Part shown: positions 1 to 64,000 of the stretch, piece by piece
How the letters are laid out: every line of letters starts with the position of its first letter
How positions within the stretch are numbered: the first letter of the stretch is position 1
Origin: Bdellovibrionales bacterium
Lineage (GTDB): Bacteria > Bdellovibrionota > Bdellovibrionia > Bdellovibrionales > UBA1609
Reading direction: 5' to 3'
Length of the DNA: 64,000 nt
Assembly (NCBI GenBank): GCA_965226095.1
Contig: OZ245336.1
Coordinates: 1,481,308-1,545,307, forward strand
Notes under the pieces: generated by a model
The model's input: only the letters and a program-made list of their open reading frames with translations
Told to the model about the DNA's origin: nothing
Databases searched by the model: none
Program-made: the position numbers and the translations under genes

Positions 1-94
1 GCGGAAGACTTAACATTTTGATAGATTGCTGTAATTGAGGATTCATCCTTAGCTTTTGAGCTAATTTAAAACCCATTTTTAATTGTGCTGACAT
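1..94 (-). CDS. rpoN: RNA polymerase sigma-54 factor, first 31 codons only (gene continues beyond left edge)
   Basis: Reverse strand ATG at 94-92, then MSAQLKMGFKLAQKLRMNPQLQQSIKMLSLP. This matches the Leu/Gln-rich region I signature of sigma-54 (xPQLQQxIKxLxL). Too short for the ORF track. Sigma-54 activators and a sigma-54 promoter occur elsewhere in the window. Confidence 0.6.
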   Translation of the reverse strand, partial: MSAQLKMGFKLAQKLRMNPQLQQSIKMLSLP

Positions 95-277
95 AAAAAA
101 CTCCAATGCTATCCTTAATTATCTTACACAGAATTTTGAAATAGTGAAAGTAAAAAAACTCTATCATTCATTGAGAAGGATAACACTTATAAAAAATCAA
201 CTTTTCAACCTATTTAATGGGATTAGTGACTGTAAAAAAGCCCTGAAAAACAAACAATGAAAAAAATTCACTGTGCT

Positions 278-835
278 TTATAACATGCCATACTTATCTT
301 CGGATTTAACCTTTACAACAGCAAAGTTCACTTTTTTTACACCAGCTTCTGTTAAAGTATATAAAACTTTTTTAACAGATAAAAAGTCTATTTCCTTATC
401 TACCTGCAAAGTCACACGATAATAAGGAGCCACTTCATCTCCTTTCCTCTGATCTTCATCCATTTTCTTATCTTTTTTAATTCCTGCAATAGCTTTTTGA
501 ACCACTTCCATAAGAGGTAAAATACTTAAGTCACTCACCTGCTGCACTTCTTGAAAGCTAAGGATTTTCTTTTCATTAAAAGATAAATCTTTTGTGGACA
601 AGGCCACCACAAAAGACGGCTTTAATTCTTTCACTGATGAAGCCTGAGGCAAATCAATCTGCTCAACAATAGGTAATATCTGATTAGTGGAGGCATAATT
701 TTGAAGTAAAAACACCACTAACACTGTAAACATATCCACCATAGCTGTTAACTGTAAGGCAGCTACAACATTTCTTTTTGCACCACCTGCTTTTCGCCCA
801 TGTCGATTTCTTTTTCCTGGAACATAAATAGCCAT
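278..835 (-). CDS. ExbD/TolR-family biopolymer transport protein (AglS/AglQ-like motor subunit)
   Basis: 185 aa. Basic N-terminus followed by a single TM (LQLTAMVDMFTVLVVFLL), typical of ExbD/TolR. Start abuts the stop of the upstream ExbD gene. Confidence 0.8.
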   Translation of the reverse strand: MAIYVPGKRNRHGRKAGGAKRNVVAALQLTAMVDMFTVLVVFLLQNYASTNQILPIVEQIDLPQASSVKELKPSFVVALSTKDLSFNEKKILSFQEVQQVSDLSILPLMEVVQKAIAGIKKDKKMDEDQRKGDEVAPYYRVTLQVDKEIDFLSVKKVLYTLTEAGVKKVNFAVVKVKSEDKYGML

Positions 836-1314
836 TACTGCATATCTCCTGTAGCAATTGTAATTTCCGGAAAACCTCCATTAAGTAGAGCATCCATTGC
901 CGCAATGAGATGTTCATACTTTACCTTGTCACGGGAAGCCACTACAACATCGTTTTTTTCAGGATATACCTCTTTGATTTCCTTAATTTTTTTAAACAAA
1001 ACTTGTTCATTGTATTGTTTATTGTTAATTAGAGGAATCTCAAATCGCTCCTTACCAATGAGAACATTAAAACCATTTTCCAACACATTCACTCGAAAAG
1101 GAATATGCGCATAAGGAGGCACTTCCTTCATAGGCTCCGCTTCTGTTTTTTTGGCATAGAGAGAACTCCCCAGTTGAATCATAGAGATTTGTGTCCACAC
1201 GGCAGTAATCAACAAGAAGATAATACACACACTCATCAAATCAATAAAAGGAACAAGATTTAATTCAACAGCAATCTCTTTTTTATCGCTACCCATTTCC
1301 CGAACATGAGCCAT
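835..1314 (-). CDS. ExbD/TolR-family biopolymer transport protein
   Basis: 159 aa. Has the motif LNLVPFIDLMSVCIIFLLI plus a periplasmic alpha/beta domain. Lies directly downstream of the ExbB-like gene. Confidence 0.8.
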   Translation of the reverse strand: MAHVREMGSDKKEIAVELNLVPFIDLMSVCIIFLLITAVWTQISMIQLGSSLYAKKTEAEPMKEVPPYAHIPFRVNVLENGFNVLIGKERFEIPLINNKQYNEQVLFKKIKEIKEVYPEKNDVVVASRDKVKYEHLIAAMDALLNGGFPEITIATGDMQ

Positions 1315-1338
1315 TTTTTAACCCTCCAAGTCCACTCA

Positions 1339-2034
1339 CTACTGGCTTTGCTTAGTATAAATTTTATCCCTGTTGGACACCACACAATTCATTAAGTTCA
1401 TAGAACTTTCCAAAAGATCATTCGTCACCCGTCCAATCCTAATTTGAAAAAAACCATAAGCGGTAATTGCTACAATAGCCACAGATAACCCAAAAGCTGT
1501 GCAATTCAAAGCTTCTGAAATTCCCTTGGACAATACAGCCGCCTTGGTAGCTGCATCCACTTCCGCAACACCACCAAAAGATCGAATCAAACCAACAATT
1601 GTACCTAGCAAACCAATCAACACACTAATATTTCCAAAGACAGCTAAAAAAGCAGTCCAACCTTCAAAGCGTGGGGTTTCCCGTAAAACCGCCGCATCCA
1701 TCGCTACCTGCACTTCTTCATCCGGTCTCTTATTCATCACCTGCACCAAACCCGCTTTCAAAGTATTTGTTAAGGGCGCGGGACTGGTATCACAAAAGGC
1801 AACAGCCTGACGAACATTACCCTGCAACAGTAAGCCGAAAATGTTTTCACTCACATTGTCCTTATCCAGACTGAGAGTTTTTAAACTGAAAAACCTTTCA
1901 ATAATTAAAAATAAGACCATAAAACCACAGGCGGCAATAAAATACATCGCAAAACCCCCTTCACAAAAGGCCTTACTGATAAAATTACCGCTGGCTTCAC
2001 ATTTATTTAACATTTCTATTGTTTTTTCTTCCAA
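1339..2034 (-). CDS. MotA/TolQ/ExbB proton-channel protein (AglR-like)
   Basis: 231 aa with three TM segments. Conserved C-terminal channel motif LIGLLGTIVGLIRSFGG...ALNCTAFGLSVAIVA. Confidence 0.85.
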   Translation of the reverse strand: MEEKTIEMLNKCEASGNFISKAFCEGGFAMYFIAACGFMVLFLIIERFFSLKTLSLDKDNVSENIFGLLLQGNVRQAVAFCDTSPAPLTNTLKAGLVQVMNKRPDEEVQVAMDAAVLRETPRFEGWTAFLAVFGNISVLIGLLGTIVGLIRSFGGVAEVDAATKAAVLSKGISEALNCTAFGLSVAIVAITAYGFFQIRIGRVTNDLLESSMNLMNCVVSNRDKIYTKQSQ

Positions 2035-2083
2035 GGTCGTACCTCCTGTTAGTATTTAACCATAAAATAAACCCAAAATAAAA

Positions 2084-4423
2084 TTAAAAGACAAATGGCA
2101 CACTCACTGAACCAATTTGTCCTTTTTGTAAACCTGTTCCTGTAAAACGCATGTTTTTTATCTTACTCATTATACAGCGAGCCAATACAGCACTGTTTGA
2201 TGTATTTTTCTTTGCTCTCACCTTTTGTACCCTCTCATTTATAATTTCCCATCCAACCAACACTGTACCTGAAATATCCGGATTATTCTGTCTAGCGGTA
2301 CTAATACAGGATTCCAGTGTATATTTATGCCGTCGAATCACTCGCAAAATAGCATCTCGATCAATACCTCCATCAACAGCCAGATCAGAAACTCCAACTT
2401 CCAACTGTACTGAACCTTTACTACCCAAACTGCCACCTCGACCAGTGCCTCTACCACCGCCACCTCGACCTCTTGTTTTGATACCTGCCGACGCACCTAA
2501 TAAAGCCGTACCTGTTCCACCAGCACCTGCATTTTTAAACTTTGTTCCAATACCATCTCCTTTATAAGAATCTTTTTGCCCGGCAAATCCCGTTGCCTGA
2601 TCCGCTAATCCTGCTAACTCCCCTGTACCGGAGTAAGCTTTATCCAATACAGTTTGAGTCCCTTTAGAACCAAATACCCCCAGCAAACCCATTTTAGTTG
2701 GATCCGGACGAGGAGGTTTAGGAGGAGCACCTGCTTTTTTAGTTTTTACTGATCCTCCAGGACGAGCAGAAGTGATCGTTTTTTTCTTGGATTTGGCTTT
2801 AGGCTTGGGAGCTACTTGAGCAAGTTTTCCGGCCTTGCTCGGTTTTTTAATTCCAGTGATTTTCTTTTTTGGAGCCTTTTTTATAGGTACAGAAAACTCT
2901 CTTTTCTTTCTTACTTTCTTGGCCATTTTTAAACGAACCGGTGGACGATATTTTTTCTTAAATTCAATAGTTACATTTCTGATACCTTCCTCTTCAAGAT
3001 CCTCTTTCGAATCTAAAAACTGAGGAGAAAACAAACCAATATAAAATACCAGAAGACACATAAAAAAACAGGACATCATAATACCTGTCATCTCCGATGC
3101 ACTAAAGTTAAATAGAGAACCCGTCAGTGCTGTTTGCACTCTATTGACGAAACGAACATATACACTTAAACAATTACCAAATTCCAATTTAATAAGTTGT
3201 TTTTGCTGTAAAGTCACACCACCTTGTGCATTCATTAAACCTTTGGACATTAATTGTTTTAAAGAATATTTACCCTGCTTATTAAATACTGTTGCTTGAA
3301 CACCATCAGATATACCAATATTCACACTACTGTTGATTTCCAATAAAGGGTATTTAGGTATACTCAATAAATTAGGTAAACAAATACTGGCTGTTGAATC
3401 GGATCCAAAACTGACTTCCTTTTCCTTATAAAAATGACTCATGTTAAGAATTCTTTCTTTCCAGGCAACAATAACTTCCACAATTGGACCACTTCCCAAG
3501 GATAAATTTTTATCCAAATCTTTAATAGAGCTGGGAGGGGCATAAGTTCCAAAATCAGCTGGACGAATTTCTTCAGCTTGCTGTTCCATAGAAGAATCCG
3601 ACAACTCCTGAAAAGAAGGTAAATCCTCAGGAATACCTTCAGTATTTATATTTTGCACAACTTCAGATGACTGAGCAGGAACCTGAAAAGAGGAGGATGG
3701 CGGTGGCGGCGGCTCAACATCTTGATCATCTTGAACCAACTTGGACGGTTTTATTGAAAATACAGGATCCTGTGGTACTTCTTCCTTTGATTCCACATCT
3801 AAAGGAAAAGTAGGGACCGCACTTTCTGAACTTACAGCACTTTCTGAACTTACAGGACTTTCTGAACTTACAGGAGTTTCTGAACTTACAGCACTTTCTG
3901 AACTTACAGGACTTTCTGAACTTACAGGAGTTTCTGAACTTACAGGAGTTTCTGAACTTACAGGAGTTTCTGAACTTACAGGAGTTTCTGAACTTACAGG
4001 AGTTTCTTCAACTGCTGGTATGGGAGCAACTTCCTCTGTTGTTTCCTCAGATTTCTCACTGATGAGTTCCTGGTCTTCGGAACTCTTTGGAGGTTGCTCA
4101 GGATCTGTACGAGCAAAAGGCACATTGATATAAAATTGAATATTAAAATTCCCAATAGTAATTTGATCTCCATGATTTAAAGGCTCTTCCAAAATTTTAT
4201 GACCATTCACAAAAGTTCCAGTCGGGGAACCAAGATCAGAAATATAATATCCTGCACCTCTTTTTTCAATTAAGGTATGCCAATAACACACACTGGGATC
4301 AGACAACACCAAAGAAGGGCCGTCCTGACTACTTCCAATACTTATTTGATCAGCAAAAAATTGTTTATTACAATAAAGCTTTCCTGATCGAAATACTTTT
4401 AAAAACAATGGCTGATTGGCCAA
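2084..4423 (-). CDS. FHA-domain / TonB-like membrane protein with AgmX/PglI-type C-terminal domain (GltG/NfsG-like)
   Basis: 779 aa. N-terminal FHA fold (ISIGSS...GYYISDLGSPTGTFVNGHKI...GDQITIGNFNIQF). Then an acidic Pro/Ser repeat linker, one TM (MTGIMMSCFFMCLLVFYIGLF) and a Lys/Pro/Gly-rich spacer. C-terminal TonB-like domain (IDRDAILRVIRRHKYTLESC...GTVLVGWEI). Confidence 0.7.
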   Translation of the reverse strand: MANQPLFLKVFRSGKLYCNKQFFADQISIGSSQDGPSLVLSDPSVCYWHTLIEKRGAGYYISDLGSPTGTFVNGHKILEEPLNHGDQITIGNFNIQFYINVPFARTDPEQPPKSSEDQELISEKSEETTEEVAPIPAVEETPVSSETPVSSETPVSSETPVSSETPVSSESPVSSESAVSSETPVSSESPVSSESAVSSESAVPTFPLDVESKEEVPQDPVFSIKPSKLVQDDQDVEPPPPPSSSFQVPAQSSEVVQNINTEGIPEDLPSFQELSDSSMEQQAEEIRPADFGTYAPPSSIKDLDKNLSLGSGPIVEVIVAWKERILNMSHFYKEKEVSFGSDSTASICLPNLLSIPKYPLLEINSSVNIGISDGVQATVFNKQGKYSLKQLMSKGLMNAQGGVTLQQKQLIKLEFGNCLSVYVRFVNRVQTALTGSLFNFSASEMTGIMMSCFFMCLLVFYIGLFSPQFLDSKEDLEEEGIRNVTIEFKKKYRPPVRLKMAKKVRKKREFSVPIKKAPKKKITGIKKPSKAGKLAQVAPKPKAKSKKKTITSARPGGSVKTKKAGAPPKPPRPDPTKMGLLGVFGSKGTQTVLDKAYSGTGELAGLADQATGFAGQKDSYKGDGIGTKFKNAGAGGTGTALLGASAGIKTRGRGGGGRGTGRGGSLGSKGSVQLEVGVSDLAVDGGIDRDAILRVIRRHKYTLESCISTARQNNPDISGTVLVGWEIINERVQKVRAKKNTSNSAVLARCIMSKIKNMRFTGTGLQKGQIGSVSVPFVF
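3819..4016 (-). repeat. 18-bp tandem repeat, 10 full units plus 1 degenerate, encoding (E-T/S-P/A-V-S-S)n inside the FHA/TonB-like gene
   Basis: Plus-strand units g(c/g)a(c/g)tttctgaacttaca repeat head-to-tail from 3819 to 3998, with a degenerate unit to 4016. The protein reads ETPVSSETPVSS...ESAVSS. Confidence 0.95.
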
Positions 4424-4441
4424 AATACCCCCTAAAGTATT

Positions 4442-4723
4442 TTACATTTCCCTTGCGGTTCTTCGCATTTCTGGTAAAAAGTTTTTTCTAAACTTAATTA
4501 AGCGTCCATAATTAACATCTTTTTTTTGAAACAAATTAAAAATACCTGGACTGGATGGACCACCATGCAATAACTCATCTTCAAAGTTAATAGTCACTTT
4601 CTTCGGTGTTCTTCTCTTACTTCTTTTTTTCTTAGCTTCCACTGTGCCAGATAAAAGAAATAAAGTTAAAGCAATAGAAAATAACCAACAATATTTTTTC
4701 TTTTTTGTTTTCATTTTAAACAC
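4442..4723 (-). CDS. small basic secreted protein (positional GltF/NfsF equivalent)
   Basis: 93 aa. Signal peptide (CWLFSIALTLFLLSGTVEA) followed by a Lys/Arg-rich tract. The assignment rests on operon position only. Confidence 0.45.
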   Translation of the reverse strand: MFKMKTKKKKYCWLFSIALTLFLLSGTVEAKKKRSKRRTPKKVTINFEDELLHGGPSSPGIFNLFQKKDVNYGRLIKFRKNFLPEMRRTAREM

Positions 4724-4729
4724 TCCATC

Positions 4730-5608
4730 TCATTTCATAGATTCCAAATATTTCTTTAAACTTCTAATCTTCCTGGTATAAAGTCCTGAGCTATCTAGGA
4801 AATCCACTCTCTTTAAAGTTTTTAAAGCTCGTTCTTTCTTTTTCAAATTTCTTCCTATAAGGATAGCATGATTCATCACCAATTCCACTTCCTTTGGATT
4901 ATTCTTAATTAACTCTCTAAAAACTCTATCAGCTTTTCTAAAATTTCCAGACCATGATAAAGCAACTGCATAATTGTTACCTGTCTTAACAACTTGAGGA
5001 TGCGTTACAGACAACTCTTCTTTAGTACCATTATAAGCCAACCCTAAATAATCCAAAGCAGAACGATAGTTATATCCTTGTATATATAAGGAACCTAAAT
5101 TACCAGCCGCAAAAAAATTTTTTCTCTCATACTTTAAACTCTTTTTAAAAGATAATGCCGCTGTGTCTATCTCACCCTCCTTCAACAAAATCAAACCCAT
5201 ATTGTTATGTATAGAAGAGTTTTCAGAATAATATTTTAAAGCTCTGGTAAATATAATTTTAGCCATTTGATATCGACCTGTTTCCAAGTAGTAAGTGCCC
5301 AAACTTAACAAAGCTACTTTATTTTTAGAATCAAAATTTAAAATCCTGGCACCTAAAGCAGTAATACGATCTTCATTTTCCCGGGTTTTCTTAATTTCTT
5401 TCAGTTCCTGTTCCCATTGTTTCACTTGTTGTTCTCTTATTCTCTTTCTGTCTTTTTCGCTTCTACCAACATCCACACTACTTACATCCCTGGAATCTTC
5501 AGCACCACCAACTTCAGCACCACCAACTTCAGGCATAAAAACTACAGCGATCATAAAAAATAAAAACATTTGTAAAAAACTCTTAAACACTTTTATACTC
5601 CCGACCAA
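4730..5608 (-). CDS. TPR-repeat protein (GltE/AglT/NfsE-like)
   Basis: 292 aa. N-terminal signal/TM, then TPR-like repeats (ALLSLGTYYLETGRYQMAKIIFTRAL..., AAGNLGSLYIQGYNYRSALDY). The start may be an internal Met at 5569. Confidence 0.6.
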   Translation of the reverse strand: MVGSIKVFKSFLQMFLFFMIAVVFMPEVGGAEVGGAEDSRDVSSVDVGRSEKDRKRIREQQVKQWEQELKEIKKTRENEDRITALGARILNFDSKNKVALLSLGTYYLETGRYQMAKIIFTRALKYYSENSSIHNNMGLILLKEGEIDTAALSFKKSLKYERKNFFAAGNLGSLYIQGYNYRSALDYLGLAYNGTKEELSVTHPQVVKTGNNYAVALSWSGNFRKADRVFRELIKNNPKEVELVMNHAILIGRNLKKKERALKTLKRVDFLDSSGLYTRKIRSLKKYLESMK

Positions 5609-8600
5609 TCATAAAAAGTAACTGGCGAAACTGTTTGCCCTGTACTCAATGATGACTTATTATACTGGCTTAATTTATCCAAAGCTTTTTTGATCCATGT
5701 TGAATCATAATTATTTAATTGTTGAGATTTTTTGACAGCTAATTCATAGTTATTAACAGCCTCATTCTTAAAGGGTTCAACAGTTTTTTGAAGTCCTGCC
5801 TTATACTGCTGGATCTCTGCTTTATTTAAACCTCTAGGAATAGGTGAATTATAAATCGCATCACCAATATGATCAGAGGCAAGCCCAATTAAAACCAAAG
5901 ATGCAATCACTTGTTCTCCACTATCATAACGAATAACTTTCTTTAATTCCTCCTTCAGTCTGGCTAAGAGGGCAAGCTTTTCTTTAACAACTTTTTGTTG
6001 CAACCGAGGGCTAGCTGGAATTTTAATTTTAATGAATCGAAGATAAGTATCGTATACTTTTAAAAACTCTGCCTGAGCAGCATAGTGGACACCTACCTTA
6101 TATTTTTTATAAAGATTAACTGTTCTTTGATACCATACTTTAGATTGACTTATCTGACCTTTAGCTTTTTTAATTTCTGCAACTTTAAAAGCGGATTCCA
6201 CTAAAGCCCTATGATCAGAAGAACCTCTATTTAAGAATTGATTATAATAAGAAACTGCTTTGGTAATATGACCTCGACGCTTAAGCATTTCTGCCAATAA
6301 ATAAAGCGCTTGTGTTTTTTCCGCTTTTTTGGATTTTTTAAAGTACATTAAGTAGGCTTGCTCTGCCTGAGAATAGCGATTAAAACCATCATAGATCAAA
6401 GCTGAATTATACCAAAAATCTGCAGATACTTTATCATTAGGAAAAGCTTTAGCATAGGAAGAGAAAGCCTGAGCCGCCTTCATATATTGTCCCGTACTTT
6501 CGTAAATCCCCGGTGCTTCCTTTAATATGGATTGTTTTAATTTCTTACTGGTAGCTTTTCGACTTTGTAATACTCTATTATAGATAGACAGAGCTTTCAG
6601 CATATCACCACTTTCTTTATAATAAAATCCAGCATTATAGTAAGCGTTTAACCGTAAAGGGGACCCAGGATTATCATCTGCAAATCTCTGATACATCTCT
6701 GCTCCTTTAGCGTAATGTTTGTTTTTTACCATATCCTCAGCAGACTTTAATGCAATTTGAGAAATGATTTTTTGAATATCTTTTGCAGAAGGAGAACGAG
6801 CAATCGTCGGATTTTTTAATAACTGAACAGCCGCCTCTTTTAAAGCTACAAAATCTTTTTTCGTATTGTGAATATCTAAAATCAAATTAGCTGCATACTC
6901 AGTATATTTACTACGAGGATATTTTCTAACAATGTGCCAAAAATGATCCAAAGCATCCTTATGATGATTAAATTCATAATGAAACTCCCCTTTTTTATAT
7001 ATAATAGCCGGTATATTCGATTTAGAAGGAAAATGAGTGATATAGTAATCTGCCGCTTTCTGAAAAGTATGTATCGGTTGAGTAAAAGGAACAAACTCTG
7101 TTTTTTTATTCACTAATTTTTTAATCTGTTGAGAAGAAGGTAATACTTTTTCAAAAGCAAGCACACTGTTTAAACTGGCCAATGCATAGTACTGACTCCT
7201 GTTATAGTTTTCCGCGAGATATTGATAATACTTTCCAGCTTGTGCATATCTTCCAATATCAAAGAGAAGTTCTGCATGAAAAAAATGCATTTGATCCGAC
7301 TTCTTGGATTGTTTAAAATATTTATTATATAATTCATAGCCAAATAAAGCCTGGCCTTTTGCCACTTTATCTCTTGTCTTACGGTAAGATTGGTGCATCT
7401 GTAAAGCATAGTTTCTCACAGTACTTTCCATCAGTGTTCTAGCTTTCACCAAGATTTGTGGCTCATGTTTGTTCAGCTTGGCCCAATTACTCGTTGGACC
7501 AAATCTCTCTAACCAGTACCTAAGCTCCTTTAAAAAAAATTGTCTGTTACCAGCTGAAGTATAAGCACGAATAATCTGATATTGATAATCATAAGCTCTG
7601 GAAGAGTTAGGTTGTTCAGAAATTAACTGTTTGAATGTAATACGTACTCCCTTTAAATGACCAGAATCCAGATAAGCCTCCGCTAGCCGCTTTAACATCT
7701 TCATAGCTTGAACAGAACTACCAGACTTCTTTTCAAAATAAGATAGTGCCAAATTCGGACTTCTTGTAGAATGACTATAAAACAAAACTAAATCATTTAA
7801 AGCTTCTTTTGCAAAATGCACAATTCCAGCGGCTTGAACACTCATGTTACCTCTTGCTTTTTGACGATTCCCCTCTCTAATAATAGCTTCCATATTCACA
7901 AGCGCTCTATCCACCTGCCCAATGTTAAAGTAGCACCAAGCTAATTTATATAAAGCAAAAGAATAAATTTTTAAACGAGGGTTCTTAACAATTCTTCTAT
8001 AATAAGATAGTGCTTTTTTCCATTGAGATTGATTAAAATGATATTCCGCCAGTTCAAAATTTACATCAGTAATATATTCACTTCTTGGAAATTTTTTAAC
8101 CAGCCTCTCATAACTTTTTTTCCCATCAGTCAACCGACCTCTTTTAAAATAAGCAACACCTAAAAAAAACAAAACTTGATCTGTGTACTTATCTTTTGGA
8201 AATTGTCGGCGATAGGTTTCAAAAAGCTTAATCGATTTATCCACATACACAAAAGTGGACCTTAAATTAAGACGAGGTTTCTGAGCTCTTTGTTTTTTTA
8301 TAAATCTCTTTATATCCTGATCATATTTTTCATATAAACGGTATTCGATGAGACGTACTTTTTCAATATAGAGACTTCCCAATCTTAAACGTAAATCTCT
8401 ACGGGAACTGGTCTTAATCAAAGAAAATAATTGTTTAATTTCTGCGTTGATGACTTCCTCAAGAGCCGCTTCATCAGTGCCTTCTTCAAAGTACTGCCTG
8501 AATTGACGAGGTGGAGTAGCCACTTTAATGACCTGTCGCTTAATTCTACGAATAGTATCTTTGGACTTGGGAACTATGAGTTTTTTCCTTTGTAATCCAA

Positions 8601-8793
8601 ATCGTCGATTTTTACCTCTTCGACGGGCAGCTGGTTCTCTGGAATTTAACCGATCATCTATTTGATCGATGGATTCCTCTACCTGAACATTCTGCATTTT
8701 ATCCTCAGATACTTCTTCCGCATACAAAGGAATACAACCCAGTATAAAAACACATAGTGCAAAAAATTTACTTACAGCTTTCCATACCCACAT
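5593..8793 (-). CDS. large multi-TPR periplasmic protein (GltD/AgmU/NfsD-like)
   Basis: The ORF-track frame runs 5593..8883. I place the start at the ATG at 8793 (MWVWKAVSKFFALCVFILGCIPLYAEE, a signal peptide) because the upstream 90 nt overlap the preceding gene. TPR-like A-x-Y-x-x-G/A helices occur throughout. Confidence 0.65.
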   Translation of the reverse strand: MWVWKAVSKFFALCVFILGCIPLYAEEVSEDKMQNVQVEESIDQIDDRLNSREPAARRRGKNRRFGLQRKKLIVPKSKDTIRRIKRQVIKVATPPRQFRQYFEEGTDEAALEEVINAEIKQLFSLIKTSSRRDLRLRLGSLYIEKVRLIEYRLYEKYDQDIKRFIKKQRAQKPRLNLRSTFVYVDKSIKLFETYRRQFPKDKYTDQVLFFLGVAYFKRGRLTDGKKSYERLVKKFPRSEYITDVNFELAEYHFNQSQWKKALSYYRRIVKNPRLKIYSFALYKLAWCYFNIGQVDRALVNMEAIIREGNRQKARGNMSVQAAGIVHFAKEALNDLVLFYSHSTRSPNLALSYFEKKSGSSVQAMKMLKRLAEAYLDSGHLKGVRITFKQLISEQPNSSRAYDYQYQIIRAYTSAGNRQFFLKELRYWLERFGPTSNWAKLNKHEPQILVKARTLMESTVRNYALQMHQSYRKTRDKVAKGQALFGYELYNKYFKQSKKSDQMHFFHAELLFDIGRYAQAGKYYQYLAENYNRSQYYALASLNSVLAFEKVLPSSQQIKKLVNKKTEFVPFTQPIHTFQKAADYYITHFPSKSNIPAIIYKKGEFHYEFNHHKDALDHFWHIVRKYPRSKYTEYAANLILDIHNTKKDFVALKEAAVQLLKNPTIARSPSAKDIQKIISQIALKSAEDMVKNKHYAKGAEMYQRFADDNPGSPLRLNAYYNAGFYYKESGDMLKALSIYNRVLQSRKATSKKLKQSILKEAPGIYESTGQYMKAAQAFSSYAKAFPNDKVSADFWYNSALIYDGFNRYSQAEQAYLMYFKKSKKAEKTQALYLLAEMLKRRGHITKAVSYYNQFLNRGSSDHRALVESAFKVAEIKKAKGQISQSKVWYQRTVNLYKKYKVGVHYAAQAEFLKVYDTYLRFIKIKIPASPRLQQKVVKEKLALLARLKEELKKVIRYDSGEQVIASLVLIGLASDHIGDAIYNSPIPRGLNKAEIQQYKAGLQKTVEPFKNEAVNNYELAVKKSQQLNNYDSTWIKKALDKLSQYNKSSLSTGQTVSPVTFYDWSGV

Positions 8794-10300
8794 AATGATA
8801 ATTCCCCAGTTCATCCAACCAATATTCCCCACCTTTAAAAGGCCAGTATTCATAACCATTTTGAATATAAAAACTACGATCAAATTCTTCTATACTGACT
8901 TTACCAACAGTTTTTTGAGCAATTTTTTTCTTTAAAAAACCCCTTTTATTTCTTAACAACTCATATCGAAGATACTTCTCTTGATTAAAAAAATCTCTCA
9001 ACTCATTTCGAATACCTTTTACCTGCCTCATTGCTATTTGACCGGCACCCTTTTGTGCCTTAAGTAATTCTTTTTTAATTAAAGAACTCGTGTAACGCCC
9101 CACTTGAGATCTTCTCCAGGATCCAGACAAATTATAAGTCATATCTCTTTGTTTTTTTAAACCTTTAATATATTGGTGCTGAGCCGCAAAGTCAGCTTCC
9201 CGAAGAATTCTACGGGATACCACCATAGGATAATCCACAGATCTGGATCCTTTATGTGGCCCTACAGACAAGACTAAAGACTGATAATGGGATATAAAAG
9301 AGTGTCCTTGTTTTGTTAATTCATTCACCTTTGTATAAACAGGGTAATATATACTTTTAAATAAATCCAACACTTTACCCATTTCAAAATATTTACAAAT
9401 ATATAGATAAACAATCGCACGCAACAATAGAGATTCCGGTTGATAATGTTTGGAATAATACTCAGAATGCAAAGTCTGAAAATTCCCTAGAGCGGATCTT
9501 AATCTTCCAGCTCTTAATAAGGCCCAACTTCTTTCCAATAGGGTATCATGCCAAAAAGGAGAATTTCTTGGAACCTGGTAGTAAGTATCCGCTGAAAGAT
9601 TCCATTTTTTTCCTTGATAATAAGAACGCGCCCTTCCCATGATAGCTGACACCCTTAGATTATCTGTATCTCTATTTGTCCGCTGACTTTCCAGGTTATT
9701 AAATACCCGAATCGCCCGATTAACTTGATTTAACTCTGCATAAGCCAAGCCAGAATTATATAAAGATTTATAAAACATGGAATGAGAAGATGGAATCATT
9801 GAAAAATGTTTAATTGCCTTTCTATAGTTACGTTTTCTCATCCAATATTCCCCTAAATAATAATTAAGCAGAGGTTTTTGAGAGCTTGAAACATATCTTA
9901 AACTGTTATGAGCTATAGAATAATCTAAAATGGCCTCATTATGCAAAACAGTAGCCGCCAGTGCAATTTTTTGCAGACTGTTTCTGACATAACCTTTTGC
10001 TTTTGTACGCACTAAAATCTGAAATTGCTTAACTGCCGGAACATACAATCCCATATTATATAGACTTAAGGCTAAATTATATCTTATTTTATCTTTATGT
10101 GCAGAAAACTTCTTATTTTCTAACAATAGAAACAAGGATTTAGAAGCAGTATGATAATCTCTGGCAAGCACTCTTCTGAAAGCGCTTCGCAATTGAACAT
10201 TGGAACTATTGTATCCTTTTTTACTGGTTCTTTTCGCACCTGCACTAAAACTACAAAATAAACAAACAGATACTAATAGCAGATAAATATTTTTTTTCAT
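8768..10300 (-). CDS. TPR-repeat protein with signal peptide (GltC/NfsC-like)
   Basis: 510 aa. Signal peptide MKKNIYLLLVSVCLFCSFSAGA. Repeated TPR-like motifs (YNLALSLYNMGLYVPAVKQF, YNSGLAYAELNQVNRAIRVF). Confidence 0.6.
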   Translation of the reverse strand: MKKNIYLLLVSVCLFCSFSAGAKRTSKKGYNSSNVQLRSAFRRVLARDYHTASKSLFLLLENKKFSAHKDKIRYNLALSLYNMGLYVPAVKQFQILVRTKAKGYVRNSLQKIALAATVLHNEAILDYSIAHNSLRYVSSSQKPLLNYYLGEYWMRKRNYRKAIKHFSMIPSSHSMFYKSLYNSGLAYAELNQVNRAIRVFNNLESQRTNRDTDNLRVSAIMGRARSYYQGKKWNLSADTYYQVPRNSPFWHDTLLERSWALLRAGRLRSALGNFQTLHSEYYSKHYQPESLLLRAIVYLYICKYFEMGKVLDLFKSIYYPVYTKVNELTKQGHSFISHYQSLVLSVGPHKGSRSVDYPMVVSRRILREADFAAQHQYIKGLKKQRDMTYNLSGSWRRSQVGRYTSSLIKKELLKAQKGAGQIAMRQVKGIRNELRDFFNQEKYLRYELLRNKRGFLKKKIAQKTVGKVSIEEFDRSFYIQNGYEYWPFKGGEYWLDELGNYHYVGMESCK

Positions 10301-11046
10301 TGTGCTCTCACTGAAGGATAATAATAAATCAAACCAAGTGTAAATATACCATGCAATCTTATGTCCCAGTCTGTTTTAGTCTCCACAGGTGCATGTAATC
10401 GCAAATCCCATCTTAAGCCAAAATCCCTTGTAATGGCAAAAATCTGTCCCATACCTATAAGAGCCGTTGGCTCCCAAACAGTGCTAGTCATCCAACTCAG
10501 ACCTCCACCAAAATTAAAAAAAGTATCAAAGGATAATACTTTTTTATTAAAGAACGCCGTTTTTCCATAAATAGGCATCCATTTATAGCTTAATCCAAAA
10601 AAAGCACCCGGAATGGAAACCTGATGCTCCCACTGCACATTAATGCCAAGACTTTCCAAATCATTAACTACTCTTCTTGTATTAGAAAAAGTGTAATAAG
10701 CACTTAATTCCAAATTATGTTTCTCTAGCAGGTGATAAGATAAGTGCGCTTCCACACCCGGGCGTAAATAAAACTCACTGCTTAAAATAAAAACAGCAGA
10801 ACTGGATAGTGAAAGTCGACCGGTTTTAGGCATAAAACGCCTTTGAATCACTGAAATATCTGAAAAAGGAATAAGATATACCAAGTCTTTAACACTTTTA
10901 ATATCTTTTCTTCTTAGCTGTTCAACATGGTAACCATCTACAGATTCTACATCTTCTTCCAATAGATCCACTTCTTCTTGTCCAAAAACCCAACAAGAAA
11001 AAGAAACAATAAAAAATAAAAATATAATTTTTTTAAACACAAACAC
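10297..11046 (-). CDS. outer-membrane beta-barrel protein (GltB/NfsB-like, myxobacterial-type OMP domain)
   Basis: 249 aa. Signal peptide and alternating amphipathic strands. Motif WMPIYGKTAFFNKKVLSFDTFFNFGGG is paralogous to the neighbouring barrel. 4-nt overlap with the next gene. Confidence 0.6.
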   Translation of the reverse strand: MFVFKKIIFLFFIVSFSCWVFGQEEVDLLEEDVESVDGYHVEQLRRKDIKSVKDLVYLIPFSDISVIQRRFMPKTGRLSLSSSAVFILSSEFYLRPGVEAHLSYHLLEKHNLELSAYYTFSNTRRVVNDLESLGINVQWEHQVSIPGAFFGLSYKWMPIYGKTAFFNKKVLSFDTFFNFGGGLSWMTSTVWEPTALIGMGQIFAITRDFGLRWDLRLHAPVETKTDWDIRLHGIFTLGLIYYYPSVRAQ

Positions 11047-11052
11047 TCTTTC

Positions 11053-11850
11053 CTACATTAAAGCTGTAATGCCCACACGTATTAAAACACGAAAAAAAAT
11101 ATTACTGTTAAAACTGGAAGGATCGGGAAGAGTATCGGAATAGGCTTCTCCTCGCTGTATTTTCAGCTGACCATCTATCGGATTAAAAGCTTTATATATT
11201 AAAAAATCTGCTCCACCATCCAAAGCTATCCAACGATTAAAATAAAACCTTTGCCCTAAACCAAAATGAGCGGCCGGCATCATCTCAATTGGAGCAACAG
11301 AACCATGTTGCTTCATATTCATAACTCCCAAACCCCAAAAAGAATAAAGAGAAAAGTTAACAGCTACTTTCTTGCCCAAGCTCATTTTTCCATAGAGAGG
11401 AGAAAATTGATAATTCAAAAACATTCCAAAAAAAGGAGCTGGAGCCCGACCAGGATCAAAATGGGAAAGCACCTTATCAGTGCCCTCTTGAGAAATACCC
11501 TCTCTCAAGGCCGATCCGATATTATTTAATACCAGACGATTTGCACCATCTACCAAAAAAGGAAAAAATACAGTGGAAATACCTATGCCATGAGATTCAT
11601 TCCAATAAAAAGCCACAGAGCCTTGAACACTATGTTTGAAAAAAAGAGGTTCATCAGCACGTAAAGCATAAGCTCCTGAAAATACCAAACGATTGGTTAA
11701 AGTTACATTCCGACTCAAGACTGCCTGGTATTTTTCAAAATAAGGCAAAGCATACTCTGATGGCAGTTCTTTTTCAGGAAACTTAATAGTTACTGCATGC
11801 ACATAAAGCGGCAAACTGATAAAAAATAAAATACACAAATTTAAAAACAT
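11053..11850 (-). CDS. outer-membrane beta-barrel protein (GltA/NfsA-like)
   Basis: 265 aa. Signal peptide MFLNLCILFFISLPLYVHA. Motif FSPLYGKMSLGKKVAVNFSLYSFWGLG is shared with the 249-aa paralogue. First gene of the operon. Confidence 0.6.
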   Translation of the reverse strand: MFLNLCILFFISLPLYVHAVTIKFPEKELPSEYALPYFEKYQAVLSRNVTLTNRLVFSGAYALRADEPLFFKHSVQGSVAFYWNESHGIGISTVFFPFLVDGANRLVLNNIGSALREGISQEGTDKVLSHFDPGRAPAPFFGMFLNYQFSPLYGKMSLGKKVAVNFSLYSFWGLGVMNMKQHGSVAPIEMMPAAHFGLGQRFYFNRWIALDGGADFLIYKAFNPIDGQLKIQRGEAYSDTLPDPSSFNSNIFFRVLIRVGITALM

Positions 11851-12006
11851 TGCCCTACTCCATTAGTATAGTGTTTCTTAAATTTTCGATCACTCACAAA
11901 TTATTGACAAGTTTTAAACTATTTTTATTATGCATAGCTTTATGTAGTACAAAATCTGTACAATAATGTCTTTCAAATAAAAAAGATAAAAAGCGAATAA
12001 TATGAA

Positions 12007-13686
12007 TTACACTCTTAAGGAAGTTGCCTTATTGTTGTGTAATTGACTGTATTTTTTTTTTACAGTTTCTGAGCGATCCTGTAGAGTAGCTGCAATGAAA
12101 TTGGCGAACAAAGGATGTGACTGTAAGGGTCGGGATTGAAACTCAGGGTGAAATTGCACAGCCATAAACCAAGGATGCTCAGAAATTTCCATAATTTCCA
12201 CCAATTCTGAATCCGGATTCACGCCAGAGCAACGCATTCCATTTTTTTCAAATAAATCCTTAAATTTGTTATTAAATTCAAAACGATGGCGATGCCGTTC
12301 AAAAATACGATCACAACCATATATTTGTTTCGCTAAACTATCCGGCTGTAAAAGACAAAGATAAGAGCCTAGGCGCATACTGGCACCTTTATTATCAACT
12401 GAAGATTGTCCAGGCATATAATCAATGACTCGATCTTCTTCTTTAAGCTTGGCTTCAAATTCAGAGCTCCCGGCATTGGCAATATGACAAACATGACGGG
12501 CAAATTCCACGGCCGCCAGCTGCATGCCCAAACAAATACCCAAAAAGGGAATATGATTTTCACGAACATAACGAACGGCAATGATCTTTCCTTCCACACC
12601 CCGCTCACCAAAGCCACCAGGAATAAGAACACCATCCAAGCCTTTCATCTTTTCAACAACATTTGTTTCAGTGACACTTTCTGAATCAATATAACAAACT
12701 TTCACCCCGGTTTTATTAGCTACCCCACCATGCACTAAAGCTTCATGAATCGATTGGTAACTATCTTTTAAATTAACATACTTACCAATCAAACCAATAG
12801 ATACCTGTTGACCTGGATTCTTAATCGTAGACACAACAGATTCCCATACAGACATATTAGAATCTCTAACCGGCAAACGCAGTCTCTTTAACAACTTCTG
12901 ATCAAAACTTTCTCTTTGCAACAGTAAAGGCACTTCGTAAATAGTTTCTACATCCGGTGTAGCAATCACATTAGCTTCATTGACACTACAAAAAAGAGCT
13001 ATCTTTTTTTTCAGACTGACAGAAATGGTTCGACTGCTCCGGCAAATTAAAAAGTCCGGCTGAATCCCCACCTCTCTTAATGCTTTTACAGAGTGTTGTG
13101 TGGGTTTGCTTTTAACTTCTCCGGCAGAAGGCACGTAAGGTACAAGTGTTAAATGCACAAAGACTGTATTTTCAAAGCCCAAGTCCACTCGCATTTGTCG
13201 AATAGCTTCTATAAAAGGCAATCCCTCAATGTCACCAATTGTGCCTCCAATTTCCACAATCACTAAATCGGCATCACCAGCCGCAGTCAGAATGCGAGAT
13301 TTGATTTCATCTGTAATATGAGGAATAACCTGAACAGTATTTCCTAAATATAAACCTTTTCTCTCTTTTAAAATGACATTTTCATAGACTTGACCGGTCG
13401 TTATGCTATTTTCTTTTTTAAGAGGTGCAGAAGTAAAACGTTCATAATGACCCAAGTCTAAGTCCGTTTCCGCACCATCAGCCGTTACATAGACTTCTCC
13501 ATGTTGAAAGGGAGACATTGTACCAGGATCCACATTCAAATAAGGATCACATTTGATAATACCGATTTTATAATTTTGCGATTCCAGTAAAGAGCCTAGA
13601 CTGGCCGCCAATAAACCTTTACCTAAAGAGGAAACCACACCACCTGTAATAAAAATAAATTTTTGATTTTTGTTTTGTGTGCTCAT
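12007..13686 (-). CDS. pyrG: CTP synthase
   Basis: 559 aa. N-terminal KFIFITGGVVSSLGKG synthetase motif. C-terminal GATase with GICLGMQ (Cys nucleophile) and HRHRFEFN. Confidence 0.97.
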   Translation of the reverse strand: MSTQNKNQKFIFITGGVVSSLGKGLLAASLGSLLESQNYKIGIIKCDPYLNVDPGTMSPFQHGEVYVTADGAETDLDLGHYERFTSAPLKKENSITTGQVYENVILKERKGLYLGNTVQVIPHITDEIKSRILTAAGDADLVIVEIGGTIGDIEGLPFIEAIRQMRVDLGFENTVFVHLTLVPYVPSAGEVKSKPTQHSVKALREVGIQPDFLICRSSRTISVSLKKKIALFCSVNEANVIATPDVETIYEVPLLLQRESFDQKLLKRLRLPVRDSNMSVWESVVSTIKNPGQQVSIGLIGKYVNLKDSYQSIHEALVHGGVANKTGVKVCYIDSESVTETNVVEKMKGLDGVLIPGGFGERGVEGKIIAVRYVRENHIPFLGICLGMQLAAVEFARHVCHIANAGSSEFEAKLKEEDRVIDYMPGQSSVDNKGASMRLGSYLCLLQPDSLAKQIYGCDRIFERHRHRFEFNNKFKDLFEKNGMRCSGVNPDSELVEIMEISEHPWFMAVQFHPEFQSRPLQSHPLFANFIAATLQDRSETVKKKYSQLHNNKATSLRV

Positions 13687-14056
13687 ATTATTCTTTTATA
13701 AACTTAAGATTACCCAAGAGAATTTTTTTATTAACTATCCCTACCTGTCACTTTTTCTGCCGCTCAATCTAAACTCACATTTTTTTAAATGCAAGTAAAA
13801 AGTAGGTTTGTTCATTCTTCGGAATTTAGTTTCTCTCAGTTGTGTTCAAACTACAAAAGTTTTCTATGCCATTACCTTGTACCTCTTTCTAATTTTATTC
13901 AATAATTTTAAATAGTTACAAACATTATACCATTATGAGACAATCAAAGAACATAATCAAGTCATTAACTTATTTTTCTTAAAGTTTTCAAACACTTAGT
14001 CCGAGAATTAAGTAGTAAAGTGAAAATAACCATTTATACACATTCTCAGGAGAAAA

Positions 14057-14539
14057 ATGATAATGAAAAACCAATTTGAAAAAATCATTCTGGCTAGCCT
14101 TTTAATTCTTATGATAAACCACACAATAGCAAGCGACAGCTACTGCGGTAAACCTAAAGACACTAATTACGAAGTGAGTATGAGATATGTAGATTATGAT
14201 GAACTGAAAAGCGATGATTTATCTCCTCCTCCTCCCAGAGAGGGATTCAATCTAAATGAAAAAGATTCAGAAGATCAAGCTCTGAAATATCAGGATGGAA
14301 ATACTGATATTATCATCACTATTAACAAAACCTCTACTGGTAATGATTGGTACTCTGGACTTGAAATAGAAAAAGTAGAAATATTGGACGATACTGGACT
14401 CTATACAGCACACTTTTTAGTACAGGATTTAATAAAAAAGGCCAACAAAGACACTAGAGAAATCAATACAGAAGACCATAGACCAACAAATCAAAAAAAT
14501 AAAAAAACAGTTACACAAGCTAAAAGAACTTGTAAATGA
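14057..14539 (+). CDS. secreted hypothetical protein; probably the 5' part of a frameshifted gene continuing in 14604..15167
   Basis: 160 aa with signal peptide (ILASLLILMINHTIA). Paralogous to 15234..16037 (DDTGLYTAHFLVQDLIKKANKD vs DDTGFLSTYALTVHLIQQAGKD). The frame closes just after an A7-T-A7 tract. Confidence 0.5.
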   Translation: MIMKNQFEKIILASLLILMINHTIASDSYCGKPKDTNYEVSMRYVDYDELKSDDLSPPPPREGFNLNEKDSEDQALKYQDGNTDIIITINKTSTGNDWYSGLEIEKVEILDDTGLYTAHFLVQDLIKKANKDTREINTEDHRPTNQKNKKTVTQAKRTCK

Positions 14540-14603
14540 AGTAGCTACCCTTGGCAAATCTAGAATAGATGCAGAAGACATTGAAGATAGCATAGGAGAT
14601 GAA

Positions 14604-15167
14604 ATGGGAGAAGGAGATGGTGTCTTAGATGTATTGGATGAGAACCCCATAAATGTTGATGAATTGTCGACACACTGGGCAACACTTATGAATAACGTTA
14701 GCCTCGCAAAAGATATACGTATTCAAGCTTATAAGAAAATGGAGAGGATTATTACTATTGATGAAGATTCTAAGATAGATGATACAGATGATGATGAAGA
14801 TTCTAGATATTATTGGGATACTGTAGGAGTACCCTCAGCATGGAGAAAAATATCTCATGAAAATTTAATACCAATAACTTTAACCAAGGCTCAAGAAGAT
14901 GCGTCAATACCAGGACAAACCAAGGCTCAATCAATATCAGAACATTATGGGGATATATTAAAAAAAGCATACGGCACAACAACGTATTATGCCAGCCAAT
15001 ATACAAAGGGTCACCCTTTAGATGTATTACTTGTTCCCAGTCACTGTACCACTGTTAATTCCCGCACTATGGGTCAACCTAGAAGTTGGTGGGGCCGCGG
15101 GAAACATTTCTTCAGAGGTGGCAAGAAGACAAAAAAATCTACGACAGGTAGTGGTGGGGTACAGTAA
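14604..15167 (+). CDS. hypothetical protein; probable 3' part of the frameshifted gene starting at 14057
   Basis: This frame is already open from 14421 and overlaps the end of the previous ORF. The upstream in-frame text KQLHKLKELVNEVATLGK aligns with KHLKLIKRIFKNVKKVRKKIKELE of the paralogue. Confidence 0.45.
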   Translation: MGEGDGVLDVLDENPINVDELSTHWATLMNNVSLAKDIRIQAYKKMERIITIDEDSKIDDTDDDEDSRYYWDTVGVPSAWRKISHENLIPITLTKAQEDASIPGQTKAQSISEHYGDILKKAYGTTTYYASQYTKGHPLDVLLVPSHCTTVNSRTMGQPRSWWGRGKHFFRGGKKTKKSTTGSGGVQ

Positions 15168-15233
15168 AAAATAATTCTTTTGATAGCTTTAGATTCTTAT
15201 GTTAAATCATACATACAATTGGAAACACAAACC

Positions 15234-16037
15234 ATGAATCACAGAAAAAATAACACACCATATTTTATTTTCTTTATAGGTTTTCTAGCTAGTGGACTGC
15301 TTCATCTACCAGCTCAGGCACAAGAAAAATGCAACACCTTTAAAACCACAAATTATAATTTTCAATTATCTCCTGATAAGTCAGATGGTATTATTTCTTT
15401 CCATAGATTGAAGATCGATCGCCGCTCCTCACCACCTGCTCAAAAAAATGATCATTTGGAATTAAAAGATGACACCGGTTTCCTATCCACCTATGCACTC
15501 ACTGTCCATCTGATTCAACAAGCCGGCAAAGATAAAGAAAAAATAAAAAAAGCAAAACATCTGAAGTTAATTAAACGAATCTTTAAAAATGTCAAAAAGG
15601 TGAGAAAAAAAATTAAAGAATTAGAAACAGCTATTCCCAAAGAAGAGAGGCTTGCTTCACATCAAGATGACATCAACACACTTCTTCAACCCATAAATAA
15701 CATCTTAAAAACATTAAAATCCAAAAATATCAGTATTGAAGCATTAGACAAAGCTTTTGAGGCTATGATAGCTTTCCCTGCTGATGCAGAAAAAACAAAC
15801 ATTGGAATTGGCATCTACGCATCTGTCAGAAAAAATAAGGATGCTCAATGGAGTCGAAAGCAATCCATTTCGGATCTGAAAGTTCTTCCTCCACTATTTG
15901 TCTCCGGTAAAAGAAAAACAAAATTTTTATGTAATAGAAGTGCAGAAAAAATTAATGTCAATATTAAGTTAAATAGTGACACCAAAACTATTCCTAGCAA
16001 ATCAAAAGAGGTACAAAGTGAAAAAAGTAAAAAATAA
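15234..16037 (+). CDS. secreted hypothetical protein (paralogue of 14057..15167)
   Basis: ATG at 15234 gives MNHRKNNTPYFIFFIGFLASGLLHLPAQA, a signal peptide. The ORF-track TTG at 15180 is less plausible. Lys-rich coiled-coil-like middle region. Confidence 0.55.
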   Translation: MNHRKNNTPYFIFFIGFLASGLLHLPAQAQEKCNTFKTTNYNFQLSPDKSDGIISFHRLKIDRRSSPPAQKNDHLELKDDTGFLSTYALTVHLIQQAGKDKEKIKKAKHLKLIKRIFKNVKKVRKKIKELETAIPKEERLASHQDDINTLLQPINNILKTLKSKNISIEALDKAFEAMIAFPADAEKTNIGIGIYASVRKNKDAQWSRKQSISDLKVLPPLFVSGKRKTKFLCNRSAEKINVNIKLNSDTKTIPSKSKEVQSEKSKK

Positions 16038-16335
16038 TACTTATATAGTCTACCTTACTTTTTTTGTTACTATTGGAATAACTTGTTTTTCTTATTTTTC
16101 CACCGCTGGTGTTTGCCTGAGGATGGACGCTAAAGTCACAGGCTATGATAAGAAGCATTTTACACTAACGACTGCTTTGAATAATTCTCCCAAAAAAACA
16201 AAAGAAGATAAACCGGCACCAAAAATAAAGATCATTCGATCTACTCTGTCTAAAAATCTGGATAAATTTTTAAAAATGAATGTCGGCAACCAAGTGCATG
16301 AATGTTTTGAAGCAAATAGTATTAAAAAACGCTAA
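16018..16335 (+). CDS. small membrane/secreted hypothetical protein
   Basis: The ORF-track frame is 15976..16335. A GTG at 16018 is preceded by agagg and is followed by a hydrophobic segment (YIVYLTFFVTIGITCFSYFSTAGVC). Confidence 0.35.
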   Translation: MKKVKNNTYIVYLTFFVTIGITCFSYFSTAGVCLRMDAKVTGYDKKHFTLTTALNNSPKKTKEDKPAPKIKIIRSTLSKNLDKFLKMNVGNQVHECFEANSIKKR

Positions 16336-16344
16336 AGATACTTT

Positions 16345-17199
16345 TTAACCTTCTTCTGAATAATCATTTAATAAAGCTCGATTATGCCAATAAAGAGCTT
16401 TTTCATCGTCTTTTTCTGTTTCCACTCCAAAATAGTACTTCATACTTAAAAGATACTGAGCTATGACATTCTCTTGGGTAGCCTCTGTCTGCAAATCTTG
16501 CATAGCTTGTCTCACACAAAAGCTATCATCACCATTGCAAGGCTCAAAATGATTGATTTTATCTTCATCCACTAAAGCAATATGAACACCCGCCGTGGAA
16601 ACATTACTCACTATCCCTACCAGCTGACCATCTATTAGCATCGGCCCTCCACTCATTCCTCGTAAATTATAATTATTAGGGTGGTCTACTACCATATAAT
16701 GATCCAGATTATATTGATTAGAATCTATAATAGATACAGGCAAAGAAGTAAAACGAGATTTCATACTTTTAGGAAAACCCTTAAGAAACCCTTCATCACC
16801 TATTGAAGATGTGTTTTCCTCTTCTCTCTTCATCAATGGGTAAAAGTCTTCAGAAGTATAATCTGCAACCTCTAAAATAGCTACATCATCTATCGCAGAA
16901 GTAGTAATCACTCTGTTAAATTGTACTTTTGTATGAGGCTGTTTAGGATGACGAAAAAATAAAACATCTTTGATGGAATCTTTTGTTTGAAGAATCGGCG
17001 AAATAACATGATAAGCTGTTAACACTTGATTGGAAGAAATAAAAACCCCAGTGCCTAAACCACATGTATTGTAAAAATCTCTTTTTACACAGAACTGTAC
17101 AACAGCAGGATCTTGTGGAACTTCTTCTGTATTTTGAGCTACAGCCAAAGGAACTGAAAGACATAAACTGAAATATAATAAAAACACTAACTTAGCCAT
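16345..17199 (-). CDS. secreted trypsin-like (S1 family) serine protease with C-terminal Sel1-like repeat
   Basis: Signal peptide MAKLVFLLYFSLCLSVPLAVA. Catalytic triad contexts LTAYHV (His), DDVAILEV (Asp), GMSGGPML (Ser). C-terminal AQYLLSMKYYFGVETEKDDEKALYWHNRA resembles a Sel1 repeat. Confidence 0.7.
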   Translation of the reverse strand: MAKLVFLLYFSLCLSVPLAVAQNTEEVPQDPAVVQFCVKRDFYNTCGLGTGVFISSNQVLTAYHVISPILQTKDSIKDVLFFRHPKQPHTKVQFNRVITTSAIDDVAILEVADYTSEDFYPLMKREEENTSSIGDEGFLKGFPKSMKSRFTSLPVSIIDSNQYNLDHYMVVDHPNNYNLRGMSGGPMLIDGQLVGIVSNVSTAGVHIALVDEDKINHFEPCNGDDSFCVRQAMQDLQTEATQENVIAQYLLSMKYYFGVETEKDDEKALYWHNRALLNDYSEEG

Positions 17200-17380
17200 G
17201 CTACTTATATATAATATAATCCAATAAAAAAACAGAAAAATTTATATTTTTACTGTTTTAAACAAATATTTCCCTATATAATTTTAAAATTTACTGAATT
17301 TATGTATTTATATTATACACCTGAATAAGTATTATACACTTCAGTTAATCATTCAGCGAAATAAGAAAAACTACTAAAAA

Positions 17381-18496
17381 CTAGAATGGATGACCAAAAG
17401 CCACTACAAAATTTGTTTGATCTTCACCTACACCAAATTCTATACGAATTTTTTTATTGTAGTCCGGCGGCAAGCCTAAACGAACACCACCTCCATAAGA
17501 ATACCTGGCTTTCAAAAGATCAAATTTTTTCTGTTCTTCATTATTCATATTGAAAAAATTATTAACAAATGATTTTTTCATCGCCGCAGCTCCCGCATCA
17601 AAAAATACTACAAAGCTCAAAAAGGAAAAAGGAGTATAGCGAAGTTCCAACTGTGATAAATAATACTGTTCACCATGAAAGCGATTCAAACGAAACCCTC
17701 TCAATGTATCCGGACCTCCCAATTGAAAACGAAACAAATAACTGGAAGATCTTACAAAAGTCGTACCTCCCTTAAACCTTACAGCCATGACAAGGTTATC
17801 TTTTGCAAAAGGAAAAAATAAACGCATATCCCCTTCCAAAAAGACTGGAGTGGGCCACTTGGTTCGGGCCCAGGTTCTGATTTCATAATACTCCCCTTTA
17901 TGAGGATTAAAATAATTGTCTCTGGAATCAAAACGAAGAAGAACACCTCCTCCAAAAGTCCATTCATCAGAAAAAACCTTCTGTTCATCTTTTTCCTTTC
18001 TATAGAGAAATTGAACGAATAAACCTGTAAACGTAGATGGACCGAGTGTAAATACATATTCCAACTGAGAGGACCATTTATTAGAGGGAATAATTTGTTG
18101 ATCCTCCGGTGTGGTATAACTACCTTGTCCATAATAAAAATCATGAAACCCGTCATACTCTGCAAAAAAATCCAGTTGAGAACCATTCTCCAGCCATCTT
18201 TGATAAGAATAGCTGGTGGAAAAAAAGAGATCTTTACTGAGTCTAACATCCAAAGCTGTGTAATAACCTATATCCCCGGTGGGGTAGACAAAAAGACGGA
18301 GACTGCCAACATGGCTAAAAGTAGCATTTCTGTAATAAGCGGGGATCACTCCAAGCTTTTGCTTTTTTTTATCTTTAGAGAAAAACCATGAAGGGCTTTC
18401 CTCTGTTTCTTCTGCAGCTATAGAGAAAGAACCCACTAAAGCAACAAAGAAGCAAAAAAATAATCTGATACCCAATAAATACAAGCGCACAAACAA
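17381..18496 (-). CDS. Omp85/D15-family outer-membrane beta-barrel protein without POTRA domains
   Basis: 371 aa with signal peptide. Has the GGPDTLRGF motif (Omp85 loop-6 RGF/Y type). Alternating aromatic strands and a terminal ...FGHPF. Confidence 0.55.
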   Translation of the reverse strand: MFVRLYLLGIRLFFCFFVALVGSFSIAAEETEESPSWFFSKDKKKQKLGVIPAYYRNATFSHVGSLRLFVYPTGDIGYYTALDVRLSKDLFFSTSYSYQRWLENGSQLDFFAEYDGFHDFYYGQGSYTTPEDQQIIPSNKWSSQLEYVFTLGPSTFTGLFVQFLYRKEKDEQKVFSDEWTFGGGVLLRFDSRDNYFNPHKGEYYEIRTWARTKWPTPVFLEGDMRLFFPFAKDNLVMAVRFKGGTTFVRSSSYLFRFQLGGPDTLRGFRLNRFHGEQYYLSQLELRYTPFSFLSFVVFFDAGAAAMKKSFVNNFFNMNNEEQKKFDLLKARYSYGGGVRLGLPPDYNKKIRIEFGVGEDQTNFVVAFGHPF

Positions 18497-18818
18497 CTCC
18501 TAAAAAGTTTCCTTCTACCTTTTATAAAATAACTTTCAGCAAAGATATGTTTTTATAAGCTCTTGTCAATTCAAAACAGGGGTTTTGAACGATTTATAAA
18601 TAACAAATTGCTCCATCTCTCGATTAAAAAACTTGCTTTATCAAAACATATTCTCATAAAACACATGTGAGCAATGGAAGTTAAAAAAAGACGAATTTCG
18701 TACTTTTCTGACAAAAAATACGAAACTCGAACAAAAAACAGGATTTAAATCTCTTTAGAGCTATGTCATGTATTTGCAGGATGCTTCTCCAGAACATAAA
18801 ATAGGAAAGGAGAAAACA

Positions 18819-20120
18819 ATGTTAACAAAAAAAATTAATACAAATACACAGCCTCGACATTTACATGGCTTTTTACGCTGGTCAGAAGATTCCCGTACAG
18901 AACAAAGAGAAATTACCTCCCTTATCAGCGTGGGTAGAGATCCAAACAATATGCTACAACTGGAGGATGACAGCGCTTCCCGTCGACATTGCCGTATTCA
19001 AAAACAAGAAAATGAAGGATTTATTTTACAGGACATGAATAGTAAAAACGGCACATTCTTAAATGGCAGTCGAGTCTTCAAAGCTTTATTAAAAAATAAT
19101 GATCATATTCAAATAGGAAATAAAGAATTTATTTTTTCATTTGAACGCTTTGACCAAAATGAAAATATCCATATAAAAAGCAAAAACACTTATTGGAGCC
19201 AACAACTCAGTACTTTGCCCAATATAGCGACGAATAATATGCCAGTACTTATTACAGGTCCCTCAGGTACCGGTAAGGAAATATTGGCTAAACTGATTCA
19301 CCGTTATTCCCATAGAAGCAAAGGCCCCATGATTTCCATCAACTGTAGTGCTGTATCAGAGTCACTCATAGAAAGTGAATTCTTCGGTCACTTAAAAGGT
19401 AGTTATACCGGCGCGCTCACTCATCGAAGCGGGGCTTTTATGGCCGCTAAAGGAGGATCCCTCTTTTTGGATGAAATTGGGGACCTGTCCTTACATCTAC
19501 AACCCAAACTACTCAGAGCTTTGGAATACCAGGAAATCAAACCTGTTGGCGCTGATCGTATGCAAAAAACAGATGTTCGAATCATCGCCGCCACTCACCA
19601 AAATTTACAGGAAAAAGTTGCTAAAAAAACTTTCCGTGCCGACTTATATTTTCGACTCAATGTCTTAAACCTCTCACTCCCTCACCTGAAAGACAGAATG
19701 GAAGACTTTGATAATCTACTTGCCTTTTTCTGTACCATGTACAACACTTCCTTTTCTCCATCCAGTATTCGTCAAATGAAGGAACACTCATGGCCAGGTA
19801 ATATCAGAGAATTAAAAAACACCGTTGCCAGAGCTAAAGCTCTTTTCTCAAATAAAATGATCGATAATAAAATGTTGCCACAGTTAATTTCGACCCCTAT
19901 TTCACCTGCTGAAGCCTATATGAGTTCAGAAGAACTATCAGAAAAATTTTCTGAATCACCATCTATTATAAAAAAAATAGAAAAAAACATGATCATAGAA
20001 AACTTGAAGAAACATAAAGGCAGACAAAGCAAAGTAGCGGAAGAATTGAATATTCCCAAAAGCACTTTAGCCGGTCGAATGAAAAAGTATGGTATTAATC
20101 CTAACCACTATAAGAAGTGA
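18819..20120 (+). CDS. sigma-54-dependent transcriptional activator with N-terminal FHA domain
   Basis: ATG at 18819 lies 6 nt after aaaggag. FHA core (SVGRDPNNMLQLEDDSASRRHCRI...NSKNGTFLNGSRV). AAA+ motifs GPSGTGKE, GAFMAAKGGSLFLDEIG, and ESEFFGH (the GAFTGA-loop region). C-terminal Fis-type HTH (KVAEELNIPKSTLAGRMKKYGI). Confidence 0.9.
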   Translation: MLTKKINTNTQPRHLHGFLRWSEDSRTEQREITSLISVGRDPNNMLQLEDDSASRRHCRIQKQENEGFILQDMNSKNGTFLNGSRVFKALLKNNDHIQIGNKEFIFSFERFDQNENIHIKSKNTYWSQQLSTLPNIATNNMPVLITGPSGTGKEILAKLIHRYSHRSKGPMISINCSAVSESLIESEFFGHLKGSYTGALTHRSGAFMAAKGGSLFLDEIGDLSLHLQPKLLRALEYQEIKPVGADRMQKTDVRIIAATHQNLQEKVAKKTFRADLYFRLNVLNLSLPHLKDRMEDFDNLLAFFCTMYNTSFSPSSIRQMKEHSWPGNIRELKNTVARAKALFSNKMIDNKMLPQLISTPISPAEAYMSSEELSEKFSESPSIIKKIEKNMIIENLKKHKGRQSKVAEELNIPKSTLAGRMKKYGINPNHYKK

Positions 20121-20284
20121 TTACAGCTGAATATAAATCACTACTTCTCTATTTTAAAATTTATTTGAAGTGAGATTTATACTTCATAGCTATATCATTT
20201 TGTAAAAACAACGAAATTTAAATCTTTTGTACGAGATTCGTTTTTATTATTTTCAACCACTATATTTTTTTCAGTTTTTCAGTC

Positions 20285-20300
20285 TGGCACGGAATTTGCT
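20285..20300 (+). promoter_or_regulatory. sigma-54 (-24/-12) promoter TGGCACGGAATTTGCT
   Basis: Exact match to TGGCACG-N4-TTGCW with correct GG-N10-GC spacing. Lies 61 nt upstream of the ATG at 20361 and 165 nt downstream of the FHA-EBP gene. Confidence 0.75.
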
Positions 20301-20360
20301 AGTATATAAAATACAGCAATTATGTTATTGTTTAATTATAAAGATGTAAGGAGTTCATTC

Positions 20361-20927
20361 ATGTCCAAAAACATAGAACAAAGTACACTCTACTTTAAAG
20401 AAATGTGTAGAGATACACAGGAGTTGAAAAAACAAATAAAGGAAATGGCGCATAGCTTGAAAATCAGTGGACAAGAAACCGATCGGCAACTTAGAAGAAC
20501 AGAAGCTCTATTCAACACCCAATGGGGAAAACTTATGGAAACTTTAGTGGAAGGGGATTTATTAAAGCTACTTAAACAAAAAAATATAGTAGTGGATGAC
20601 ACCACCATGAATATGAAAGGCCAGCATAAGGGAGAGGATTGGGAGATCGACATTTTAGCCAGCAATGGAGAGGAGATTGTTTTAGTGGAAGTAAAAACGA
20701 CTTTAAAAATTCAACATGTAAAGGATTTTCTTTATAAGCTAAAAAGATTCACCACCTGGAAGCCAAAATATAAAGATGATAAAATATATGGAGCTGTGGC
20801 TTATTTAAAGGAAGATCAAAGCTCAGCAAAGTATGCTGAAAAGCAGGGCTTGTTTGTCATTCGAGCCACCGGAAGTAGCTCCAGTATTATTAACAAGAAA
20901 AATTTTAAACCAAAAATATTTTCATAA
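20361..20927 (+). CDS. PD-(D/E)XK (restriction-endonuclease-like) fold protein with N-terminal coiled coil
   Basis: ATG at 20361 lies 8 nt after aaggag; the ORF-track start at 20322 is less likely. Core WEIDILASNGEEIVLVEVKTTL fits the D...(D/E)xK nuclease motif. No family name is claimed. Confidence 0.45.
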   Translation: MSKNIEQSTLYFKEMCRDTQELKKQIKEMAHSLKISGQETDRQLRRTEALFNTQWGKLMETLVEGDLLKLLKQKNIVVDDTTMNMKGQHKGEDWEIDILASNGEEIVLVEVKTTLKIQHVKDFLYKLKRFTTWKPKYKDDKIYGAVAYLKEDQSSAKYAEKQGLFVIRATGSSSSIINKKNFKPKIFS

Positions 20928-21014
20928 GCCCCTTTTCTATGTACTTTAGAGCTCACTTTTTTGTAAGCATGTCCTCTAAGTTCCACAATCTAAATAATTA
21001 TTTTCAAGACAAGT

Positions 21015-22913
21015 TTATTCCACAGTGACAGACTTGGCTAAATTGCGTGGCTGATCCACATTATGCCCTAAAGATACAGCCGTATGGTAGGCCATTAACT
21101 GTAATGGTATGGCACTTAAAATTGCCAACAAATCATCTTCAGCAGAAGGTAAAGAAATAAAATGCTCTGATAATGCAGAAGCGGTGGAATTCGCTTGAGA
21201 ACCAATCAAAATCAATCGAGCTTTTCTGGCTTTAGCTTCCTGTAAACTCGTCAACGTTTTTTTATACAATAAATTATTTACAGCAGAGGGAAGTAAACCC
21301 ACCACAGCCATTTTGTCATCTATTAAAGCCAAAGGACCATGCTTCATTTCACCAGCAGGATACCCCTCAGCCAACTTGTAAGTGAGCTCTTTCATCTTTA
21401 AAGCCCCTTCCAAAGCCAAAGGATACTGCACACCCCTGCCTAAATAAATAAAACCATGAAAAGTATTTAATAGCTCTGCCAAATCTGCAATGGATGATTC
21501 CTGCTGTAAAACCTGTCTCATCTGAGTAGACAAACCCAAAAGGTTTTTTATTTGTTCTTCTTCTGCCTCAGTAGAAAGAGAATTTTGTTTTTTAGCCAAG
21601 ACCAAAGCCAGTAAATATAAAACCAGTAAAGTGCAGGTAAAAGCTTTTGTACTGGCCACTCCTTTTTCCAAGCCTGCAAACATCTGTAAGCCCAGATCCG
21701 ATTCTCTCACTAAAGTGGAATGATCCACATTACACAAACTTAAAACCGGACAGGTTTTGATGTTTGTCATCTTCAACACAGCCAAGGTATCCGCCGTCTC
21801 ACCGCTCTGAGAAATCAATAGTACCGGTGTCTTCTCAGCAACTAGCACTGGATCACGATAACGAAATTCACTGGAGATATCTATTTCCACCGGAATACGC
21901 GCCCACTTTTCAATCACATATTTTCCATAAACAGCCGCATAGTAACTACTACCACAAGCAACAATACAAAGCCTGCGCACTTTCAACAAATGATCCAAAA
22001 ACCCCTTGCTGTCACCACCTGTCCATTGCAAATTAAGTTCATCCTTACACAAATGCTGAGACAAAAGGTGCTCCACACAAGCGGGTTGTTCATGAATCTC
22101 CTTTAACATATCAAAAGCATAAGAATTGTGTTTGTTCTCTTTATTTTTACCATCATTTCTTATGGCAGCCATAGATAAAGTCTCTATGGCTTTATGAATT
22201 TTCGTAAATGACTTTGCCGAATCCTTTTTGGAATAAAAATCCACATCACCGGATTTATGCACATGAGTCACTTCTCCATCCTGTAAAAAAACCACTTGCC
22301 TTGTGTAAGGTAGAAGTGCCTGCGCATCACTGGCAATAAAGACCTCTTTATTTTCTGCCTCCCCAAAACCCAAAAGCAAAGAAGGACCTTTTTTAAAAGC
22401 CCAGAACTCCCCTGGAGCTTTCTCTGACATAACAACAACAGCATACTCCCCTTTTATGAGAGCCAGAGTTTCGAAAACCGCTGTTTTCAAAGAACCGGAT
22501 TTTTCATATAAATCAGCTAAGATAAAAGCCACCACTTCTGTATCCGTTTCAGAAGTGAATTGAGAAAGATTTTTTTCTGTCAACCCGGCTTTTAGTTCTT
22601 CAGCATTCTCAATCACTCCATTGTGAACAATGTAAATAGATCCGGCTTTATGAGGATGAGCATTATTTTCAGAAGGAGCACCATGTGTCGCCCATCGAGT
22701 GTGCCCCATCGCCCAATGACCTTTATATTCTCCTTGAGCTATTTTATCCTCTAAATTTTTTAAAAGACCTTTGGTTCGTACTCTTTGAAAACCTGATTTT
22801 GTAGCCACTACTACACCAGCGCTGTCATAACCTCTGTACTGCAAACGACGAAGTCCTTGAAGCAACACCTCTTTACTATCTCGAAAGCCTGTATAAGCTA
22901 CAATACCACACAT
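21015..22913 (-). CDS. glmS: glutamine--fructose-6-phosphate aminotransferase (isomerising)
   Basis: 632 aa. Begins MCGIVAY (Ntn Cys). Two SIS domains. Ends ...NLAKSVTVE. Confidence 0.97.
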   Translation of the reverse strand: MCGIVAYTGFRDSKEVLLQGLRRLQYRGYDSAGVVVATKSGFQRVRTKGLLKNLEDKIAQGEYKGHWAMGHTRWATHGAPSENNAHPHKAGSIYIVHNGVIENAEELKAGLTEKNLSQFTSETDTEVVAFILADLYEKSGSLKTAVFETLALIKGEYAVVVMSEKAPGEFWAFKKGPSLLLGFGEAENKEVFIASDAQALLPYTRQVVFLQDGEVTHVHKSGDVDFYSKKDSAKSFTKIHKAIETLSMAAIRNDGKNKENKHNSYAFDMLKEIHEQPACVEHLLSQHLCKDELNLQWTGGDSKGFLDHLLKVRRLCIVACGSSYYAAVYGKYVIEKWARIPVEIDISSEFRYRDPVLVAEKTPVLLISQSGETADTLAVLKMTNIKTCPVLSLCNVDHSTLVRESDLGLQMFAGLEKGVASTKAFTCTLLVLYLLALVLAKKQNSLSTEAEEEQIKNLLGLSTQMRQVLQQESSIADLAELLNTFHGFIYLGRGVQYPLALEGALKMKELTYKLAEGYPAGEMKHGPLALIDDKMAVVGLLPSAVNNLLYKKTLTSLQEAKARKARLILIGSQANSTASALSEHFISLPSAEDDLLAILSAIPLQLMAYHTAVSLGHNVDQPRNLAKSVTVE

Positions 22914-22923
22914 ACCAGGCCCC

Positions 22924-24318
22924 TTAACTCACTGGTTTTTTTTCATCAGATCTTTTCTTGGTAAAATAATTCTGTAAATTATTTTGCCGAGAACGCCCCA
23001 CACCCAGTGAACGAGCAGGTACATTTTCCGTAATGACTGAACCAGCTCCCGTTGCTGATTCTTCTGCCAACACCACTGGCGCCACTAACTGGGTGCCACT
23101 TCCCACAAACACCTTATCTTTAATTGTCGTGGAATATTTTTTACCATCCAGATTCAAATTGGAAGTAATAGTTCCACACCCGATATTGACATCCTCTCCG
23201 ACTTGCGCATCCCCTAAATAGGAAAAATGACCCGCCTTGGAACGATCGCCAAATTGAGTTTTTTTCATTTCCACAAAGTTACCCACTCGACATTTTTGAC
23301 CTATTTGTGTACCTCGCCTTAAACGGGCATAAGGACCAAGCACAGACTGCGCCTTCACTTCCACTGCCTCCAAATAACAACCGGCTCGCACTAAAACCAA
23401 CTCATGAATTAAACTGTCTGAAATAAAACAATGCGGCTCTATCGCACAAAAAGAACCAATAGCGGTTTTTCCTTTTAAATACACCCCTGGGTAAATCACA
23501 CTGCCCTGACCTACTTGCACATCCTCTTCAATGTAAGTATTCAAAGCATCAATAATAACTACTCCTTTTTGCATGAGTTGATTGAGCTTTGCTGTAAAAA
23601 TCTGTTTTGTGGCAAGAGCTAACTCTCGTTGAGAGTTTACTCCGTAAGCTGTTTGCTCCGATACAGTAAAACTACTAATTTTTTTATTATTCGTTGCAAA
23701 CAAAGTTACGATATCTGTTAAACAAAATTCCTCTTTAGGATTTTTATTATCGATCTGAGATAAAAAAAGATTTAAAGACTGGTTTTTAAAAAGGTAGATC
23801 CCCGTATTGATCTCATTAATTTTTTCTGATTCATGACTTAAAGATTCTTTTTCTGCAATAGCCACAATGTTGTCTTTTTTACGAATAATCCTGCCATAGT
23901 GACCAGGTTTTTCCTTTTCAAAAGTGCCAATACATAAGTCCGCTTGCTCCTGATGAAACACCTTAATCATTTCCTGTAGATCTTTTGGTTGAATCAATGG
24001 ATGATCGCCATTCACAATCAATATATCGCCTTTACTGCTGGCCGGTTGAGCACTCATCACCGCCACGGCTGTTCCTTTGCGATTTTCCTGAAAACTTATA
24101 CTGGCCTTGAAAGCTTCAGCCACCGGTCGCATTAAATGCTCATGTTCCTCATTAATAACCACACAAGTGTCTACCACACCTGAAGCCTTTAAAGCCTGCA
24201 AAATACGTGCCAAGACAGGTTTTCCCGCCACTGGGTGTAAACTCTTAGGCAAGGACGTTCGCATTCTGCTTCCCCGACCTGCCGCCAAAACAATAGCTGT
24301 GATAAATGATGAAGCCAT
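22924..24318 (-). CDS. glmU: bifunctional UDP-N-acetylglucosamine diphosphorylase / glucosamine-1-phosphate N-acetyltransferase
   Basis: LAAGRGSRM nucleotidyltransferase motif and C-terminal left-handed beta-helix hexapeptide repeats. ATG at 24318 is preceded by ggggaaag. The ORF-track start at 24354 is a TTG 12 codons upstream. Confidence 0.93.
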   Translation of the reverse strand: MASSFITAIVLAAGRGSRMRTSLPKSLHPVAGKPVLARILQALKASGVVDTCVVINEEHEHLMRPVAEAFKASISFQENRKGTAVAVMSAQPASSKGDILIVNGDHPLIQPKDLQEMIKVFHQEQADLCIGTFEKEKPGHYGRIIRKKDNIVAIAEKESLSHESEKINEINTGIYLFKNQSLNLFLSQIDNKNPKEEFCLTDIVTLFATNNKKISSFTVSEQTAYGVNSQRELALATKQIFTAKLNQLMQKGVVIIDALNTYIEEDVQVGQGSVIYPGVYLKGKTAIGSFCAIEPHCFISDSLIHELVLVRAGCYLEAVEVKAQSVLGPYARLRRGTQIGQKCRVGNFVEMKKTQFGDRSKAGHFSYLGDAQVGEDVNIGCGTITSNLNLDGKKYSTTIKDKVFVGSGTQLVAPVVLAEESATGAGSVITENVPARSLGVGRSRQNNLQNYFTKKRSDEKKPVS

Positions 24319-24502
24319 TAAAGCACTTTCCCCTAAGCTAAGGGCTATCGTCAAGTCTTATCAGTGACAAATTCAAAAAAGTGTTCCCAGCATTCAGTCC
24401 TAATTTTTATTTGTTTTTTGCTATACCCTGTTATCCCTTTAAAAAAAAAGCTAAATTGTAAAAGGATTCAGTGTAAGGATAAATTGATATCAGGATAGTT
24501 CA

Positions 24503-25408
24503 GTGACAATACAAAAAAAAACCAAGAGCAGTGATGAATTATCACAAAAAAAACAACTACTACAAAATTTACAAAGTGTACTATGGCTGATCTGGGAGGC
24601 TCAAAGTACAGAACAATTACTTAAAATCATGGAATACACTTTACCTAAATTGTGTCAGGTGGATTCCATTAACATCCCCAGCAACAGTCTCAAAAAAAAT
24701 AAAAAAATCTATCAATACTCTTTTACATACAAAGAACAATTTATACATTTCTATAAATCTTCTGGATTTGTTCATGGACAAAAGTGGTTTTTAAAAAAAG
24801 CCGGAGAATTTTTGGAAAAAGCTTTTCAACGCCTGGAAATACATAATCAACTTAAAAAACAAAAGGAACAATGGGAGTTGGCTTTTGACACCATTGCCAC
24901 ACCCATCAGCCTCACTGATTCCAATGGAGCTATATTGAAGACCAATAAAACCTTTCGCACTAAAACAAAAATGTCCAAGGCAGAACTATCACAGAAAAAC
25001 TGTTTTCAAGTTTTCTTCGGGAAACCTCTAACCGGAAATAAACGTGAAACTCGAATCGTTAATGGAAAAACAGAATGTTATGAAATTTTTCTTCAACAAA
25101 TTCCACAAAAAAATACAACTATTCAATTAGTGGTTTTAAGGGATATTACCAAACAAATCCATATAGAGAAACAACTGGCTCATCATGCTCAATCCAAAGA
25201 GATGAGTATAATTTCCAGAAGTATTGCTCACGAATTAAATAATCCTATTAGCGGTATCATCGCTATTTTGCAAACAATGATAATGAATAATACACTGAAA
25301 GACCAAACCAAAACAGATTTGGATCAAATGCTACTGGCTGGTCAAAGATGCTCTCAGATAATCAATAAATTTTTAAACATCTCTTACGAAACTTCACTGA
25401 AGTCTTGA
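24503..25408 (+). CDS. PAS + HisKA (DHp) sensor-kinase fragment lacking the HATPase_c domain
   Basis: 301 aa. PAS-like WELAFDTIATPISLTDSNGAILKTNKTF. H-box SRSIAHELNNPISGI. The ORF stops about 50 aa after the H-box, and only 115 bp remain before the next gene. Confidence 0.6.
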   Translation: MTIQKKTKSSDELSQKKQLLQNLQSVLWLIWEAQSTEQLLKIMEYTLPKLCQVDSINIPSNSLKKNKKIYQYSFTYKEQFIHFYKSSGFVHGQKWFLKKAGEFLEKAFQRLEIHNQLKKQKEQWELAFDTIATPISLTDSNGAILKTNKTFRTKTKMSKAELSQKNCFQVFFGKPLTGNKRETRIVNGKTECYEIFLQQIPQKNTTIQLVVLRDITKQIHIEKQLAHHAQSKEMSIISRSIAHELNNPISGIIAILQTMIMNNTLKDQTKTDLDQMLLAGQRCSQIINKFLNISYETSLKS

Positions 25409-25523
25409 TTTTATTTTTAAAATGAAAATGACTGAATGGTGGAACTCCCAACAATGAGAATATTCAGTCCAGATTTTTTGTTACCCATAGTGAAAAAATC
25501 AATATTCCATTAAGATTAATGAT

Positions 25524-26954
25524 ATGCAAAAAAAAATTCTTATTATTGATGATGAAGTTACTCTGAATCACTCTCTCACGAAAGTGCTGAATCACCACGG
25601 CTATATTACAAAAAGCCTAAAATCCAAACAAGAATTTAGTGAACTGAAACAAAATTTTCACTATGACATAGTTTTATTAGATCTCAGACTCCCGGATGGC
25701 AATGGATTGGAATTGATGAAACAAATAAAACAATTTAATCAAAATACTCAAGTCATTGTTATGACTGGTTACGGAACCATTGAGTTGGCAGTGACTGCAA
25801 CAAAACAGGGAGCTTTCCATTTTATTACCAAGCCTTTTAACCTAGGTGAAATTATCAATCTATGTGCTAAGGCACTTTCCCAATCCCAATTGGAAACTGA
25901 AAATGCGCAACTGAGATTTGTTGTAAAGAAACAATTTCATTTTAATCAAATTATTGGACAAAGCCAACCCCTCCTATCAGTCATTGAAATGATAAAAAAA
26001 ATATCTGCTTCTTTATCTACTGTATTGATCACAGGAGAAAGTGGTACTGGAAAAGAACTCATTGCCAAATCCATTCACTTTAATTCCCAGCAAAGTACAG
26101 GACCTTTTATTCCTGTCCACTGCGGAGCTATACCAAAAGATTTACTGGAAAGCGAACTGTTCGGACATATAAAAGGCTCTTTTACAGGAGCTATTAAAGA
26201 TCGCATCGGACGATTTCAAATGGCTGAAAACGGAAGTTTATTCCTGGATGAAGTGAGTACTATGGACATTTCCACACAAATTAAACTGCTTAGAGTTTTA
26301 CAGGAAAAAGAATTTCAACCAGTGGGCGGTGATGAAATTATACAGTCTAATTCCCGTGTGATTGCCGCCAGTAATGAAAATCTGGAAACAGCTGTTAAAA
26401 GAGGTGATTTCAGAGAAGATCTGTTTTACCGTCTTAATGTTATTCCTCTTCCTATCCCTTCTTTAAGAGAACGAAAAGATGATATTCCCCTTCTGATCAA
26501 TCATTTTATAAAAGCATTCAATAAAAACAACTCCCCCCATAAAATAAACTACATCAACCAGGAAGTGATGGATTGTCTTTGTCAATATAGGTGGCCTGGC
26601 AATATCAGAGAGCTGGAGAACCAGATTGAGCGATTATGTGTTCTAAAAGAGAATGAATGCATAGAACTGTCTGATTTACCTGAACAATATCAAAATAATA
26701 ATCATTCCACCATTAAGCCTACTGTGGATATACCACAGACAGGGCTGGATTTTAATCACATCGTTAATGTATTTGAAAATGAACTGATTTTAAAAGCTCT
26801 TGAAAGAACCAGATGGAATCGTAATCAAGCCGCCAGATTATTAAAATTAAATCGCACCACTTTACTGGAAAAAATTAAAAAGAAGGGTTTAAAAGAGAAC
26901 ATGCCTTCTATACTGCCTGACGATTTCTCTTCAGTAACTAACAAGTCAATTTAA
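25524..26954 (+). CDS. NtrC-family sigma-54-dependent response regulator (REC-AAA+-Fis HTH)
   Basis: REC domain (ILIIDDE...DIVLLDLRLPDG...KPF). AAA+ motifs GESGTGKE, ESELFGH and GSFTGA, LFLDEV. C-terminal HTH QAARLLKLNRTTLLEKIKK. Confidence 0.93.
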   Translation: MQKKILIIDDEVTLNHSLTKVLNHHGYITKSLKSKQEFSELKQNFHYDIVLLDLRLPDGNGLELMKQIKQFNQNTQVIVMTGYGTIELAVTATKQGAFHFITKPFNLGEIINLCAKALSQSQLETENAQLRFVVKKQFHFNQIIGQSQPLLSVIEMIKKISASLSTVLITGESGTGKELIAKSIHFNSQQSTGPFIPVHCGAIPKDLLESELFGHIKGSFTGAIKDRIGRFQMAENGSLFLDEVSTMDISTQIKLLRVLQEKEFQPVGGDEIIQSNSRVIAASNENLETAVKRGDFREDLFYRLNVIPLPIPSLRERKDDIPLLINHFIKAFNKNNSPHKINYINQEVMDCLCQYRWPGNIRELENQIERLCVLKENECIELSDLPEQYQNNNHSTIKPTVDIPQTGLDFNHIVNVFENELILKALERTRWNRNQAARLLKLNRTTLLEKIKKKGLKENMPSILPDDFSSVTNKSI

Positions 26955-27163
26955 CCTTGCAGAAATAACAAGATTTGTGAAAAAAAATTTTAAGTCAATT
27001 AACTGTAAAAAGTCTATTCAATTCCCTACTTCATAACTAAATAATATAACAGTAAGAATATGTAATTTTTACATTATCTCTCGAAAAACATTTGCAAAAG
27101 TAGAAAACATCAATAAACTGAATATACTTCATCTTGAATACCTTAAATATTATTGTTTTAATT

Positions 27164-28747
27164 ATGATTTACAAGAACTATATTCTCTTCTTATTGTTGT
27201 GTTTTTTTTCATGGACGGCCTTTGCGCAGTTTCTACTGAAAGGACTGTTTCCGGAATATGAAACCTGCTCCTGCACTAATGATAAATTTACAAAACAACT
27301 CACTCAACCTTATGAAGAGGAAATTCAAGTTTGGCTCTTACAAACACAAGAGGAAAAGATACTAATAAATAATACTCTAGTTATGGAAGAATCGGAATAT
27401 TTGGAGGATGAAGATAGCTCTTTTCTATCATCTGTCGGAAATTTCTTTACAGGATTAGCAGATACTGTTGTCTTCTGGGATGATGAAGAAGAAGAATTAG
27501 TAGAGCAACAGCTATTAAAACCTCCTCCTTTATTAACACCAGCTATTCCATCTATATGTTTTGCAATGAGTGTAGATATGATTAGAAATGAAGGCATCCA
27601 AAAACAATTCTACTCTTGTATTCACAAACATTACGACAATTCAGATGAAGATAATTTTTGTTTTGATACACGTAACCAACTGAACTCCCCTAAAAAATGT
27701 GATGTGTTGCCCATACCCTGTGATAGCTCCAATGATTTAAATCTTACTTGTTCACAAAGATACAAAAATCGTCCTGAAAGATATGGCGCTAATGGATGTA
27801 ACAAGGGAGCTGTATTCCCCAGAAGACCTTGTTTAAGTCAAGACTATATTGCCATGACAGCGAAAGCCTTTCATGATGTAGCAGAGTGTTTGGACATTGC
27901 TCCTGAAATGGCTTTTCCTATTTTTCTTCATGAGTCCCGCTTTATTTTAAATATCCAAAGCCATACAGGTGCCTTATGCTATGGGCAAATCACCGGTAAT
28001 GCCGTGGCAGACTTCAATTCTTTTTTAACAAACCATAAAGGCTATCCTAACTATGATATACCGGATTTACTGGAAAAAAATATAGAAAAAAGATGTCCAG
28101 ATGTTTGGAAACATTTTAAAAAAGTCAGTACTACTACAAGAGAAGATAAAACCCTTATCCGATCTGATTTTGATCAATGCAATATGAATACTAATCCTTA
28201 CACATGTTTTTTTTACGGATTTGCCTATTTAAGAATATTGTATGAAAAAGCGAACCAGGAAATAACAGAAATAAATAATATTTATAGTGCTCTTTTAGAA
28301 GATAATTCCGTACAACTGTTAAATACCTCAAAATACTCTCCTCTCTCCTTACCTATTATAGAAAGAAAAAAATTAAAACTTTTTTCGAAGCCACAGGATT
28401 TACTCAATATATTAACAGTGCTCTCTTATAATGGTGGTTTATCCATTATTCAGATACACTTTAACAGCTTTATGGCAAAGTTAAAAATTTCTATTATAGA
28501 AGAAAACAATACAGAATTGCAAAACGCTGTATTAAATAATAGTGGCTTAACCACTGACTTTTTTAAAAAGGAGTTTATAAATTTCCTCAGAGATCGATAT
28601 TTTATAAACGACAATCGCCGCAATGGAGAACTATTTTCTTACCTGGATAAAGTGACTTCTGAAACAAAAGTTCTGAACCAACTAATAAGAAAACTCTACC
28701 CTTCTATCCCTGAAACTTTTGATGTATGTCCTTCACTGATGCAATAA
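27164..28747 (+). CDS. secreted protein with divergent lytic-transglycosylase (SLT/GH23-like) core motif
   Basis: ATG at 27164 gives the signal peptide MIYKNYILFLLLCFFSWTAFA. FLHESRFILNIQSHTGALCYGQITGNA resembles the SLT E-S...S..GA.G..Q catalytic block. The rest of the protein is unrecognised. Confidence 0.4.
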   Translation: MIYKNYILFLLLCFFSWTAFAQFLLKGLFPEYETCSCTNDKFTKQLTQPYEEEIQVWLLQTQEEKILINNTLVMEESEYLEDEDSSFLSSVGNFFTGLADTVVFWDDEEEELVEQQLLKPPPLLTPAIPSICFAMSVDMIRNEGIQKQFYSCIHKHYDNSDEDNFCFDTRNQLNSPKKCDVLPIPCDSSNDLNLTCSQRYKNRPERYGANGCNKGAVFPRRPCLSQDYIAMTAKAFHDVAECLDIAPEMAFPIFLHESRFILNIQSHTGALCYGQITGNAVADFNSFLTNHKGYPNYDIPDLLEKNIEKRCPDVWKHFKKVSTTTREDKTLIRSDFDQCNMNTNPYTCFFYGFAYLRILYEKANQEITEINNIYSALLEDNSVQLLNTSKYSPLSLPIIERKKLKLFSKPQDLLNILTVLSYNGGLSIIQIHFNSFMAKLKISIIEENNTELQNAVLNNSGLTTDFFKKEFINFLRDRYFINDNRRNGELFSYLDKVTSETKVLNQLIRKLYPSIPETFDVCPSLMQ

Positions 28748-28964
28748 ACTAACAATTATTGAATTTGTTTCTTCACTGAACCCCTCTCAATTATCTTAAT
28801 CTTCTGTGAAATAAATACACTTTAAATAGAATATTTTCATACTCTAATACCTTTTTCATTGACTTATATAACACTTTTTCCTATCTAAACTTTATAAAAA
28901 ATCATCATGATTCCATTCAACAAGTAAATTATATAAACTTGATTTTAACATTTTTAATAAAAGC

Positions 28965-29795
28965 ATGCTGGAGAAAAACATGAGCACTTTACATATTCAT
29001 TTTTTTAACTCCCAAATCCTAACTGTTTATTTAAACCCATACAAAGTGATCTTATCGGGTTCACTGATTTTTTCTATTTTATTTTCCAATCAGGTTTTCA
29101 GTGTAGAACAATCTCAAACAACTGCTTCATTAGAGCATCTCAACACAGAACAAAGACAACTGCTCTCCTCTATGCAATCCACTAATGAAGAGGAGCGAAT
29201 ACAGGCCGCTCAAGCCCTGCAAAATATGGCACAATCTAATAAGTTGACTCGACTGACAGCCGAAGAATTAAAAAAACTAATGAAGAATAACAATATCCCT
29301 CTATATGTCAGAACTAAAGCTGTAATCATCTTACATTACACCAGTACACACTCTATCCCATCGGATTTAATATTTAAAATGAAAGAACACATAACTAATG
29401 ATCGACATAAATTGACCATCTTGAACTTGCTGGATGAACTCCTCCATCAAAGATTATCTCTTGATTCCATTTACAATATAGGAAATATATTAATAGATTC
29501 TGTAGAAAAGATTATTTTCACTAATTCACGTGTATCAAAACTTATTAGAAAACAAGCTACAGACACCTTAGCACATATTATCGTTCAATTCTTTCATTTG
29601 AACCTGGAAATGATAATCAAAGATTCTTCTATAAATGATATTTTTAATATGTTAAATGACCTTATTAAGGATGAAAAGCAGTCCGAACATGTCGAAGAGG
29701 CGGCTAAAGAAATAAGAGCAAATCTCATAAAATATCAAAAAAAATATAATGTAATTAGCCCTTCTAAACAGTGTAGTCGCAGTTTTTCCCAATAA
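28965..29795 (+). CDS. hypothetical secreted helical-repeat (HEAT-like) protein
   Basis: 276 aa. Hydrophobic N-terminal segment (ILSGSLIFSILFSNQVFS). EERIQAAQALQNMAQSN and later helices resemble HEAT/armadillo repeats. Confidence 0.3.
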   Translation: MLEKNMSTLHIHFFNSQILTVYLNPYKVILSGSLIFSILFSNQVFSVEQSQTTASLEHLNTEQRQLLSSMQSTNEEERIQAAQALQNMAQSNKLTRLTAEELKKLMKNNNIPLYVRTKAVIILHYTSTHSIPSDLIFKMKEHITNDRHKLTILNLLDELLHQRLSLDSIYNIGNILIDSVEKIIFTNSRVSKLIRKQATDTLAHIIVQFFHLNLEMIIKDSSINDIFNMLNDLIKDEKQSEHVEEAAKEIRANLIKYQKKYNVISPSKQCSRSFSQ

Positions 29796-29869
29796 AATAC
29801 ACTTGACAGTACAAAACGAATACAGTTAAAAAAGCAGCTGAAGTTAATTTTTTAAAAAAGAAAGAACAA

Positions 29870-30247
29870 ATGCCCACCCTCAATCAACTGATTCGCAAAA
29901 GCCGTAAGGTGCAAAGGACCAGAACCAAATCCCCTGCTCTCACCTCCTGCCCTCAAAGACGCGGCGTATGTATTCGGGTGTATACCCGATCACCTAAAAA
30001 ACCTAACTCTGCCATTCGAAAGGTGGCTCGTGTCCGTCTCACCAATGGCTTTGAAATCAATTCTTATATCCCGGGAGAAGGTCATAATTTACAGGAACAC
30101 TCTGTGGTCTTGGTGCGTGGAGGACGTGTACAGGACTTACCAGGAGTGAAATATCATATTATTCGTGGTCATCTGGACACTCAAGGTGTAAAAGATCGTA
30201 AAAGAGGCCGTTCCAGATACGGAACCAAAAGAGTGAAAAAAACCTAA
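29870..30247 (+). CDS. rpsL: 30S ribosomal protein S12
   Basis: [10 protein letters not shown]...[19 protein letters not shown]...[17 protein letters not shown], a full-length S12. Confidence 0.98.
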
Positions 30248-30257
30248 AGGAGAACTT

Positions 30258-30734
30258 ATGTCCCGCCGCCGCCGCAAAATTCACACAAGAGAAGTTCAGC
30301 CGGATCCCGTCTACTCTGACACAACTGTCGAGTATTTTATTAACAAAATCCTATGGGATGGAAAAAAAGAACTGGCACGAAAAATTGTCTATGGAGCTTT
30401 AAAGAAGCTGGGCGAAAAGCATGGTGGTGACAATGCCGTATCTGTTTTTAAAAAAGCCATTGAAAACTGCAAACCTTCGCTGGAGGTGCGCTCCCGCAGG
30501 GTGGGTGGCGCTACTTATCAGGTGCCGGTCGATGTTCGACCTGTCAGAAAAAATACTTTAGCTATTAGGTGGCTTATTCTTAATGCCCGCTCTCGTCGTG
30601 AAAAAACCATGAGTCAACGACTGGCGGCTGAGCTGACAGAAGCTTATAACAACAAAGGCGCTTCTATTAAGAAAAAAGAGGATGTGCATCGGATGGCTGA
30701 GTCCAACAGGGCTTTTTCTCACTACAACTGGTAA
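30258..30734 (+). CDS. rpsG: 30S ribosomal protein S7
   Basis: 158 aa. PDPVYSD...[21 protein letters not shown]...[13 protein letters not shown]. Confidence 0.98.
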
Positions 30735-30760
30735 ACTCTTTTTAAAAAGCGAGGCTATTT

Positions 30761-32899
30761 TTGCCCTCATTATCTATAAAAAATCAAAAAGATTTAGAAA
30801 TCACCCGTAATATTGGAATCATTGCTCATATTGACGCTGGCAAGACCACTTTGACTGAGCGTATTTTATTTTATACCGGCCGTAGTCATAAAATGGGCGA
30901 AGTGCATGAGGGCAACACCGTCATGGACTGGATGAAGCAGGAACAGGAAAGAGGGATTACCATTACAGCGGCGGCGACTACCTGTTTTTGGCGGGAGCAT
31001 CGAATTAACATTATAGATACCCCTGGTCATGTGGATTTCACTTTGGAAGTGGAACGCTCTCTAAGAGTACTGGATGGAGCTATCACTGTTTTTGATGCTG
31101 TCAGTGGTGTGGAGCCACAAAGTGAAACTGTGTGGAGGCAGGCGGATAAATACAAAGTTCCTCGAATTTGTTTTATCAATAAGATGGACAGAGTAGGCGC
31201 TAATTTTACAGCCAGTGTGCAATCTATTAGAGATAAACTAAAAGCAAACCCTCTTTGTCTACAAATACCCATTGGGGCAGAAGAAAATTTTAGCGGAGTT
31301 ATTGATCTGGTGGAGAACAAAGCTTTTGTATGGGATCAAGATGAATTAGGGGAAAAATATTCCACAGTGCCTATTCCTGAGGATCAATTGGCAGAGTGTA
31401 AGTCCGGCAGAGAAAAAATAATAGAAAAAGCTTGTGAGTTCGATGATGATTTAATAAAGCAATTTTTATCTGATGAAAATATTGATCCAAAAGAACTAAA
31501 AAAAGCTCTACGAAAAGCCTGTTTAAATTTAAAAATTACTCCCGTGTTTTGTGGAGCGGCTTTTAAAAACAAGGGTGTTCAGCAAATCATTTCCGCGGTG
31601 TTGGATTATCTGCCCAGTCCTATTGATTTACCTCCTATCAAGGCCTTACCTAGCTGGGGTGAGCAAAAAAAACCTAAAAAATCATCCTCTCAACACTTAT
31701 GCTCCACCAGTTTTGATGAGCCTCTTTGTGCTTTGGCTTTTAAAATCATGGAAGATCCTTTTGCTGGTTACTTAACTTATGTGCGTGTGTACTCTGGTGT
31801 TTTAAAAGTTGGTACTCAAGTTATCAATACACGGGAGCAAAAAAAAGAGAGAATACAAAAATTAGTGAAGATGCATTCCAAGGCTCGTGAAGAGATAGAT
31901 TGTTTAAAAGCCGGAGACATTGGAGCTATCCTGGGTTTAAAGTTTACCAAGACAGGTGATACATTATGTGAATCTTCTCGTTTGTTGGCTTTGGAGTCTA
32001 TAGAGTTTCCTGAACCGGTGATTTCCATAGCGGTGGAAGCAAAATCCTCTGTGGATCAAAAAAAGATGTTAAAAATTTTAAAAGATATACAGAGAGAAGA
32101 TCCTTCTTGTGCTCTGACCACTGATGCCGAAACAGGCATGACTTTATTGATGGGTATGGGGGAACTGCATTTGGAAGTGCTTATTCATCGTTTAAAAGAT
32201 GAGCACAAAATTCTTGTTAACACTGGTAAACCTAAAGTGTCTTTTAGGGAAAGTATTTCAAATGCTACAGAAGCGGTCGCAACTTTTGATAAAGAGATCC
32301 AAGGGCAAATGCAATTTGCCAAGGTGAAAATAAAAATTGAACCTTCCACTCATTTAAAAACTCTGGAGTTTGAAAATGCTCTCTCTACAAATACCATTAA
32401 AGTAATAAAAAAATCACAATTGTCAGAAGTGTCCTCTGCTATTCAAAAAGGAGTGGAGGAGGCTTCTTATGTTGGCAATATTATGGGGTATCGTTTGCTG
32501 GGAGTAAAAGCCACTTTACTTTCTATTGAAGGAAAAGAAGACAGTTTTTCAACAGAGGCTTTTAAAGCGGCTGGTGCTTTAGCTTTGCGAAAAGCCCTGC
32601 AAAAAGCAAGTAGTTATTTGTTGGAGCCTGTTTTTGATTTGGAAGTAATGACATCGGAGAATTTTTTAGGAGCTGTGATCAATGACCTCAATTCCCGAAG
32701 GGCTAAGGTGGAGGGAGTACAAATGCAAAAACATTTACAAGTGATCAAAGCGCAGGTGCCTTTGATGAATTTGTTTGGCTATGCTACGGATTTGCGATCG
32801 GTTAGTCAGGGGCGGGCTTCTTTTTCCATGAAAATGCGGGAATATGTGAAACTGCCGGAGAAAATTGCCAAGCAAATCATTTCTGGGGAACTGTTATGA
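30761..32899 (+). CDS. fusA: translation elongation factor G
   Basis: 712 aa. G-domain motifs [21 protein letters not shown]. The TTG start is taken from the ORF track. Follows rpsL-rpsG as in the str operon. Confidence 0.92.
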
Positions 32900-34152
32900 A
32901 TATTTTAGTAATGGGAAAAGGTGGTAGAGAGCACGCTATTATTCGAGCAATTAAAAAGTCTTCTACAACACACAAGGTATTTGCTTTATCTGGTCAGGAT
33001 GGTTTTAAAACTTTGGCGGATTGTATTTCCAAAGATCTTTTGAAAGATAGGGATCAGTTTAAGGATTGGATAAAAAAAGAAAATATTCATTTGGTGGTGA
33101 TTGGTCCGGAGCAGGAGTTAGTGGATGGCTGGGCGGATTTTTTTAGAGATGAGGGGATTTGTGTGTTTGGTCCTTCCGGGAAGGCGGCTCAGTTGGAGGG
33201 CAGTAAATTGTTTGCGAAAAAATTTATGTCATCGGCGGGTGTGCCTACTTCTAACTATGAGGAAGTGAATTCTGTCAAAAGCGCTTTGGCAAATTCCTCC
33301 AGCTTTGATTTTCCGGTGGTGTTAAAGGCGGATGGCTTGGCAGCGGGCAAGGGTGTGTTTATTTGTCATGATAAAGAAGAATTGGAAAAATCAGCTAACC
33401 TGTTGTTTGAGCAAAAAATATTTGGACAAGCTGGTGAGGTAGCTTTTTTGGAAACATGTCAAAAAGGTTGGGAGCTATCTGTATTTATTTTAACTAATGG
33501 AGAAGATTACAAATTACTTCCGTTTGCCAGGGATTACAAAAAACGGGATGAGAATAACAAGGGGCCTAATACGGGTGGTATGGGAGCAGTGGCTCCACAT
33601 TTTATCTCTGAGGATTTACAGAAAAAAATTCATCAGCAAGTTCTTAAGCCCACTGTGATGGAGTTAAAAAAAAGAAACATGTTTTACAGAGGTGTTTTAT
33701 ATATTGGTTTAATGATAACTGATAAGGGGCCGGTGGTGTTGGAGTACAATGTGCGTTTTGGTGATCCGGAAACACAAGTTATTTTACCTTTATTGGATGG
33801 AGATTGGGCGAGTGTATTTTATGAAGTGACTCAAGGTTCTTTATCTGATTTACAGTGGAAACAAAATTGTTTTTCTACTTGTGTGGTGTTGGCCAGTCCT
33901 GGTTATCCTTTTAAGCCTGAGACAGGATTATTGATTGAGGGAAATATAGTATCCGATCTGGAATCGGACACATCTTATTTTCTACACGCGGGTGTTAAAG
34001 AAGATAATGGAAAATGGTTTACTAATGGTGGTCGTGTTTTAAATGCGATTGGTTTAGGTAATAGTCAGAAAGAATCTATTCAGCGAGCCTATGAGTTAGC
34101 TTCCCAGGTGAATTGGAAAAACCTTCACAAGCGCTCCGACATTGGTCAGTAG
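32896..34152 (+). CDS. purD: phosphoribosylamine--glycine ligase
   Basis: 418 aa. [15 protein letters not shown] start and ATP-grasp core ([29 protein letters not shown]). ATGA overlap with the fusA stop. Confidence 0.95.
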
Positions 34153-34167
34153 GCTATTCCTATATAA

Positions 34168-34191
34168 CTGAAAGCTCTCTAAGAGCTTCAG
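34168..34191 (+). terminator. possible stem-loop downstream of purD
   Basis: ctgaaAgctct-cta-agagcttcag forms a 10-bp stem with one bulge and a 3-nt loop, 16 nt after the purD stop. There is no T-tract, so this is weak. Confidence 0.25.
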
Positions 34192-34289
34192 TCCCTTGAA
34201 AGCAGGAATCCAGTCAAACCCGTCATTCCGGCCTTGAGCCGGAATCCAGAAAACAAATTTCGTCATTCCGGCCTTGAGCCGGAATCCAG
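34191..34289 (+). repeat. REP/NIME-like hairpin repeat block (3 units)
   Basis: One variant unit (cttgaaagcaggaatccag) plus two exact copies of cgtcattccggccttgagccggaatccag, with 8-bp arms ATTCCGGC/GCCGGAAT. Lies between the purD stop and the 3' end of OMP paralogue 1. Confidence 0.95.
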
Positions 34290-34319
34290 TCAGCTTCTCA
34301 ACTTTACATTACTCTTGGC

Positions 34320-34925
34320 TTAAAAATAGTATCTGCCTTTTACTTCAAAGAAAGGCATTGGAACAAGAAGGAAAAGTGTCTTTCCTCCTGCATCATTATC
34401 ATAAAGTAAACTATCTAAAGCTATAGAAGGAGCTAAAGAAGCAACTTTTATTTCAATGGCAATTTCAAATGAATCGTTTATATTAAAATTTCCAAAAACT
34501 CCAAGAAAACTAACTAACATAAGACTCCAATCATCTTTTGGAAAAAACAAATAAGGAACGATGGGTGATACATTTAATCCAAAAGAAAATAAACTATCTC
34601 TCATAAATTCATATCCATACTCAAGATTTAATTTCCCCATCAATGGAGCTTCAAGCAAAACTTCACTAAATGCAGAAGTACCGACATTTATATCTGCAAG
34701 AACATAACCAAAATAATTTGTTGAATCTAAAGTATGTTTGTACCCCAAACCAACACTTATAGAAACACCCGGTTTACTAGAAAGATTCAGTTCTTGAAAT
34801 AATCCAAATGTTGTCAGTTCAACAAAAGTGTTTTTCTGATTTGCACCTGCATACGAAACAGACACACAGAAACAACTTAATAAAATTAAGTGCTTCATAA
34901 CTCGTAAAACATTTTTCAAGTTCAT
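34320..34925 (-). CDS. small outer-membrane beta-barrel protein, paralogue 1 of 4
   Basis: True start taken at the ATG at 34925 (MNLKNVLRVMKHLILLSCFCVSVSYA, a signal peptide). The ORF-track TTG at 34988 is the -35 hexamer. Ends ...FFEVKGRYYF (terminal aromatic, OMP signature). Confidence 0.7.
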   Translation of the reverse strand: MNLKNVLRVMKHLILLSCFCVSVSYAGANQKNTFVELTTFGLFQELNLSSKPGVSISVGLGYKHTLDSTNYFGYVLADINVGTSAFSEVLLEAPLMGKLNLEYGYEFMRDSLFSFGLNVSPIVPYLFFPKDDWSLMLVSFLGVFGNFNINDSFEIAIEIKVASLAPSIALDSLLYDNDAGGKTLFLLVPMPFFEVKGRYYF

Positions 34926-35000
34926 AATAATCTTCTTTTCTATAAAGTTTACAACTGTCATGTTATTTTTATAGCTTAAAATTGTCAAAATAAATTAAAT

Positions 35001-35147
35001 AACACATACAGCTGCCGGCGCGAAAGTAGTTTCAGATATTTGCCGTCATCCCTGTACTGCCGTCATTCCGGCCTTGAGCCGGAATCCAGAAAACAAATCT
35101 CGTCATCCCTGCATCCACCGTCATTCCGGCCTTGAGCCGGAATCCAG
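35001..35147 (+). repeat. composite repeat: GC-rich palindromic module + TTCAGATATTTGC module + 2 hairpin units
   Basis: aacacatacagctgccggcgcgaaagta / ttcagatatttgccgtcatccc / 2x gtcattccggccttgagccggaatccag. Confidence 0.95.
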
Positions 35148-35177
35148 TCAACTTTTTAACGTTACATTACTCTTGGC

Positions 35178-35783
35178 TTAAAAATAGTATCTGCCTTTTA
35201 CTTCAAAGAAAGGTCTTGGCTTAAATGGACTCAACAAAGGTATCTCATCAGAGCGACTGAAAATGTAATAATCTAAGGCTTGAAAAACAGCTTTTACTTC
35301 AATGGCAACTTCAAATGAATCGTTTATATTAAAATTTCCAAAAATTCCAAGAGAACTTGCTAAATTAACGTTCCATTCTTTATCGCTTTGATTTTCGTAT
35401 TTAATAAGTGAAACAAGAGGAAAGACAGGTGATACATTTAACCCAAAAGAAAATAAACTGTCTCTCATAAATTCATATCCATACTCAAGATTTAATTTTC
35501 CGGCAAGTATGTAGTGCTCATCAGAAACGAGTCCACCAGTAAATACAGATGTACCAATATTTACATCTGCCAAAACATAACCAAAATAGTTATTGGAATC
35601 TAACTCATACTTGTATCCCAAACCTCCACCTACAACAAAAACCACATCAAATGATACTACTTCGCTTGTTGTTAGCTCAACAAAAGTATTTTTCTTATTT
35701 ACACCTGCATACGAAACAGATACAAAAAAACAACTTAATAAAATTAAGTGCTTCATAACTCGTAAAACATTTTTAAAGCTCAT
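35178..35783 (-). CDS. small outer-membrane beta-barrel protein, paralogue 2 of 4
   Basis: ATG at 35783 lies 6 nt after AAGGAG. Signal peptide MSFKNVLRVMKHLILLSCFFVSVSYA. Conserved blocks GLGYKYELD..NYFGYVLAD, GKLNLEYGYEFMRDSLFSFGLNVSP, FGNFNINDSFEVAIEVKA, FFEVKGRYYF. Confidence 0.75.
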   Translation of the reverse strand: MSFKNVLRVMKHLILLSCFFVSVSYAGVNKKNTFVELTTSEVVSFDVVFVVGGGLGYKYELDSNNYFGYVLADVNIGTSVFTGGLVSDEHYILAGKLNLEYGYEFMRDSLFSFGLNVSPVFPLVSLIKYENQSDKEWNVNLASSLGIFGNFNINDSFEVAIEVKAVFQALDYYIFSRSDEIPLLSPFKPRPFFEVKGRYYF

Positions 35784-35817
35784 AATAATCTCCTTTTTTA
35801 TAAAGTTTACAACTGTC

Positions 35818-35846
35818 ATCTTATTTGTATAGTTTAAAATTGTCAA
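35818..35846 (-). promoter_or_regulatory. sigma-70-type promoter of OMP paralogue 2 (TTGACA-N17-TAAGAT)
   Basis: The reverse strand reads TTGACAattttaaactatacaaaTAAGAT. The same architecture is conserved upstream of all four paralogues, with -35 hexamers at 34983-34988, 35841-35846, 37831-37836 and 38694-38699. Confidence 0.65.
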
Positions 35847-35926
35847 AATAAATTAAAAAACCAGCTAATAACACACCCAGCTGCCGGCATGAAAGTGACT
35901 ACTTCCATAAAACTAACATTTTGGAT

Positions 35927-35982
35927 ACCTATCCAAAATATTAGCTAATATTTTTGACACCTATCCAAAATATTAGTACTAT
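35927..35982 (+). promoter_or_regulatory. candidate promoter TTGACA-N17-TACTAT embedded in an 18-bp direct repeat
   Basis: acctatccaaaatattag occurs twice (35927-35944 and 35959-35976). The -35 TTGACA is at 35954-35959 and the -10 TACTAT at 35977-35982, 10 nt before the ATPase ATG at 35993. Confidence 0.45.
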
Positions 35983-35992
35983 ACTAGGTACG

Positions 35993-37102
35993 ATGAAAAG
36001 GTATTTAAAACAAGCTATTTTGGAAGACATAAAAAGTAAAATGGTGTTTGTATCCGGTCCAAGGCAAGTGGGAAAAACCACTCTCTGTCTTGATTTAGCT
36101 CCAAAAAAACACCGTTATATGAATTGGGATATTTTAACAGACAGAGAGTTTATTTTAAGACAAAAGTTCCCTGTAGAGAAATTCATTATTTATGATGAAA
36201 TTCATAAATTCACAAAGTGGCGTAATTATCTCAAAGGACTTTATGATAAACATAAACCGCAAAAAAAAATTCTCGTCACAGGAAGTGCCCGTTTGGATTA
36301 TTATAGACATTCCGGTGATTCTTTACAGGGAAGGTATCATCATCATCGTCTCCACCCTTTTACTGTGCGGGAGTTAAATATAAAAAGTCAAAAAGACATT
36401 ATGGATCTTCTGCATTTGGGAGGTTTCCCTGAACCTTTTTTATCCGGTTCTCATAGGCAGGCGAAGCGATGGATGCGGGAATACAGAAGTCGTGTGGTTA
36501 ACGAGGAAATTTCTTCCCTGGAGCTTTCTAAAAATTTATCTCAAATGGAGCTTCTCCTGTTAAAACTTCCTGAAAGGATAGGCAGTCCTTTATCCATCAA
36601 TTCTTTAAGAGAAGATATGGATGTTGCTCATAAAACTCTCTCCAAATGGCTCAATATTTTTGAAAGAATGTACCTGATTTACAGAGTTTCTCCTTTTCAT
36701 TCTAATAAGTTTAGAGCATTAAAAAAAGATCAAAAACATTACCATTACAACTGGGCGGAGGCGATCAATGACGGAGCAAAATTTGAAAACATGATGGCCG
36801 GGCACTTATTAAAATGGGTTCATTTCCAGCAGGATTACAATGGGAAGAACATAGATCTTTGTTATTTTCGGGATGTAGATAAAAGAGAGGTGGATTTTAT
36901 TATAACTGAGAACAAAAGACCAATTCAGGCTATAGAGTGTAAGTGGCAGTCAAAAGAGATTTCACCTTCTTTAAAATATTTTAAGTCAAAATTTTCAAAG
37001 ACGGAATGCATACAGGTTAATATGATTTGTCCAAAAGAATACATCTCGAAAGAAGGAATTAAAAACCTAAGCTGGAACACCTTATTGCACAAGCTGATTT
37101 AA
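35993..37102 (+). CDS. AAA-type ATPase (AAA_14 + DUF4143-like architecture)
   Basis: ATG at 35993 (MKRYLKQAILEDI...). Walker A GPRQVGKTT and Walker B IIYDEIHK. C-terminal EVDFIITE...IECKW resembles the DUF4143 nuclease-like tail. The ORF-track TTG at 35954 coincides with a -35 hexamer. Confidence 0.7.
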   Translation: MKRYLKQAILEDIKSKMVFVSGPRQVGKTTLCLDLAPKKHRYMNWDILTDREFILRQKFPVEKFIIYDEIHKFTKWRNYLKGLYDKHKPQKKILVTGSARLDYYRHSGDSLQGRYHHHRLHPFTVRELNIKSQKDIMDLLHLGGFPEPFLSGSHRQAKRWMREYRSRVVNEEISSLELSKNLSQMELLLLKLPERIGSPLSINSLREDMDVAHKTLSKWLNIFERMYLIYRVSPFHSNKFRALKKDQKHYHYNWAEAINDGAKFENMMAGHLLKWVHFQQDYNGKNIDLCYFRDVDKREVDFIITENKRPIQAIECKWQSKEISPSLKYFKSKFSKTECIQVNMICPKEYISKEGIKNLSWNTLLHKLI

Positions 37103-37110
37103 GGATATTA

Positions 37111-37137
37111 GTCATTCCTGCGGAAGCAGGAATCCAG
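37111..37137 (+). repeat. hairpin repeat unit, variant stem
   Basis: gtcattcctgcggaagcaggaatccag, with arms ATTCCTGC/GCAGGAAT. Lies immediately 3' of OMP paralogue 3. Confidence 0.9.
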
Positions 37138-37179
37138 CCAATTTTTCAATTATCAGATAAACGTTACATTACTCTTGGC

Positions 37180-37773
37180 TTAAAAGTAGTATCTACCTTT
37201 TACTTCAAAACCAGGCTGTGGATAAAATGGACCCAAAATGGAGCTCTTTTTCTCATCAGAGTTGCTAAGAATGTAATAATCTAAAGTCGTAAAAATAGCT
37301 TTTACTTCAATTGCAACTTCAAATGAATCGTTTATATTAAAATTTCCAAAGATTCCAAGAGTACTGTTTAAATTAAGACTCCACTTTCTATCGCTTTGAT
37401 TTTCGTATTTAGTAAATGAAACAACAGGTATAACAGGTGACACATTTAATCCAAAAGAAAATAAACTATCTCTCATAAATTCGTACCCATACTCAAAATT
37501 TAATTCTCCGTATGCGCGACCGAAACCAGTAAGAGCAGCACTAACATTTAAATCTGTTAGAACATAACCAAAGTAGTCTTTTGAACCTAAATCGTATTTA
37601 TACCCTAAACCTCCACCTATATTAAAGTCCATCCCTATAGACGATACCTCTCCTGATGTTGTCAGTTCAACAAAAGTGTTTTTCTTATTTACACCTGCAT
37701 ACGAAACAGATACAAAAAAACAACTTAATACAATTAAGCGTTTCATAACTCGTAAAACATTTTTAAAGCTCAT
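37180..37773 (-). CDS. small outer-membrane beta-barrel protein, paralogue 3 of 4
   Basis: ATG at 37773 after AAGGAG. Same conserved blocks as the other paralogues, with divergent loop segments. Confidence 0.75.
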   Translation of the reverse strand: MSFKNVLRVMKRLIVLSCFFVSVSYAGVNKKNTFVELTTSGEVSSIGMDFNIGGGLGYKYDLGSKDYFGYVLTDLNVSAALTGFGRAYGELNFEYGYEFMRDSLFSFGLNVSPVIPVVSFTKYENQSDRKWSLNLNSTLGIFGNFNINDSFEVAIEVKAIFTTLDYYILSNSDEKKSSILGPFYPQPGFEVKGRYYF

Positions 37774-37866
37774 AATAATCTCCTTTTTTATAAAGTTTAC
37801 AACTGTCATCTTATTTGTATAGTTTAAAATTGTCAAAATAAATTAAGAAGACAACATAATATTAAA

Positions 37867-37981
37867 ATAACACCCAGCTGCCGGCGCGTAAGTAAGTCAT
37901 TCCTGTCACTGTCGTCATGCCTGCGAAGGCAGGCATCCAGAAAAAAAGTTCATCCCTGTGAAAACAGGGACAGGAATCCAG
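37867..37981 (+). repeat. composite repeat: GC-rich palindromic module + 2 variant hairpins
   Basis: aataacacccagctgccggcgcgtaagtaa, then gtcatgcctgcgaaggcaggcatccag (arms ATGCCTGC/GCAGGCAT), then ccctgtgaaaacaggg...ggaatccag. Confidence 0.9.
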
Positions 37982-38024
37982 TCAACTTTTCAATTATCAG
38001 ATAAACGTTTACATTACTCTTGGC

Positions 38025-38636
38025 TTAAAAATAATATCTGCATTTTAGTTCAAAATGAGGTATTGGAAAAAAGTCAGTCCTAACAAATCCTTCTTTTAAA
38101 TTACCAAGTAACATTCTATTTAAAAATCGATAAACAGCTTTTATTTCAATGGCAACTTCAAATGAATCGTTTATATTAAAATTTCCAAACATTCCAAGAG
38201 AACTCGTAAACATAAGATCCCAATCCGTACGGCCTTTACGATTTTCAGAGATAGACAAATCACGACCTTTAAAAATAGACACAGAAGAAATAATGGGTGA
38301 TACATTTAACCCAAAAGAAAATAAACTATCTCTCATAAATTCATATCCATATTCAAGATTTAATTTTCCAGCCAATATAGCTTCCCCACCAGTAAGTGCA
38401 GGAGTACCAATATTTATATCTGCCAAAACATAACCAAAATAGTTGTTAAAATCTAACTCATACTTGTATCCCAAACCTCCACTTATATAAATACCTCCTA
38501 AAAATGATACTATTCCATTTGTTGTCAGTTCAACAAAAGTATTTTTCTTATTTACACCTGCATACGAAACAGATATGCAGAAACAACTTAATACAATTAA
38601 GCGTTTCATAATTTGTAAAATATTTTTAAAGCTCAT
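38025..38636 (-). CDS. small outer-membrane beta-barrel protein, paralogue 4 of 4
   Basis: ATG at 38636 after AAGGAG. Signal peptide MSFKNILQIMKRLIVLSCFCISVSYA. Ends HFELKCRYYF. Confidence 0.75.
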   Translation of the reverse strand: MSFKNILQIMKRLIVLSCFCISVSYAGVNKKNTFVELTTNGIVSFLGGIYISGGLGYKYELDFNNYFGYVLADINIGTPALTGGEAILAGKLNLEYGYEFMRDSLFSFGLNVSPIISSVSIFKGRDLSISENRKGRTDWDLMFTSSLGMFGNFNINDSFEVAIEIKAVYRFLNRMLLGNLKEGFVRTDFFPIPHFELKCRYYF

Positions 38637-38728
38637 AATAATCTCCTTTTTTACAAAATTTATAACTGTCATGTTATTTATATAGCTAAAAAATGTCAAA
38701 ATAAATCAAATAACCAGCATAGTATGAA

Positions 38729-38782
38729 ATAACACACCCAGCTGCCGGCAGGTAAGTAACTTCAGGTATTTGCTGTCACTCC
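38729..38782 (+). repeat. GC-rich palindromic module + TTCAGGTATTTGC module
   Basis: ataacacacccagctgccggcaggtaagtaacttcaggtatttgctgtcactcc. Confidence 0.9.
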
Positions 38783-38791
38783 TTTAAGGGT

Positions 38792-38980
38792 TCAATTATC
38801 CTTAGAAAAGTCTTCTGCTTCATATTTTTGAAGGATGTGGTGACAACGATTTTTTATAGATAAAAACAACTCTCCTTTAAGAGAAAAATCTGCTTTTGTA
38901 ATTAAATCACATCGACTATCTGCACTCATTTTTTTTAGATGCCTCTTTACATCCTGCACACTTCTTTGAGGATTAAACAC
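38792..38980 (-). CDS. small ORF; likely the 3' remnant of a 109-codon gene split by the HAD insertion
   Basis: 62 aa. Codons 11-15 (VKRHL) are encoded by the 17-bp repeat that also occurs in ORF 39681..39914, in the same codon phase. Confidence 0.35.
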   Translation of the reverse strand: MFNPQRSVQDVKRHLKKMSADSRCDLITKADFSLKGELFLSIKNRCHHILQKYEAEDFSKDN

Positions 38981-39705
38981 TACACTACAATACCATATCC
39001 ACCATAAGTCCTTGTCAATGACAGTGCTGGTATGTCTGTCGGACCATCTCCTATATAAATAAAGTTACTAAATGGACTCCAAAATTCGCCCCGTTGCACC
39101 TTATCATTAACAGCCTGTACCTTAGATTCTTCTGTAAAAACTCCTTTGGATATCTCATATAAAGCTCTTGTTTTCATTGTTTGATCCATACAAAAAACAG
39201 GAATACTCTCTACATCATCTTTCTTTCCCGGCGGATACACACAGCTATATCGACAACCCCAGATATTTGAAAATATTTCTTTAGGTACTAAAGATTCCAC
39301 ATACTCCTTTAAACCAGCTGTAATAATAAACTGATGAATTTTTATATTACTGTTTTTAAATTTGATTTCTTCTTCAATTTTTTTAATTTTTCCCAACAAA
39401 CTTTCAACTCCTGAATATAATTTCACCAATTCAGTGACTTCTTCATGAGAAAAAAATTCTTTTGTTAATGGTTTCTTCCCATGAAAAGCTATTCGTGATA
39501 AAACATACATCCATGTAGGCGCATCAGATGAAAGCATTCTCTCCCAATCAACTTCAGATTTTGAACCACTCACTGTTTTAATCCACTCCCAAAATTTTTC
39601 TATTTTTTCTGTACCTAAAAAGTACTCAACAATTTCTGATGTAGAATCATCTGGAGTAAGTGTACCGTCAAAATCCCAAACTATAGATATATTTCTGTGA
39701 GGCAT
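38980..39705 (-). CDS. HAD-superfamily hydrolase
   Basis: 241 aa. Motif I VWDFDGTLT (DxDxT) and motif IV IYIGDGPTDIPAL (GDGxxD). Confidence 0.7.
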   Translation of the reverse strand: MPHRNISIVWDFDGTLTPDDSTSEIVEYFLGTEKIEKFWEWIKTVSGSKSEVDWERMLSSDAPTWMYVLSRIAFHGKKPLTKEFFSHEEVTELVKLYSGVESLLGKIKKIEEEIKFKNSNIKIHQFIITAGLKEYVESLVPKEIFSNIWGCRYSCVYPPGKKDDVESIPVFCMDQTMKTRALYEISKGVFTEESKVQAVNDKVQRGEFWSPFSNFIYIGDGPTDIPALSLTRTYGGYGIVV

Positions 39706-39914
39706 GATTGATTATATGTTTCTGCGCTTAGATGCCTCTTTACAGATCTGCTTTTGGTAGCATTGTTGTTAGAAACTAACCGCCCAGTTCGAGAATCCCT
39801 ATGAACAGGCATATCAAGTATACCAAAATTGGACACATCATACCCATGAGAATTAATATGCTTTGTTGGTACTTTAGTTTTAGAAGATGATTTTTTCTTG
39901 CTCATATTTGACAA
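39681..39914 (-). CDS. small ORF; likely the 5' remnant of the gene split by the HAD insertion
   Basis: 77 aa, Ser/Lys-rich. Codons 58-62 (VKRHL) lie on the second copy of the 17-bp repeat. The tail overlaps the HAD start. Confidence 0.35.
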   Translation of the reverse strand: MSNMSKKKSSSKTKVPTKHINSHGYDVSNFGILDMPVHRDSRTGRLVSNNNATKSRSVKRHLSAETYNQSCLTEIYL

Positions 39915-40150
39915 TTACTATACCTAAATATAACTGTTCAAGCAATACATTAATGCTTACAGCAATATAATAAAAAAATTATCTTATCAAGTCTCCACCT
40001 TGGTCTTAAACTCTATATTTTATTCTTACATAATGCACAACTGCTGACACAAAAATCATTTCAGGTATAGGTCACCATTTTGACATAAGATAATTTATAC
40101 GAAATTCGGATCTCGTTCAGATTTCGCACAAACCAAAAATTACACAATCA

Positions 40151-40200
40151 AATAACACACCCAGCTGCCGGCAGGTAAGTAAACCTAGATATTTACTGCT
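40151..40200 (+). repeat. GC-rich palindromic module + (C)TAGATATTTAC module, overlapping the 3' end of the next gene
   Basis: aataacacacccagctgccggcaggtaagtaaacctagatatttactgct. The last 6 codons and the stop of ORF 40185..42197 are supplied by the repeat. Confidence 0.9.
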
Positions 40201-42197
40201 ACACCTATTCCCAGTTCAGTGTTTAACATATCACGCCAGGCTTCGTAAATCATAACCATTGCAAGAGTGTCCAGTTCACAATACTTAAGTAAGGCAGACT
40301 CAAGTTCTTTTTTCTCATACTCGCTTATTTCACTAAATTGCATCCTTCCATAAGCAGTTAAAGCTGCTCCACCATTGGATAATTCATCTTCTTCTGATAA
40401 CAGACTCATATTCTTATCCGACACATCCTGAAACATTTTAGGTAGCCGTTTATAGGGTTCAACAATACTCCCTTCTTTCCATTCAATCCATTTCCAATCC
40501 TTAAAGTTCAAGCTTTTTATACCTTCTGAAGAACCATAAATAGGCTTGCTGTATTTCTCTTGCAAAAATTTTGAGGAGTTTAACACAGCAGGAAGGACTT
40601 GCTTAATAGAATTTGATCCTTTGGTATAAGGAGCATAGAAAAACCTTTTTACCAATTCGTACATATCCACCATACACCTATCACCTTCCCATTTTTCAGA
40701 ATTTGACCGGTTGGATTTTGTAATAGATTTTATAAATTCACAAAGAACCTTTCTGTCTGGAATATTGTTTTGGTCTTCTAACAACTGACGATAAATTTTA
40801 TTTAAATAGGTATTCTCATGACTTGCATATCTAAATATAGTGCCCTTATCTTTTTCAAGCTCACTCTTTAATTGTCTTACAAACTCATAGTTAGGAAAAA
40901 CACCTTGTTTTGTATTTAAAAATTGTCCGGCATGTTCTATTGTTCCGTCTTCATAGACTACATGGTGAGAAAACTGAAAGGCTACTCCCTCGTAAGGCTT
41001 ACGGCCTTTATTAAAAGGAAAAGCAACAGAGCTTGTTTCAAAGTCAATAAAATGTAATGGGAATATCCATTTGTCCATTTCGTTTTTCATTCCTTGAACA
41101 TCCAGGAAAGGTTTTATTTCTCCTCTCTGGGCCATTTTAACCTGAAGCCATTGTCTCTCACTAGAAGACATACCTGATTTTTTATCTTCTTTAGGACACA
41201 CATCTTCTTCAACCAAACTGGATAATTTGACTTTCCCATTTTGTATCAATTTATCTTTTTTTCTAAAACCACAAATGCTCAAAACATTTTCATCTTCAAA
41301 ATCTTTATCAGACCAATTTAGCTGTGAAGACCAACATTCTTTAAAACCACTTTTAAAACCAGTTTGTTCTTCTTCCTTTGAACAGGTAAATTCACACTCT
41401 GCACACTTTGAACCAATATCTGAAACAATCTTCTCGTCCTTTTCGTATTTCTCAGCTAAAAATGAAACTTCATCAAAAAAGTTTCTATTTCTTTGTTCTG
41501 CTGAATCGTTGCCGTCATAAATCAGTTGAATTTCCTTATCCACAGGAACTTGCACTAAAATTTTCTTATCTAAACATTCTTTAGGTAGAGTATTAGAGAC
41601 CTTAATACCTTTTCTGTTATTTTCATCTCTAATAATTTTAAATTTCTGATTTAAACCTTCAACAGGGCATTTTGCGTTCTTATCTACCAGCATTAAATAG
41701 GATGTAACTGAAGCTTCGGGATAAGCACTTGTCAGAACATATTTTTGAAAAGCTATATCGTATAAGTAGGACTTCCAACTTGATTTTATTGTTGTTCCTT
41801 TTTTACTTAAAAATGGTCTTTCTTTATTCCCATCAAATGACTTGGATTTGACTTCAATAAGTTGAAACTGATTACCTTTTTTAATTAAAACATCAATTCT
41901 TATAAAAAGATTTTTAAATTTGATAGCTGGCTCATAAATAATAACTTCATCTTGCTTCAATAGCTCTAGTGTTTGAGCCTGCGCTTCCTCATAATCAAGG
42001 GTTGTAATATCATGTCCATTAGGAAAATACAGCTTTGCAAGCTCCCCTACTTGATAACCTCCGTCTGCGAGGGCAGAAAGAAAGGGATCATCTATTTTTT
42101 GATTTGGGTATTCTGACTTCCTTGTGTAATAGAGTTTTGTTGGACATTCCAGACCCAATTTAAAGCGTGATTTTGTTAAATATCTATGATTTTTCAT
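40185..42197 (-). CDS. DUF2779-like protein (N-terminal PD-(D/E)XK/Cas4-like nuclease region plus C-terminal DFET exonuclease-like region)
   Basis: 670 aa. N-terminus YLTKSRFKLGLECPTKLYY...IRIDVLIKKGNQFQLIEVKSKS. C-terminal FPLHFIDFETSSVAFPFNKGRKPYEGVAFQFSHHV matches my recollection of the DUF2779 hallmark. Confidence 0.6.
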   Translation of the reverse strand: MKNHRYLTKSRFKLGLECPTKLYYTRKSEYPNQKIDDPFLSALADGGYQVGELAKLYFPNGHDITTLDYEEAQAQTLELLKQDEVIIYEPAIKFKNLFIRIDVLIKKGNQFQLIEVKSKSFDGNKERPFLSKKGTTIKSSWKSYLYDIAFQKYVLTSAYPEASVTSYLMLVDKNAKCPVEGLNQKFKIIRDENNRKGIKVSNTLPKECLDKKILVQVPVDKEIQLIYDGNDSAEQRNRNFFDEVSFLAEKYEKDEKIVSDIGSKCAECEFTCSKEEEQTGFKSGFKECWSSQLNWSDKDFEDENVLSICGFRKKDKLIQNGKVKLSSLVEEDVCPKEDKKSGMSSSERQWLQVKMAQRGEIKPFLDVQGMKNEMDKWIFPLHFIDFETSSVAFPFNKGRKPYEGVAFQFSHHVVYEDGTIEHAGQFLNTKQGVFPNYEFVRQLKSELEKDKGTIFRYASHENTYLNKIYRQLLEDQNNIPDRKVLCEFIKSITKSNRSNSEKWEGDRCMVDMYELVKRFFYAPYTKGSNSIKQVLPAVLNSSKFLQEKYSKPIYGSSEGIKSLNFKDWKWIEWKEGSIVEPYKRLPKMFQDVSDKNMSLLSEEDELSNGGAALTAYGRMQFSEISEYEKKELESALLKYCELDTLAMVMIYEAWRDMLNTELGIGVAVNI

Positions 42198-42237
42198 TTT
42201 AAGGTATCATATCGGATAATTTTGATAAAACTTGAAT

Positions 42238-42353
42238 TTCAGATATTTACAGTCATTCTTGTCACTGCCGTCATTCCGGCCTTGAGCCGGAATCCAGAAA
42301 ACAAATTGTCATTTCTACATCCACCGTCATTCCGGCCTTGATCCGGAATCCAG
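42238..42353 (+). repeat. TTCAGATATTTAC module + 2 hairpin units
   Basis: ttcagatatttacagtcattcttgtcactgcc, gtcattccggccttgagccggaatccag, and a second unit with one arm mismatch (ccttgatccgg). Confidence 0.95.
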
Positions 42354-42490
42354 TCAACTTCTCAATTTATTAATAGCTATTTTAAATCTTATTTGTTCTA
42401 AAATTACCATAGTCTAGTTTAAGCAGTGTTTTTATATATTATTTAGTATAAACCCTTAAGTTGATTTCAAAATAGCCGATAAATTCAATT

Positions 42491-43259
42491 ATGGAAGCAA
42501 CTAAAGAGATTCTTCTTGCTCATCATCGGAGCAAAAAGAGAATCCTTACTTTGGGGAAGTTTTCACCCCTGAGAAATATGTCAATCAAATGTTGGATATG
42601 TTGGACAAGTTGTTTGGATAGATACCAATACTGTTTTTTTTGAGCCAACATGTGGGCACGGAAATTTCGTTGAAGCTATTGTTGAAAGACGGATACACGC
42701 TTTCTTGAGAAAAGCAAAAAGACAAAAGATTAAAAATCCTCATTTCTATACTGTAGCAAATACTTTAAACAATCTATGGGCTATAGATATTGATTCAAAA
42801 AATATAGAGTTTTGCCGAAATAGAGTGAGAACTCTCATTTTCAATTTCCTATTTATCTTTTGAACATGAGAGAAATATTCTATCATCAGCAGATTTTATA
42901 AGAACTAATGAAGATTTTTTAACTCACGTTTTATGCTGTATTGAATGGCAGATACATGAAAACGAAACACTTTCATGTTTGGAGGCAAATGTTCTTAAAG
43001 CCAAAGAGATAGTAAATAGAACGACTGTCAGCAAAAAATGGTTAAAAAAAAATAAACATCGACCCTAAATTTTGAAATGAATTGGTGCCAGTATTTTAAA
43101 GGCTATAAAAGAGAAAACATTATTCCAGATGAATATACAAAGAATTTTAGAGTTATCAATTCATTAGTAAATAGCAAAAAAAAGTATCATAGAAAGAAAG
43201 AAATCTTAGAGACCTTTCCCATGCCAGACTTTAATATCGAAATACCAACAGTCGCTTAA
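42491..43259 (+). pseudogene. remnant of an N6-adenine DNA methyltransferase-like gene (multiple frameshifts/stops)
   Basis: No ORF of 60 aa or more covers 42491-43076. Across two frames one reads YFGEVFTPEKYVNQMLDMLDK and DTNTVFFEPTCGHGNFVEAIVER...LWAIDIDSKNIEFCRNRV, an AdoMet-binding motif I context. No NPPY motif was found, so the extent is uncertain. Confidence 0.45.
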
Positions 43260-43277
43260 AAAAATATAGGAGATTTT

Positions 43278-44718
43278 ATGTCAGCCCAATTAAAACTTAC
43301 TAATGTCAATACCCATGTTGTGGATATTTTGGGCAGTGTTAAAGGACGAGATCAGCCCGTGATGAAAATGGATAAGGCTGTAGAATTAGTCAAATGTTTA
43401 GATGAAGAGTTCTTTATAAATGATGATTATGTATTCTTTGATCCTTTTTTAAAGCTGGAGAAATTTTATTAGCCACAGCTCTTGTTTCAACACTTCATAA
43501 ATCCCAAAAGAAACTTGTGCTTTTGGATGTAGTTTATAACGAGATATATCAGAGTGATAGATACTTTGCTCTAGCTCCTGATGAAAGACACTACAATCTT
43601 AGTCTTAGAACCTTTTATGGAAATGAATAAATCTCATGATAAAAATTTTACTGAAAATATTAAAAATGGTGGCTATCTGTCAGAAATTGACGGACGGCTA
43701 AATAAAGAAAAATTTAACAAGGAGTTAAAAGCTATGCTGGAATATATCAAAGAAAAAACCAGAAATAAAAAAATTGTTGCTGTTGGAAACCCTCCTTACC
43801 AAGAAGAAGATGAAGGTCACGGAAAAAGTGCCAAACCTGTTTATAATATTTTTATTGAATCTCTAATTGATTCACAGGAAATTAGTAAGTTTTCTTTAGT
43901 TATCCCTGCTCGTTGGTTTTCTGGAGGTAAAGGGTTAGATAATTTTCGTAATAGAATGATAATAAATAAAAAACTTAAAAAAATAACTTACTTTGAAAAT
44001 TCTTCTTTTATTTTTCCAACTGTAGATATTAGAGGCGGAATATTGGGATAAATTTATAGGAGAAACTACTATTGATAACGGAAAAAAAACAAAGAAATGA
44101 TCTTTCTAAATGGGACATTTTGTCCCCCATGTTGAAGCACATTCAATACTTAATAAAGTATTGAATAGGAGTGATACATTTGTTTCTGAAGCAGTGTGGT
44201 CAAGAAAACCTTTTGGTTTGTCCGGCGATTATTTTTTAAAAAATAAAACAGATCACTCTAAATCAGATCAATTTGTTGAATGTTTAAGTGTAGGAAAACA
44301 AATTAATAAAATTCCTAAAGAACTAGTCCTAACAAATAAAAACAAAGTAAATGAGTATCAGATAGCTTTTCCAAGAGCTTCTGGTGGCGGTAAAGGTAGA
44401 AGAGATCAAATTCTCCTACGGCCAAAACATTTTTTTATTTTGGGAAAAGGACAAATCTCAACAGAAACATATAGTGTAGCTCATAGTTTTAAGGATAGAA
44501 AAGAAGCTGAAAACTTTTTATTATTTTTACAAACTTTTGCGAGATTTTTATTAGGACTCAGAAAACCAACACAAGATACGAAAAGAAATACTTTTGCATG
44601 GATTCCACTAATGGATGCTAAAAAGTCTTGGACAGATGAGGAATTGTTTAAACATTTTGGTATCAATAAAGAAGAGCAAAAATATATTATAGAACAAGTA
44701 GAGAAATGGACAGCTTAA
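43278..44718 (+). pseudogene. adenine-specific DNA methyltransferase (NPPY class), disrupted by several frameshifts and stops
   Basis: Good RBS (taggag) before the ATG at 43278. Three ORF pieces (43278-43472, 43581-44051, 44110-44718) plus an alternate-frame stretch (GEILLATALV...). Catalytic VGNPPYQ. C-terminal WTDEELFKHFGINKEEQKYIIEQVEKW is typical of these methylases. Confidence 0.7.
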
Positions 44719-44791
44719 CAAGTTTTTAATATTGAAAACTTGTTATAGCTTCAAAAGGAAAATTTTTGTGAAAAAAAGAATACGCCGGTCA

Positions 44792-45475
44792 ATGATACTT
44801 ACTCAAAAATTAGAAGGTATCTCAAAAAAAATATTTGAAAGATATAAAAAAAAAGTAATCCTATATATTGGAAATAAACCAGGAGTATATGCTCTTTATG
44901 ATGAAAAAGAGTTATACTATGTAGGTCGTGCCTCTGATTTGGCAAAAAGAGTTAATGATCATTTGAAGGATCGACATTCTGCACTTTGGACTCATTTTTC
45001 AGTTTATTTTACTAAAAAAGCACAATATGCAAATGATATAGAAGCTGTAATTATTTCTGTAGCACAACCTAAAGGAAATAAAGAAACACCCAAATTGGGA
45101 AAAGAAAAAAAACTTAAAGATATTCTTAGAAAAGCTATAAAAGAGAGTCACCAAGAAGAATTAAGAGAACTAGGGTTGAGTAGAAAAAAACAAGTTGATT
45201 TAAAGAAAAAGAGAAAAAGGAAAAATAGACCTGTCTTAAAAAATTATTTTAATAAAAACAAACCTTTAATGAAATCTTATAAAGGTAAAATCTATAAGGC
45301 TGTATTGCTGAAGTCAGGTAAAATTAAATATAATAAGAGAGAGTATGATACTCCCACTTCAGCTGCAGAAGCGATTGTAAAAATGCATTTACCAAATTCA
45401 GCTGTTAATGGTTGGTATTTTTGGTTTATTAAAGATTCTGAAAACAATTGGATTAAGTTAAACGAACTGGATTAA
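44792..45475 (+). CDS. GIY-YIG nuclease-domain protein with DUF4357-like C-terminal domain
   Basis: GVYALYDEKELYYVGRASDLAKRVNDH (GIY...YVG...R). C-terminal YDTPTSAAEAIVKMHLPNSAVNGWYFW resembles the SPSxAA...NGW motif of DUF4357. ATG at 44792; the ORF-track TTG is at 44732. Confidence 0.65.
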   Translation: MILTQKLEGISKKIFERYKKKVILYIGNKPGVYALYDEKELYYVGRASDLAKRVNDHLKDRHSALWTHFSVYFTKKAQYANDIEAVIISVAQPKGNKETPKLGKEKKLKDILRKAIKESHQEELRELGLSRKKQVDLKKKRKRKNRPVLKNYFNKNKPLMKSYKGKIYKAVLLKSGKIKYNKREYDTPTSAAEAIVKMHLPNSAVNGWYFWFIKDSENNWIKLNELD

Positions 45476-45489
45476 GAAAGGTAATTAAT

Positions 45490-47894
45490 ATGTCTGAAAA
45501 ATTAGAACTTTATGTTTATACTACAAACACTTGGCAAGAAAAAGGTTTGTTAAAGGTGGGACATTGTTTGAGAGGACGACATGAAGAGCGTATCAATGAA
45601 CAATTTAATGCCAGTAACCCTGATAAACCTAAAATTCTGTGGTTCGTAGAGTTGCCAGAGGGAAAAACAGATAAGCATATTCATCAACAATTAATAGATA
45701 ATGGGATTAAACATAAAGAAGATGGTGCAGGAACAGAATGGTTTTATGCAAATTTAGAGGATGTAAAAACCGCTTATAATCAAATGATTTGTGGGGTTAA
45801 ACGAACAGACCGTTTTCCTTTGAGAAGAGAACAGAAAGAAGCTGTAGATAAAGCTGTTAAATGGTTTAACAAAGACTATTCTTATAAGACAATAGATTCA
45901 GCTACTCATAAAAACAGGTTTTTATTAAATGCTAAAATGAGATTTGGAAAATGTTTTACTGGTATCCATATTGCAAAAGCTATTGAGGCAAAAAAGACCA
46001 TTATTGTTACCTATAAACCAAGAGTTATTGAGGAGTGGATGAATGCTGTCAATAACCATGTAGATTTCAAAGATTGGACAGGAATCAGAGCAAAACAAGG
46101 AGAAAATAGAAATGAACTTTTTCTTAATGAAATAGGTGATTTTCCTGAACATTCAGATTCTTTAGTCTTATGTGTGTCTTTACAGGATTTGGATATTGAT
46201 GATCAGGGAAATGTAAAAGGCCGGCTCAAAAAAGTTTTAGAAACAAAATGGGACTTACTTATTTTTGATGAAGTGCATTTTGGAGGAAGAACGAATAGAT
46301 TTAAGAATATTTTAAAATACTTAGATCCACAATTTCGCCTTGAGCTTTCTGGAACTCCTTTTCGTCTCATTGGAACAGTAGATTTTTGCCCTGAACAGGT
46401 TTTTACCTACAGTTATCTTGATGAACAGAAAAATAAGAAACAAGAGATTCAAAGTGACCCAGAACAAAAACAACTTTTTATTTATAGACAAATGCCAAAT
46501 TTGAATCTTTCTACTATAGAAATTACAGATAAAGATATAAAACATCAAAAAGAAAAATTTATGACAGATGACAGGGACTTTTCTTTAAATGAATTATTTA
46601 AAGCAACTAATTCAGGTTTTATTCATAATGATGCTGTAGATCACTTTTTAGAAAGTCTGTCAAAAAGAGATTATGGGGCTACTGCTTTGAGTGTTTATGG
46701 AAAATTAGGAGAACAGTTAGGTCTTTCAAACAAAAGACATAGTATTTGGTGGTTAAAGTGTTCAGTCTATTAAGCAACTTATAAAAAAGTCTAAAACATC
46801 ATCCTATTTTTTCTCAATATGAAATTATCAATGCGGCTGGTGGAAAAGCTGGTGATGATTTATCTGATGACGATTTATCTGATGAAATTTTTGCAAAAAA
46901 CAAAAAAGATATAATAAACACAATTGAAAAGGTTAATACCAATGAAATTAACAAGATTGGCACAATAACACTTACTTGTAGGAAATTTTTAACAGGTGTT
47001 ACTATTAAACAATGGGATTCCATGTTGATATTAAATGATATTCAATCGGCAGAAAGTTATTTTCAAGCTATTTTTCGGATTCAATCAGCTTGGTTTGATA
47101 GAGAATATAATAAAGTGTTAAAGCCTGTGGGATATGTTTTTGATTTTGCTATTTCTCGTTGTTTACGAACTACTTATAGTTATGCAAATGCTTTGGCTGA
47201 TCAGTTAGATCAACAGGACAGTTCTAAATATCAAGCTTGTAGGAATAGTAATTTAGTGAAGGTAATTGACGGTTTCTGTGACACTTTGAACATCAAACAA
47301 TTTTATGAGGGAAGTTTAAAGAGTGATCCTGTAACTTCTCGGCAAATATTTGAAGCAATAGCCAGTGAAGGTTCTGTAGTTGCTTTAGCCAAAAGAATTA
47401 CCAGTGATGTTTTGGTGTCCTTTCCTTCTCTATCTCTTTTGGAGAGTTATCCACACTTGTTTGAAGCATTAAAAAATGTGAAAGGTTACAGAAGTCAGCA
47501 AGCTGGTAGCCTTGAGGATTTTATTCGAATAGGAGATGAAGCTAAAAGAAAAAAGTTAGAAAAAGATAAATTAGAACCTAATGATGAAAAAACTGCAAAA
47601 GATAATGAAGATTTTGTAGAAAAAGATAAAGATAAAGATAAGAAAAATAAAAAGAAATGGTATGCGACACAAATTAAAAGATTGGCCATTTGTATGGCTG
47701 ATTTTATTTATATGACTTATAAAAGAGAATATAAAATTGATGAAGTTATCGAAACAAAGTATCCAAAATTTTTTAAAACTGTTACAGGTATCAGTAAAGA
47801 TGATTTTTGTGAACTTTGTGAAAAAGGGTTTATACATAAGAGTCACTCAATCGTATTGTTAGAGAGTTTGCCTTCCGAGAAGAAAGCTCTGTAA
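45490..47894 (+). pseudogene. T5orf172/GIY-YIG-like N-terminal domain + DEAD/DEAH-type helicase, interrupted
   Basis: N-terminus LYVYTT...GLLKVGH...GTEWFYANLEDV. Walker A-like AKMRFGKC and DEVH box (LLIFDEVHFGG). Frame 1 stops at 46773. The homologous text continues in frame 3, which has its own TAA at 46782-46784 and is open from 46785 (HHPIFSQYEIINAAGG...QAIFRIQSAW) to 47894. Confidence 0.65.
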
Positions 47895-47982
47895 AACCAG
47901 AAGAATATATTTTTGAGCATATACAACAAATTACGGATAAAAAATCCGCTTAAAATCTTAAAATTATTTAGTTTTTTTAAAT

Positions 47983-48018
47983 GACTGGATTCTTGCTTTC
48001 GCAGAGGTAGGAATCCAG
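47983..48018 (-). repeat. degenerate hairpin repeat unit (reverse orientation)
   Basis: gactggattcttgctttcgcagaggtaggaatccag, with CTGGATTC...GAATCCAG arms. Confidence 0.7.
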
Positions 48019-48045
48019 AAAACTAAAACCTATTATTTATATGTT

Positions 48046-49251
48046 CTATTTTCGTAAGTAATAACTCCACTTCCCTCTGACTTTATTATGTTTAGAAAAT
48101 ATAAATTGATTGTGATTAGCACACAACAGTCTTAAGTTATCAGGCTCACTTGTGCCACCTAACGAAAAAGGTTTAATGTGATCTATTTGCAACAAGTGAT
48201 TGGATGAACATCTTCTTTTTGTCTTTGGACAAATATAAGTACACTGCCCCTGATCTCTCATCCACACATGATGTCTCACTACTGAAGGAATATATCTTGT
48301 GTATTTTGAATGTTTTTTTGTTGTTTGTTCTAAAGAAGCTTTTTTGAATGTGCTTTTACTTTGTTTATTTAATTTTCGTTTAGGATCATATTTGTCTAAA
48401 CCCAGTTCTGCTAGTAGTGTGAATAACTCTCCATAGGACATATTGGGATTTTTATGTGATAAGAGCTTTTTTAAATCTTCCAGGTTTTGCTGACAATTTT
48501 TGTCCAAAATTACTTTTATCTCTACTTTATCATTATTTATATCTCTAACTTTTTCTTTTGAAATGGGAATTTCAGGATCTATCTCAAAAAGTGTCTTTTC
48601 CAACTCACGACTGGACTGACCTTCCGCTTTTTGTATTAAATCCAGTTTTTGAGTAGAATTTAACTCCAAAGTGGTTTTATTTTTTTGCTTATCCTCTAAT
48701 TTGTTCTCTTCTTTTTTGCCTTCATCCGCATTGTTATTAACGCACCCAGCTGCCGGCAGGTAAGTAGACTTAGAATCACACCCCTTTAAATTGCTTTCTT
48801 TAAGTGTTTTATCCTTCCTTCTCTTTTTCTCAAAAAAAGTTTGTAATTGAGAAGCTGTAGTTAAGTTTAAACTTCCACTTTTTATCTTTGGTGTGGCTTG
48901 TGGGATATCACGGCATAATCTCATAGCTTTAATTCTCCTATAAGCAGCACTGTGACTATAATCCAATTCCTTAATGGCATATTCAAATAGGCTAGGAAAA
49001 CCTCTTTTAAGATAGAGCTTTCTACTTTCTATTTCCTGTAAGTGTTGCAGCACTTGGATATTGATTTGTCTTTCTTTTTGAACCAGATTTTTTTGTGAAA
49101 GCAATTGGTCATTGCTGAGTTTTTTTAAATTTGTATTTATTTTTATTTCTGTACTTGTATTGACTGGATTCCTGTCCCTGTTTTCACAGGGATAAACTTT
49201 TTTTTCGCAGGAATGACGACGTATATTTTGTTTTTCCTGTTGTATGTACAT
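48046..49251 (-). CDS. HNH endonuclease (DUF222-like N-terminal region) carrying repeat-element insertions
   Basis: C-terminal HNH motif: QCTYICPKTKRRCSSNHLLQIDHIKPFSLGGTSEPDNLRLLCANHNQF. N-terminal LQEIESRKLYLKRGFPSLFEYAIKELDYSHSAAYRRIKAMRL. Codons 10-32 and the STYLPAAGCV segment are encoded by repeat modules. Confidence 0.75.
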   Translation of the reverse strand: MYIQQEKQNIRRHSCEKKVYPCENRDRNPVNTSTEIKINTNLKKLSNDQLLSQKNLVQKERQINIQVLQHLQEIESRKLYLKRGFPSLFEYAIKELDYSHSAAYRRIKAMRLCRDIPQATPKIKSGSLNLTTASQLQTFFEKKRRKDKTLKESNLKGCDSKSTYLPAAGCVNNNADEGKKEENKLEDKQKNKTTLELNSTQKLDLIQKAEGQSSRELEKTLFEIDPEIPISKEKVRDINNDKVEIKVILDKNCQQNLEDLKKLLSHKNPNMSYGELFTLLAELGLDKYDPKRKLNKQSKSTFKKASLEQTTKKHSKYTRYIPSVVRHHVWMRDQGQCTYICPKTKRRCSSNHLLQIDHIKPFSLGGTSEPDNLRLLCANHNQFIFSKHNKVRGKWSYYLRK

Positions 49252-49450
49252 AAAAAATACCTCCTATGTTGTTACTGTTACCTTTATAAGGGAAAAACAA
49301 TATAACATGGGTTTTTAAAAGAGATTTTTATAAGGGTGGAGCTTAGTTATAGCTTCAAGCTTTAAGGCACCTGATAGCTTCATAAATAGGTTGTTTTACT
49401 CTTAAGCTTTAAAAAACATTTAGATGATAGAAAAAAAGCAACCACGATGA

Positions 49451-49515
49451 AATATAAGCATCAAAAATCCTGTCAAGATTTTTTACAATAAGAACAGTGT
49501 GTAAATTAAATATAC
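49451..49515 (+). promoter_or_regulatory. conserved ~65-bp upstream element with near-palindrome AAAAATCCTGTCAAGATTTTT (copy A)
   Basis: aatataagcatcaaaaatcctgtcaagattttttacaataagaacagtgtgtaaattaaatata. A second copy is found at 50207-50271. Lies about 110 bp upstream of ORF 49623. Confidence 0.5.
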
Positions 49516-49622
49516 TAATTTTAATTTTTTTCATACATTAGTCTAAATTTTTACACATTTTTTCAGAGTTTTTTTAATATAACCCTTTAGATTGAAACTA
49601 AGTAGGCCGATAAAGTTATGTC

Positions 49623-50189
49623 ATGGAGGCAATCGAGAATATTCTGCAATTTATATATTATCGGAGTAAAAAAGAATCCGAAGTTTTAAAGCAGTTTTCA
49701 TTTTTGAAAAATATGTTAGAAATAATAAAAATAATTTTAATATCAATATTACTTGTATTTAGCTTTAATAGCTACTCACTGTTAGCTTTAGATTGTAAAG
49801 ATTTAAAAGGATTAAGTCTTAGAAATGAAAAATTTTCGAAGGACAGCTTTTCTAAGGCTCGTCTACTTATTACATTTTTTAGTAATAACAATAGTATGTT
49901 CTATAATTGGAATCAAAATACAGGAACTTTTGTTGATATGTGGAATAGCATTAAAGGATTTGAAGAATTAAAAGTTGTGCAAAGTAACTCTAATATGGCT
50001 TTAGGGTATTCAGTTAAAAATGGTTTAGAAGGTATAAGGATTCATTTTAAAAAGAAAACAGCTGTATATGCTAAACATGTAGCACCTCTTATTGATGGCT
50101 TTGGGACAGACGGTATTTATAAAATGAAGTGTATTGATGTAACACAAGAGTTACAACAGGTTACAAAAAGTAGCAATAAGGAAAATTAA
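49623..50189 (+). CDS. hypothetical secreted/membrane protein
   Basis: 188 aa. Internal Met followed by a hydrophobic segment (MLEIIKIILISILLVFSFNSYS), so the real start may be downstream. No recognisable domain. Confidence 0.35.
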   Translation: MEAIENILQFIYYRSKKESEVLKQFSFLKNMLEIIKIILISILLVFSFNSYSLLALDCKDLKGLSLRNEKFSKDSFSKARLLITFFSNNNSMFYNWNQNTGTFVDMWNSIKGFEELKVVQSNSNMALGYSVKNGLEGIRIHFKKKTAVYAKHVAPLIDGFGTDGIYKMKCIDVTQELQQVTKSSNKEN

Positions 50190-50206
50190 AAAGAACGAAT
50201 ATAAAA

Positions 50207-50271
50207 AATATAAGCATCAAAAATCTTGTCAAGATTTTTTACTAGTAAAACAATGCGTAAATTAAATGTAT
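50207..50271 (+). promoter_or_regulatory. conserved ~65-bp upstream element with perfect 10-1-10 palindrome AAAAATCTTG-T-CAAGATTTTT (copy B)
   Basis: aatataagcatcaaaaatcttgtcaagattttttactagtaaaacaatgcgtaaattaaatgta. Lies about 55 bp upstream of ORF 50326. Confidence 0.5.
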
Positions 50272-50325
50272 AAATAATTTAAAGTTCTTTAAGATCATGT
50301 CAATATACTTATAAAGAGGTAAGTA

Positions 50326-50733
50326 ATGAAAATATCTGGAAAGATACTAATAACTGTATTGGCATTGATTAGTGTATTTTATTTTTATGTCCAATTTCCA
50401 AAAAGTGCCTTTTATAGCAAAATTTTTTATAGGAAATGTGACTCCCATAAAACTGATCTTGAACTTGAAAAACTTGGAAAACAATTTTCTGTTCTAACTG
50501 AAAACTGGGAAAACAATAAAAACCCTATAAATATAGATCATTATTTTAAAATGAAAGAAGCAGAAAAAGATCTTTTTAGTGCTGAACCATGCTTTGAAAA
50601 GATCAATAAAAAAATTAACAGTTTAGGTATAACAGATATGAAGAATGAAAGTCAGAGAGTAAAATGTTTATTTACAAGGGAACTTATAAAGTGTTATAAA
50701 AAAGCGATTAAAATAATGCAGAGATATTTATAA
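50326..50733 (+). CDS. hypothetical membrane-anchored protein
   Basis: 135 aa. N-terminal TM (ILITVLALISVFYFYV). RBS-like agaggtaag upstream. No recognisable domain. Confidence 0.4.
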   Translation: MKISGKILITVLALISVFYFYVQFPKSAFYSKIFYRKCDSHKTDLELEKLGKQFSVLTENWENNKNPINIDHYFKMKEAEKDLFSAEPCFEKINKKINSLGITDMKNESQRVKCLFTRELIKCYKKAIKIMQRYL

Positions 50734-50929
50734 AAATTATCTTTGCTAATCGATCAATCTTTTTTATTTCATGAATAACTGCATCTAATCTGTTTTTAGT
50801 AGAGGCTTCTATCTCTAATCCATTATCAATAGGAAACCAATATACTCCCTCAATTTGTAAGCGCACATCCCCTAATTTGTTCTTATTATCAGGGTCAGGA
50901 TAGTAATTTGCTCTATATCTTTTATCCAT
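50708..50929 (-). CDS. small hypothetical protein
   Basis: 73 aa. Strong RBS (aaaggagaa, 5 nt before the ATG). Convergent 26-nt overlap with the previous gene. No recognisable domain. Confidence 0.4.
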   Translation of the reverse strand: MDKRYRANYYPDPDNKNKLGDVRLQIEGVYWFPIDNGLEIEASTKNRLDAVIHEIKKIDRLAKIIFINISALF

Positions 50930-51004
50930 TATTTTCTCCTTTATTACTTAATGAAAGTAAGAATTGTATTCATAAACTTATCAGTTGATCAAATATTTTT
51001 TTTA

Positions 51005-51431
51005 ATGACTGGATTGCGGCTCAAGGCCGCAATGACAGGCGCATGCAGGAATGACGGTTGAGACAGGAATGACGGGGTTACAGGAATGATGGGCTTGTAG
51101 TCACTAAGTAACTTTTTCTGGATTCCGGCTCAAGGCCGGAATGACGACTGAGGTAGGAATGACAATTTGTTTTCTGGATTCCGGCTCAAGGCCGCAATGA
51201 CAGCTTTACTGGATTGCGGCTCAAGGCCGCAATGACGAGTACACGCAGGAATGAAAGGTGGGTGCAGAAATGAAAAGTGGATTCCGGCTCAAGGCCGGAA
51301 TGACGACTGAGGCAGGAATGAAAGGTGGATTGCGGCTCAAGGCCGGAATGACGAGCACGCGCAGGGATGAAAGGTGGATTGCGGCTCAAGGCAGGAATGA
51401 AAGGTGGATTGCGGCTCAAGGCCGGAATGAC
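51005..51431 (-). repeat. dense array of 8 hairpin repeat units plus half-sites (reverse orientation) abutting the ftsK stop
   Basis: Eight copies of (c/g)tggatt(c/g)cggctcaaggcc(g)(g/c)aatgac, separated by 20-80 bp that contain caggaatga(c/a) half-sites. Arm variants ATTCCGGC and ATTGCGGC mostly co-vary with their partners. Confidence 0.95.
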
Positions 51432-51437
51432 AAAGAA

Positions 51438-53726
51438 TTACTTTTGCTCTAGGACTTCGCGGGGTTTGCTGCCGCGGGCGGGGCCGATGATTCCTTCTTC
51501 TTCTAACCTGTCAATCAATCTCGCGGCTCTTGGATAACCTAAACCATACTTCCTCTGTAAATGGGAAACACTTACCTCTTTTAAATCAGATACATAATTA
51601 AATATTTCCATGTACTTCTCATCCTCCTGATCAGGAAACAGAGGCATCAAACCACCTTTGGAAGCCTTCTTCTCATTAAATAAAATGGGATAGGAAACTT
51701 TTCCCGCCTGCTTTTTCCAAAACTTCACAACTGCAATCAAATCTTTCTCCCGTACATAAGGACCATGAAAACGCGTAGGCTGTGCCTGCCCAGGACCCAA
51801 GTAAAGCATGTCCCCCTGAGCTAACAATCTTTCCGCTCCACCCTCATCCAATATAATTCTTGAATCAATCCTGGAAGACACTTTAAAACTAATACGACCT
51901 GGAATATTGGTTTTAATCAAACCCGTTACCACATCCTTCCTCGGACTCTGCATACATAAAATCAAATGCATTCCACAAGCCCTGGCCATCTGAGCCAAAC
52001 GCACTACACAGTTCTCCACCTGATTTCTCTCAGGCCCACTCATCAAATCACCAAACTCCTCCAACACCATACAAATATAAGGCTGAGGAGAAATGTAAAA
52101 ACTCTCTTCCAGATTATCTATGGATGCTAACTCCTCCTGATAACTTTTAAGCTCTGACTTTTTTAAACTTTTTATTTTTTCATTAAAACTCTGTAAATCC
52201 CTCACCTGAAAATGCGCCAAAGAACGATAACGTTTTTCCATCTCCCTGATACACCAATGTAAAGCCGTGATCACCTTTTTGGATTCACACACCGGAGGCG
52301 CCAGCAAATGAGGAAGACCAGTAAATAAAGTTAAGTCTACACGCTTGGGATCCACCAACAACAACCTTAGAGTTTCAGGAGAATGACGAAATAATAAACT
52401 GAGTAAAAACGACACCACAAAAACAGATTTACCGGAACCAGTAGAACCAGCCACCATGAGATGAGGAATTTTTCGCAAATCCACAACAGCCGGACGACCA
52501 TTCACCTGACGACCTAAAACCAAAGGCAACAACATATCTTTTTGCCAAAACAAAGGATCATCAAGCAAATTTTTTAAATGAACCGTTTGTCTCTTGGCAT
52601 GAGCCGTTTCAATTCCCACTACATCCCGCCCAGGAATGGGCGCAATGATTCGAATGGATTCACTTTTTAAAGCAATCATTAAATCATCTTCCATCTGTGT
52701 AATGCGAGCAATTTTCACATGATCATCGGGTTTAAATTCAAATAATGTAATTATCGGTCCATAATGAATCCTTGTAATTTCTCCGGAAATAGAAAACTGA
52801 TCCAATTTTTTCCTTAAGCACTCCGCATCTTCCGCCAACTCAACCTCGTCCGGTTGCAAAGAAGCATAAGGAGGTGCTTGCAGTAATTTTGTTTCCGGAA
52901 ATTTCCAGTCAATACTGACAGGCTCTTCAATTAATAAATTTAAATCCTCTTTAGAGTCTTCATCGATGACAGAATCAGAGCCATACTCTTCCGGTGTAAT
53001 CGTTAGATCATCTGATAGATCCAATTTTCCTTCTTCTGTATCCTGATCCAAATCCCAATACGAATGCTCCGGATTACGCCACCTTCTTCCACTCACCACA
53101 GAAATAAGTGTATGAATACCATTCACACAAACAGACACCCCTTTTTGTGAATAAAATATAAGTCCCTGTCCGGAGTGTTTTAAAAACTTTAAGCTATTTA
53201 AAAAAACAACAAAGGGAGGGCTTTTCGTATAGATTGTCAGTAACATCAAAAAACTGAACCACAACAAAACAAACAAACCAAAGAAATGCAGATAAGGTTC
53301 CGCTCGCTGTACAACTGTTTTCCCTAAAATTCCACCGGAGGCAATATAACCTTGAAAAAATGTTTTTCCATACTCCGGTAGATGTAACTCCACCAAAGAA
53401 GAACAAGTCACCAAAGTGAGGCTGACAAAAAACCACTTTTTCCAAGCACTCACATTTAAGTCTTTTCTCTGAAAAGCCGCCATGGAATTTTTAAAAGCTG
53501 TTAACACCAATACCCATGCCCCATGACCAAACATCTGATAAAAGATATCCGCTATAAAAGAACCTAAATAACCACACTTGTTTTGCACCAGGCCAGTAGA
53601 ACCAATAGAGTTAAAAGAAGGATCCATGGGATTGTAGCTACTCATAGCCAGTGCTAGAAAAAGACCTGTCGCCAGCCAAAAAAGACCGGCTATATCTGCC
53701 CGATAACCATATAAAGCTTTTTTCAT
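51438..53726 (-). CDS. ftsK: DNA translocase FtsK/SpoIIIE
   Basis: N-terminal TM segments. Motor domain with Walker A VAGSTGSGKSV. C-terminal winged-helix gamma domain (LQRKYGLGYPRAARLIDRLEEEGIIGP). Start placed at the ATG at 53726 (MKKALYGYRADIAGL...). Confidence 0.93.
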   Translation of the reverse strand: MKKALYGYRADIAGLFWLATGLFLALAMSSYNPMDPSFNSIGSTGLVQNKCGYLGSFIADIFYQMFGHGAWVLVLTAFKNSMAAFQRKDLNVSAWKKWFFVSLTLVTCSSLVELHLPEYGKTFFQGYIASGGILGKTVVQRAEPYLHFFGLFVLLWFSFLMLLTIYTKSPPFVVFLNSLKFLKHSGQGLIFYSQKGVSVCVNGIHTLISVVSGRRWRNPEHSYWDLDQDTEEGKLDLSDDLTITPEEYGSDSVIDEDSKEDLNLLIEEPVSIDWKFPETKLLQAPPYASLQPDEVELAEDAECLRKKLDQFSISGEITRIHYGPIITLFEFKPDDHVKIARITQMEDDLMIALKSESIRIIAPIPGRDVVGIETAHAKRQTVHLKNLLDDPLFWQKDMLLPLVLGRQVNGRPAVVDLRKIPHLMVAGSTGSGKSVFVVSFLLSLLFRHSPETLRLLLVDPKRVDLTLFTGLPHLLAPPVCESKKVITALHWCIREMEKRYRSLAHFQVRDLQSFNEKIKSLKKSELKSYQEELASIDNLEESFYISPQPYICMVLEEFGDLMSGPERNQVENCVVRLAQMARACGMHLILCMQSPRKDVVTGLIKTNIPGRISFKVSSRIDSRIILDEGGAERLLAQGDMLYLGPGQAQPTRFHGPYVREKDLIAVVKFWKKQAGKVSYPILFNEKKASKGGLMPLFPDQEDEKYMEIFNYVSDLKEVSVSHLQRKYGLGYPRAARLIDRLEEEGIIGPARGSKPREVLEQK

Positions 53727-53836
53727 TAGTAAACAGTTTAAAAAAAGCTTGGAAAGAACAAAAGTCCATTTTATTAAAAACTTCAATTGTGCTACATTGG
53801 CAAAACCAAATCACACCAAATAAGGAATATAATAGA

Positions 53837-55207
53837 ATGAACTCAGAGAAAAGCTTCCCTAATTTACCCTCTGCTTTGGAAGCAGAACGATTTATACTGG
53901 GAACCTTACTCACCAATGGACAGGAAACATGGGATGAAGTGATGGAAATTCTTAAACCTGAGGATTTTTATAAAACTTCCCATAAGGAAATATTTTCCTG
54001 CATGGAAAAACTACATAAAACCGGTGGAACAGGTGATGTACTGCTCCTATCTGACGAACTGAAAAAAGCACAAAAACTGGACAGTATAGGAGGAGATATC
54101 TATCTGGTGGATCTGGTAAAAGAAAGTACCTCTTCTGTCAGCGCTGCTGACTGTGCAAAAATTATCCGCGAAAAACATGTTTTAAGAAAAATTATTCATT
54201 TATGTGCTGGTTTCAGTCAGAAAGCCTTTAGTCAAAACTACGATCAGCTGGATGCATTTCTTGATTCCTTGGAAAGAGACCTCTTCCAATTCACAGATAA
54301 ACTGCAAGATCATCAACTTTTACCAGTGAATGACCTTATTAAAGATAGCCTGGATAAACTGGAAGATCTTCATCACAAGAAACTCAGTGTCACAGGAGTA
54401 TCCTCCTCTTTTACAGAATTAGACCACCTAACATCCGGTTTTCAGCCAGGAGAATTGACGATTATCGCCGCCCGCCCCTCTATGGGAAAAACAGCTCTCA
54501 GCCTAAATATGGCTCTATCAGCCAGCTTAAATAAAAAAACTATAGCCTTCTTCTCAGTTGAGATGGCCAAAGAACAAATTCTCATGCGGCTTCTTTCTCT
54601 AGCTGGCAAAGTGCCTTTATCCAACTTAAGAACCGGACAAATTGCCTCTTCAGAATGGGATCAATTAGTGCACGCCGCATCAAAACTGAGTGAAACACAA
54701 TTCTTTATTGATGATTCTTCAGCTCTTTCTCCTTTTGACATACGTTCCCGAGCCAGAAGAATGAAAGCTCGTTACGGCCTTGATCTTCTCATTGTAGATT
54801 ATCTCCAGTTAATGACCTTAAAATCCTCTATGGAAAGCCGGGAAAGAGAAGTATCTGAAATTTCCCGTTTATTAAAGGCAATGGCCAAAGAACTGGAAAT
54901 TCCAGTGATCGCCTTATCCCAACTTAATCGTGGAGTGGAAGGACGTACCAATCGTCGTCCTCTGCTATCAGATTTACGAGAAAGCGGCTCCATTGAACAG
55001 GACGCAGATGTGATCATGATGCTTTATCGAGATGATTATTACAACAGCAACAGTGATAAAAAAGGCCAAGCTGATCTTATTTTAAGTAAACAAAGAAATG
55101 GTCCCACCGGTACTGTCCACCTAAGATGGAATCCTATTTATGGTGCATTTGAAAATTTTATTCCCATGGAAGAAGAAATGGCGGCGCCGCCACCCACACC
55201 GTTTTAA
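53837..55207 (+). CDS. dnaB: replicative DNA helicase DnaB
   Basis: ATG at 53837 after aaggaa. N-terminus PSALEAERFILGTLL. Walker A ARPSMGKTA. LIVDYLQL, SQLNR and ADVIMMLYRDDYY motifs. Confidence 0.95.
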   Translation: MNSEKSFPNLPSALEAERFILGTLLTNGQETWDEVMEILKPEDFYKTSHKEIFSCMEKLHKTGGTGDVLLLSDELKKAQKLDSIGGDIYLVDLVKESTSSVSAADCAKIIREKHVLRKIIHLCAGFSQKAFSQNYDQLDAFLDSLERDLFQFTDKLQDHQLLPVNDLIKDSLDKLEDLHHKKLSVTGVSSSFTELDHLTSGFQPGELTIIAARPSMGKTALSLNMALSASLNKKTIAFFSVEMAKEQILMRLLSLAGKVPLSNLRTGQIASSEWDQLVHAASKLSETQFFIDDSSALSPFDIRSRARRMKARYGLDLLIVDYLQLMTLKSSMESREREVSEISRLLKAMAKELEIPVIALSQLNRGVEGRTNRRPLLSDLRESGSIEQDADVIMMLYRDDYYNSNSDKKGQADLILSKQRNGPTGTVHLRWNPIYGAFENFIPMEEEMAAPPPTPF

Positions 55208-55797
55208 GATTTTGATTTTGTTTCCTGTGACTGTGCTTCCACTGGGGTTTTTTCTGTTTCTTCTGATGAAGTATCAGCTATTTTCTTAAAAAACTTCGCT
55301 ATTTTACTTGATTTTTTACCTTCTTCAGCATGTTCTGCTGTCTTCTTTACAGAAAGAACAGGAATAATATTTATGGTGATCTCTGTTTTTAAATCACCAC
55401 CCATATCCACCGACACCTGGTGCTCACCAACTACCTTCAAAGGTTTTTCCAGTTTAATAGCTCTCTTATCCACTTCATAGTTTTGCTCTTCCAGCTTTTT
55501 GGAAATTGCAAACGCAGAGACCGAACCAAACAAGCGACCCGCTGTATCCGCCTCTTTTTTAAAATCCAACTTTAAACCCTTAATTTTTGCAACCAAAGCC
55601 TCTCTCAAACTTAAAGCTTTCTTTTTTTTAGCTTCAATTAATTGTTTTTGATGTTGCACCTGCGCCTTTGTCCCAGTTCTGACAGGCATGGCCCATTTTT
55701 TAGGAAATAAAAAATTACGAGCATAACCAGCTTTTACAGAAACAATATCTCCAGTATAACCCAAACTTTTAACATCTTTTTGCAAAATCACCTGCAT
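55204..55797 (-). CDS. rplI: 50S ribosomal protein L9 with extended acidic/Lys-rich C-terminal tail
   Basis: MQVILQKDVKSLGYTGDIVSVKAGYARNFLFPKKWA. 197 aa, against roughly 150 aa for a typical L9. Confidence 0.93.
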   Translation of the reverse strand: MQVILQKDVKSLGYTGDIVSVKAGYARNFLFPKKWAMPVRTGTKAQVQHQKQLIEAKKKKALSLREALVAKIKGLKLDFKKEADTAGRLFGSVSAFAISKKLEEQNYEVDKRAIKLEKPLKVVGEHQVSVDMGGDLKTEITINIIPVLSVKKTAEHAEEGKKSSKIAKFFKKIADTSSEETEKTPVEAQSQETKSKS

Positions 55798-55799
55798 AT

Positions 55800-56339
55800 T
55801 TATACTCTTTCTGGCCTTCTATCATCTGGTCTTCTATCATTTGGTCTTCTATCATCTGGTCTTCTATCATCTGGTCTTCTATCAAATGAGGAGCCCATTT
55901 TTTTTCTCTGCTGAAGACGGGTTAACCTCTCTTTCTCTTTTTTAAGAGAGTTCTCTACACTTTGTCTAAACTGCTCTAAATGCTCTTTTAATGAACGCCG
56001 AGGATGCAGTTTTTCAAAATGATGATAAATGCTTTGATCCTGCATTTTTATAATTCTTGTTAACTCAGTCACTACACCAGCATCACCGTTAAAGGAAAAA
56101 TGAAAATAGAGACCTTGTGAATAACCTTTTGTATTATGATTAGCTAATTTTCTTAAGCCCCAAGTGTCTACATGATGAACACTCCCTTTAAACTGTACGA
56201 TAATTTCCTTAATTTTTTGAAAAAAACCATTTTGTTGTTCCTGACTCATATCAGGAGCCATAACTAAGATAGATTCATAAGCAGGAATCGAGTCAATTTT
56301 GTTCACTTTTTTTATCCTTTCGTCAAATTTTTTTAACAC
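55800..56339 (-). CDS. rpsF: 30S ribosomal protein S6 with N-terminal extension and C-terminal (RRPDD)5 repeat tail
   Basis: Core YESILVMAPDMSQEQ...VHHVDTWGLRKLA matches S6. The tail is FDRRPDDRRPDDRRPNDRRPDDRRPERV. Confidence 0.85.
   Translation of the reverse strand: MLKKFDERIKKVNKIDSIPAYESILVMAPDMSQEQQNGFFQKIKEIIVQFKGSVHHVDTWGLRKLANHNTKGYSQGLYFHFSFNGDAGVVTELTRIIKMQDQSIYHHFEKLHPRRSLKEHLEQFRQSVENSLKKEKERLTRLQQRKKMGSSFDRRPDDRRPDDRRPNDRRPDDRRPERV
55813..55887 (-). repeat. 15-bp tandem repeat x5 encoding RRPDD units in the rpsF tail
   Basis: Plus-strand units gg(c/t)cttctatca(t/a)(c/t/a)t repeat head-to-tail five times. Confidence 0.9.
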
Positions 56340-56401
56340 AGAGAGTTTAAATCAGCAAGTCTTCTTAGAGTATCTCTGTACTTTTTAGTATAATACCAAA
56401 A

Positions 56402-57094
56402 ATGAAGATTCAGTTTATCAATGGTCCCAACCAGGGAAAGCAATTTAAAGTCCAAGCCGGCCTGATTTTAAGCCGGAAAAAACTAAAAAAAGGGGATATT
56501 GCTGTTCTAGATCCTAAAGCTTCTTCCCCTCATGCAGAAATTATAAAAAAAAGAAAATCTTTTTATTTAAAAGATCTAGATTCTAAAAACGGTACCTGTG
56601 TCGATGAAGAGGTTAACGACCTGTTTACACTCAAACCCGGTACGACATTTTTTATTGGAGAGACCGGCTTTCAAGTGATGGATTCCCCTCCTCCCAAGCC
56701 AAAACAAGTTATAAAAAAGACATGGCAGGAAACCATTACAGAGGAATTAAACAAACACTTAAAACAAATCAAAGATCCACCTGCACAAGAGATGTTACCC
56801 ATCTATCCCACACTAAAGCTCACATTTAAATCCGGATCCCAAAAAGGGGATGTATGGCATGTGTATTACGGTCCACGACAAAGTGGAAGCGCCAGTGTAG
56901 ATCTACCTATTTTGGATCCTTCAGTTCCCGGGATATGCTTTTCTCTTCATCCTGTCAGCGGAGGAGGAGTCTTGTTTAAAACCACTTTCCCGGACAAGGT
57001 GCTTTTGAATAAAAAGCACCAGAATAGAAAGAATTTAAAAGATGGTGATCTTATTTCTGTCGCTGATACTTTGATTGAAGTTAGTTTTCTTTAG
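56402..57094 (+). CDS. FHA-domain protein (N-terminal FHA plus a second FHA-like module)
   Basis: 230 aa. First module: ILSRKK...DPKASSPHAEI...LKDLDSKNGTCVDEE...GETGFQV. Second module: SASVDLPILDPSVPGICFSL...DGDLISVADTLIEV. Confidence 0.75.
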   Translation: MKIQFINGPNQGKQFKVQAGLILSRKKLKKGDIAVLDPKASSPHAEIIKKRKSFYLKDLDSKNGTCVDEEVNDLFTLKPGTTFFIGETGFQVMDSPPPKPKQVIKKTWQETITEELNKHLKQIKDPPAQEMLPIYPTLKLTFKSGSQKGDVWHVYYGPRQSGSASVDLPILDPSVPGICFSLHPVSGGGVLFKTTFPDKVLLNKKHQNRKNLKDGDLISVADTLIEVSFL

Positions 57095-58305
57095 CAGTCT
57101 GGATATTCACAGTGATCAAAGTCACAGTTGTTATAATCCATATGGCAACTGCCGCCTGTAGTACCTGTTGTAGTAGTACCTGTCGTTGCACCTGTTGTTG
57201 CACCTGTTGTTGCACCTGTCGTAGTGCTTGCACTTAAGCCTAAATTTAAATTACCATCGTTCCAATTGTCCTTTAACTTATCACAAGCGGCATCAGACCA
57301 TTCATCTGCATCTCTTCTCTCAAGATCTAAACCACCCTCATCAATAGGAGCTTTAATAAAATCATCTACTTCACTATCATTTAGAATGTGTGCCACATTT
57401 TCCCTTAGATCTTCAGGGTCAAATTCATCAACATCCACAAGGCTGGCAACATGGCAATAAACACCTAGAATACAAGCCTGTAAATTAAATTCCTTTTCTG
57501 CCTCTGCTGTGTTTGCGTAAGTACTTGACGCCTTAGGACGATTGGATTCTTTACACACTTTTTTCATTAAAATTAATTCATGAACAAATTGAAAAGCCTC
57601 AGAATTACTTGAACCATCATTTTCTGAAAGATAAAGAAGAGCCGGAAGCTCTTCATCGTCATCATCCATAGATACATCCCTTTTAAAACCTTCGAGAAGA
57701 TTTTCTGATGTGACATCATCATTACCCCCTAAAGAAGAAAAAAGCTGCTCCATAAATTCTTTTTGAGGCTTATCTGCTATGAAGTAAGAACTGATATCCT
57801 CATCCACCACCCACGTAAAAGCAATTTCTGCTCTACTACTGCTATAGTCTTCAATTTTTTCCACTAATGGATCAGGACCTATTTTCAACAAGATACATAA
57901 CAACTGTGTATCCGCATCAGGTAAATCATCTTCATTGGGCCGATCAAAAACATCTTCCACCATTTCCTCTATATCAAAAATGATCTCTGGTTCATATTTC
58001 AAACAATTTTTACGGGCATCCCCATTGAATAACCTGCCACAAACTTGTTTACATGTTCTACCATCCTTATTCTCACCTTGATAATATTCACAATAACTGG
58101 TATTTTTATTACATTGATCATCTTCACACTTATCAACCTTATCAGATGAACATTTAGCACGACGATTGTGCATGATTGGTTCACCATCTGTGCCTCCATC
58201 GCCTGTCGGCCTTATAGTTTGTAATCCACTGTCCTCACAACTGGATACAGTAAATAGAATAGGCACCATCAATACAGTAGATATAATAATAATAATAAAT
58301 TTCAT
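57091..58305 (-). CDS. Cys-rich putative lipoprotein, paralogous family member 1 of 6
   Basis: 404 aa. Signal peptide with lipobox-like FTVSSC. Family motifs C-x3-C-x3-F (CKQVCGRLF), LCILL, AEIAFTWVV, FQFVHELI, ACILGVYC, DFIKAPIDEGGL, DAACDKLKDNW...LNLGL. Unique (GATT)n plus Cys-rich tail. Confidence 0.7.
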   Translation of the reverse strand: MKFIIIIISTVLMVPILFTVSSCEDSGLQTIRPTGDGGTDGEPIMHNRRAKCSSDKVDKCEDDQCNKNTSYCEYYQGENKDGRTCKQVCGRLFNGDARKNCLKYEPEIIFDIEEMVEDVFDRPNEDDLPDADTQLLCILLKIGPDPLVEKIEDYSSSRAEIAFTWVVDEDISSYFIADKPQKEFMEQLFSSLGGNDDVTSENLLEGFKRDVSMDDDDEELPALLYLSENDGSSNSEAFQFVHELILMKKVCKESNRPKASSTYANTAEAEKEFNLQACILGVYCHVASLVDVDEFDPEDLRENVAHILNDSEVDDFIKAPIDEGGLDLERRDADEWSDAACDKLKDNWNDGNLNLGLSASTTTGATTGATTGATTGTTTTGTTGGSCHMDYNNCDFDHCEYPDC

Positions 58306-58327
58306 TCCTCACTCCGAAGTATTGATT

Positions 58328-58384
58328 GGCGATCTTATTTCAATTGCTGATACCTTGATTGAGGTCAGTTTTTCAACAAAGTAG
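58328..58384 (+). pseudogene. relic copy of the 3' end of the FHA gene (56402..57094)
   Basis: ggcgatcttatttcaattgctgataccttgattgaggtcagtttt aligns with ggtgatcttatttctgtcgctgatactttgattgaagttagtttt at 57044-57088. Translation is GDLISIADTLIEVSF vs GDLISVADTLIEVSF. There is no upstream coding part. Confidence 0.8.
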
Positions 58385-58401
58385 TAATTTATCTACAAGA
58401 C

Positions 58402-59550
58402 TTAACTTCCTAAGCCCAGATCCAAGTCACTATTGTCGTTCCAGTAGTTCTTTAACTCCTCACAAGCAGCATCAGTCCAATCATCTGCGTCATCATCATC
58501 ATCATCGAGCCCCAAACCACCTTCTTCAACAGGAGCCTCAATAAAATCAGTCACTTCACCATCATTTAGAATGTGTGCGACATTCTCTCTTAGATCATCT
58601 CCATCTTCATGCTCTCTTGCATCTACACCTGCAACATGACAATACACCCCTAAAATACAAGCCTGTAAATTAAACGCATCTTCTGCTTTTTTTACTGTAA
58701 TTTTAGACTCGGCTTCACCATCTTTTCCATACTTACAACTACTAGTAGTACAACTGGTATTAGCCGCATTTGCAATGGGACGATTGGAATTTTTACACAC
58801 CTTATCCACTAAAATCAGTTCATGAACAAATTGAAAAGCTTCGGAATTTTTAGAGCCATCATTTTCTGACAGATAGAAAAGAGCAGGTAGTTGTTCATCA
58901 TCATCCTCATCCACTTCCACATCACTCATAAAACCATCTAAAATATGATCAGGCGTCACTTTGTCTTCTCCACCTAAAGAGGAAAAAAGTTGTTTCATGA
59001 AATCCTGTTGATGATCATTTTCCGTAAAATAAGAGCTGATATTTTCATCCACCACCCACCTGAAAACAACTTCCGCTCGACCACTACTGTAGTCCTCAAT
59101 CTCTTCCACCCAAGGATCAGGATTTATTTTTAACAACATACAAAGTGTTTGTTTATCCACTTCGTCTTCCAGTTTGTCTTCCGTCGGCCGTTCAAGCAGA
59201 TCAACCAACTCTTTCACATCAAAAATAATCTCCGGTTTATACTCTAAGCATGTGTCGCGAGCATCTCCAGTAAATAAATCTTTGCACACCTCACTACAGG
59301 TATCATTATCTTCATTTTCACCGGTATAGTATCCACAATAACTGGTATTGTTATTGCATTCCTTATCTTTACATTTATCACTTGCATTGGATGTACATTC
59401 ACTTCGACGAGTCTGCATGATTGGTTCACTACCATCCGTGCCTCCATCGTCTCTTCCAGGTTGTAGTTCATTGTCTTCACAACTGGACACAGTAAATAAA
59501 ATAGGCACCATCAACACAATAGATACCATAATAATAAAAAGAGATTTCAT
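58402..59550 (-). CDS. Cys-rich putative lipoprotein, paralogous family member 2 of 6
   Basis: 382 aa. N-terminus is nearly identical to member 1 (MVPILFTVSSCED). Same motif set (CSEVCKDLF, LCMLL, FQFVHELI, ACILGVYC, AACEELKNYW...LDLGLG). Confidence 0.7.
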   Translation of the reverse strand: MKSLFIIMVSIVLMVPILFTVSSCEDNELQPGRDDGGTDGSEPIMQTRRSECTSNASDKCKDKECNNNTSYCGYYTGENEDNDTCSEVCKDLFTGDARDTCLEYKPEIIFDVKELVDLLERPTEDKLEDEVDKQTLCMLLKINPDPWVEEIEDYSSGRAEVVFRWVVDENISSYFTENDHQQDFMKQLFSSLGGEDKVTPDHILDGFMSDVEVDEDDDEQLPALFYLSENDGSKNSEAFQFVHELILVDKVCKNSNRPIANAANTSCTTSSCKYGKDGEAESKITVKKAEDAFNLQACILGVYCHVAGVDAREHEDGDDLRENVAHILNDGEVTDFIEAPVEEGGLGLDDDDDDADDWTDAACEELKNYWNDNSDLDLGLGS

Positions 59551-59663
59551 GTGGATCCTCCTGTTTGCACTACAAATTTTATTGTACCAAGTTTTTATCT
59601 AAATCCAAATAATAAAAAACCACTTCTCTGCCAAATTTACAATAAAAAACCAGCCTTTTGTCC

Positions 59664-60752
59664 TCAACGAGAGCAAGGGAGCCTTTTATTCTCTGGAAGA
59701 TCTTCAGCGGTTCCTAAATCAAAATTCAAAGCTTTGTTATGCCAAAAATTCTTCAGTTCTGAACAAGCGGCACTGGGCCATTCTTCCGCTTCTTGAGTCA
59801 CACCTAATCCCCCACTAATAACAGAAGTTGCAATAAAATCAGTCACTTCATTATCTTTGACTAAATTCTTCGCCACTACTCTTCTCTCCGCTTTACTATT
59901 GTTATCAGGACCAGCCAAACAATAAAGAGCTAAAATACAAGCTTGTTTCTTGTAAGCCAAGGCGGCTTTATGCTGATACCCACTGTTGGAATTATTGTAA
60001 TAACAGTTATTTCCACTTCTGGTACCCGTTGAATTGGGATGAGGTTGATTATTTTCTGTATCACAAATATCCCCTACAATAAGCTCATTATGTATTAAGT
60101 CAAAATTCACTTTTCCATTTTGTCCGGCATAATCAGCAATGTAAAAAATAGTTTTTCTACCTTCTATTGTTTGTCTAGTAAGGCCATTAAGAGCATTTTC
60201 ATCTGTCACTTGTCCTCTCCTGCCAGCACGAGCCGCTAATAAACTTTTTACGATATTCAAACGATCTTCTGTATCTGAAAACAAATGTAAAATCCCCTTG
60301 GAAAACATCCAATTGATAACAACCTCTGCATTACCGGATGTGTATCCCTCATTAATTTCTGTCAACCATGTATCCGACGACAGTTGTAATAAAGCACATA
60401 AATCTTCTGTTTTAATATTGAACAAATCAGAAGAGTTGGGCTTGAAATATAGAGTATCTCTTAGTGCCTCTAACTGCTCAACCAATTCCTTGTCGTATTT
60501 AATACAAATATCATAACTGCTTCCTTCGTCAAAAAGTTCTGTGCAAGTATCTTTACAACTGTTGTCTTCATGACAACAGTCATCTCCGGAACACTTTCGA
60601 TGTTCCTGACAAGTCTCTACCCTTATTTCTTCATTGTTTCTTTGTGAAGGGAGTGGATTAAATTGATCCCCTGGATCCTCATCGCAGCCTGATGTTACAG
60701 AAATAATAAAAAAAATAAAAAATAAGAAGGTAATATTTTGCCTTACATGCAC
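59664..60752 (-). CDS. Cys-rich putative lipoprotein, paralogous family member 3 of 6
   Basis: 362 aa. Signal peptide ends SVTSGC. Motifs CKDTCTELF, LCALL, AEVVINWMF, FDLIHNELI, ACILALYC, TDFIATSVISGGLGV, SAACSELKNFW...FDLG. Confidence 0.7.
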   Translation of the reverse strand: MHVRQNITFLFFIFFIISVTSGCDEDPGDQFNPLPSQRNNEEIRVETCQEHRKCSGDDCCHEDNSCKDTCTELFDEGSSYDICIKYDKELVEQLEALRDTLYFKPNSSDLFNIKTEDLCALLQLSSDTWLTEINEGYTSGNAEVVINWMFSKGILHLFSDTEDRLNIVKSLLAARAGRRGQVTDENALNGLTRQTIEGRKTIFYIADYAGQNGKVNFDLIHNELIVGDICDTENNQPHPNSTGTRSGNNCYYNNSNSGYQHKAALAYKKQACILALYCLAGPDNNSKAERRVVAKNLVKDNEVTDFIATSVISGGLGVTQEAEEWPSAACSELKNFWHNKALNFDLGTAEDLPENKRLPCSR

Positions 60753-60755
60753 CTT

Positions 60756-61847
60756 CTAATTAGCTCCCAAATCTAAATTTAAATCGCCATTTTTCCAATA
60801 TTGTCGAAGCTTCAAACAAGATTCGTTAGGCCATTCTGAAGCATCTTCATCGACACCCAAACCACCATCCACAATAGGAGTTGCAATAAACTCCTTAACC
60901 TGTGTACCGATCAACCTCGCTACTCTTTTTCTATCTGATTCATACTGATTATCTGTATAAGGCCCTGCTTTACAATACACAGCCAAAATACAAGCTTCCT
61001 CGGCAAATTTTTTAGCCGCTCCTACTGAATAACCTGTGTATTTTGTTGTATTGGGAGCCGGCTGGTTAGCTTCCTTACAAAGTTTTTCTACAACAATCTC
61101 TTCATGCACAAAATAAAAACCTGTGTTGTTCTGTTTAGCCTCCCGCTCTGCCAGATAAAAAATAGTTTTTTCATCAGCCACTTTTTGATCAGTTAAGCCA
61201 TTTAATAAATGAGTATCACTAACCTCTACCTTGGCACCTGCTCCACCTAATTTACCAATTAATTGTTCCAACAGGTCCAATAAATAATCTTTTTTATCTT
61301 CATCTTTGATTTTTGATAAACTCTCATCCCCAGCAGAAAGAAAATAATACCAAATATTTTTAGACACCAGCCATTCTAAAGTTATACGAGCATAGTTACT
61401 ACTATAATAATCCTTAACTTTATTAATCCATGTTTTAGGTGATAACTCCAACAGAGCACATAGAGGCTCAGGTTCTTTCAAATCCTCATCATCATACAAT
61501 TTATCCACACTTGGACGATCGAAAATATTATTTACAATATTTTCTATTTTGTTAACCATCTCACGGTTATATTTTTTACACTCACTTCTAATGCCGCTAG
61601 AAAACAAATCGTCACATTTATCAGCACAATCTTCATACTGCCCACAACAGTCGTCACTCCCGGAACAGTCTCCATCACTGTCTCTACAAACCACTTGTAC
61701 AGAATTATTAACACTCCCATCTCTTCCAAAATCTGCACCATCCTGACCATCAGTACGACCATTAACGCCAGTTGTATCATCACCACAACTAAATATTATG
61801 GAAGACATTAAAAGAATCGATGTAACAAAAATAATAAAAGCTCTCAT
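60756..61847 (-). CDS. Cys-rich putative lipoprotein, paralogous family member 4 of 6
   Basis: 363 aa. Signal peptide ends SIIFSC. Motifs CADKCDDLF, LCALL, ARITLEWLV, FYFVHEEIV, ACILAVYC, EFIATPIVDGGLGV, ESCLKLRQYW...LDLG. 3-bp gap to member 3. Confidence 0.7.
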   Translation of the reverse strand: MRAFIIFVTSILLMSSIIFSCGDDTTGVNGRTDGQDGADFGRDGSVNNSVQVVCRDSDGDCSGSDDCCGQYEDCADKCDDLFSSGIRSECKKYNREMVNKIENIVNNIFDRPSVDKLYDDEDLKEPEPLCALLELSPKTWINKVKDYYSSNYARITLEWLVSKNIWYYFLSAGDESLSKIKDEDKKDYLLDLLEQLIGKLGGAGAKVEVSDTHLLNGLTDQKVADEKTIFYLAEREAKQNNTGFYFVHEEIVVEKLCKEANQPAPNTTKYTGYSVGAAKKFAEEACILAVYCKAGPYTDNQYESDRKRVARLIGTQVKEFIATPIVDGGLGVDEDASEWPNESCLKLRQYWKNGDLNLDLGAN

Positions 61848-61931
61848 TATAGGTACCCCCTACTGGTTATAATTTACTAAAACTCTCTTTTGACGACCAG
61901 CTTATTTGTAAATTGCCGCTATACAATAATT

Positions 61932-62963
61932 TTATTCTCTTCTTTCACATAAACTGATATTAATACAAGTACTCTTACACACATCAGAAGTAATTTCAAA
62001 ATTCTTATTAAACATATCATCTACAATCGATCCATCCCTATGTAATTTATTCCAGTTATTCCAAACATTGGGACCATGAATATAACAATATCCAACATTA
62101 CTGAAAATAACACGAGAACTTCTATAGTAAGCACAGTGATTACGATGAGAGGGAGAACGCTCATTTTTTATACTCATACAATAATGTTGCAGTTTACATC
62201 CAGTACTTGAACAAAACTCACCTATTAAATCATGAATCAAAGCAAAAGCTGGATCATTTTTTACAACGTCCGCTAATACTAAAAAAGTTTCTCCAAAGCC
62301 TCTTAAATCCGCCGCCAAGCCATATTTTACAACATCTGCCACCGCAGGGTAGGACACTACCTTCCCAAAAACCTGAGTAAGAATATTATATTCAGTGTCA
62401 TGTTCTCTAATACCCGCAGCCGCATCTGGACTTTGTGCCAGCCAAATTAAAAATTCTTTAGCGTGTCTACTATTCCATTGGCGAATAAGACGTAACATTG
62501 GTTCTATAGAAATATCAATCATCACACCAAATGAATATTCATCCACTTGACTATGTAAAGAATTCTCTCCCTCTTTTATTTGTTGTGGACTTTCCAGGTG
62601 TTCAACCAGCTTCTCCAGCTCCTGAATTAAATCCACAGGTAAAACTTCACATTTATCGGCATCCCGTCCATACACCTTATTACATTTTTCCTGACATTCT
62701 TCCCGTTCATGATCTTCTGTATCATTACAAAGCTCGCCTTCATAATCACTTCTAATGTAACGACCAGCCTGAAAACGACCTTCGTTATTTGTAGGAACAA
62801 CTCTACCCGTTTCATCAGGACGAAAACGATTGTTGTTCGAATTTCTTATGCCATTTTCACACCCACAAAAAAATAATGTAATAAAAATACATGCTTTACC
62901 AAAAAACCTAGTTAAACAATTTATACTGTATCTTTTTTTAGAAAAAATATAAAGCCTGTGCAT
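61932..62963 (-). CDS. Cys-rich putative (lipo)protein, divergent family member 5 of 6
   Basis: 343 aa. Hydrophobic N-terminus ending FFCGC. Retains CQEKCNKVY, AKEFLIWLA, FALIHDLI and CKLQHYC, but has a different Cys-rich C-terminus. Confidence 0.6.
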   Translation of the reverse strand: MHRLYIFSKKRYSINCLTRFFGKACIFITLFFCGCENGIRNSNNNRFRPDETGRVVPTNNEGRFQAGRYIRSDYEGELCNDTEDHEREECQEKCNKVYGRDADKCEVLPVDLIQELEKLVEHLESPQQIKEGENSLHSQVDEYSFGVMIDISIEPMLRLIRQWNSRHAKEFLIWLAQSPDAAAGIREHDTEYNILTQVFGKVVSYPAVADVVKYGLAADLRGFGETFLVLADVVKNDPAFALIHDLIGEFCSSTGCKLQHYCMSIKNERSPSHRNHCAYYRSSRVIFSNVGYCYIHGPNVWNNWNKLHRDGSIVDDMFNKNFEITSDVCKSTCINISLCERRE

Positions 62964-63910
62964 TATTCACATCCTTTATTACTGTCATCGCAAGCGTATC
63001 CACAAACATTATTATTCAAAGTTGGCTCGATATAAACATACCTTCCACCTTTATAAAATTCATCAGCAATATACTCAAACAGCTCTTTATCATCAATTCG
63101 CTTAGCTATTTCTTCACGTAATGATTCTGTGTGAATATATTCACCATTACTATTAATTCTCTCCCGACAATAAATCCGCAATATACAAAGCTCTATATGG
63201 TTACTTCCTGAGTATTCAAACCTACACAGATCATTGCGAATCATCTCATGAGTCATTTGTAGCATTTCATCATTTCTATTGGACACTAGATGTTGAAAAA
63301 AAGTGTCATTAAAAGAGATCTTCTGAGATAAGCCTTCTTCAACGGCTCCATGTCTTGGCTTGGTTTTATCTCCAGCAGAAGCTAGTAGTTCGTAGATAAT
63401 TTCATTTCTGGCAGGCATACTTAATCGATTTAATTCCTTAATCACATTTAAATCCTGCGCCAACCAAACTAAAACCTGCCTGGCATCATCGATTTTGTAA
63501 CCTTTAATGATCCGAACCCATGCTTCATAATCCAAAGCTAAAAGCAAACGAAACTCTTCCCTGGTATCTATATAAACAAAATCCCTGGCCTTAGGATTTC
63601 TTAATAACCTCACAATATCTTCCAAATCCAACACAATTTGACGGTTTAAAGATTTACATTTTCTTTTAACCTCACTCACGATTTCAGATCGAGAAAGATA
63701 AAAAATATTATCGCAAACACGTTCACAATCACGATATTTGGAACAACAGTTATCACCATTACAGGAAAAAGTTGAAATATTTCTATTATTTTCTATTGCT
63801 TCAGCAACTTCTCCGGCACTCATATCTCCTTTGCATTGAATAAGAAAGGGGGATAAAAATATAATGACAGTGTTTTTCAATGAAATACCATGACGTGGAA
63901 ATTTATACAT
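62963..63910 (-). CDS. Cys-rich putative (lipo)protein, divergent family member 6 of 6
   Basis: 315 aa. N-terminus ...IIFLSPFLIQC. Retains CERVCDNIF, ARQVLVWLA, LQMTHEMI, LCILRIYC, FEYIADEFYKGG. C-terminal CGYACDDSNKGCE. 1-nt overlap with member 5. Confidence 0.6.
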   Translation of the reverse strand: MYKFPRHGISLKNTVIIFLSPFLIQCKGDMSAGEVAEAIENNRNISTFSCNGDNCCSKYRDCERVCDNIFYLSRSEIVSEVKRKCKSLNRQIVLDLEDIVRLLRNPKARDFVYIDTREEFRLLLALDYEAWVRIIKGYKIDDARQVLVWLAQDLNVIKELNRLSMPARNEIIYELLASAGDKTKPRHGAVEEGLSQKISFNDTFFQHLVSNRNDEMLQMTHEMIRNDLCRFEYSGSNHIELCILRIYCRERINSNGEYIHTESLREEIAKRIDDKELFEYIADEFYKGGRYVYIEPTLNNNVCGYACDDSNKGCE

Positions 63911-64000
63911 AACTCGACTCCGGTAAAAAGCTATCCATTGCTATTATCAATCCTTGCAACATAACTCTAACTTATGAATTCTACATACCTTCTATTAAGT

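Follow-up and report, generated by a model that had tools for sequence, protein, structure and literature searches.

The DNA analysed here, a stretch of 64,000 nucleotides that we call the window, carries a gene for a putative sigma-54 activator with an FHA input domain, a sigma-54 promoter motif and an open reading frame of 188 aa, in that order. The arrangement raises the question of whether the activator controls its downstream neighbour, as an earlier note had proposed when it described the three as a phosphothreonine-gated switch for a nuclease-fold protein. We examined the parts of the locus and their conservation in related genomes; the features are collected in Table 1.

Table 1. Coordinates of genes, domains and putative regulatory elements at the locus (window positions).
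Feature	Position	Strand	Basis
Inverted repeat ACGAATTTCGTA-N14-TACGAAACTCGA upstream of the activator gene	18692..18736	.	Folding; positional conservation
Predicted sigma-70-type promoter of the activator gene: TTTGCA/TTGCAG, 17-18 nt, TAAAAT	18773..18802	+	Promoter scan
FHA-AAA+-HTH sigma-54 activator, 433 aa from ATG 18819	18819..20120	+	Pfam matches; orthologues
FHA domain, residues 53-117 of the 450-aa ORF	18924..19118	+	PF00498, E = 9.8e-20
AAA+ sigma-54 interaction domain (Sigma54_activat)	19185..19673	+	PF00158, E = 4e-63
Fis-type HTH_8, predicted DNA-binding; recognition helix STLAGRMKKY	19971..20090	+	PF02954, E = 1.6e-10
Cassette 5' boundary: degenerate inverted repeat ACGAAATTT...ACGAGATTCGT, then T-run	20211..20246	+	Alignment
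Probable sigma-54 promoter TGGCACGGAATTTGCT, -24 TGGCAC / -12 TTGCT	20285-20300	+	Consensus match and conservation
Conserved leader with two sigma-70-like elements: TAAAAT and extended -10-like TGTTATTGT	20307..20331	+	Promoter scan; cassette comparison
DUF8196 gene, 188 aa	20361..20927	+	PF26618 annotation; homologues

The upstream gene encodes a core FHA-type sigma-54 activator

The upstream gene had been read as an FHA-AAA+-HTH activator, and Pfam matched all of these domains in its product, together with AAA_lid_14. Its reading frame is open from 18768 (450 aa) with an ATG at 18819, and the orthologues begin MLT(Q/K)K. The phosphothreonine-binding signature GR...SxxH is present in the window's FHA domain and in 116 of 120 orthologues, while Walker A (GPSGTGKE) and Walker B (LFLDEIG) motifs are visible in the translation. 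The loop that contacts sigma-54 reads GSYTGA (19398-19415) rather than GAFTGA, and GSYTGA is likewise found in 87 of the 90 orthologues that could be scored; HrpS, a natural activator with a GAYTGA loop, is active (PMC3105312). In the promoter region of the activator gene, the block tatttgcaggatgcttctccagaacataaa is conserved in loci L076-L079 of related genomes.

Each of the 41 related genomes searched has one full-length copy of the activator gene, and this includes genomes without any member of DUF8196, the family to which the 188-aa protein belongs (see below). The primary targets of the activator must therefore be something other than DUF8196 genes, and the activator-nuclease pair is no dedicated regulon unit.

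The other components that the earlier note had named were found. The start of rpoN lies at ~94-106 on the minus strand of the window, and the gene encodes an intact sigma-54 DNA-binding domain (Sigma54_DBD, E = 5e-57). The second activator in the window, at 25524-26954, has the architecture REC-AAA+-HTH, and the genome encodes five sigma-54 activators in total. A search for Ser/Thr kinases and phosphatases returned two Hanks-type kinases (Pkinase; genome positions 1007239-1008030 and 473766-474341) and one PP2C phosphatase in the genome, none of them adjacent to the activator gene. The genome itself is 1.55 Mb in size, host-associated and full of variable surface-protein cassettes.

The 188-aa protein is a predicted PD-(D/E)XK nuclease of family DUF8196

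The assignment of the 188-aa protein to DUF8196 (PF26618) comes from precomputed annotation on the window's own protein and on most of its homologues; the protein resembles the DUF8196/DUF3782 (PF26618/PF12644) coiled-coil PD-(D/E)XK proteins. Residues 1-73 form a helical stalk and residues 80-176 a PD-(D/E)XK core, which contains the motif E95-I-D97 ... E110-V-K112. Among the catalytic candidates, E60 (20538-20540) and E95 and D97 (20643-20651) are invariant in 39 homologues, and E110 and K112 (20688-20696) are present in at least 90% of them. An AlphaFold2 model of the protein had a mean pLDDT of 79.7, with means over 10-residue blocks of 86-97 from residue 61 onwards, and Foldseek superimposed the core, with a probability of 1.0, on AF1548, on EndoMS and on the nuclease domains of Can2, Card1 and Cdn1. 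The nuclease-like core ascribed to this open reading frame was thus borne out both by the predicted fold and by the E..D..ExK residues, and the model indicates that the product joins a coiled-coil stalk to a PD-(D/E)XK nuclease core in which these residues are intact. A sequence and profile search of solved structures matched designed coiled coils to the stalk and returned no match to the core.

Several more specific assignments were rejected. The protein matched the archaeal Holliday junction resolvase Hjc below the cut-offs of both Pfam (PF01870; 19.6 bits against 21.1) and NCBIfam (18.7 against 70). The PADLOC model CARF_PDDEXK matched at 2.5e-9, with only the nuclease part aligning (model positions 202-307 of 361), and membership of a defence system on the strength of CARF-nuclease models was rejected. 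Unlike Can2, Card1 and Cdn1, the 188-aa protein has a helical stalk of variable length and, in the model, no CARF or other sensor or partner domain, and we rejected a role as a CARF-nuclease CRISPR ancillary effector such as Can2 or Card1. A phage or plasmid origin was likewise rejected, as collections of phages and plasmids contained no DUF8196 homologue. With no partner domain, no defence genes found next to the 188-aa gene and no phage or plasmid homologues, the DNA-damage or anti-phage role that the earlier note had entertained found no support. A literature search for DUF8196 retrieved no paper that mentions the family and no characterised member.

The DUF8196 cassette carries a conserved and probably functional sigma-54 promoter

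Within the genus, DUF8196 genes are arranged as a cassette that consists of an inverted repeat with a T-run, a -24/-12 site, a leader with TGnTATTGT, a ribosome-binding site (AAGGAG at 20348-20353 in the window) and the gene. The inverted repeat and the -24/-12 site are 40-60 nt apart, and farther where small palindromic repeats have been inserted. Other DUF8196 copies in the window's genome are preceded by the same repeat, promoter and leader.

As a criterion for sigma-54 promoters we took GG at -24 and GC at -12 with exactly 10 nt between them, in the context TGGCACG-N4-TTGCW. The perfect consensus reported between the activator gene and the 188-aa open reading frame is indeed there, fitting 12 of the 12 specified positions in the correct orientation relative to the 188-aa gene. 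It is intergenic, 165 nt past the activator stop codon (20120) and 61 nt ahead of the ATG at 20361, and transcription from it would be predicted to start at ~20311. When up to one mismatch was allowed, the window contained two matches compared with 0.38 expected. A scan of the whole 1.55-Mb genome, which the earlier note had suggested, found five perfect sites, whereas 30 block-shuffled versions contained 0.1 on average and never more than one; the enrichment is 50-fold.

In an alignment of the window with the syntenic loci of three close relatives (L076, L077 and L078), the GG, A, G and TTTGCT of this site were invariant, and the N4 spacer and the flanks varied, with indels. Across the genus, GG-N10-GC was kept in 13 of 17 cassettes, at positions -64 to -77 relative to the ATG; among the 13 are copies in genomes G012 and G014 whose proteins are only 48-56% identical. 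This comparison showed the -24/-12 site to be under selection. Because 13 of 17 cassettes retain GG-N10-GC despite a protein identity of ~50%, we consider the site at 20285-20300 to be a real and probably functional sigma-54 promoter. Sigma-54 control as a general property of DUF8196 was ruled out, since none of 80 DUF8196 loci from other lineages has a sigma-54 site upstream of the gene.

The leader, however, may offer a different source of transcripts. If the -24/-12 match were of minor importance, sigma-70 could be responsible for most transcription, from CTGGCA-17-TAAAAT (20284-20312, with TAAAAT at 20307-20312) and/or from the extended -10-like TGTTATTGT (TGnTATTGT type, 20323-20331). TGnTAYYRT occurs in 17 of 17 cassettes, 27-39 nt ahead of the ATG and at a fixed distance from the ribosome-binding site, with a varying n position, and its conservation suggests sigma-54-independent expression as well. 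TAAAAT follows (C/T)TGGCA by 17 nt in L078 as it does in the window. Moreover, four cassettes have lost the GG but kept the leader and an intact gene, so the gene apparently can do without the sigma-54 site, and the lack of a site at the 80 loci of other lineages points in the same direction. Sigma-70 would not need the GG, yet L076 and L077, whose -35-like hexamers are poor (AGGGAA and AGGGCA), retain this dinucleotide; the exact 10-nt GG-to-GC spacing in 13 cassettes and the genome-wide enrichment of perfect sites also argue against transcription mainly by sigma-70, which we regard as improbable. Searches for transcript data turned up no RNA runs, only sequencing runs (X1-X4) that had flat, DNA-like depth and fragmented unitigs, so 5' ends could not be read from them.

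The cassette is accessory and lies beside the activator in a narrow sub-clade

DUF8196 is patchily distributed, with up to 20 copies per genome, and is spread across phyla; comparison of genomes indicates an accessory, multi-copy family that has spread horizontally. The ancestral order at the locus places the activator gene directly beside glmS, and a DUF8196 gene lies between them only in the window's genome and three close relatives. The order activator, DUF8196, (ankyrin gene), glmS was observed in the window, L077 and L078 and, by sequence, at L076. An adjacency of activator and nuclease across the genus or order was therefore rejected, as it holds only in this sub-clade of closest relatives. 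Conservation of the activator-promoter-nuclease trio, which had been put forward as a check on the proposed switch, proved to be limited to the same narrow group, with the nuclease gene behaving as an accessory multi-copy cassette.

An alternative is that the inverted repeats lack a regulatory function and mark the ends at which a mobile cassette recombines or inserts, with a recombinase or the nucleases themselves recognising them and the promoter riding along. Consistent with such ends, the cassette of copy 2 directly adjoins the stop codon of its upstream neighbour, and at L034, the rpoN locus of a relative, an intact tyrosine recombinase gene precedes one copy and a recombinase remnant another. 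The window's protein is also closest to the rpoN-locus copy at L034 and not to the activator-adjacent copy at L076, which suggests exchange between sites. In genomes G006 and G010, moreover, the palindrome is part of an intergenic repeat that is scattered in 27 and 15 copies, respectively. Nevertheless, the surroundings of the cassettes showed neither terminal inverted repeats nor target-site duplications, there is no recombinase near the copies in the window's genome, and paralogues are 70-80% identical, implying no recent movement. The repeat upstream of the activator gene is, unlike a mobile end, conserved in position across the genus. We consider it very unlikely that the repeats are mobile ends of this kind.

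Related inverted repeats precede the cassette and the activator gene

The inverted repeat at the cassette's 5' boundary may act as an insulating terminator, as a binding site for the activator, or as both. It includes a block, AATCTTTTGTACG..ATTCGT.TTT, that is invariant in the four syntenic loci, and it is absent at L079, a locus without the cassette. Its predicted fold is weak in the window (-4 kcal/mol) and strong in relatives (-12.7 and -15.6 kcal/mol). An inverted repeat of the cassette type precedes not only the other DUF8196 copies in the genome but also two PDDEXK_2 (Rpn-like) genes, which have a -24/-12-like site and lack the cassette leader.

The repeat upstream of the activator gene forms, on the minus strand, a 17-bp hairpin followed by T7 that resembles a terminator at 18729-18692, with a folding energy of -18.9 kcal/mol (z = -6.4) on this strand and -9.7 kcal/mol on the plus strand. 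Most members of the genus have an equivalent repeat ahead of the orthologous gene, at the same position. Genome-wide, inverted repeats of the ACGAAnnTCG type are confined to the cassettes and the region upstream of the activator gene. The genomes G001 and G008 each contain the genus-type palindrome TTCGGAnTCCGAA in exact form just once, upstream of the activator gene. The centre of the cassette repeat falls ~80-100 nt before the inferred sigma-54 start, a usual position for an upstream activating sequence. Besides adjacency, the related repeat upstream of the activator gene is the sole evidence that would tie the cassette to this activator.

Other observations weaken the tie. The cassettes of G012 and G014 have good sigma-54 promoters with a different palindrome upstream, AAACCCnnnGGGTTT, which is not of the type found upstream of the activator gene. 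As the palindrome is dispersed in G006 and G010, its co-occurrence with the cassettes there may reflect spread of the repeat rather than a regulon. The inverted repeat also resembles an ordinary intrinsic terminator in a terminator scan and by folding. The contact loop of the activator, with GSYTGA in place of GAFTGA, is a further point against the link. In genomes without such expansions, one-mismatch matches to genus-type palindromes near sigma-54 promoters were at control level and uninformative. Co-variation between the recognition helix and the half-site (STLAGR with CGAA, STLSER with CGGA) was suggestive in G000 and G007, but we set it aside because the sites of the sub-clade are hybrids (ACGGATTTCGT).

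A functional sigma-54 promoter might be driven by one of the four other activators, for example a candidate 340-aa PspF-like protein without a sensor domain (172324-173178), with the FHA activator a neighbour by chance of insertion. As the genome encodes five activators, each has a prior of about a fifth. The FHA activator is core and older than the cassette, the remaining cassette copies are scattered far from it, and the palindromes of G012 and G014 fit such a reading as well. What speaks against another activator is the restriction of the related repeat to the cassettes and the FHA activator's own upstream region, together with the activator-cassette synteny kept in four genomes. Furthermore, in the L076 genome the copy beside the activator keeps its GG, while both rpoN-locus copies (L034) have lost it. 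On balance, we judge control by another activator unlikely, though less so than the alternatives above.

Discussion

Our preferred reading of the locus is that a DUF8196 cassette with its own sigma-54 promoter was inserted beside a core FHA activator that activates it. We hold this reading tentatively, at somewhat less than even chance as a whole; the regulatory link between the activator and the promoter is plausible, and the assignment of the activator remains putative. The insertion, with the activator gene on one side and glmS on the other, would have taken place in the common ancestor of the window's strain and its closest relatives. Sigma-54 holoenzyme would then bind the -24/-12 site as a closed complex, and the inverted repeat would both block read-through from the activator gene and serve as an upstream activating sequence. 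The neighbouring FHA activator would bind this repeat, which is the weakest step of the proposal, and may be switched when its FHA domain binds, in a phosphothreonine-dependent manner, a target of either of the two Hanks-type kinases. The proximal sigma-70-type element would provide basal expression.

The regulatory logic is of a known kind. FHA-domain sigma-54 enhancer-binding proteins have reportedly been described in Myxococcus xanthus, so the FHA input domain is not itself new. Those proteins share with the activator studied here an N-terminal FHA domain, an AAA+ sigma-54 interaction domain, a C-terminal Fis-type HTH and a presumed Ser/Thr kinase input, and they come from a related lineage (Bdellovibrionota and Myxococcota are both former delta-proteobacteria). 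In contrast with Myxococcus, there is a single FHA activator here, with a GSYTGA loop, in a 1.55-Mb host-associated genome, and the candidate target is not a set of developmental genes but an accessory nuclease cassette. The Myxococcus proteins are the subject of Jelsbak, Givskov & Kaiser 2005 (PNAS; reference 91 in PMC12288465).

The layout of the putative binding sites resembles that of the psp system. In E. coli, the gene for PspF is driven by sigma-70, and inverted-repeat sites for the protein lie both in its own upstream region and ~80-100 nt upstream of the sigma-54 promoter; here, too, repeats precede a putatively sigma-70-driven activator gene and a sigma-54 promoter. PspF, however, lacks a sensor domain and is controlled by PspA, and its psp target is divergent, whereas the candidate target here is downstream and co-directional. 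RtcR and rtcBA provide another parallel, in that a sigma-54 activator with a non-receiver sensor domain adjoins genes for nucleic-acid enzymes. The AAA+ domain of the FHA activator scored 289 bits against the RtcR model, far under its equivalog cut-off of 650, and RtcR differs in sensing through a CARF domain and in having an RNA ligase and a cyclase as its target instead of a predicted PD-(D/E)XK nuclease.

The Rpn/YhgA-like PDDEXK_2 'transposase' family resembles DUF8196 in being multi-copy and of the PD-(D/E)XK class, and its two members here share the upstream repeat and -24/-12-like module, although Pfam keeps PDDEXK_2 and DUF8196 apart and, the fold class aside, no sequence relation between the two could be detected. 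With these genes in mind, the FHA activator might run a phosphothreonine-gated sigma-54 regulon of DUF8196, Rpn-like PDDEXK_2 and perhaps recA, as a signal-switched programme of recombination, diversification or DNA-damage response; we offer this as a speculation with little probability. LexA is absent from the genome. The recA gene has a site, TGGAACGAATTTTGCT, 108 nt upstream, but we rejected recA as a sigma-54 target conserved in the genus, since this site falls within coding sequence and its GG is kept in only 4 of ~10 members.

If the link between activator and cassette is true, it would provide the first regulatory handle on DUF8196, a large uncharacterised family with several copies per genome in many uncultured bacteria, among them metagenome-assembled genomes named as sponge symbionts. 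Potentially toxic accessory nucleases would be held in a tight sigma-54 off-state and wired to Ser/Thr-kinase signalling, and a portable module of inverted repeat, promoter and leader could recruit different accessory genes into one regulon.

A conserved, probably functional sigma-54 promoter precedes the DUF8196 gene

The earlier note had placed an FHA-type sigma-54 activator beside a perfect sigma-54 promoter of a nuclease-fold gene, and every part of that observation held: the site is a perfect match, its orientation and intergenic position are correct, and the neighbouring gene encodes an FHA-AAA+-HTH protein. The 16-mer stands 165 nt past the activator gene's stop codon (20120) and 61 nt short of the ATG at 20361, which is preceded by an AAGGAG ribosome-binding site. 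The window covers 1481308-1545307 of the genome, a single contig of 1.547 Mb with 35% G+C. The genome contains five perfect sites and 12 more with one mismatch; 30 block shuffles that preserved composition gave on average 0.1 perfect sites and never more than one. It encodes one rpoN, the start of which lies at the left edge of the window, and five sigma-54 activators. A second perfect 16-mer in the window falls within the glmU coding sequence, upstream of glmS, and may be a chance match under coding constraint or an internal promoter.

Features of the locus and related sites (window coordinates; "genome" marks coordinates of the whole contig, OZ245336.1)
Feature	Position	Strand	Sequence or remark
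FHA activator gene	18819-20120	+	ORF open from 18768
Repeat upstream of activator gene	18692-18736		ACGA(A/G)nTTCGT type
Activator contact loop	19398-19415	+	GSYTGA
Sigma-54 -24/-12 site	20285-20300	+	TGGCACGGAATTTGCT; TGGCACG-N4-TTGCW matched at 12/12 specified positions
Extended -10-like element	20323-20331	+	TGnTA(T/C)(T/C)(A/G)T
DUF8196 gene	20361-20927	+	188 aa
Second perfect sigma-54 16-mer	24197-24212	-	TGGCACGTATTTTGCA; within glmU, codes LARILQA
Histidine-kinase-like ORF	24503-25408		PAS and HisKA domains
Sigma-54-like site before recA	108274-108289 (genome)	+	TGGAACGAATTTTGCT
PDDEXK_2 gene	947868-948773 (genome)	-	inverted repeat as in cassettes
PDDEXK_2 gene	555415-556455 (genome)	-	inverted repeat as in cassettes
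Other intact DUF8196 copy	782705-783322 (genome)	-
DUF8196 copy broken by stop codon	near 778.5-779.1 kb (genome)
DUF8196 copy with internal deletion	556.9 kb (genome)
DUF8196 5' remnant	1453780 (genome)
Cassette inverted repeat			ACGAAT(T/C)TCG...N8-11...ACGAGATTCGT, then T5-6
Cassette -24/-12 element	40-60 nt past inverted repeat		up to about 200 nt with inserted small palindromic repeats
Cassette leader			AAAATACA..AATTATG(C/T)TATT(G/A)T, then ribosome-binding site

The upstream module is common to all DUF8196 copies in the genome and in close relatives. When the intergenic regions of four syntenic loci were aligned, the invariant columns formed three clusters, namely the right arm of the repeat, GG.A.G....TTTGCT and the leader, while the repeat-to-promoter spacer carried large indels. 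Five genomes of the genus, together with several metagenomic relatives, supplied 17 cassettes, of which 13 retain GG-N10-GC at -64 to -77 from the ATG (e.g. TGGCACGGAATTTGCT, GGGAACGGAATTTGCT, GGGCACGATTTTTGCT, TGGCATGGTTTTTGCT, TGGCACGGATTTTGCA and AGGCATGGATTTTGCA), and the copies in related genomes G012 and G014 retain it with proteins that are only 48-56% identical to that of the window. The GG is lost in four cassettes (TAGAAC in one, GT(A/G)CAT in three). This pattern of retention and loss indicates that the promoter is probably functional and under selection, yet dispensable in some copies. No sigma-54-like site was found upstream of DUF8196 at any of 80 loci in other lineages; the probable sigma-54 control is a speciality of the window's genus rather than of the DUF8196 family.

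All 17 cassettes also carry an extended -10-like sequence 27-39 nt 5' of the ATG, with variation at its n position that fits such an element. In the window and in L078, a contig from a close relative, the -24 element additionally reads (C/T)TGGCA, 17 nt before a conserved TAAAAT. Based on these two features, sigma-70-dependent basal transcription of the cassette is likely, and it would account for the intact copies lacking the GG. Depth in public runs covering the locus was flat over genes and spacers, i.e. DNA-like.

DUF8196 proteins have a predicted nuclease core

Local Pfam and NCBIfam searches with the 188-aa protein returned sub-threshold matches only (Hjc, DUF234, DUF4143, NERD and YraN), and a sequence search of solved structures returned no match. 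A large protein collection held 2067 relatives, most of them carrying PF26618 (DUF8196); a literature search returned no paper mentioning this family. Alignment of 39 homologues revealed an N-terminal region of variable length with KETDRxxKE-like repeats and a very conserved C-terminal core, in which E60, E95 and D97 are invariant and E110 and K112 nearly so, giving an E...D...ExK arrangement. The AlphaFold2 model, with two long helices leading into an alpha/beta core, has a mean pLDDT of 79.7; averaged over 10-residue blocks, the values are 86-97 from residue 61 onwards. By Foldseek, this core resembles the nuclease domains of Cdn1, Can2 and Card1 as well as AF1548, EndoMS/NucS, R.BspD6I, McrC and the endonuclease domain of R2 (E-values 2e-4 to 1e-2, probability about 1.0). 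In PADLOC, the alignment to CARF_PDDEXK (2.5e-9) covers the model's nuclease half and nothing of its CARF part. Taken together, the conserved residues, the model and the structural and PADLOC matches uphold the nuclease-fold assignment of the earlier note. We found no evidence for the DNA-damage or anti-phage role that the earlier note had also raised.

The nuclease gene is an insertion beside an older activator

The activator orthologue is present as a single, full-length copy (44-72% identity) in 41/41 related genomes searched, and DUF8196 occurs in 14 of the 41, at 1 to 20 copies apiece. Beyond the lineage, DUF8196 was found in metagenome-assembled genomes labelled Arenicellales, Ca. Poriferihabitaceae, Ca. 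Multivorans, Thermoanaerobaculia and Spirochaetia, as well as in Bacteroidales, Saprospiraceae and Methanospirillum, at about 50% identity and often in several copies per genome. No homologues were found in phage and plasmid collections. Sponge-metagenome runs have words in common with the locus.

Since the activator usually lies between a divergent Omp85-like gene and a convergent glmS in this genus, and directly abuts glmS in G002 and G013, the DUF8196 gene here is an insertion. The insertion is common to the closest relatives (activator identity 86-89%): contigs L077 and L078 have the order activator, DUF8196, ankyrin-repeat gene (with glmS next in L078), L076 has the same layout as judged by sequence, and L079 has no cassette and a different gene downstream of the activator. 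Other contigs of the sub-clade carry DUF8196 elsewhere, such as L034, where it lies downstream of rpoN behind a tyrosine recombinase gene. L034 also contains a duplicated 140-nt stretch with the recombinase 3' end (3700-3840 and 8320-8470) before two DUF8196 cassettes. One of these cassettes lies behind the complete recombinase gene and the second behind a remnant of it, a hint at joint movement of recombinase and cassette in the past. In sequencing run X3, from a second host sample (organism B), contigs match 20300-21200 at about 99% identity, and none matches 18400-20279 at ≥95%, indicating that the cassette of that strain has a different left flank.

The adjacent FHA activator is a candidate regulator

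The activator comprises FHA (E = 1e-19), Sigma54_activat (E = 4e-63), AAA_lid_14 and HTH_8 domains, and its FHA domain retains the phosphothreonine-binding-type signature GR...SxxH. The genome encodes two Hanks-type kinases, one PP2C phosphatase and eight FHA domains, none of which adjoins the activator. A histidine-kinase-like ORF without an ATPase domain match adjoins the second activator in the window. Jelsbak et al., as cited in PMC12288465, are said to have described FHA-type sigma-54 activators in Myxococcus xanthus in 2005, so the regulatory design is already known in kind. The contact loop reads GSYTGA rather than GAFTGA, as it does in 87 of 90 scorable orthologues, all with the tyrosine conserved; the genome's four other activators have G(S/A)FTGA, i.e. 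phenylalanine. Since HrpS is active with a GAYTGA loop (PMC3105312), the variant is compatible with function.

Which activator drives the cassette is the weakest link of the whole reading, and we assign the promoter to the adjacent FHA activator only tentatively, at slightly under even chances. In favour of this assignment, synteny is retained in four genomes. Genome-wide, the ACGA(A/G)nTTCGT-type repeat is confined to DUF8196 cassettes, the region upstream of the activator gene and the regions before two PDDEXK_2 genes of the Rpn/YhgA-like kind. In front of each of these two genes, a -24/-12-like site (TAGCACGCTTTTTGCA and GGGAATCATTTTTGCA) follows the repeat at a distance of 45-60 nt. Throughout the genus, a TTCGGA-N1-2-TCCGAA palindrome pair keeps its position upstream of the activator orthologue; in genomes G001 and G008 no other exact copy exists. 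The centre of the inverted repeat lies about 80-100 nt upstream of the inferred start, and in the genome containing L034 and L076 the activator-adjacent copy retains the GG, with both rpoN-locus copies lacking it.

Against the adjacent activator, it is far older than the cassette and must have other targets. In G006 and G010 the palindrome lies within an intergenic repeat some 200 nt long that is scattered through the genome, with 27 and 15 exact copies, respectively. It precedes the FHA activator gene as well as PDDEXK_2, comM/yifB and small lipoprotein genes, so the shared motifs may reflect the spread of a repeat. Many of these copies end in a TTTTGCA element without the -24 GG. The palindrome of the G012 and G014 cassettes is not of the activator-upstream type: at L005, L006, L019, L020 and L032, good sigma-54 promoters stand behind two or three tandem units, each about 60 nt long and containing AAACCC-N3-GGGTTT, with the last unit abutting the -24 element. 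Together with the T-run, the inverted repeat also looks like a fairly good intrinsic terminator (relatives' cassettes, -12.7 and -15.6 kcal/mol; repeat upstream of the activator gene, -18.9 kcal/mol on the minus strand). A terminator just 5' of the promoter would be a plausible way to insulate a nuclease that may be toxic, and this role is compatible with that of an activator site.

Implications for nuclease regulation

The sigma-54-like site before recA lies outside the window, 108 nt upstream of the gene and within the 3' end of a cinA-like gene; its GG is retained in G002, G007 and G008 and lost in G001, G003, G004 and G010. No LexA DNA-binding domain was matched in the genome. These two observations could be extended, speculatively, to a phosphothreonine-gated regulon of recombination nucleases, a reading we consider unlikely. 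Two things are new: the candidate target, a family of accessory nucleases yet to be characterised, and the portable unit, made up of inverted repeat, promoter and leader, that at least two nuclease families have in common. A known design of regulation is here attached to an interesting yet uncharacterised gene family.

Follow-up and report, generated by a model that had tools for sequence, protein, structure and literature searches.

The window, 64,000 nucleotides of DNA from an uncultured bacterium with a small genome of 35% GC that probably belongs to Bdellovibrionota, contains two core genes, purD (32896-34152, plus strand; Pfam GARS_N/A/C) and ftsK (51438-53786, minus strand), whose identities were confirmed by Pfam. 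Conservation of purD across six relatives is 82-90% or higher, and ftsK is 83% identical to ftsK of relative L124. Four OMP-like paralogs, recognised by alignment, lie between them on the minus strand (paralog 1, 34320-34925; paralog 2, 35178-35783; paralog 3, 37180-37773; paralog 4, 38025-38636). Paralog 1 carries a signal peptide and KGRYYF at its C terminus, with strand-like blocks as well; it had no match in Pfam or NCBIfam, and its AF2 model is all-beta at low confidence. An AAA_14/DUF4143 ATPase gene (PADLOC PDC-S01; 35954-37102, plus strand) is a backbone cargo gene common to L122, L123, L144 and L145. In a 5.7-kb defence block (42303-48009), fragments of a decayed type IIG R-M module accompany a 247-aa GIY-YIG-RAMA protein (44732-45475), a T5orf172-ResIII helicase (45490-46773) and one hypothetical gene. 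The cargo thus agrees with the preliminary description in comprising OMP-like paralogs and nucleases together with a type IIG R-M module that has decayed.

Interspersed with these genes is a hairpin unit of 28 bases with the architecture (C)GTCATTCC-stem-loop-stem-GGAATCCAG, in which the flanks CGTCATTCC...GGAATCCAG enclose the inner part GGCCTTGAGCC. A covariance model from 16 aligned units, run unfiltered over the whole window on both strands, found 16 full units in 34219-51434 (31-58 bits, E 1e-14 to 8e-7) and nothing comparable elsewhere in the window, and the literal pattern proposed at first reading gave eight exact matches compared with none expected. Four degenerate or truncated copies (34191-34213, 37950-37981, 47985-48018 and 49164-49219) bring the total to ∼20, and the remaining 46.8 kb of the window, outside the stops of purD and ftsK, contains none, so the confinement of ∼20 copies to this interval stands as first claimed. 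Of the window's intergenic gaps, 6 of the 14 in the interval contain units, whereas all 20 gaps beyond it are free of them (Fisher p = 0.002).

On the plus strand, the series begins with a degenerate unit read from the sequence (GTCCCTTGAAAGCAGGAATCCAG, 34191-34213, with a match to GGAATCCAG), and continues with full units at 34222-34249 (GTCATTCCGGCCTTGAGCCGGAATCCAG), 34262-34289, 35062-35089, 37111-37137 (stem CCTGC/GCAGG) and 42326-42353 (one stem mismatch). The other full units on this strand are at 35120-35147, with a half-unit before it (35102-35119), at 37914-37940 (stem ATGCCTGC/GCAGGCAT) and at 42270-42297, whose 3' end GGAATCCAGAAAAC lies at 42289-42302; a variant unit TCATCCCTGTGAAAACAGGGACAGGAATCCAG occupies 37950-37981. 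A remnant at 47985-48023, also on the plus strand, ends in GGAATCCAGAAAAC (48010-48023). At the 5' end of an HNH ORF, an inverted composite remnant (49164-49219, minus strand) consists of a half-unit, a CCCTGTGAAAACAGGG hairpin and CAGGAATCCAG; it mirrors 37895-37981, and the same arrangement is found in L144 and L145. The minus-strand series comprises a full unit at 51009-51036 (stem ATTGCGGC/GCCGCAAT), followed by three half-units (51040-51100), and a seven-unit array with interleaved half-units (51118-51431), the end of which is 7 nt from the ftsK stop; its members are 51118-51145, 51174-51201, 51209-51236, 51277-51304, 51325-51352, 51374-51401 and 51404-51431. The orientation switch that had been noted therefore holds for full units, which are on the plus strand up to 42.35 kb and on the minus strand from 51.0 kb onward, but not for the 48.0-kb remnant, which is a mixture of both orientations.

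As the preliminary description stated, the units combine with two further modules, all copies of which are inside the interval: TTCAGATATTTGC, with three good copies, and the palindromic module CCCAGCTGCCGGCAGGTAAGTA, with 5-6. Upstream of paralog 1 the palindromic module (CAGCTGCCGGC) is followed by the TTCAGATATTTGC module (35000-35048, plus strand), and a half-unit read from the sequence, GTCATCCCTGTACTGCC, which lacks the loop and 3' arm, lies at 35044-35061 (plus strand); tandem half-units of this kind are also present in relative L123. The palindromic and TTCAG modules occur together at 38730-38778 and the palindromic module at 40153-40189 (both plus strand), and these are the left and right junctions of a segment replaced in L145. 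The CAGCTGCCGGC palindrome and TTCAGATATTTGC modules are lineage-specific.

Matched stems among the 16 units were ATTCCGGC/GCCGGAAT (seven), ATTGCGGC/GCCGCAAT (two), ATTCCTGC/GCAGGAAT (one) and ATGCCTGC/GCAGGCAT (one). All four variants named earlier as keeping their pairing are therefore present, but 5 of 16 units (42326, 51174, 51325, 51374 and 51404), on which that description was silent, have mismatched hybrid stems. In the 16-unit alignment 94.9% of pair cells are paired, with double changes in three pairs. When 183 units from 146 sequences were pooled, at least three further base pairs formed in 24 of 34 distinct inner sequences, compared with ∼4% of shuffles; this clear covariation supports the earlier claim of selection on the hairpin, which is under constraint. 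The units, as single-stranded DNA, have folding energies of -7.8 to -10.4 kcal/mol (z = -4 to -5.5). Because the unit is a DNA palindrome, covariation alone does not demonstrate selection at the RNA level, and the published partner of such hairpins acts on ssDNA.

That partner is the Ssn family. Chenal et al. (Nat Commun 2025, PMC11893778) described the Neisseria repeat NTS, CGTCATTCCCGCGMAVGCGGGAATCYRG, as the founding member of Ssn-related motifs (SRM). These are bound and cleaved, in ssDNA form, by small nucleases of the GIY-YIG Ssn type; a C immediately 3' of the palindrome is crucial for SsnA binding and a GTC 5' of it is crucial for cleavage. The flanks of the present unit, CGTCATTCC...GGAATCCAG, are identical to those of NTS, and the two experimentally important positions are kept, the C in 16 of 16 units and the GTC in 15 of 16. 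The resemblance to dRS3/NIME pointed out at first reading was thus understated, as NTS contains dRS3 (PMC11893778). As a local version of NTS/SRM repeats, the 28-base repeat of this swap-prone 17-kb interval is real but of a known kind. The unit is not lineage-specific: its exact 21-nt core with the same flanks was found at more than 119 loci in at least eight phyla, with GTC before and C after the core in 121 of 130 copies at other organisms' loci, and six of the same loci have canonical NTS copies alongside the local variant; relative L122 carries CGTCATTCCCGCGTACGCGGGAATCCAG. At four loci the exact core is beside GIY-YIG genes of 95-127 aa, being 17-55 nt upstream of 127-aa genes in L059 and L104 and near GIY-YIG genes in L077 and L102. 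In the 95-aa protein of L077, residues Y6, Y17 and E64 coincide in position with the catalytic residues of the 94-aa SsnA. Searches of the units with the degenerate SRM motif as published, with dRS3 in its strict form (ATTCCC-N8-GGGAAT; PMC11893778) and with NTS allowing up to three mismatches gave no match; the SRM motif and NTS pattern miss them because the inner stem is CCGGC/GCCGG with the loop CTTGA, not CCCGCG/CGCGGG. Neither the window, ∼4% of the 1.55-Mb genome, nor 128 kb of DNA from six relatives contained an ssn-type gene, and the sole GIY-YIG protein in the window, at 44732-45475, is of the GIY-YIG-RAMA defence type and not a single-domain Ssn.

Comparison of the purD-ftsK interval across relatives, which had been suggested as a check, bears out its accessory nature, since the cargo differs in each of the six relatives examined and L124 has an empty site in which only 241 bp separate purD from ftsK. 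This empty site keeps an inward-facing SRM pair, with a plus-strand copy beside purD and a minus-strand copy beside ftsK. L123, L144 and L145 have six, four and eight SRMs, every copy downstream of purD, and none was found in ∼11 kb of core genes upstream of purD in these relatives; confinement of SRMs to the variable interval is thus seen in five genomes. Moreover, 42303-48009 is missing from the close relative L145 and the crossover is exactly inside GGAATCCAGAAAAC, so that the unit at 42270-42297 and the remnant at 47985-48023 form the left and right crossovers of a 5.7-kb indel. The second replaced segment is bracketed by the palindromic/TTCAG module in both genomes. One clean junction does not establish the mechanism in general. 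The more distant relatives L121 and L122 also have variable cargo between purD and ftsK, and no SRM was found in their purD-side gaps that were read, nor in the ftsK-side gap of L122. Hence SRMs are not needed for the hotspot, and the idea that the units delimit it is not supported.

Among the alternatives, the units may be selfish REP/MITE-like elements, spread by a transposase encoded elsewhere (RAYT/IS200-IS605-type Y1 or hairpin-targeting IS110/Piv-type) and piled up at the hotspot only through tolerated insertion, with no role in recombination or defence. In Neisseria, dRS3 is a target of a phage recombinase. Here the units are restricted to dispensable DNA and lie in tandem arrays with half-units that resemble slippage or excision products, the hybrid arms of the 51-kb array suggest recombinational turnover rather than selection, and the NTS-ssnA-NTS layout has been likened to an insertion sequence (PMC11893778). 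However, the REP-typical 5' GTAG is missing, none of 20 window ORFs (Pfam, 30.7-55.2 kb) is a transposase, integrase or Y1_Tnp, comparison of homologous flanks, where this could be made, showed neither a target-site duplication nor a clean insertion boundary, and GTC and C are kept across phyla exactly where Ssn needs them. We consider this explanation unlikely.

It is very doubtful that the hairpins work in RNA as terminators or 3' mRNA stabilisers, with stem covariation reflecting selection on RNA structure, as first proposed. The stems are stable, several units follow a gene closely on its 3' side in the sense orientation (purD, AAA_14 and ftsK), and one variant hairpin (37972-37951, minus strand), immediately past the 3' end of paralog 4, precedes a T-run and is the sole repeat-derived hairpin to do so. 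However, neither strand of any of the 16 full units shows a T-run following the stem, the count of terminator-like structures in the region is at background (13 versus 9.6 ± 2.9), and five units (35062, 35120, 37914, 42270 and 42326) lie antisense to their neighbouring genes or on the 5' side of them. Moreover, termination does not need eight copies in a row after ftsK, the units have no Rfam match, and NTS in RNA form is not bound by SsnA (PMC11893778). An integron-like cassette array with attC-like hairpins for a site-specific recombinase is scarcely credible: repeats able to fold as ssDNA lie between the cassettes, uniformly oriented on the purD side, and an indel junction lies inside a repeat, but Pfam gave no integrase or tyrosine recombinase in the window's interval and the genes called at the relatives' loci include none. 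Moreover, the 28-nt units lack a GTTRRRY core, genes of both orientations have promoter-like sites of their own, and in many phyla single copies of the motif are dispersed over the genome.

The units are, in our judgement, probably SRM, that is, oriented DNA hairpins of the NTS/dRS3 class, which are arranged in NIME-like mosaics, have accumulated in non-coding stretches of the purD-ftsK recombination hotspot, and likely serve as Ssn targets and junctions. NIMEs are mosaic intergenic arrays in which hairpins of short inverted repeats flank other short modules, and the local arrays are likewise mosaic and adjoin variable surface-protein genes, but the strict dRS3 pattern is absent from the window and the modules are local ones. 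In Neisseria minimal mobile elements, homologous recombination exchanges variable cassettes that sit between conserved genes. The present interval resembles them in its conserved purD/ftsK flanks, different cargo per relative, empty-site form, and lack of integrase or transposase in the window's interval and the relatives' loci; it differs in that internal repeats are also junctions. With NTS/SRM and Ssn (PMC11893778) the unit shares identical flanks, an oriented hairpin, occurrence in many phyla, the exact core beside Ssn-like genes elsewhere, and clustering around outer-membrane-type and variable genes, and it differs in its inner stem and loop, its low-GC host and the lack of an ssn gene in the lineage DNA sampled. 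REP/BIME/REPIN elements with RAYT are likewise extragenic palindromes of 20-40 nt, often in inverted pairs and mosaics, whose ssDNA hairpins a dedicated enzyme recognises; the local units differ in that they lack the GTAG tetranucleotide and no Y1 transposase is present in the window, and their partner family, if present, would be GIY-YIG and not HUH. During replication, repair or uptake, when the DNA becomes single-stranded, each unit would fold into an 8-bp hairpin, and this hairpin with its 5' GTC and 3' C would form the recognition surface for a small GIY-YIG Ssn nuclease, which would cut a few nucleotides upstream on the GTCATTCC strand only. Because many near-identical copies lie between cassettes, the units may also act as short homology stretches for cassette gain, loss and duplication. 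We infer that the organism would encode an Ssn, and that SRM cleavage or recombination may drive the turnover of cassettes.

The repeat studied here, which we call the SRM unit after the Ssn-related motif class of Chenal et al. 2025, is an oriented hairpin of ~28 bases that lies between genes. A search for GTCATTCC-N9-15-GGAATCCAG gave eight exact matches in the window and none in shuffles, and GGAATCCAG alone matched 13 times in the window against 0.46 expected. Sixteen units were aligned, and a covariance model made from them was run unfiltered over the whole 64-kb window. All 16 full units fell within 34219-51434, with no comparable score elsewhere in the window, and four degenerate or truncated copies (34191-34213, 37950-37981, 47985-48018 and 49164-49219) bring the number to ~20, as the preliminary description had it when it confined about 20 copies to the interval between purD and ftsK. 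Pfam confirmed both flanking genes (purD, 32896-34152; ftsK, 51438-53786, minus strand), and the reported switch in orientation between the left and right sides was seen again, full units being on the plus strand up to 42.35 kb and on the minus strand from 51.0 kb on. Units occupy 6 of the 14 intergenic gaps inside the interval versus 0 of the 20 outside it (Fisher p = 0.002), and they are clustered within the window, which has a GC content of 35%, and within the 20-kb pieces of relatives.

The consensus unit is (C)GTC-ATTCCGGC-CTTGA-GCCGGAAT-CCAG, and the local unit sequence is GTCATTCCGGCCTTGAGCCGGAATCCAG. Across the 16 aligned units no variation occurs in the outer stem, in the C after the palindrome or in the T and C of the 5′ GTC; the 5′ GTC is present in 15/16 and the C directly 3′ of the palindrome (C28) in 16/16. 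The stem variants had been said to keep their pairing, and all four named variants are present and fully paired, but in five hybrid units of the 16 (42326, 51174, 51325, 51374 and 51404) one or two stem pairs are mismatched. Overall 94.9% of pair cells in the 16 units are paired, with both-side changes in three pairs, and perfect units folded as ssDNA with DNA parameters form an 8-bp stem of -7.8 to -10.4 kcal/mol (z = -4 to -5.5). Moreover, pooled units with fixed outer flanks (n = 183) contain 34 different inner sequences, 24 of which keep at least three further base pairs compared with ~4% of shuffles, so that covariation of the hairpin is upheld.

The two companion modules of the preliminary description were both found, the palindromic module AATAACACACCCAGCTGCCGGCAGGTAAGTAA in six copies and the TTCAG module TTCAGATATTTGC in three, and they are accompanied by half-units, GTCATYCCTGC-ATCC(A/T)C, SRMs from which the loop and 3′ arm have been lost. 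The composite at 34994-35159 runs palindromic module, TTCAG module, half-unit, SRM, spacer, half-unit, SRM, and is partially present at four other gaps, while on the ftsK side one unit at 51009 is followed by three half-units and then by a seven-unit array with interleaved half-units. In the relatives, locus L144 has ten GTCATTCC starts with a 36-nt period at 12334-12710, an array that was called as a 143-aa gene, and L123 has four half-units with an 18-nt period at 11267-11340; such tandem arrays point to hairpin-associated slippage or template switching. Repeat arrays in the window likewise create spurious ORFs (42186-42341, 51186-51419, 51221-51358 and 51258-51452) with the recurring peptides VIPALSRNP, AGMT and WIAAQGRND, and such peptides are common among ‘hypothetical proteins’ of many genomes. 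SRM repeats also break short-read assemblies of this genome: a Logan short-read contig of the same organism with an identical purD (L120) stops inside the first SRM unit, at 7431-7460.

The Neisseria NTS, CGTCATTCCCGCGMAVGCGGGAATCYRG, contains dRS3 and is a member of the pan-bacterial class of Ssn-related motifs, in which an oriented palindrome beginning ATTCC follows a conserved (C)GTC 5′ flank (PMC11893778). These motifs occur in tens to hundreds per genome, enriched over shuffled genomes and non-randomly clustered, and are spatially associated with a single-domain ssn gene of ~94 aa (cd10448), whose cognate product binds and cleaves their ssDNA form strand-specifically (PMC11893778). SsnA itself, a 94-aa single-domain GIY-YIG nuclease (cd10448), binds and cuts the motif only as ssDNA; binding depends most on the C just after the palindrome, and cleavage on the three bases that precede it (PMC11893778). 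The flanks of the window unit are exactly equal to those of NTS/SRM, and only the inner stem and loop differ. No unit in the window matched the published search motif HGTCWYN(0-2)YYVSBRHN(0-5)WNVSBRGN(0-2)RNCYNB, hand-curated by its authors from 29 genomes (PMC11893778), because at one position of the inner stem the motif asks for R and the units have a pyrimidine. Neither did any unit match NTS with up to three mismatches, and the strict dRS3 pattern ATTCCC-N8-GGGAAT had 0 matches in the window, local units being ATTCC-N11-GGAAT. Because these failures are confined to the inner stem, the SRM, dRS3 and NTS patterns were dropped as membership filters. The dRS3/NIME likeness proposed earlier stands for the mosaic design, that is, intergenic arrays in which hairpins bracket other short modules, and for the class link via NTS, but not for the strict dRS3 pattern.

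When the 21-nt core ATTSCGGCCTTGAGCCGSAAT was scanned in 185,579 species genomes, it was found at at least 119 loci in at least 8 phyla, the hosts among the matches listed including Dehalococcoidia, Nitrospinota, Rhizobiaceae, Silvimonas, Comamonadaceae, Vibrio, Planctomycetota, Bacteroidota, Fibrobacter, Deferribacteraceae and several CPR groups. The flanks were outside the searched core and were nevertheless kept, with GTC before it in 121/130 and C after it in 121/130 among the matches listed. Hence, because core and flanks are the same across phyla, the repeat is not lineage-specific. In two of the cross-phylum loci (L059 and L104) a small GIY-YIG gene stands immediately downstream of the exact local core, and in two more (L077 and L102) one is near it; the L077 protein is 95 aa long, and its Y6, Y17 and E64 line up with the catalytic residues of SsnA. 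Copies of the canonical NTS stand alongside the local variant in six cross-phylum loci, and the relative L122, whose purD is 82% identical, carries at 1720-1744 the sequence CGTCATTCCCGCGTACGCGGGAATCCAG, one base off the canonical Neisseria NTS pattern. This copy has a Gp49/HTH toxin-antitoxin pair on one side and an N_methyl (pilin-like) gene on the other.

An ssn gene was searched for in the window and L120-L124, then in L121-L124, L144 and L145, using a scan for GIY-YIG motifs and a tblastn search from four Ssn-like proteins, and none was found in the window or in 128 kb of relatives. The window is ~4% of a 1.55-Mb genome, so this absence is uninformative, and we infer that the window's repeats have an Ssn partner, presumably encoded elsewhere. 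The sole GIY-YIG protein in the window (44732-45475) is a defence-type GIY-YIG-RAMA protein of 247 aa. A metagenome scan with the lineage-specific junction CCGGAATCCAGAAAACAAAT returned 17 unrelated contigs, with neither relatives nor ssn among them.

The closest named homologues of purD are in Bdellovibrionales MAGs (53-59% identity), and six closer relatives were read at purD-ftsK. In L124 (purD 85%) a gap of only 241 bp is followed by ftsK and dnaB, and it holds one plus-strand SRM by purD and one minus-strand SRM by ftsK, an inward-facing pair with the polarity of the window. L123 (purD 88%) has four half-units and six plus-strand SRMs, after which come a PDDEXK gene, a single OMP-like paralog and the AAA_14 gene; L144 and L145 (purD ≥90%) have the backbone AAA_14-DUF2779-HNH in common with the window and different other cargo; and L121 and L122 (purD 82-83%) have unrelated cargo. 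The interval had been described as accessory, and this synteny comparison, with cargo that differs among six relatives and an empty site in L124, agrees. SRMs in L123, L124, L144 and L145 are all downstream of purD, with none in the ~11 kb of upstream core genes of these four loci, and in the gaps read they are absent from the purD side of L121 and L122 and from the ftsK side of L122. Since L121 and L122 are variable without SRMs in those gaps, the units populate the hotspot and do not define it.

Several other features of these loci were observed. At this hotspot L121 encodes large INT_rpt proteins together with an ankyrin-repeat protein (11695-21263 and 15133-16437), eukaryote-like domains that hint at a host-associated lifestyle of the clade. 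At 30761-34152 of the window the order is rpsL-rpsG-fusA-purD, with purD directly after fusA in a 4-nt overlap, where tuf usually follows fusA; this order is kept in 6/6 relatives. The dnaB ORF (53651-55207, plus strand, GTG start) shares 136 nt with the 5′ end of ftsK, and its start is probably over-extended, given the 460-aa homologue in L124. At 57091-62963 on the minus strand are five adjacent genes of 343-404 aa without a Pfam match, at least three of which share DNA blocks of 60-86% identity (families D5, D13, D14 and D16-D20); because three adjacent Pfam-less genes (355-391 aa) are at the counterpart place in L124, this is a core paralog cluster. Tandem repeats were also seen in two genes: that of a 779-aa FHA-domain protein (2084-4423, minus strand), where a 9/18-nt period with ~18 registers at 3780-4049 encodes a repetitive low-complexity stretch, and that of ribosomal protein S6 (55800-56339, minus strand), where five 15-nt repeats TCTGGTCTTCTATCA at the 3′ end (55810-55884) give a repetitive C-terminal tail.

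Comparison with L145 by blastn showed that window 42303-48009 is missing there. This 5.7-kb block contains the GIY-YIG-RAMA gene, a T5orf172-ResIII helicase, one hypothetical gene and type IIG R-M fragments, which match the decayed R-M module noted before. In a three-way alignment L145 tracks the window's left SRM to GGAATCCAGAAAAC and then continues with the sequence after a second GGAATCCAGAAAAC, at 48010-48023; thus direct repeats of the SRM 3′ end stand on either side of the block. Another segment has been replaced, with HAD/PDC-S34 at 38.78-40.15 kb of the window and an M78 peptidase with DUF4411 in L145, and palindromic and TTCAG modules bracket it in both. Moreover, the four OMP-like paralogs share 60-87% identity over their bodies, and for paralogs 1 and 2 the 3′ flanks that carry repeats reach 94%. 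These comparisons support a role of the repeats as putative recombination junctions. Single-unit insertion boundaries and target-site duplications were sought in flank alignments with homologues, where homology ends at the stop codons.

The AlphaFold2 model of the OMP-like paralogs was too poor for a fold search (pLDDT 42), so the OMP call is based on a signal peptide, the pattern of strands and a C-terminal YYF. The TTG ‘starts’ of the four paralogs (34988, 35846, 37836 and 38699, minus strand) fall on TTGACA-N17-TAxxAT promoter-like sites, the actual starts being ATGs ~63 nt downstream, before the signal peptide; the palindromic module is just upstream of each such site and could be an operator of these genes. 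Another copy of it, CCCAGCTGCCGGCAGGTAAGTA at 48738-48774, is in frame in a 401-aa HNH ORF (48046-49251, minus strand), where it reads ...STYLPAAGCV..., and the 5′ end of this ORF runs across the SRM remnant at 49164-49219. Probably the HNH gene is shorter than the ORF, or an in-frame repeat insertion is tolerated. This HNH ORF, with an SRM in its 5′ part, is also present in L144 and L145.

We consider it probable that the units are ssDNA hairpins of the SRM/NTS class, presumably served by an Ssn encoded elsewhere, that double as dispersed homology for cassette turnover. A stronger version, in which SRM hairpins and companion modules form an integrase-free cassette-shuffling system in this reduced-genome lineage, probably of the Bdellovibrionota, is put forward only tentatively. 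In that version the inward-facing SRMs at purD and ftsK would expose both strands of interval-spanning DNA to Ssn cutting, and internal copies would be junctions for the swapping, duplication and diversification of defence genes and of hypervariable OMP-like genes. Selfish, REP/MITE-like spread into tolerant DNA is a rather unlikely explanation; in REP/BIME elements with RAYT the palindrome opens with a conserved 5′ GTAG and the repeats flank a Y1 (HUH) transposase gene, but here the unit flank is GTCA, and no Y1_Tnp domain was found in 20 window ORFs scanned (30.7-55.2 kb). The terminator or mRNA stabiliser role suggested in the preliminary description is improbable and was rejected, because a T-run follows none of the 16 full units and occurs only at a variant hairpin (37972-37951, minus strand) and its copy (49173-49194, plus strand); many units are antisense to or 5′ of genes, an Rfam scan of the whole window matched no family, and SsnA ignores RNA (PMC11893778). 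An integron-like array is hardly credible, with no integrase domain in the window interval or the called genes of the relatives' loci and no GTTRRRY attC core in the unit; dif/Xer and CRISPR-like arrays were discarded with it, there being no recombinase or cas gene, irregular spacing and ‘spacers’ that are half-units, and a phage feature was rejected on only two viral-contig matches to the core.

Repeats of the SRM/NTS class are a known kind, published in 2025 on the basis of earlier dRS3/NIME work, to which the window adds a new host lineage, a stem variant that is widespread and escapes the published motif, an empty site with an inward-facing pair and a repeat-internal indel junction. The reach of the NTS/SRM-Ssn system, first described in 2025, is extended to a distant, low-GC, uncultured lineage. 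Because the published motif misses the stem variant of at least 119 loci, surveys that use it undercount SRMs, and the family would be wider than published counts. The empty site and the 5.7-kb junction bear on what function SRMs may have outside Neisseria and, if the cassette-shuffling version is true, this interval would independently repeat the NTS/NIME/minimal-mobile-element strategy of Neisseria as its second case.

Follow-up and report, generated by a model that had tools for sequence, protein, structure and literature searches.

Does a row of four similar small genes in an uncultured Bdellovibrionales-labelled bacterium provide its surface with exchangeable parts, as variable antigens do in Neisseria, or is it an ordinary tandem family? 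In the 64,000-nucleotide stretch of DNA that was analysed (hereafter the window), ORF calling and translation, with starts taken as the ATG 6 nt past AAGGAG, gave four intact genes of 197–203 aa on the minus strand at 34320–38636 (Table 1). As the original prediction had it, they are paralogues on a shared scaffold, with a common promoter, ribosome binding site, signal peptide, set of blocks and 3′ motif. Pairwise identity to copy 1 is 60–64%, and the mean column identity is 72%. All five conserved blocks listed in the original prediction are present, though with small deviations in copy 1 (GYKH), copy 3 (LGSKD, LTD and GELNF) and copy 4 (C-terminus ELKCRYYF). An AAA_14/DUF4143 gene separates the copies into two tandem pairs; W3 is convergent with it, and the same placement is kept in the related loci L002 and L005. 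The sequence comes from a 1.55-Mb metagenome contig, and a separate short-read contig belonging to the same strain (L009, 100% identical) breaks off at 34248, where the first hairpin array lies; one might therefore suspect that single-copy gene variants of co-existing strains were strung in tandem by the assembler. Such an artefact is extremely improbable. The copies differ by 26–40% in protein, have distinct flanks and different hairpin variants, and follow one another in order as units of 858 and 863 nt whose junctions are unique, which is unusual for collapsed strain variants. Moreover, the AAA_14 gene sits between the two pairs, and another locus, L003, independently has two barrel-gene copies in tandem.

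Table 1. Position of the four paralogues and associated features in the window
Feature	Coordinates	Strand	Basis or remark
W1 (paralogue 1) CDS	34320..34925	-	201 aa; ORF/translation, profile-HMM and nhmmer matches
W2 (paralogue 2) CDS	35178..35783	-	201 aa; ORF/translation, AF2 model
W2 variable segments	V1 35625-35666; V2 35502-35558; V3 35352-35426; V4 35208-35291
W3 (paralogue 3) CDS	37180..37773	-	197 aa; ORF/translation
W4 (paralogue 4) CDS	38025..38636	-	203 aa; 13-residue insertion in loop 3
W1 sigma-70-like promoter, TTGACA-N17-TAACAT	34960..34988	-	promoter scan
Equivalent promoters, other copies	35818-35846; 37808-37836; 38671-38699	-	promoter scan
3′ UTR motif GCCAAGAGTAATGTAA, immediately past stop codon	34304..34319	-	exact match
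GCCAAGAGTAATGTAA, other copies	35162-35177; 37164-37179; 38009-38024	-	exact match
Linear motif GCCGGCAGCTG(G/T), ~45-60 nt upstream of each -35 box	35005..35019; 35874-35888; 37871-37885; 38735-38749	-	
Linear motif GCCGGCAGCTG(G/T) outside units	40158-40172; 48743-48757		
Array of three CGTC-tagged hairpin repeats (CGTCATTCCGGCCTTGAGCCGGAATCCA), purD-W1 interval, island left edge	34187..34288	+	
Further hairpins	35061-35146; 37111-37136; 37913-37980		
AAA_14/DUF4143 ATPase gene	35954..37102	+	Pfam; PADLOC candidate PDC-S01, E=2e-50
Variable island, purD to ftsK, holding the four genes	34187..51441	.	synteny breaks vs L002, L004, L005, L008

The barrel fold proposed for these proteins is supported by AF2 models of W2 (md887c13b72d0; pLDDT 77, pTM 0.68) and W4 (mc8b23d24fb4f; pLDDT 84, pTM 0.74), which agree in eight predicted strands preceded by a signal peptide modelled as a detached helix (residues 3–21 or 3–28); loop 3 of W4 occupies residues 124–136. 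The nearest PDB structures found with Foldseek are 8-stranded outer-membrane barrels, and the top matches (1qjp, 1p4t, 4rlc, 3qra and 1qj9) all had a probability of 1.00. They include the transmembrane domain of OmpA (1qjp, TM 0.77, rmsd 3.4), OprF-N (4rlc, TM 0.76) and NspA (1p4t, E = 3.5e-5 and 7.6e-5), with Ail and OmpX also matched; normalised by target, TM values for OmpA-TM, OprF-N and OmpX/Ail/Lom lie between 0.55 and 0.77. The predicted proteins resemble these known barrels in size class, in having eight strands with long loops outside and short turns in the periplasm, and in their C-terminal aromatic residue, but unlike OmpA they carry no periplasmic OmpA_C domain. The signal peptide, as read from the sequence (MSFKN..LILLSCFFVSVSYA/G), has a basic n-region and a hydrophobic core and ends in SYA/G in 4/4 copies; all four proteins terminate in K(G/C)RYYF with the aromatic Phe last, and an Omp85-family gene is present in the window (17381–18496). 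From these features we infer that the four products are most probably small Sec-exported 8-stranded outer-membrane beta-barrels of ~175 aa in mature form, which would expose their loops on the cell surface.

At the sequence level this barrel has no evident place among described families. Pfam-A hmmscan at E<=1 assigned no family to any of the four proteins, and NCBIfam contained no model matching them. The known small-barrel families considered as candidates (OmpA_membrane, OmpX/Ail/Lom, OmpW and PF13505) gave no curated profile match for the close family; PF13505 was touched weakly by 2/58 distant relatives (E>=2.7e-4), and the best match of the family profile to PDB sequences was OmpX with E=0.45. 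The family is very rare, with 61 cluster representatives among 1.84 billion, and has a specific signature at turn 2, YGYEFMR-x3-FSFG. Judged by such comparisons, it is a lineage-restricted, previously undescribed family, Opa-like in kind.

In outer-membrane barrels the termini and short turns are, as a general rule, periplasmic, and the inside/outside orientation of the present models was set by this rule. With this orientation, variable segments and indels are confined to the connections between strands 1–2, 3–4, 5–6 and 7–8, that is to the predicted surface loops, while the three turns predicted to be periplasmic hardly vary and contain no indels. Loops have an entropy of 1.29 and turns one of 0.43; within the strands the outer halves reach 1.28 and the inner halves 0.30 (p=2e-10). 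Gaps occur in 39/62 loop columns vs 0/17 turn columns. Thus the supposed surface position of the variable segments fits their location in odd-numbered connections and outer strand halves of the models. The stretches between the blocks had been described as completely different. They are variable overall, with the loops of W1 being the most divergent, but W2 and W3 share V3 (79% nt, with KYENQSD) and part of V4 (69%).

The scaffold (dS 0.17–0.56) evolves with dN/dS of 0.07–0.28, which demonstrates purifying selection on what the models place as the lower barrel half and the three periplasmic turns, and on the GRYYF assembly signal at the C-terminus. For loops, the alignments of which are uncertain and near saturation, dN/dS is 0.65–1.76, and mean pN/pS is 1.09 over 10 genes, only about ten close family sequences being available, every one of them metagenome-assembled. 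Such values show that the four predicted extracellular loops and outer strand ends are free of the scaffold constraint, in-frame indels included; a dN/dS about 1 is compatible with relaxed constraint equally well as with diversifying selection. One can therefore consider old duplicates with neutrally drifting loops, in which mosaics reflect background homologous recombination and no adaptive surface variation takes place. It is in line with this explanation that loop dN/dS is not clearly above 1, that the paralogues are old (their scaffold dS is similar to the between-species dS of 0.3–0.64) and that L011, a distant atpC-linked relative, has two copies 92% identical and lacking hypervariable loops. 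Neutral drift is nevertheless unlikely to account for the locus. Frames, promoters and assembly signals are intact in 4/4 copies, the variation is restricted precisely to the predicted exposed face, and some loop segments are 94–100% identical between loci of different species with housekeeping flanks only 81–87% identical (flank dS 0.3–0.64), which is unexpected for free drift.

This last observation belongs to a wider pattern of recombination. Max-chi2 triplet tests gave p<=0.0005 in four cases: W2 is a W3/W4/W3 mosaic; L002 is W2-like in its 5′ part and W4-like in its 3′ part; L005 carries the V4 segment of W4; and L003b combines W3-type loops, 91–100% identical to the W3 alleles, with an end resembling its tandem neighbour. 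Identical tracts of 105 nt running from the promoter into the coding sequence of W2 and W3 (p=0.0018) and of 33 nt in W2 and W4 (p=0.003) were also registered. A search for recombination suggested with the original prediction thus revealed significant mosaic breakpoints both among paralogues and among related species, and they fall in conserved scaffold blocks and the promoter, away from repeats. These data demonstrate an exchange of loops as blocks among paralogues and related species by homologous recombination with crossovers in conserved blocks. Variation of the locus among relatives was likewise found: the syntenic purD locus holds 4, 1, 1, 1 or 0 copies across related species, which also differ in loop combinations, and no family member was recovered in a 1.70-Mb circular relative. 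Of the results named in the original prediction as refuting it (a fold other than a barrel, variable segments in periplasmic turns, a locus that does not vary among relatives) none came up.

All four genes have the arrangement of complete expression units. The near-identical promoters noticed earlier were located, one per gene, with the consensus TTGACA-N17-TAA[C/G]AT; each matches 10/12 positions, and the −35 region shows hardly any change in 9/10 homologous loci. The conserved 3′ UTR was reproduced as well, since a 22-nt motif with the stop codon (TTACATTACTCTTGGCTTAAAA) has 4 exact occurrences vs 0 expected by chance; it is also found in L002 and L005. Sensitive tblastn and nhmmer searches of the 64 kb recovered the four full-length units and nothing else, neither partial nor truncated copies nor donors lacking a promoter. 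The word "cassette-like" used in the original prediction is therefore misleading, and an arrangement with silent cassettes of the pilE/pilS type is not found in the window, where every copy is full length with its own promoter. Nor did the four genes contain phase-variation repeats: TRF found no pentamer tract, there was no simple repeat, and homopolymers do not exceed 7 nt. Since there are four complete units with their own promoters, we infer that the cell can display up to four loop sets simultaneously.

Taken together, the data favour, with a probability of about 0.7, undescribed small-barrel paralogues with a conserved core and unconstrained, recombining extracellular loops, present as four complete units and having a surface role. 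In the mechanism that we propose, each copy would be self-contained, having a ribosome binding site, a signal peptide and a strong promoter of its own, the last near-identical to those of the other copies, with neither a silent-donor arrangement nor a repeat-based on/off switch. The exposed face may have been diversified under pressure from a recogniser, be it phage, host, prey or competitors, while CGTC-type hairpins and the defence-island setting could render this locus particularly prone to interspecies DNA exchange. Most likely the products serve as surface-exposed proteins, either adhesins or receptor targets.

The setting brings a more specific possibility into view, namely that the barrel is a phage receptor or antagonist target within a defence-island repertoire, its loops and copy number helping the cell to evade adsorption or divert it to decoys, and not serving contact with a host. 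The island is low in G+C, has hairpin arrays in inverted orientation at both bounds and holds defence-type genes (HAD/PDC-S34, DUF2779, restriction-modification fragments, GIY-YIG+RAMA, ResIII/T5orf172 and HNH). The four genes lie among PADLOC candidates PDC-S01, PDC-S34 and PDC-S14 and these fragments; their presence in 4, 1 or 0 copies is typical of accessory defence content; and in five loci, the distant L011 included, AAA_14/DUF4143 is a neighbour (homologues in L002, L004, L005 and L011 adjoin it). However, searches of PADLOC, PHROGs and of phage and plasmid records gave no match to the barrel protein, and homologues also reside in core contexts without defence genes, in L001 between atpC and alaS and in L003 beside exbBD, so that this interpretation is possible but rather doubtful. 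Since the small 8-stranded barrels already known include phage receptors as well as host adhesins, the fold cannot discriminate between the two roles.

The preferred reading, that of several complete units with recombining loops, has its closest parallel in the Opa proteins, and the Neisseria analogy proved closer than first noted. Like Opa and NspA, the latter being among the top two structural matches, the proteins are modelled as outer-membrane barrels of eight strands and four surface loops. As with Opa, the genome has several complete loci, each with a promoter of its own; the barrel is conserved and its loops are hypervariable; recombination between loci and strains (here between loci and species) gives rise to mosaic alleles; and the genome region is rich in CGTC-type (dRS3/NTS-like) hairpin repeats. 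Membership in the Opa/Opacity family PF02462 was rejected, as no sequence relationship is detectable (no Pfam match, E<=1). Loop 4 is conserved in Opa, whereas all four loops vary in the present family, which also lacks pentamer or homopolymer tracts through which phase variation could occur. Furthermore, the copies are clustered in one island, unlike the dispersed Opa loci, and the host is an uncultured low-G+C bacterium with a genome of ~1.5 Mb. With pilE/pilS and Anaplasma msp2/p44 the locus shares the movement of variable blocks between conserved frames by segmental gene conversion, but instead of an expression site with promoterless truncated donors it has four full-length copies with promoter, ribosome binding site and signal peptide.

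The repeats that bracket each unit were proposed as a possible driver of duplication or gene conversion. The bracketing itself was observed: the GGAATCCAG hairpin repeat (13 in the window vs 0.46 expected) is downstream and the GCCGGCAGCTG motif (7 vs 0.18 expected) upstream of every unit. The hairpins are not gene-specific, however, and mark the whole 17-kb island: of 15 CGTC-tagged hairpins in the window (vs ~0.9 expected) 14 lie inside the island (34.2–51.4 kb), 14/14 with a CCA tail. As single-strand DNA the hairpin forms an 8-bp stem (−8.7 kcal/mol, z = −4.0). The upstream "palindromic module" does exist as a repeat, but with z = −0.13 it folds no better than shuffles (the true hairpins reach −4.0 and −4.6), and represents a linear motif of two adjacent 6-bp palindromes. 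Hairpin repeats occur in L008, where the barrel gene is absent, and are missing in L003 and L006, where homologues sit elsewhere; they can therefore be assigned neither to gene units nor as a cause of duplication. With repeats spread island-wide and mapped breakpoints inside genes and promoter, the proposed driving role is unsupported.

By their CGTC/TGTC head, 8–9-bp stem starting with AT, short loop and many copies, the island hairpins (CGTCATTCCGGCCTTGAGCCGGAATCCAG) belong to the class of CGTC-tagged REPs, which includes Neisseria dRS3 (PMC3733652). They resemble dRS3/NTS in this head and stem, in a 3–5-nt loop and in the CCA tail, and, as in NIME arrays, are interleaved with other short repeats around variable genes (PMC3733652, PMC1797815, PMC11893778). 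The sequences differ (CGTCATTCCCGCGMAVGCGGGAATCYRG in NTS vs CGTCATTCCGGCCTTGAGCCGGAATCCAG here), and the hairpins fit neither the published NTS pattern, which had 0 matches in the window, nor the SRM search expression, the single window match of which (12463–12489) is unrelated to them. A gene for a single-domain Ssn-type GIY-YIG protein (cd10448) was found neither in the window nor in the first eleven related loci (L001–L011); the only GIY-YIG match in the window is a 247-aa GIY-YIG+RAMA protein (E=0.039). One may still speculate, with little confidence, that this ~1.5-Mb lineage independently assembled a Neisseria-like toolkit, in which a multi-copy barrel with swappable loops would be combined with oriented NTS-like CGTC hairpins and with an Ssn-type single-strand nuclease encoded elsewhere in the genome and acting on them, the hairpins governing which pieces of incoming DNA become integrated and the loop alleles forming an interspecies pool. 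If true, the set of repeat, nuclease and variable antigen would be a general convergent module of host- or prey-associated bacteria and not a peculiarity of Neisseria. The exact 21-nt hairpin core occurs on metagenome contigs of 31–67% G+C and is therefore not lineage-specific, and in 8 metagenome loci elsewhere GIY-YIG ORFs whose domain measures ~90 aa are situated 0–1.1 kb away from identical cores.

Four intact open reading frames (W1–W4, numbered by rising coordinate) occupy the minus strand of the window at 34320-38699, their coding lengths being counted from the ATG codon located 6 nt after an AAGGAG box. Alignment of W1 with the other copies revealed 60–64% identity with long invariant runs, the consensus TTGACA-N17-TAA[C/G]AT was found by scanning in front of every copy, and a 22-nt stretch composed of the stop codon and 3' UTR occurred exactly 4 times versus 0 expected. 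The original prediction of four paralogues with common promoters, conserved blocks and 3' UTR was thereby confirmed. Its term “cassette-like” has to be taken as denoting complete expression units; silent partial or truncated cassettes are absent from the window. The starts of consecutive genes are separated by 858, about 2000 and 863 nt, and the larger gap accommodates an AAA_14/DUF4143 ATPase gene. An integron-like cassette array was dropped from consideration, since every gene is preceded by a promoter of its own and the scanned ORFs of the island, the variable purD-ftsK region that holds W1–W4, revealed no integrase domain. Phase-variation repeats were not found in W1–W4. A search of the whole window against Rfam returned no family, which means that neither of the conserved UTRs (5' and 3') corresponds to a known RNA element. 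The longer N-terminus given by the annotated upstream start (MTVVNF...) was rejected: the ATG in question overlaps the −10 box, and the homologous loci L003a, L004 and L006 do not conserve the additional residues. Inspection, on which this point depends, also disfavored a lipoprotein reading of the conserved LLSC: the hydrophobic stretch preceding the Cys is too short and contains basic residues, and a standard SYA-G site follows this Cys.

Coordinates of the features under discussion (window numbering, except for the last line)
Feature	Position	Strand	Remark
Island (purD-ftsK)	34187-51441		contains the hairpins
W1	34320-34925	-	201 aa
W2	35178-35783	-	201 aa
Tandem 32-nt units	35913-35976		two units
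AAA_14/DUF4143 ATPase gene	35954-37102	opposite to W1–W4	
W3	37180-37773	-	197 aa
W4	38025-38636	-	203 aa
W4 codon 198	38037-38039		Cys
Defence-like or mobile-like genes	38980-47894		
HNH-endonuclease ORF	48046-49251	-	
Linear motif within HNH ORF	48743-48757		in frame
Hairpin within HNH ORF	about 49164-49217		in frame, near 5' end
Stretch matched by L009	26789-34248		100% identical
Duplicated module of L003	7742-10726		L003 numbering

AlphaFold2 models were obtained for W2 (15 sequences; pLDDT 77, pTM 0.68) and W4 (58 sequences; pLDDT 84, pTM 0.74, all five models within 82–84). Both consist of an N-terminal helix, which is the signal peptide, and eight long strands. The top Foldseek matches in PDB were 8-stranded outer-membrane barrels (OmpA-TM, 1qjp, TM 0.77; OprF-N, 4rlc, 0.76; NspA, 1p4t; Ail; OmpX), which supports the 8-stranded barrel proposed initially. 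The proteins end with ...GRYYF and an Omp85-family protein is encoded in the window. In W4 the otherwise conserved Gly of this C-terminal assembly motif is replaced by Cys at residue 198 (ELKCRYYF versus E[VL]KGRYYF elsewhere), while the closest allele, in locus L002, retains Gly; this substitution might weaken membrane insertion of the W4 product. Variability of ten close genes was mapped onto the models. Odd connections (beta1-2, 3-4, 5-6 and 7-8) had a mean entropy of 1.29 with gaps in 39 of 62 columns, against 0.43 and 0 of 17 columns for the even turns LDSNNYFG, MRDSL and INDS; the outer halves of the strands also differed from the inner ones (1.28 versus 0.30, p=2e-10). Loop 3 of W4 (residues 124–136) is formed by a 13-residue insertion. 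By the general rule for outer-membrane barrels we infer that the odd connections are extracellular, and the variable segments, which map to them, would then be surface loops.

Reassortment of these loops became visible in segment-by-segment identity matrices, where V1–V4 designate the variable segments and C-numbers the conserved scaffold blocks. In the tandem copy L003b, V1, C2, V2 and V4 are of W3-type (91–100% identity), and the signal peptide, C1, C3, V3 and C5 match its own neighbour L003a. The L002 gene resembles W2 up to and including C2 and W4 from V2 on (V3 94%, V4 98%), V4 of L005 is of W4-type (95%), and W2 is a W3/W4/W3 mosaic. The maximum-chi-square test with permutation gave p<=0.0005 for all four triplets (L003b, L002, L005 and W2). 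Within the window, the longest-identical-tract test registered identical tracts between W2 and W3 (105 nt from the promoter into the coding sequence, p 0.0018), W2 and W4 (33 nt, p 0.003), and W1 and W2 (53 nt, 3' end, p 0.046). Synonymous divergence of W2 and W3 is 0.06 in the signal-peptide region versus 0.56 in the scaffold, which argues for recent conversion there. Recombination, suspected from the outset as gene conversion, is supported by mosaics as well as by identical tracts, and our confidence in the fold, the topology of variation and recombination is high. For several loop segments, similarity between species greatly exceeds that of the flanks (81–87% identical); loop-coding DNA is therefore either passed between species or preserved across them.

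Relatives were found to differ in loop alleles as well as in copy number, which ranges over 0–4 in sister species. A single barrel copy adjoins AAA_14 in L002 (flank identity 87%), accompanies a PDDEXK_2 gene in L004 (81%) and lies between AAA_14 and DUF2779 in L005. In L008, a circular 1.70-Mb genome with flank identity of 87%, the locus has no barrel copy, and no family member attributable to this genome was recovered from the protein database. L003 has a tandem pair at a site linked to exbBD. What is duplicated here is a module of two genes, the barrel gene and, behind it, a secreted Cys-rich partner of 212–213 aa, which has no Pfam match and whose two copies are near-identical in the N-terminal half but diverge in the C-terminal one. 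Distant relatives are placed after atpC: one copy in L001 and two, 92% identical and flanking another AAA_14 gene on both sides, in L011. AAA_14/DUF4143 genes (PADLOC candidate PDC-S01) were noted in the window, L002, L004, L005, L008 and L011, the latter having two within 4 kb, and adjoin barrel genes in two unrelated contexts, purD-linked and atpC-linked. This recurrence, together with 94–95% identity between species whose flanks are 81–87% identical, suggests that the gene is mobile or often exchanged. In the window, its predicted promoter is overlapped by two tandem 32-nt units, each with an internal palindrome (CTAACATTTTGGATACCTATCCAAAATATTAG), that look like a double operator site.

Selection was estimated as dN/dS by the Nei-Gojobori method. 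For scaffold blocks of W1–W4 dS was 0.17–0.56 with dN/dS of 0.07–0.28, so their conservation is mainly due to purifying selection rather than recent duplication. Since housekeeping dS between related species is 0.3–0.64, the paralogues are about as old as the species. Variable segments gave dN/dS of 0.65–1.76 and mean pN/pS of 1.09 over ten genes, with uncertain loop alignments, and this value fits either diversifying selection or lost constraint. Confidence in adaptive surface variation is moderate, and in any specific ligand or selective agent low.

No Pfam or NCBIfam model matched the W1–W4 proteins at E<=1, PHROGs and PADLOC gave no match, and a profile search of PDB sequences found nothing significant; PF13505 was weakly touched by 2 of 58 distant family members. 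Among 5.8 billion proteins a word-indexed search retrieved 15, of which four come from the window itself, and when 1.84 billion cluster representatives were searched exhaustively by HMM, 61 matched at E<=0.001. The scanned JGI metagenome contigs contained no relative, and the GTDB genome scan only the distant L001. Origin from a phage moron or a plasmid is unsupported, as tblastn of W1–W4 matched nothing in 50,697 phage and 72,556 plasmid records. The family signature, YGYEFMR-x3-FSFG, is located at periplasmic turn 2. Opa proteins are the closest functional analogue, but sequence membership of W1–W4 failed on testing, and we therefore regard them as a new family whose behaviour is of a known kind. 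Small outer-membrane barrels thereby gain a very rare, unannotated family with an unusually clean signature: a conserved barrel and four reassorting loops, whose alleles are common to several species. Likely, it marks a contact point with host, prey or phage in uncultured bacteria with reduced genomes.

The hairpin repeat CGTCATTCCGGCCTTGAGCCGGAATCCAG folds into an 8-bp stem (z = -4.0) and is present in 14 copies, all within 34.2–51.4 kb, whereas chance would give about 0.9 in the entire window; hairpin arrays at the two island edges have opposite orientation. The second repeat, GCCGGCAGCTGGGTG, is a linear motif. Both repeats noted at first as bracketing the barrel units are there, but they occur island-wide, and only one is a hairpin. 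Since both also occur beside other island genes and in L008, which is devoid of a barrel gene, and are missing from L003 and L006, where barrel genes are present, they are features of the island rather than of the gene unit. A causal role of either is unproven. The hairpins fit the description of CGTC-tagged REPs, a class including Neisseria dRS3 (PMC3733652), and resemble Neisseria NTS, which is targeted by Ssn, a GIY-YIG single-strand nuclease (PMC11893778). The published NTS and SRM patterns both fail to match them. No Ssn-type gene was found in the window or the first eleven related loci (L001–L011). CGTC/NTS-like hairpins of the Neisseria type are now registered near variable surface genes in an unrelated phylum, and the proposed link between repeats and antigen diversification therefore becomes testable outside Neisseria.

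The island also carries candidate defence genes. Its defence-like or mobile-like part encodes a HAD-type protein (PADLOC match PDC-S34), a DUF2779 protein, split Eco57I-type methylase and type IIG fragments, GIY-YIG+RAMA (PDC-S14) and ResIII/T5orf172; no related species shares the same set of genes. The HNH-endonuclease ORF contains both repeats in frame, recalling repeats that insert into coding sequences, e.g. Rickettsia palindromic elements; alternatively, its true start may be further downstream. L009 (Logan ERR14231558), assembled independently from the same strain, stops precisely within the first hairpin array, so the repeats break short-read assemblies here. At least 120 contigs of JGI metagenomes (L014–L133), ranging in G+C from 31 to 67%, contain the exact 21-nt hairpin core ATTCCGGCCTTGAGCCGGAAT. 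Of 136 copies, 124 retain the GTC head, and a CCA-type tail is conserved too. At eight of these loci a single-domain GIY-YIG ORF (domain roughly 90 aa, PF01541, E about 1e-14) lies 0–1.1 kb from the core, which matches the published Ssn-repeat association.
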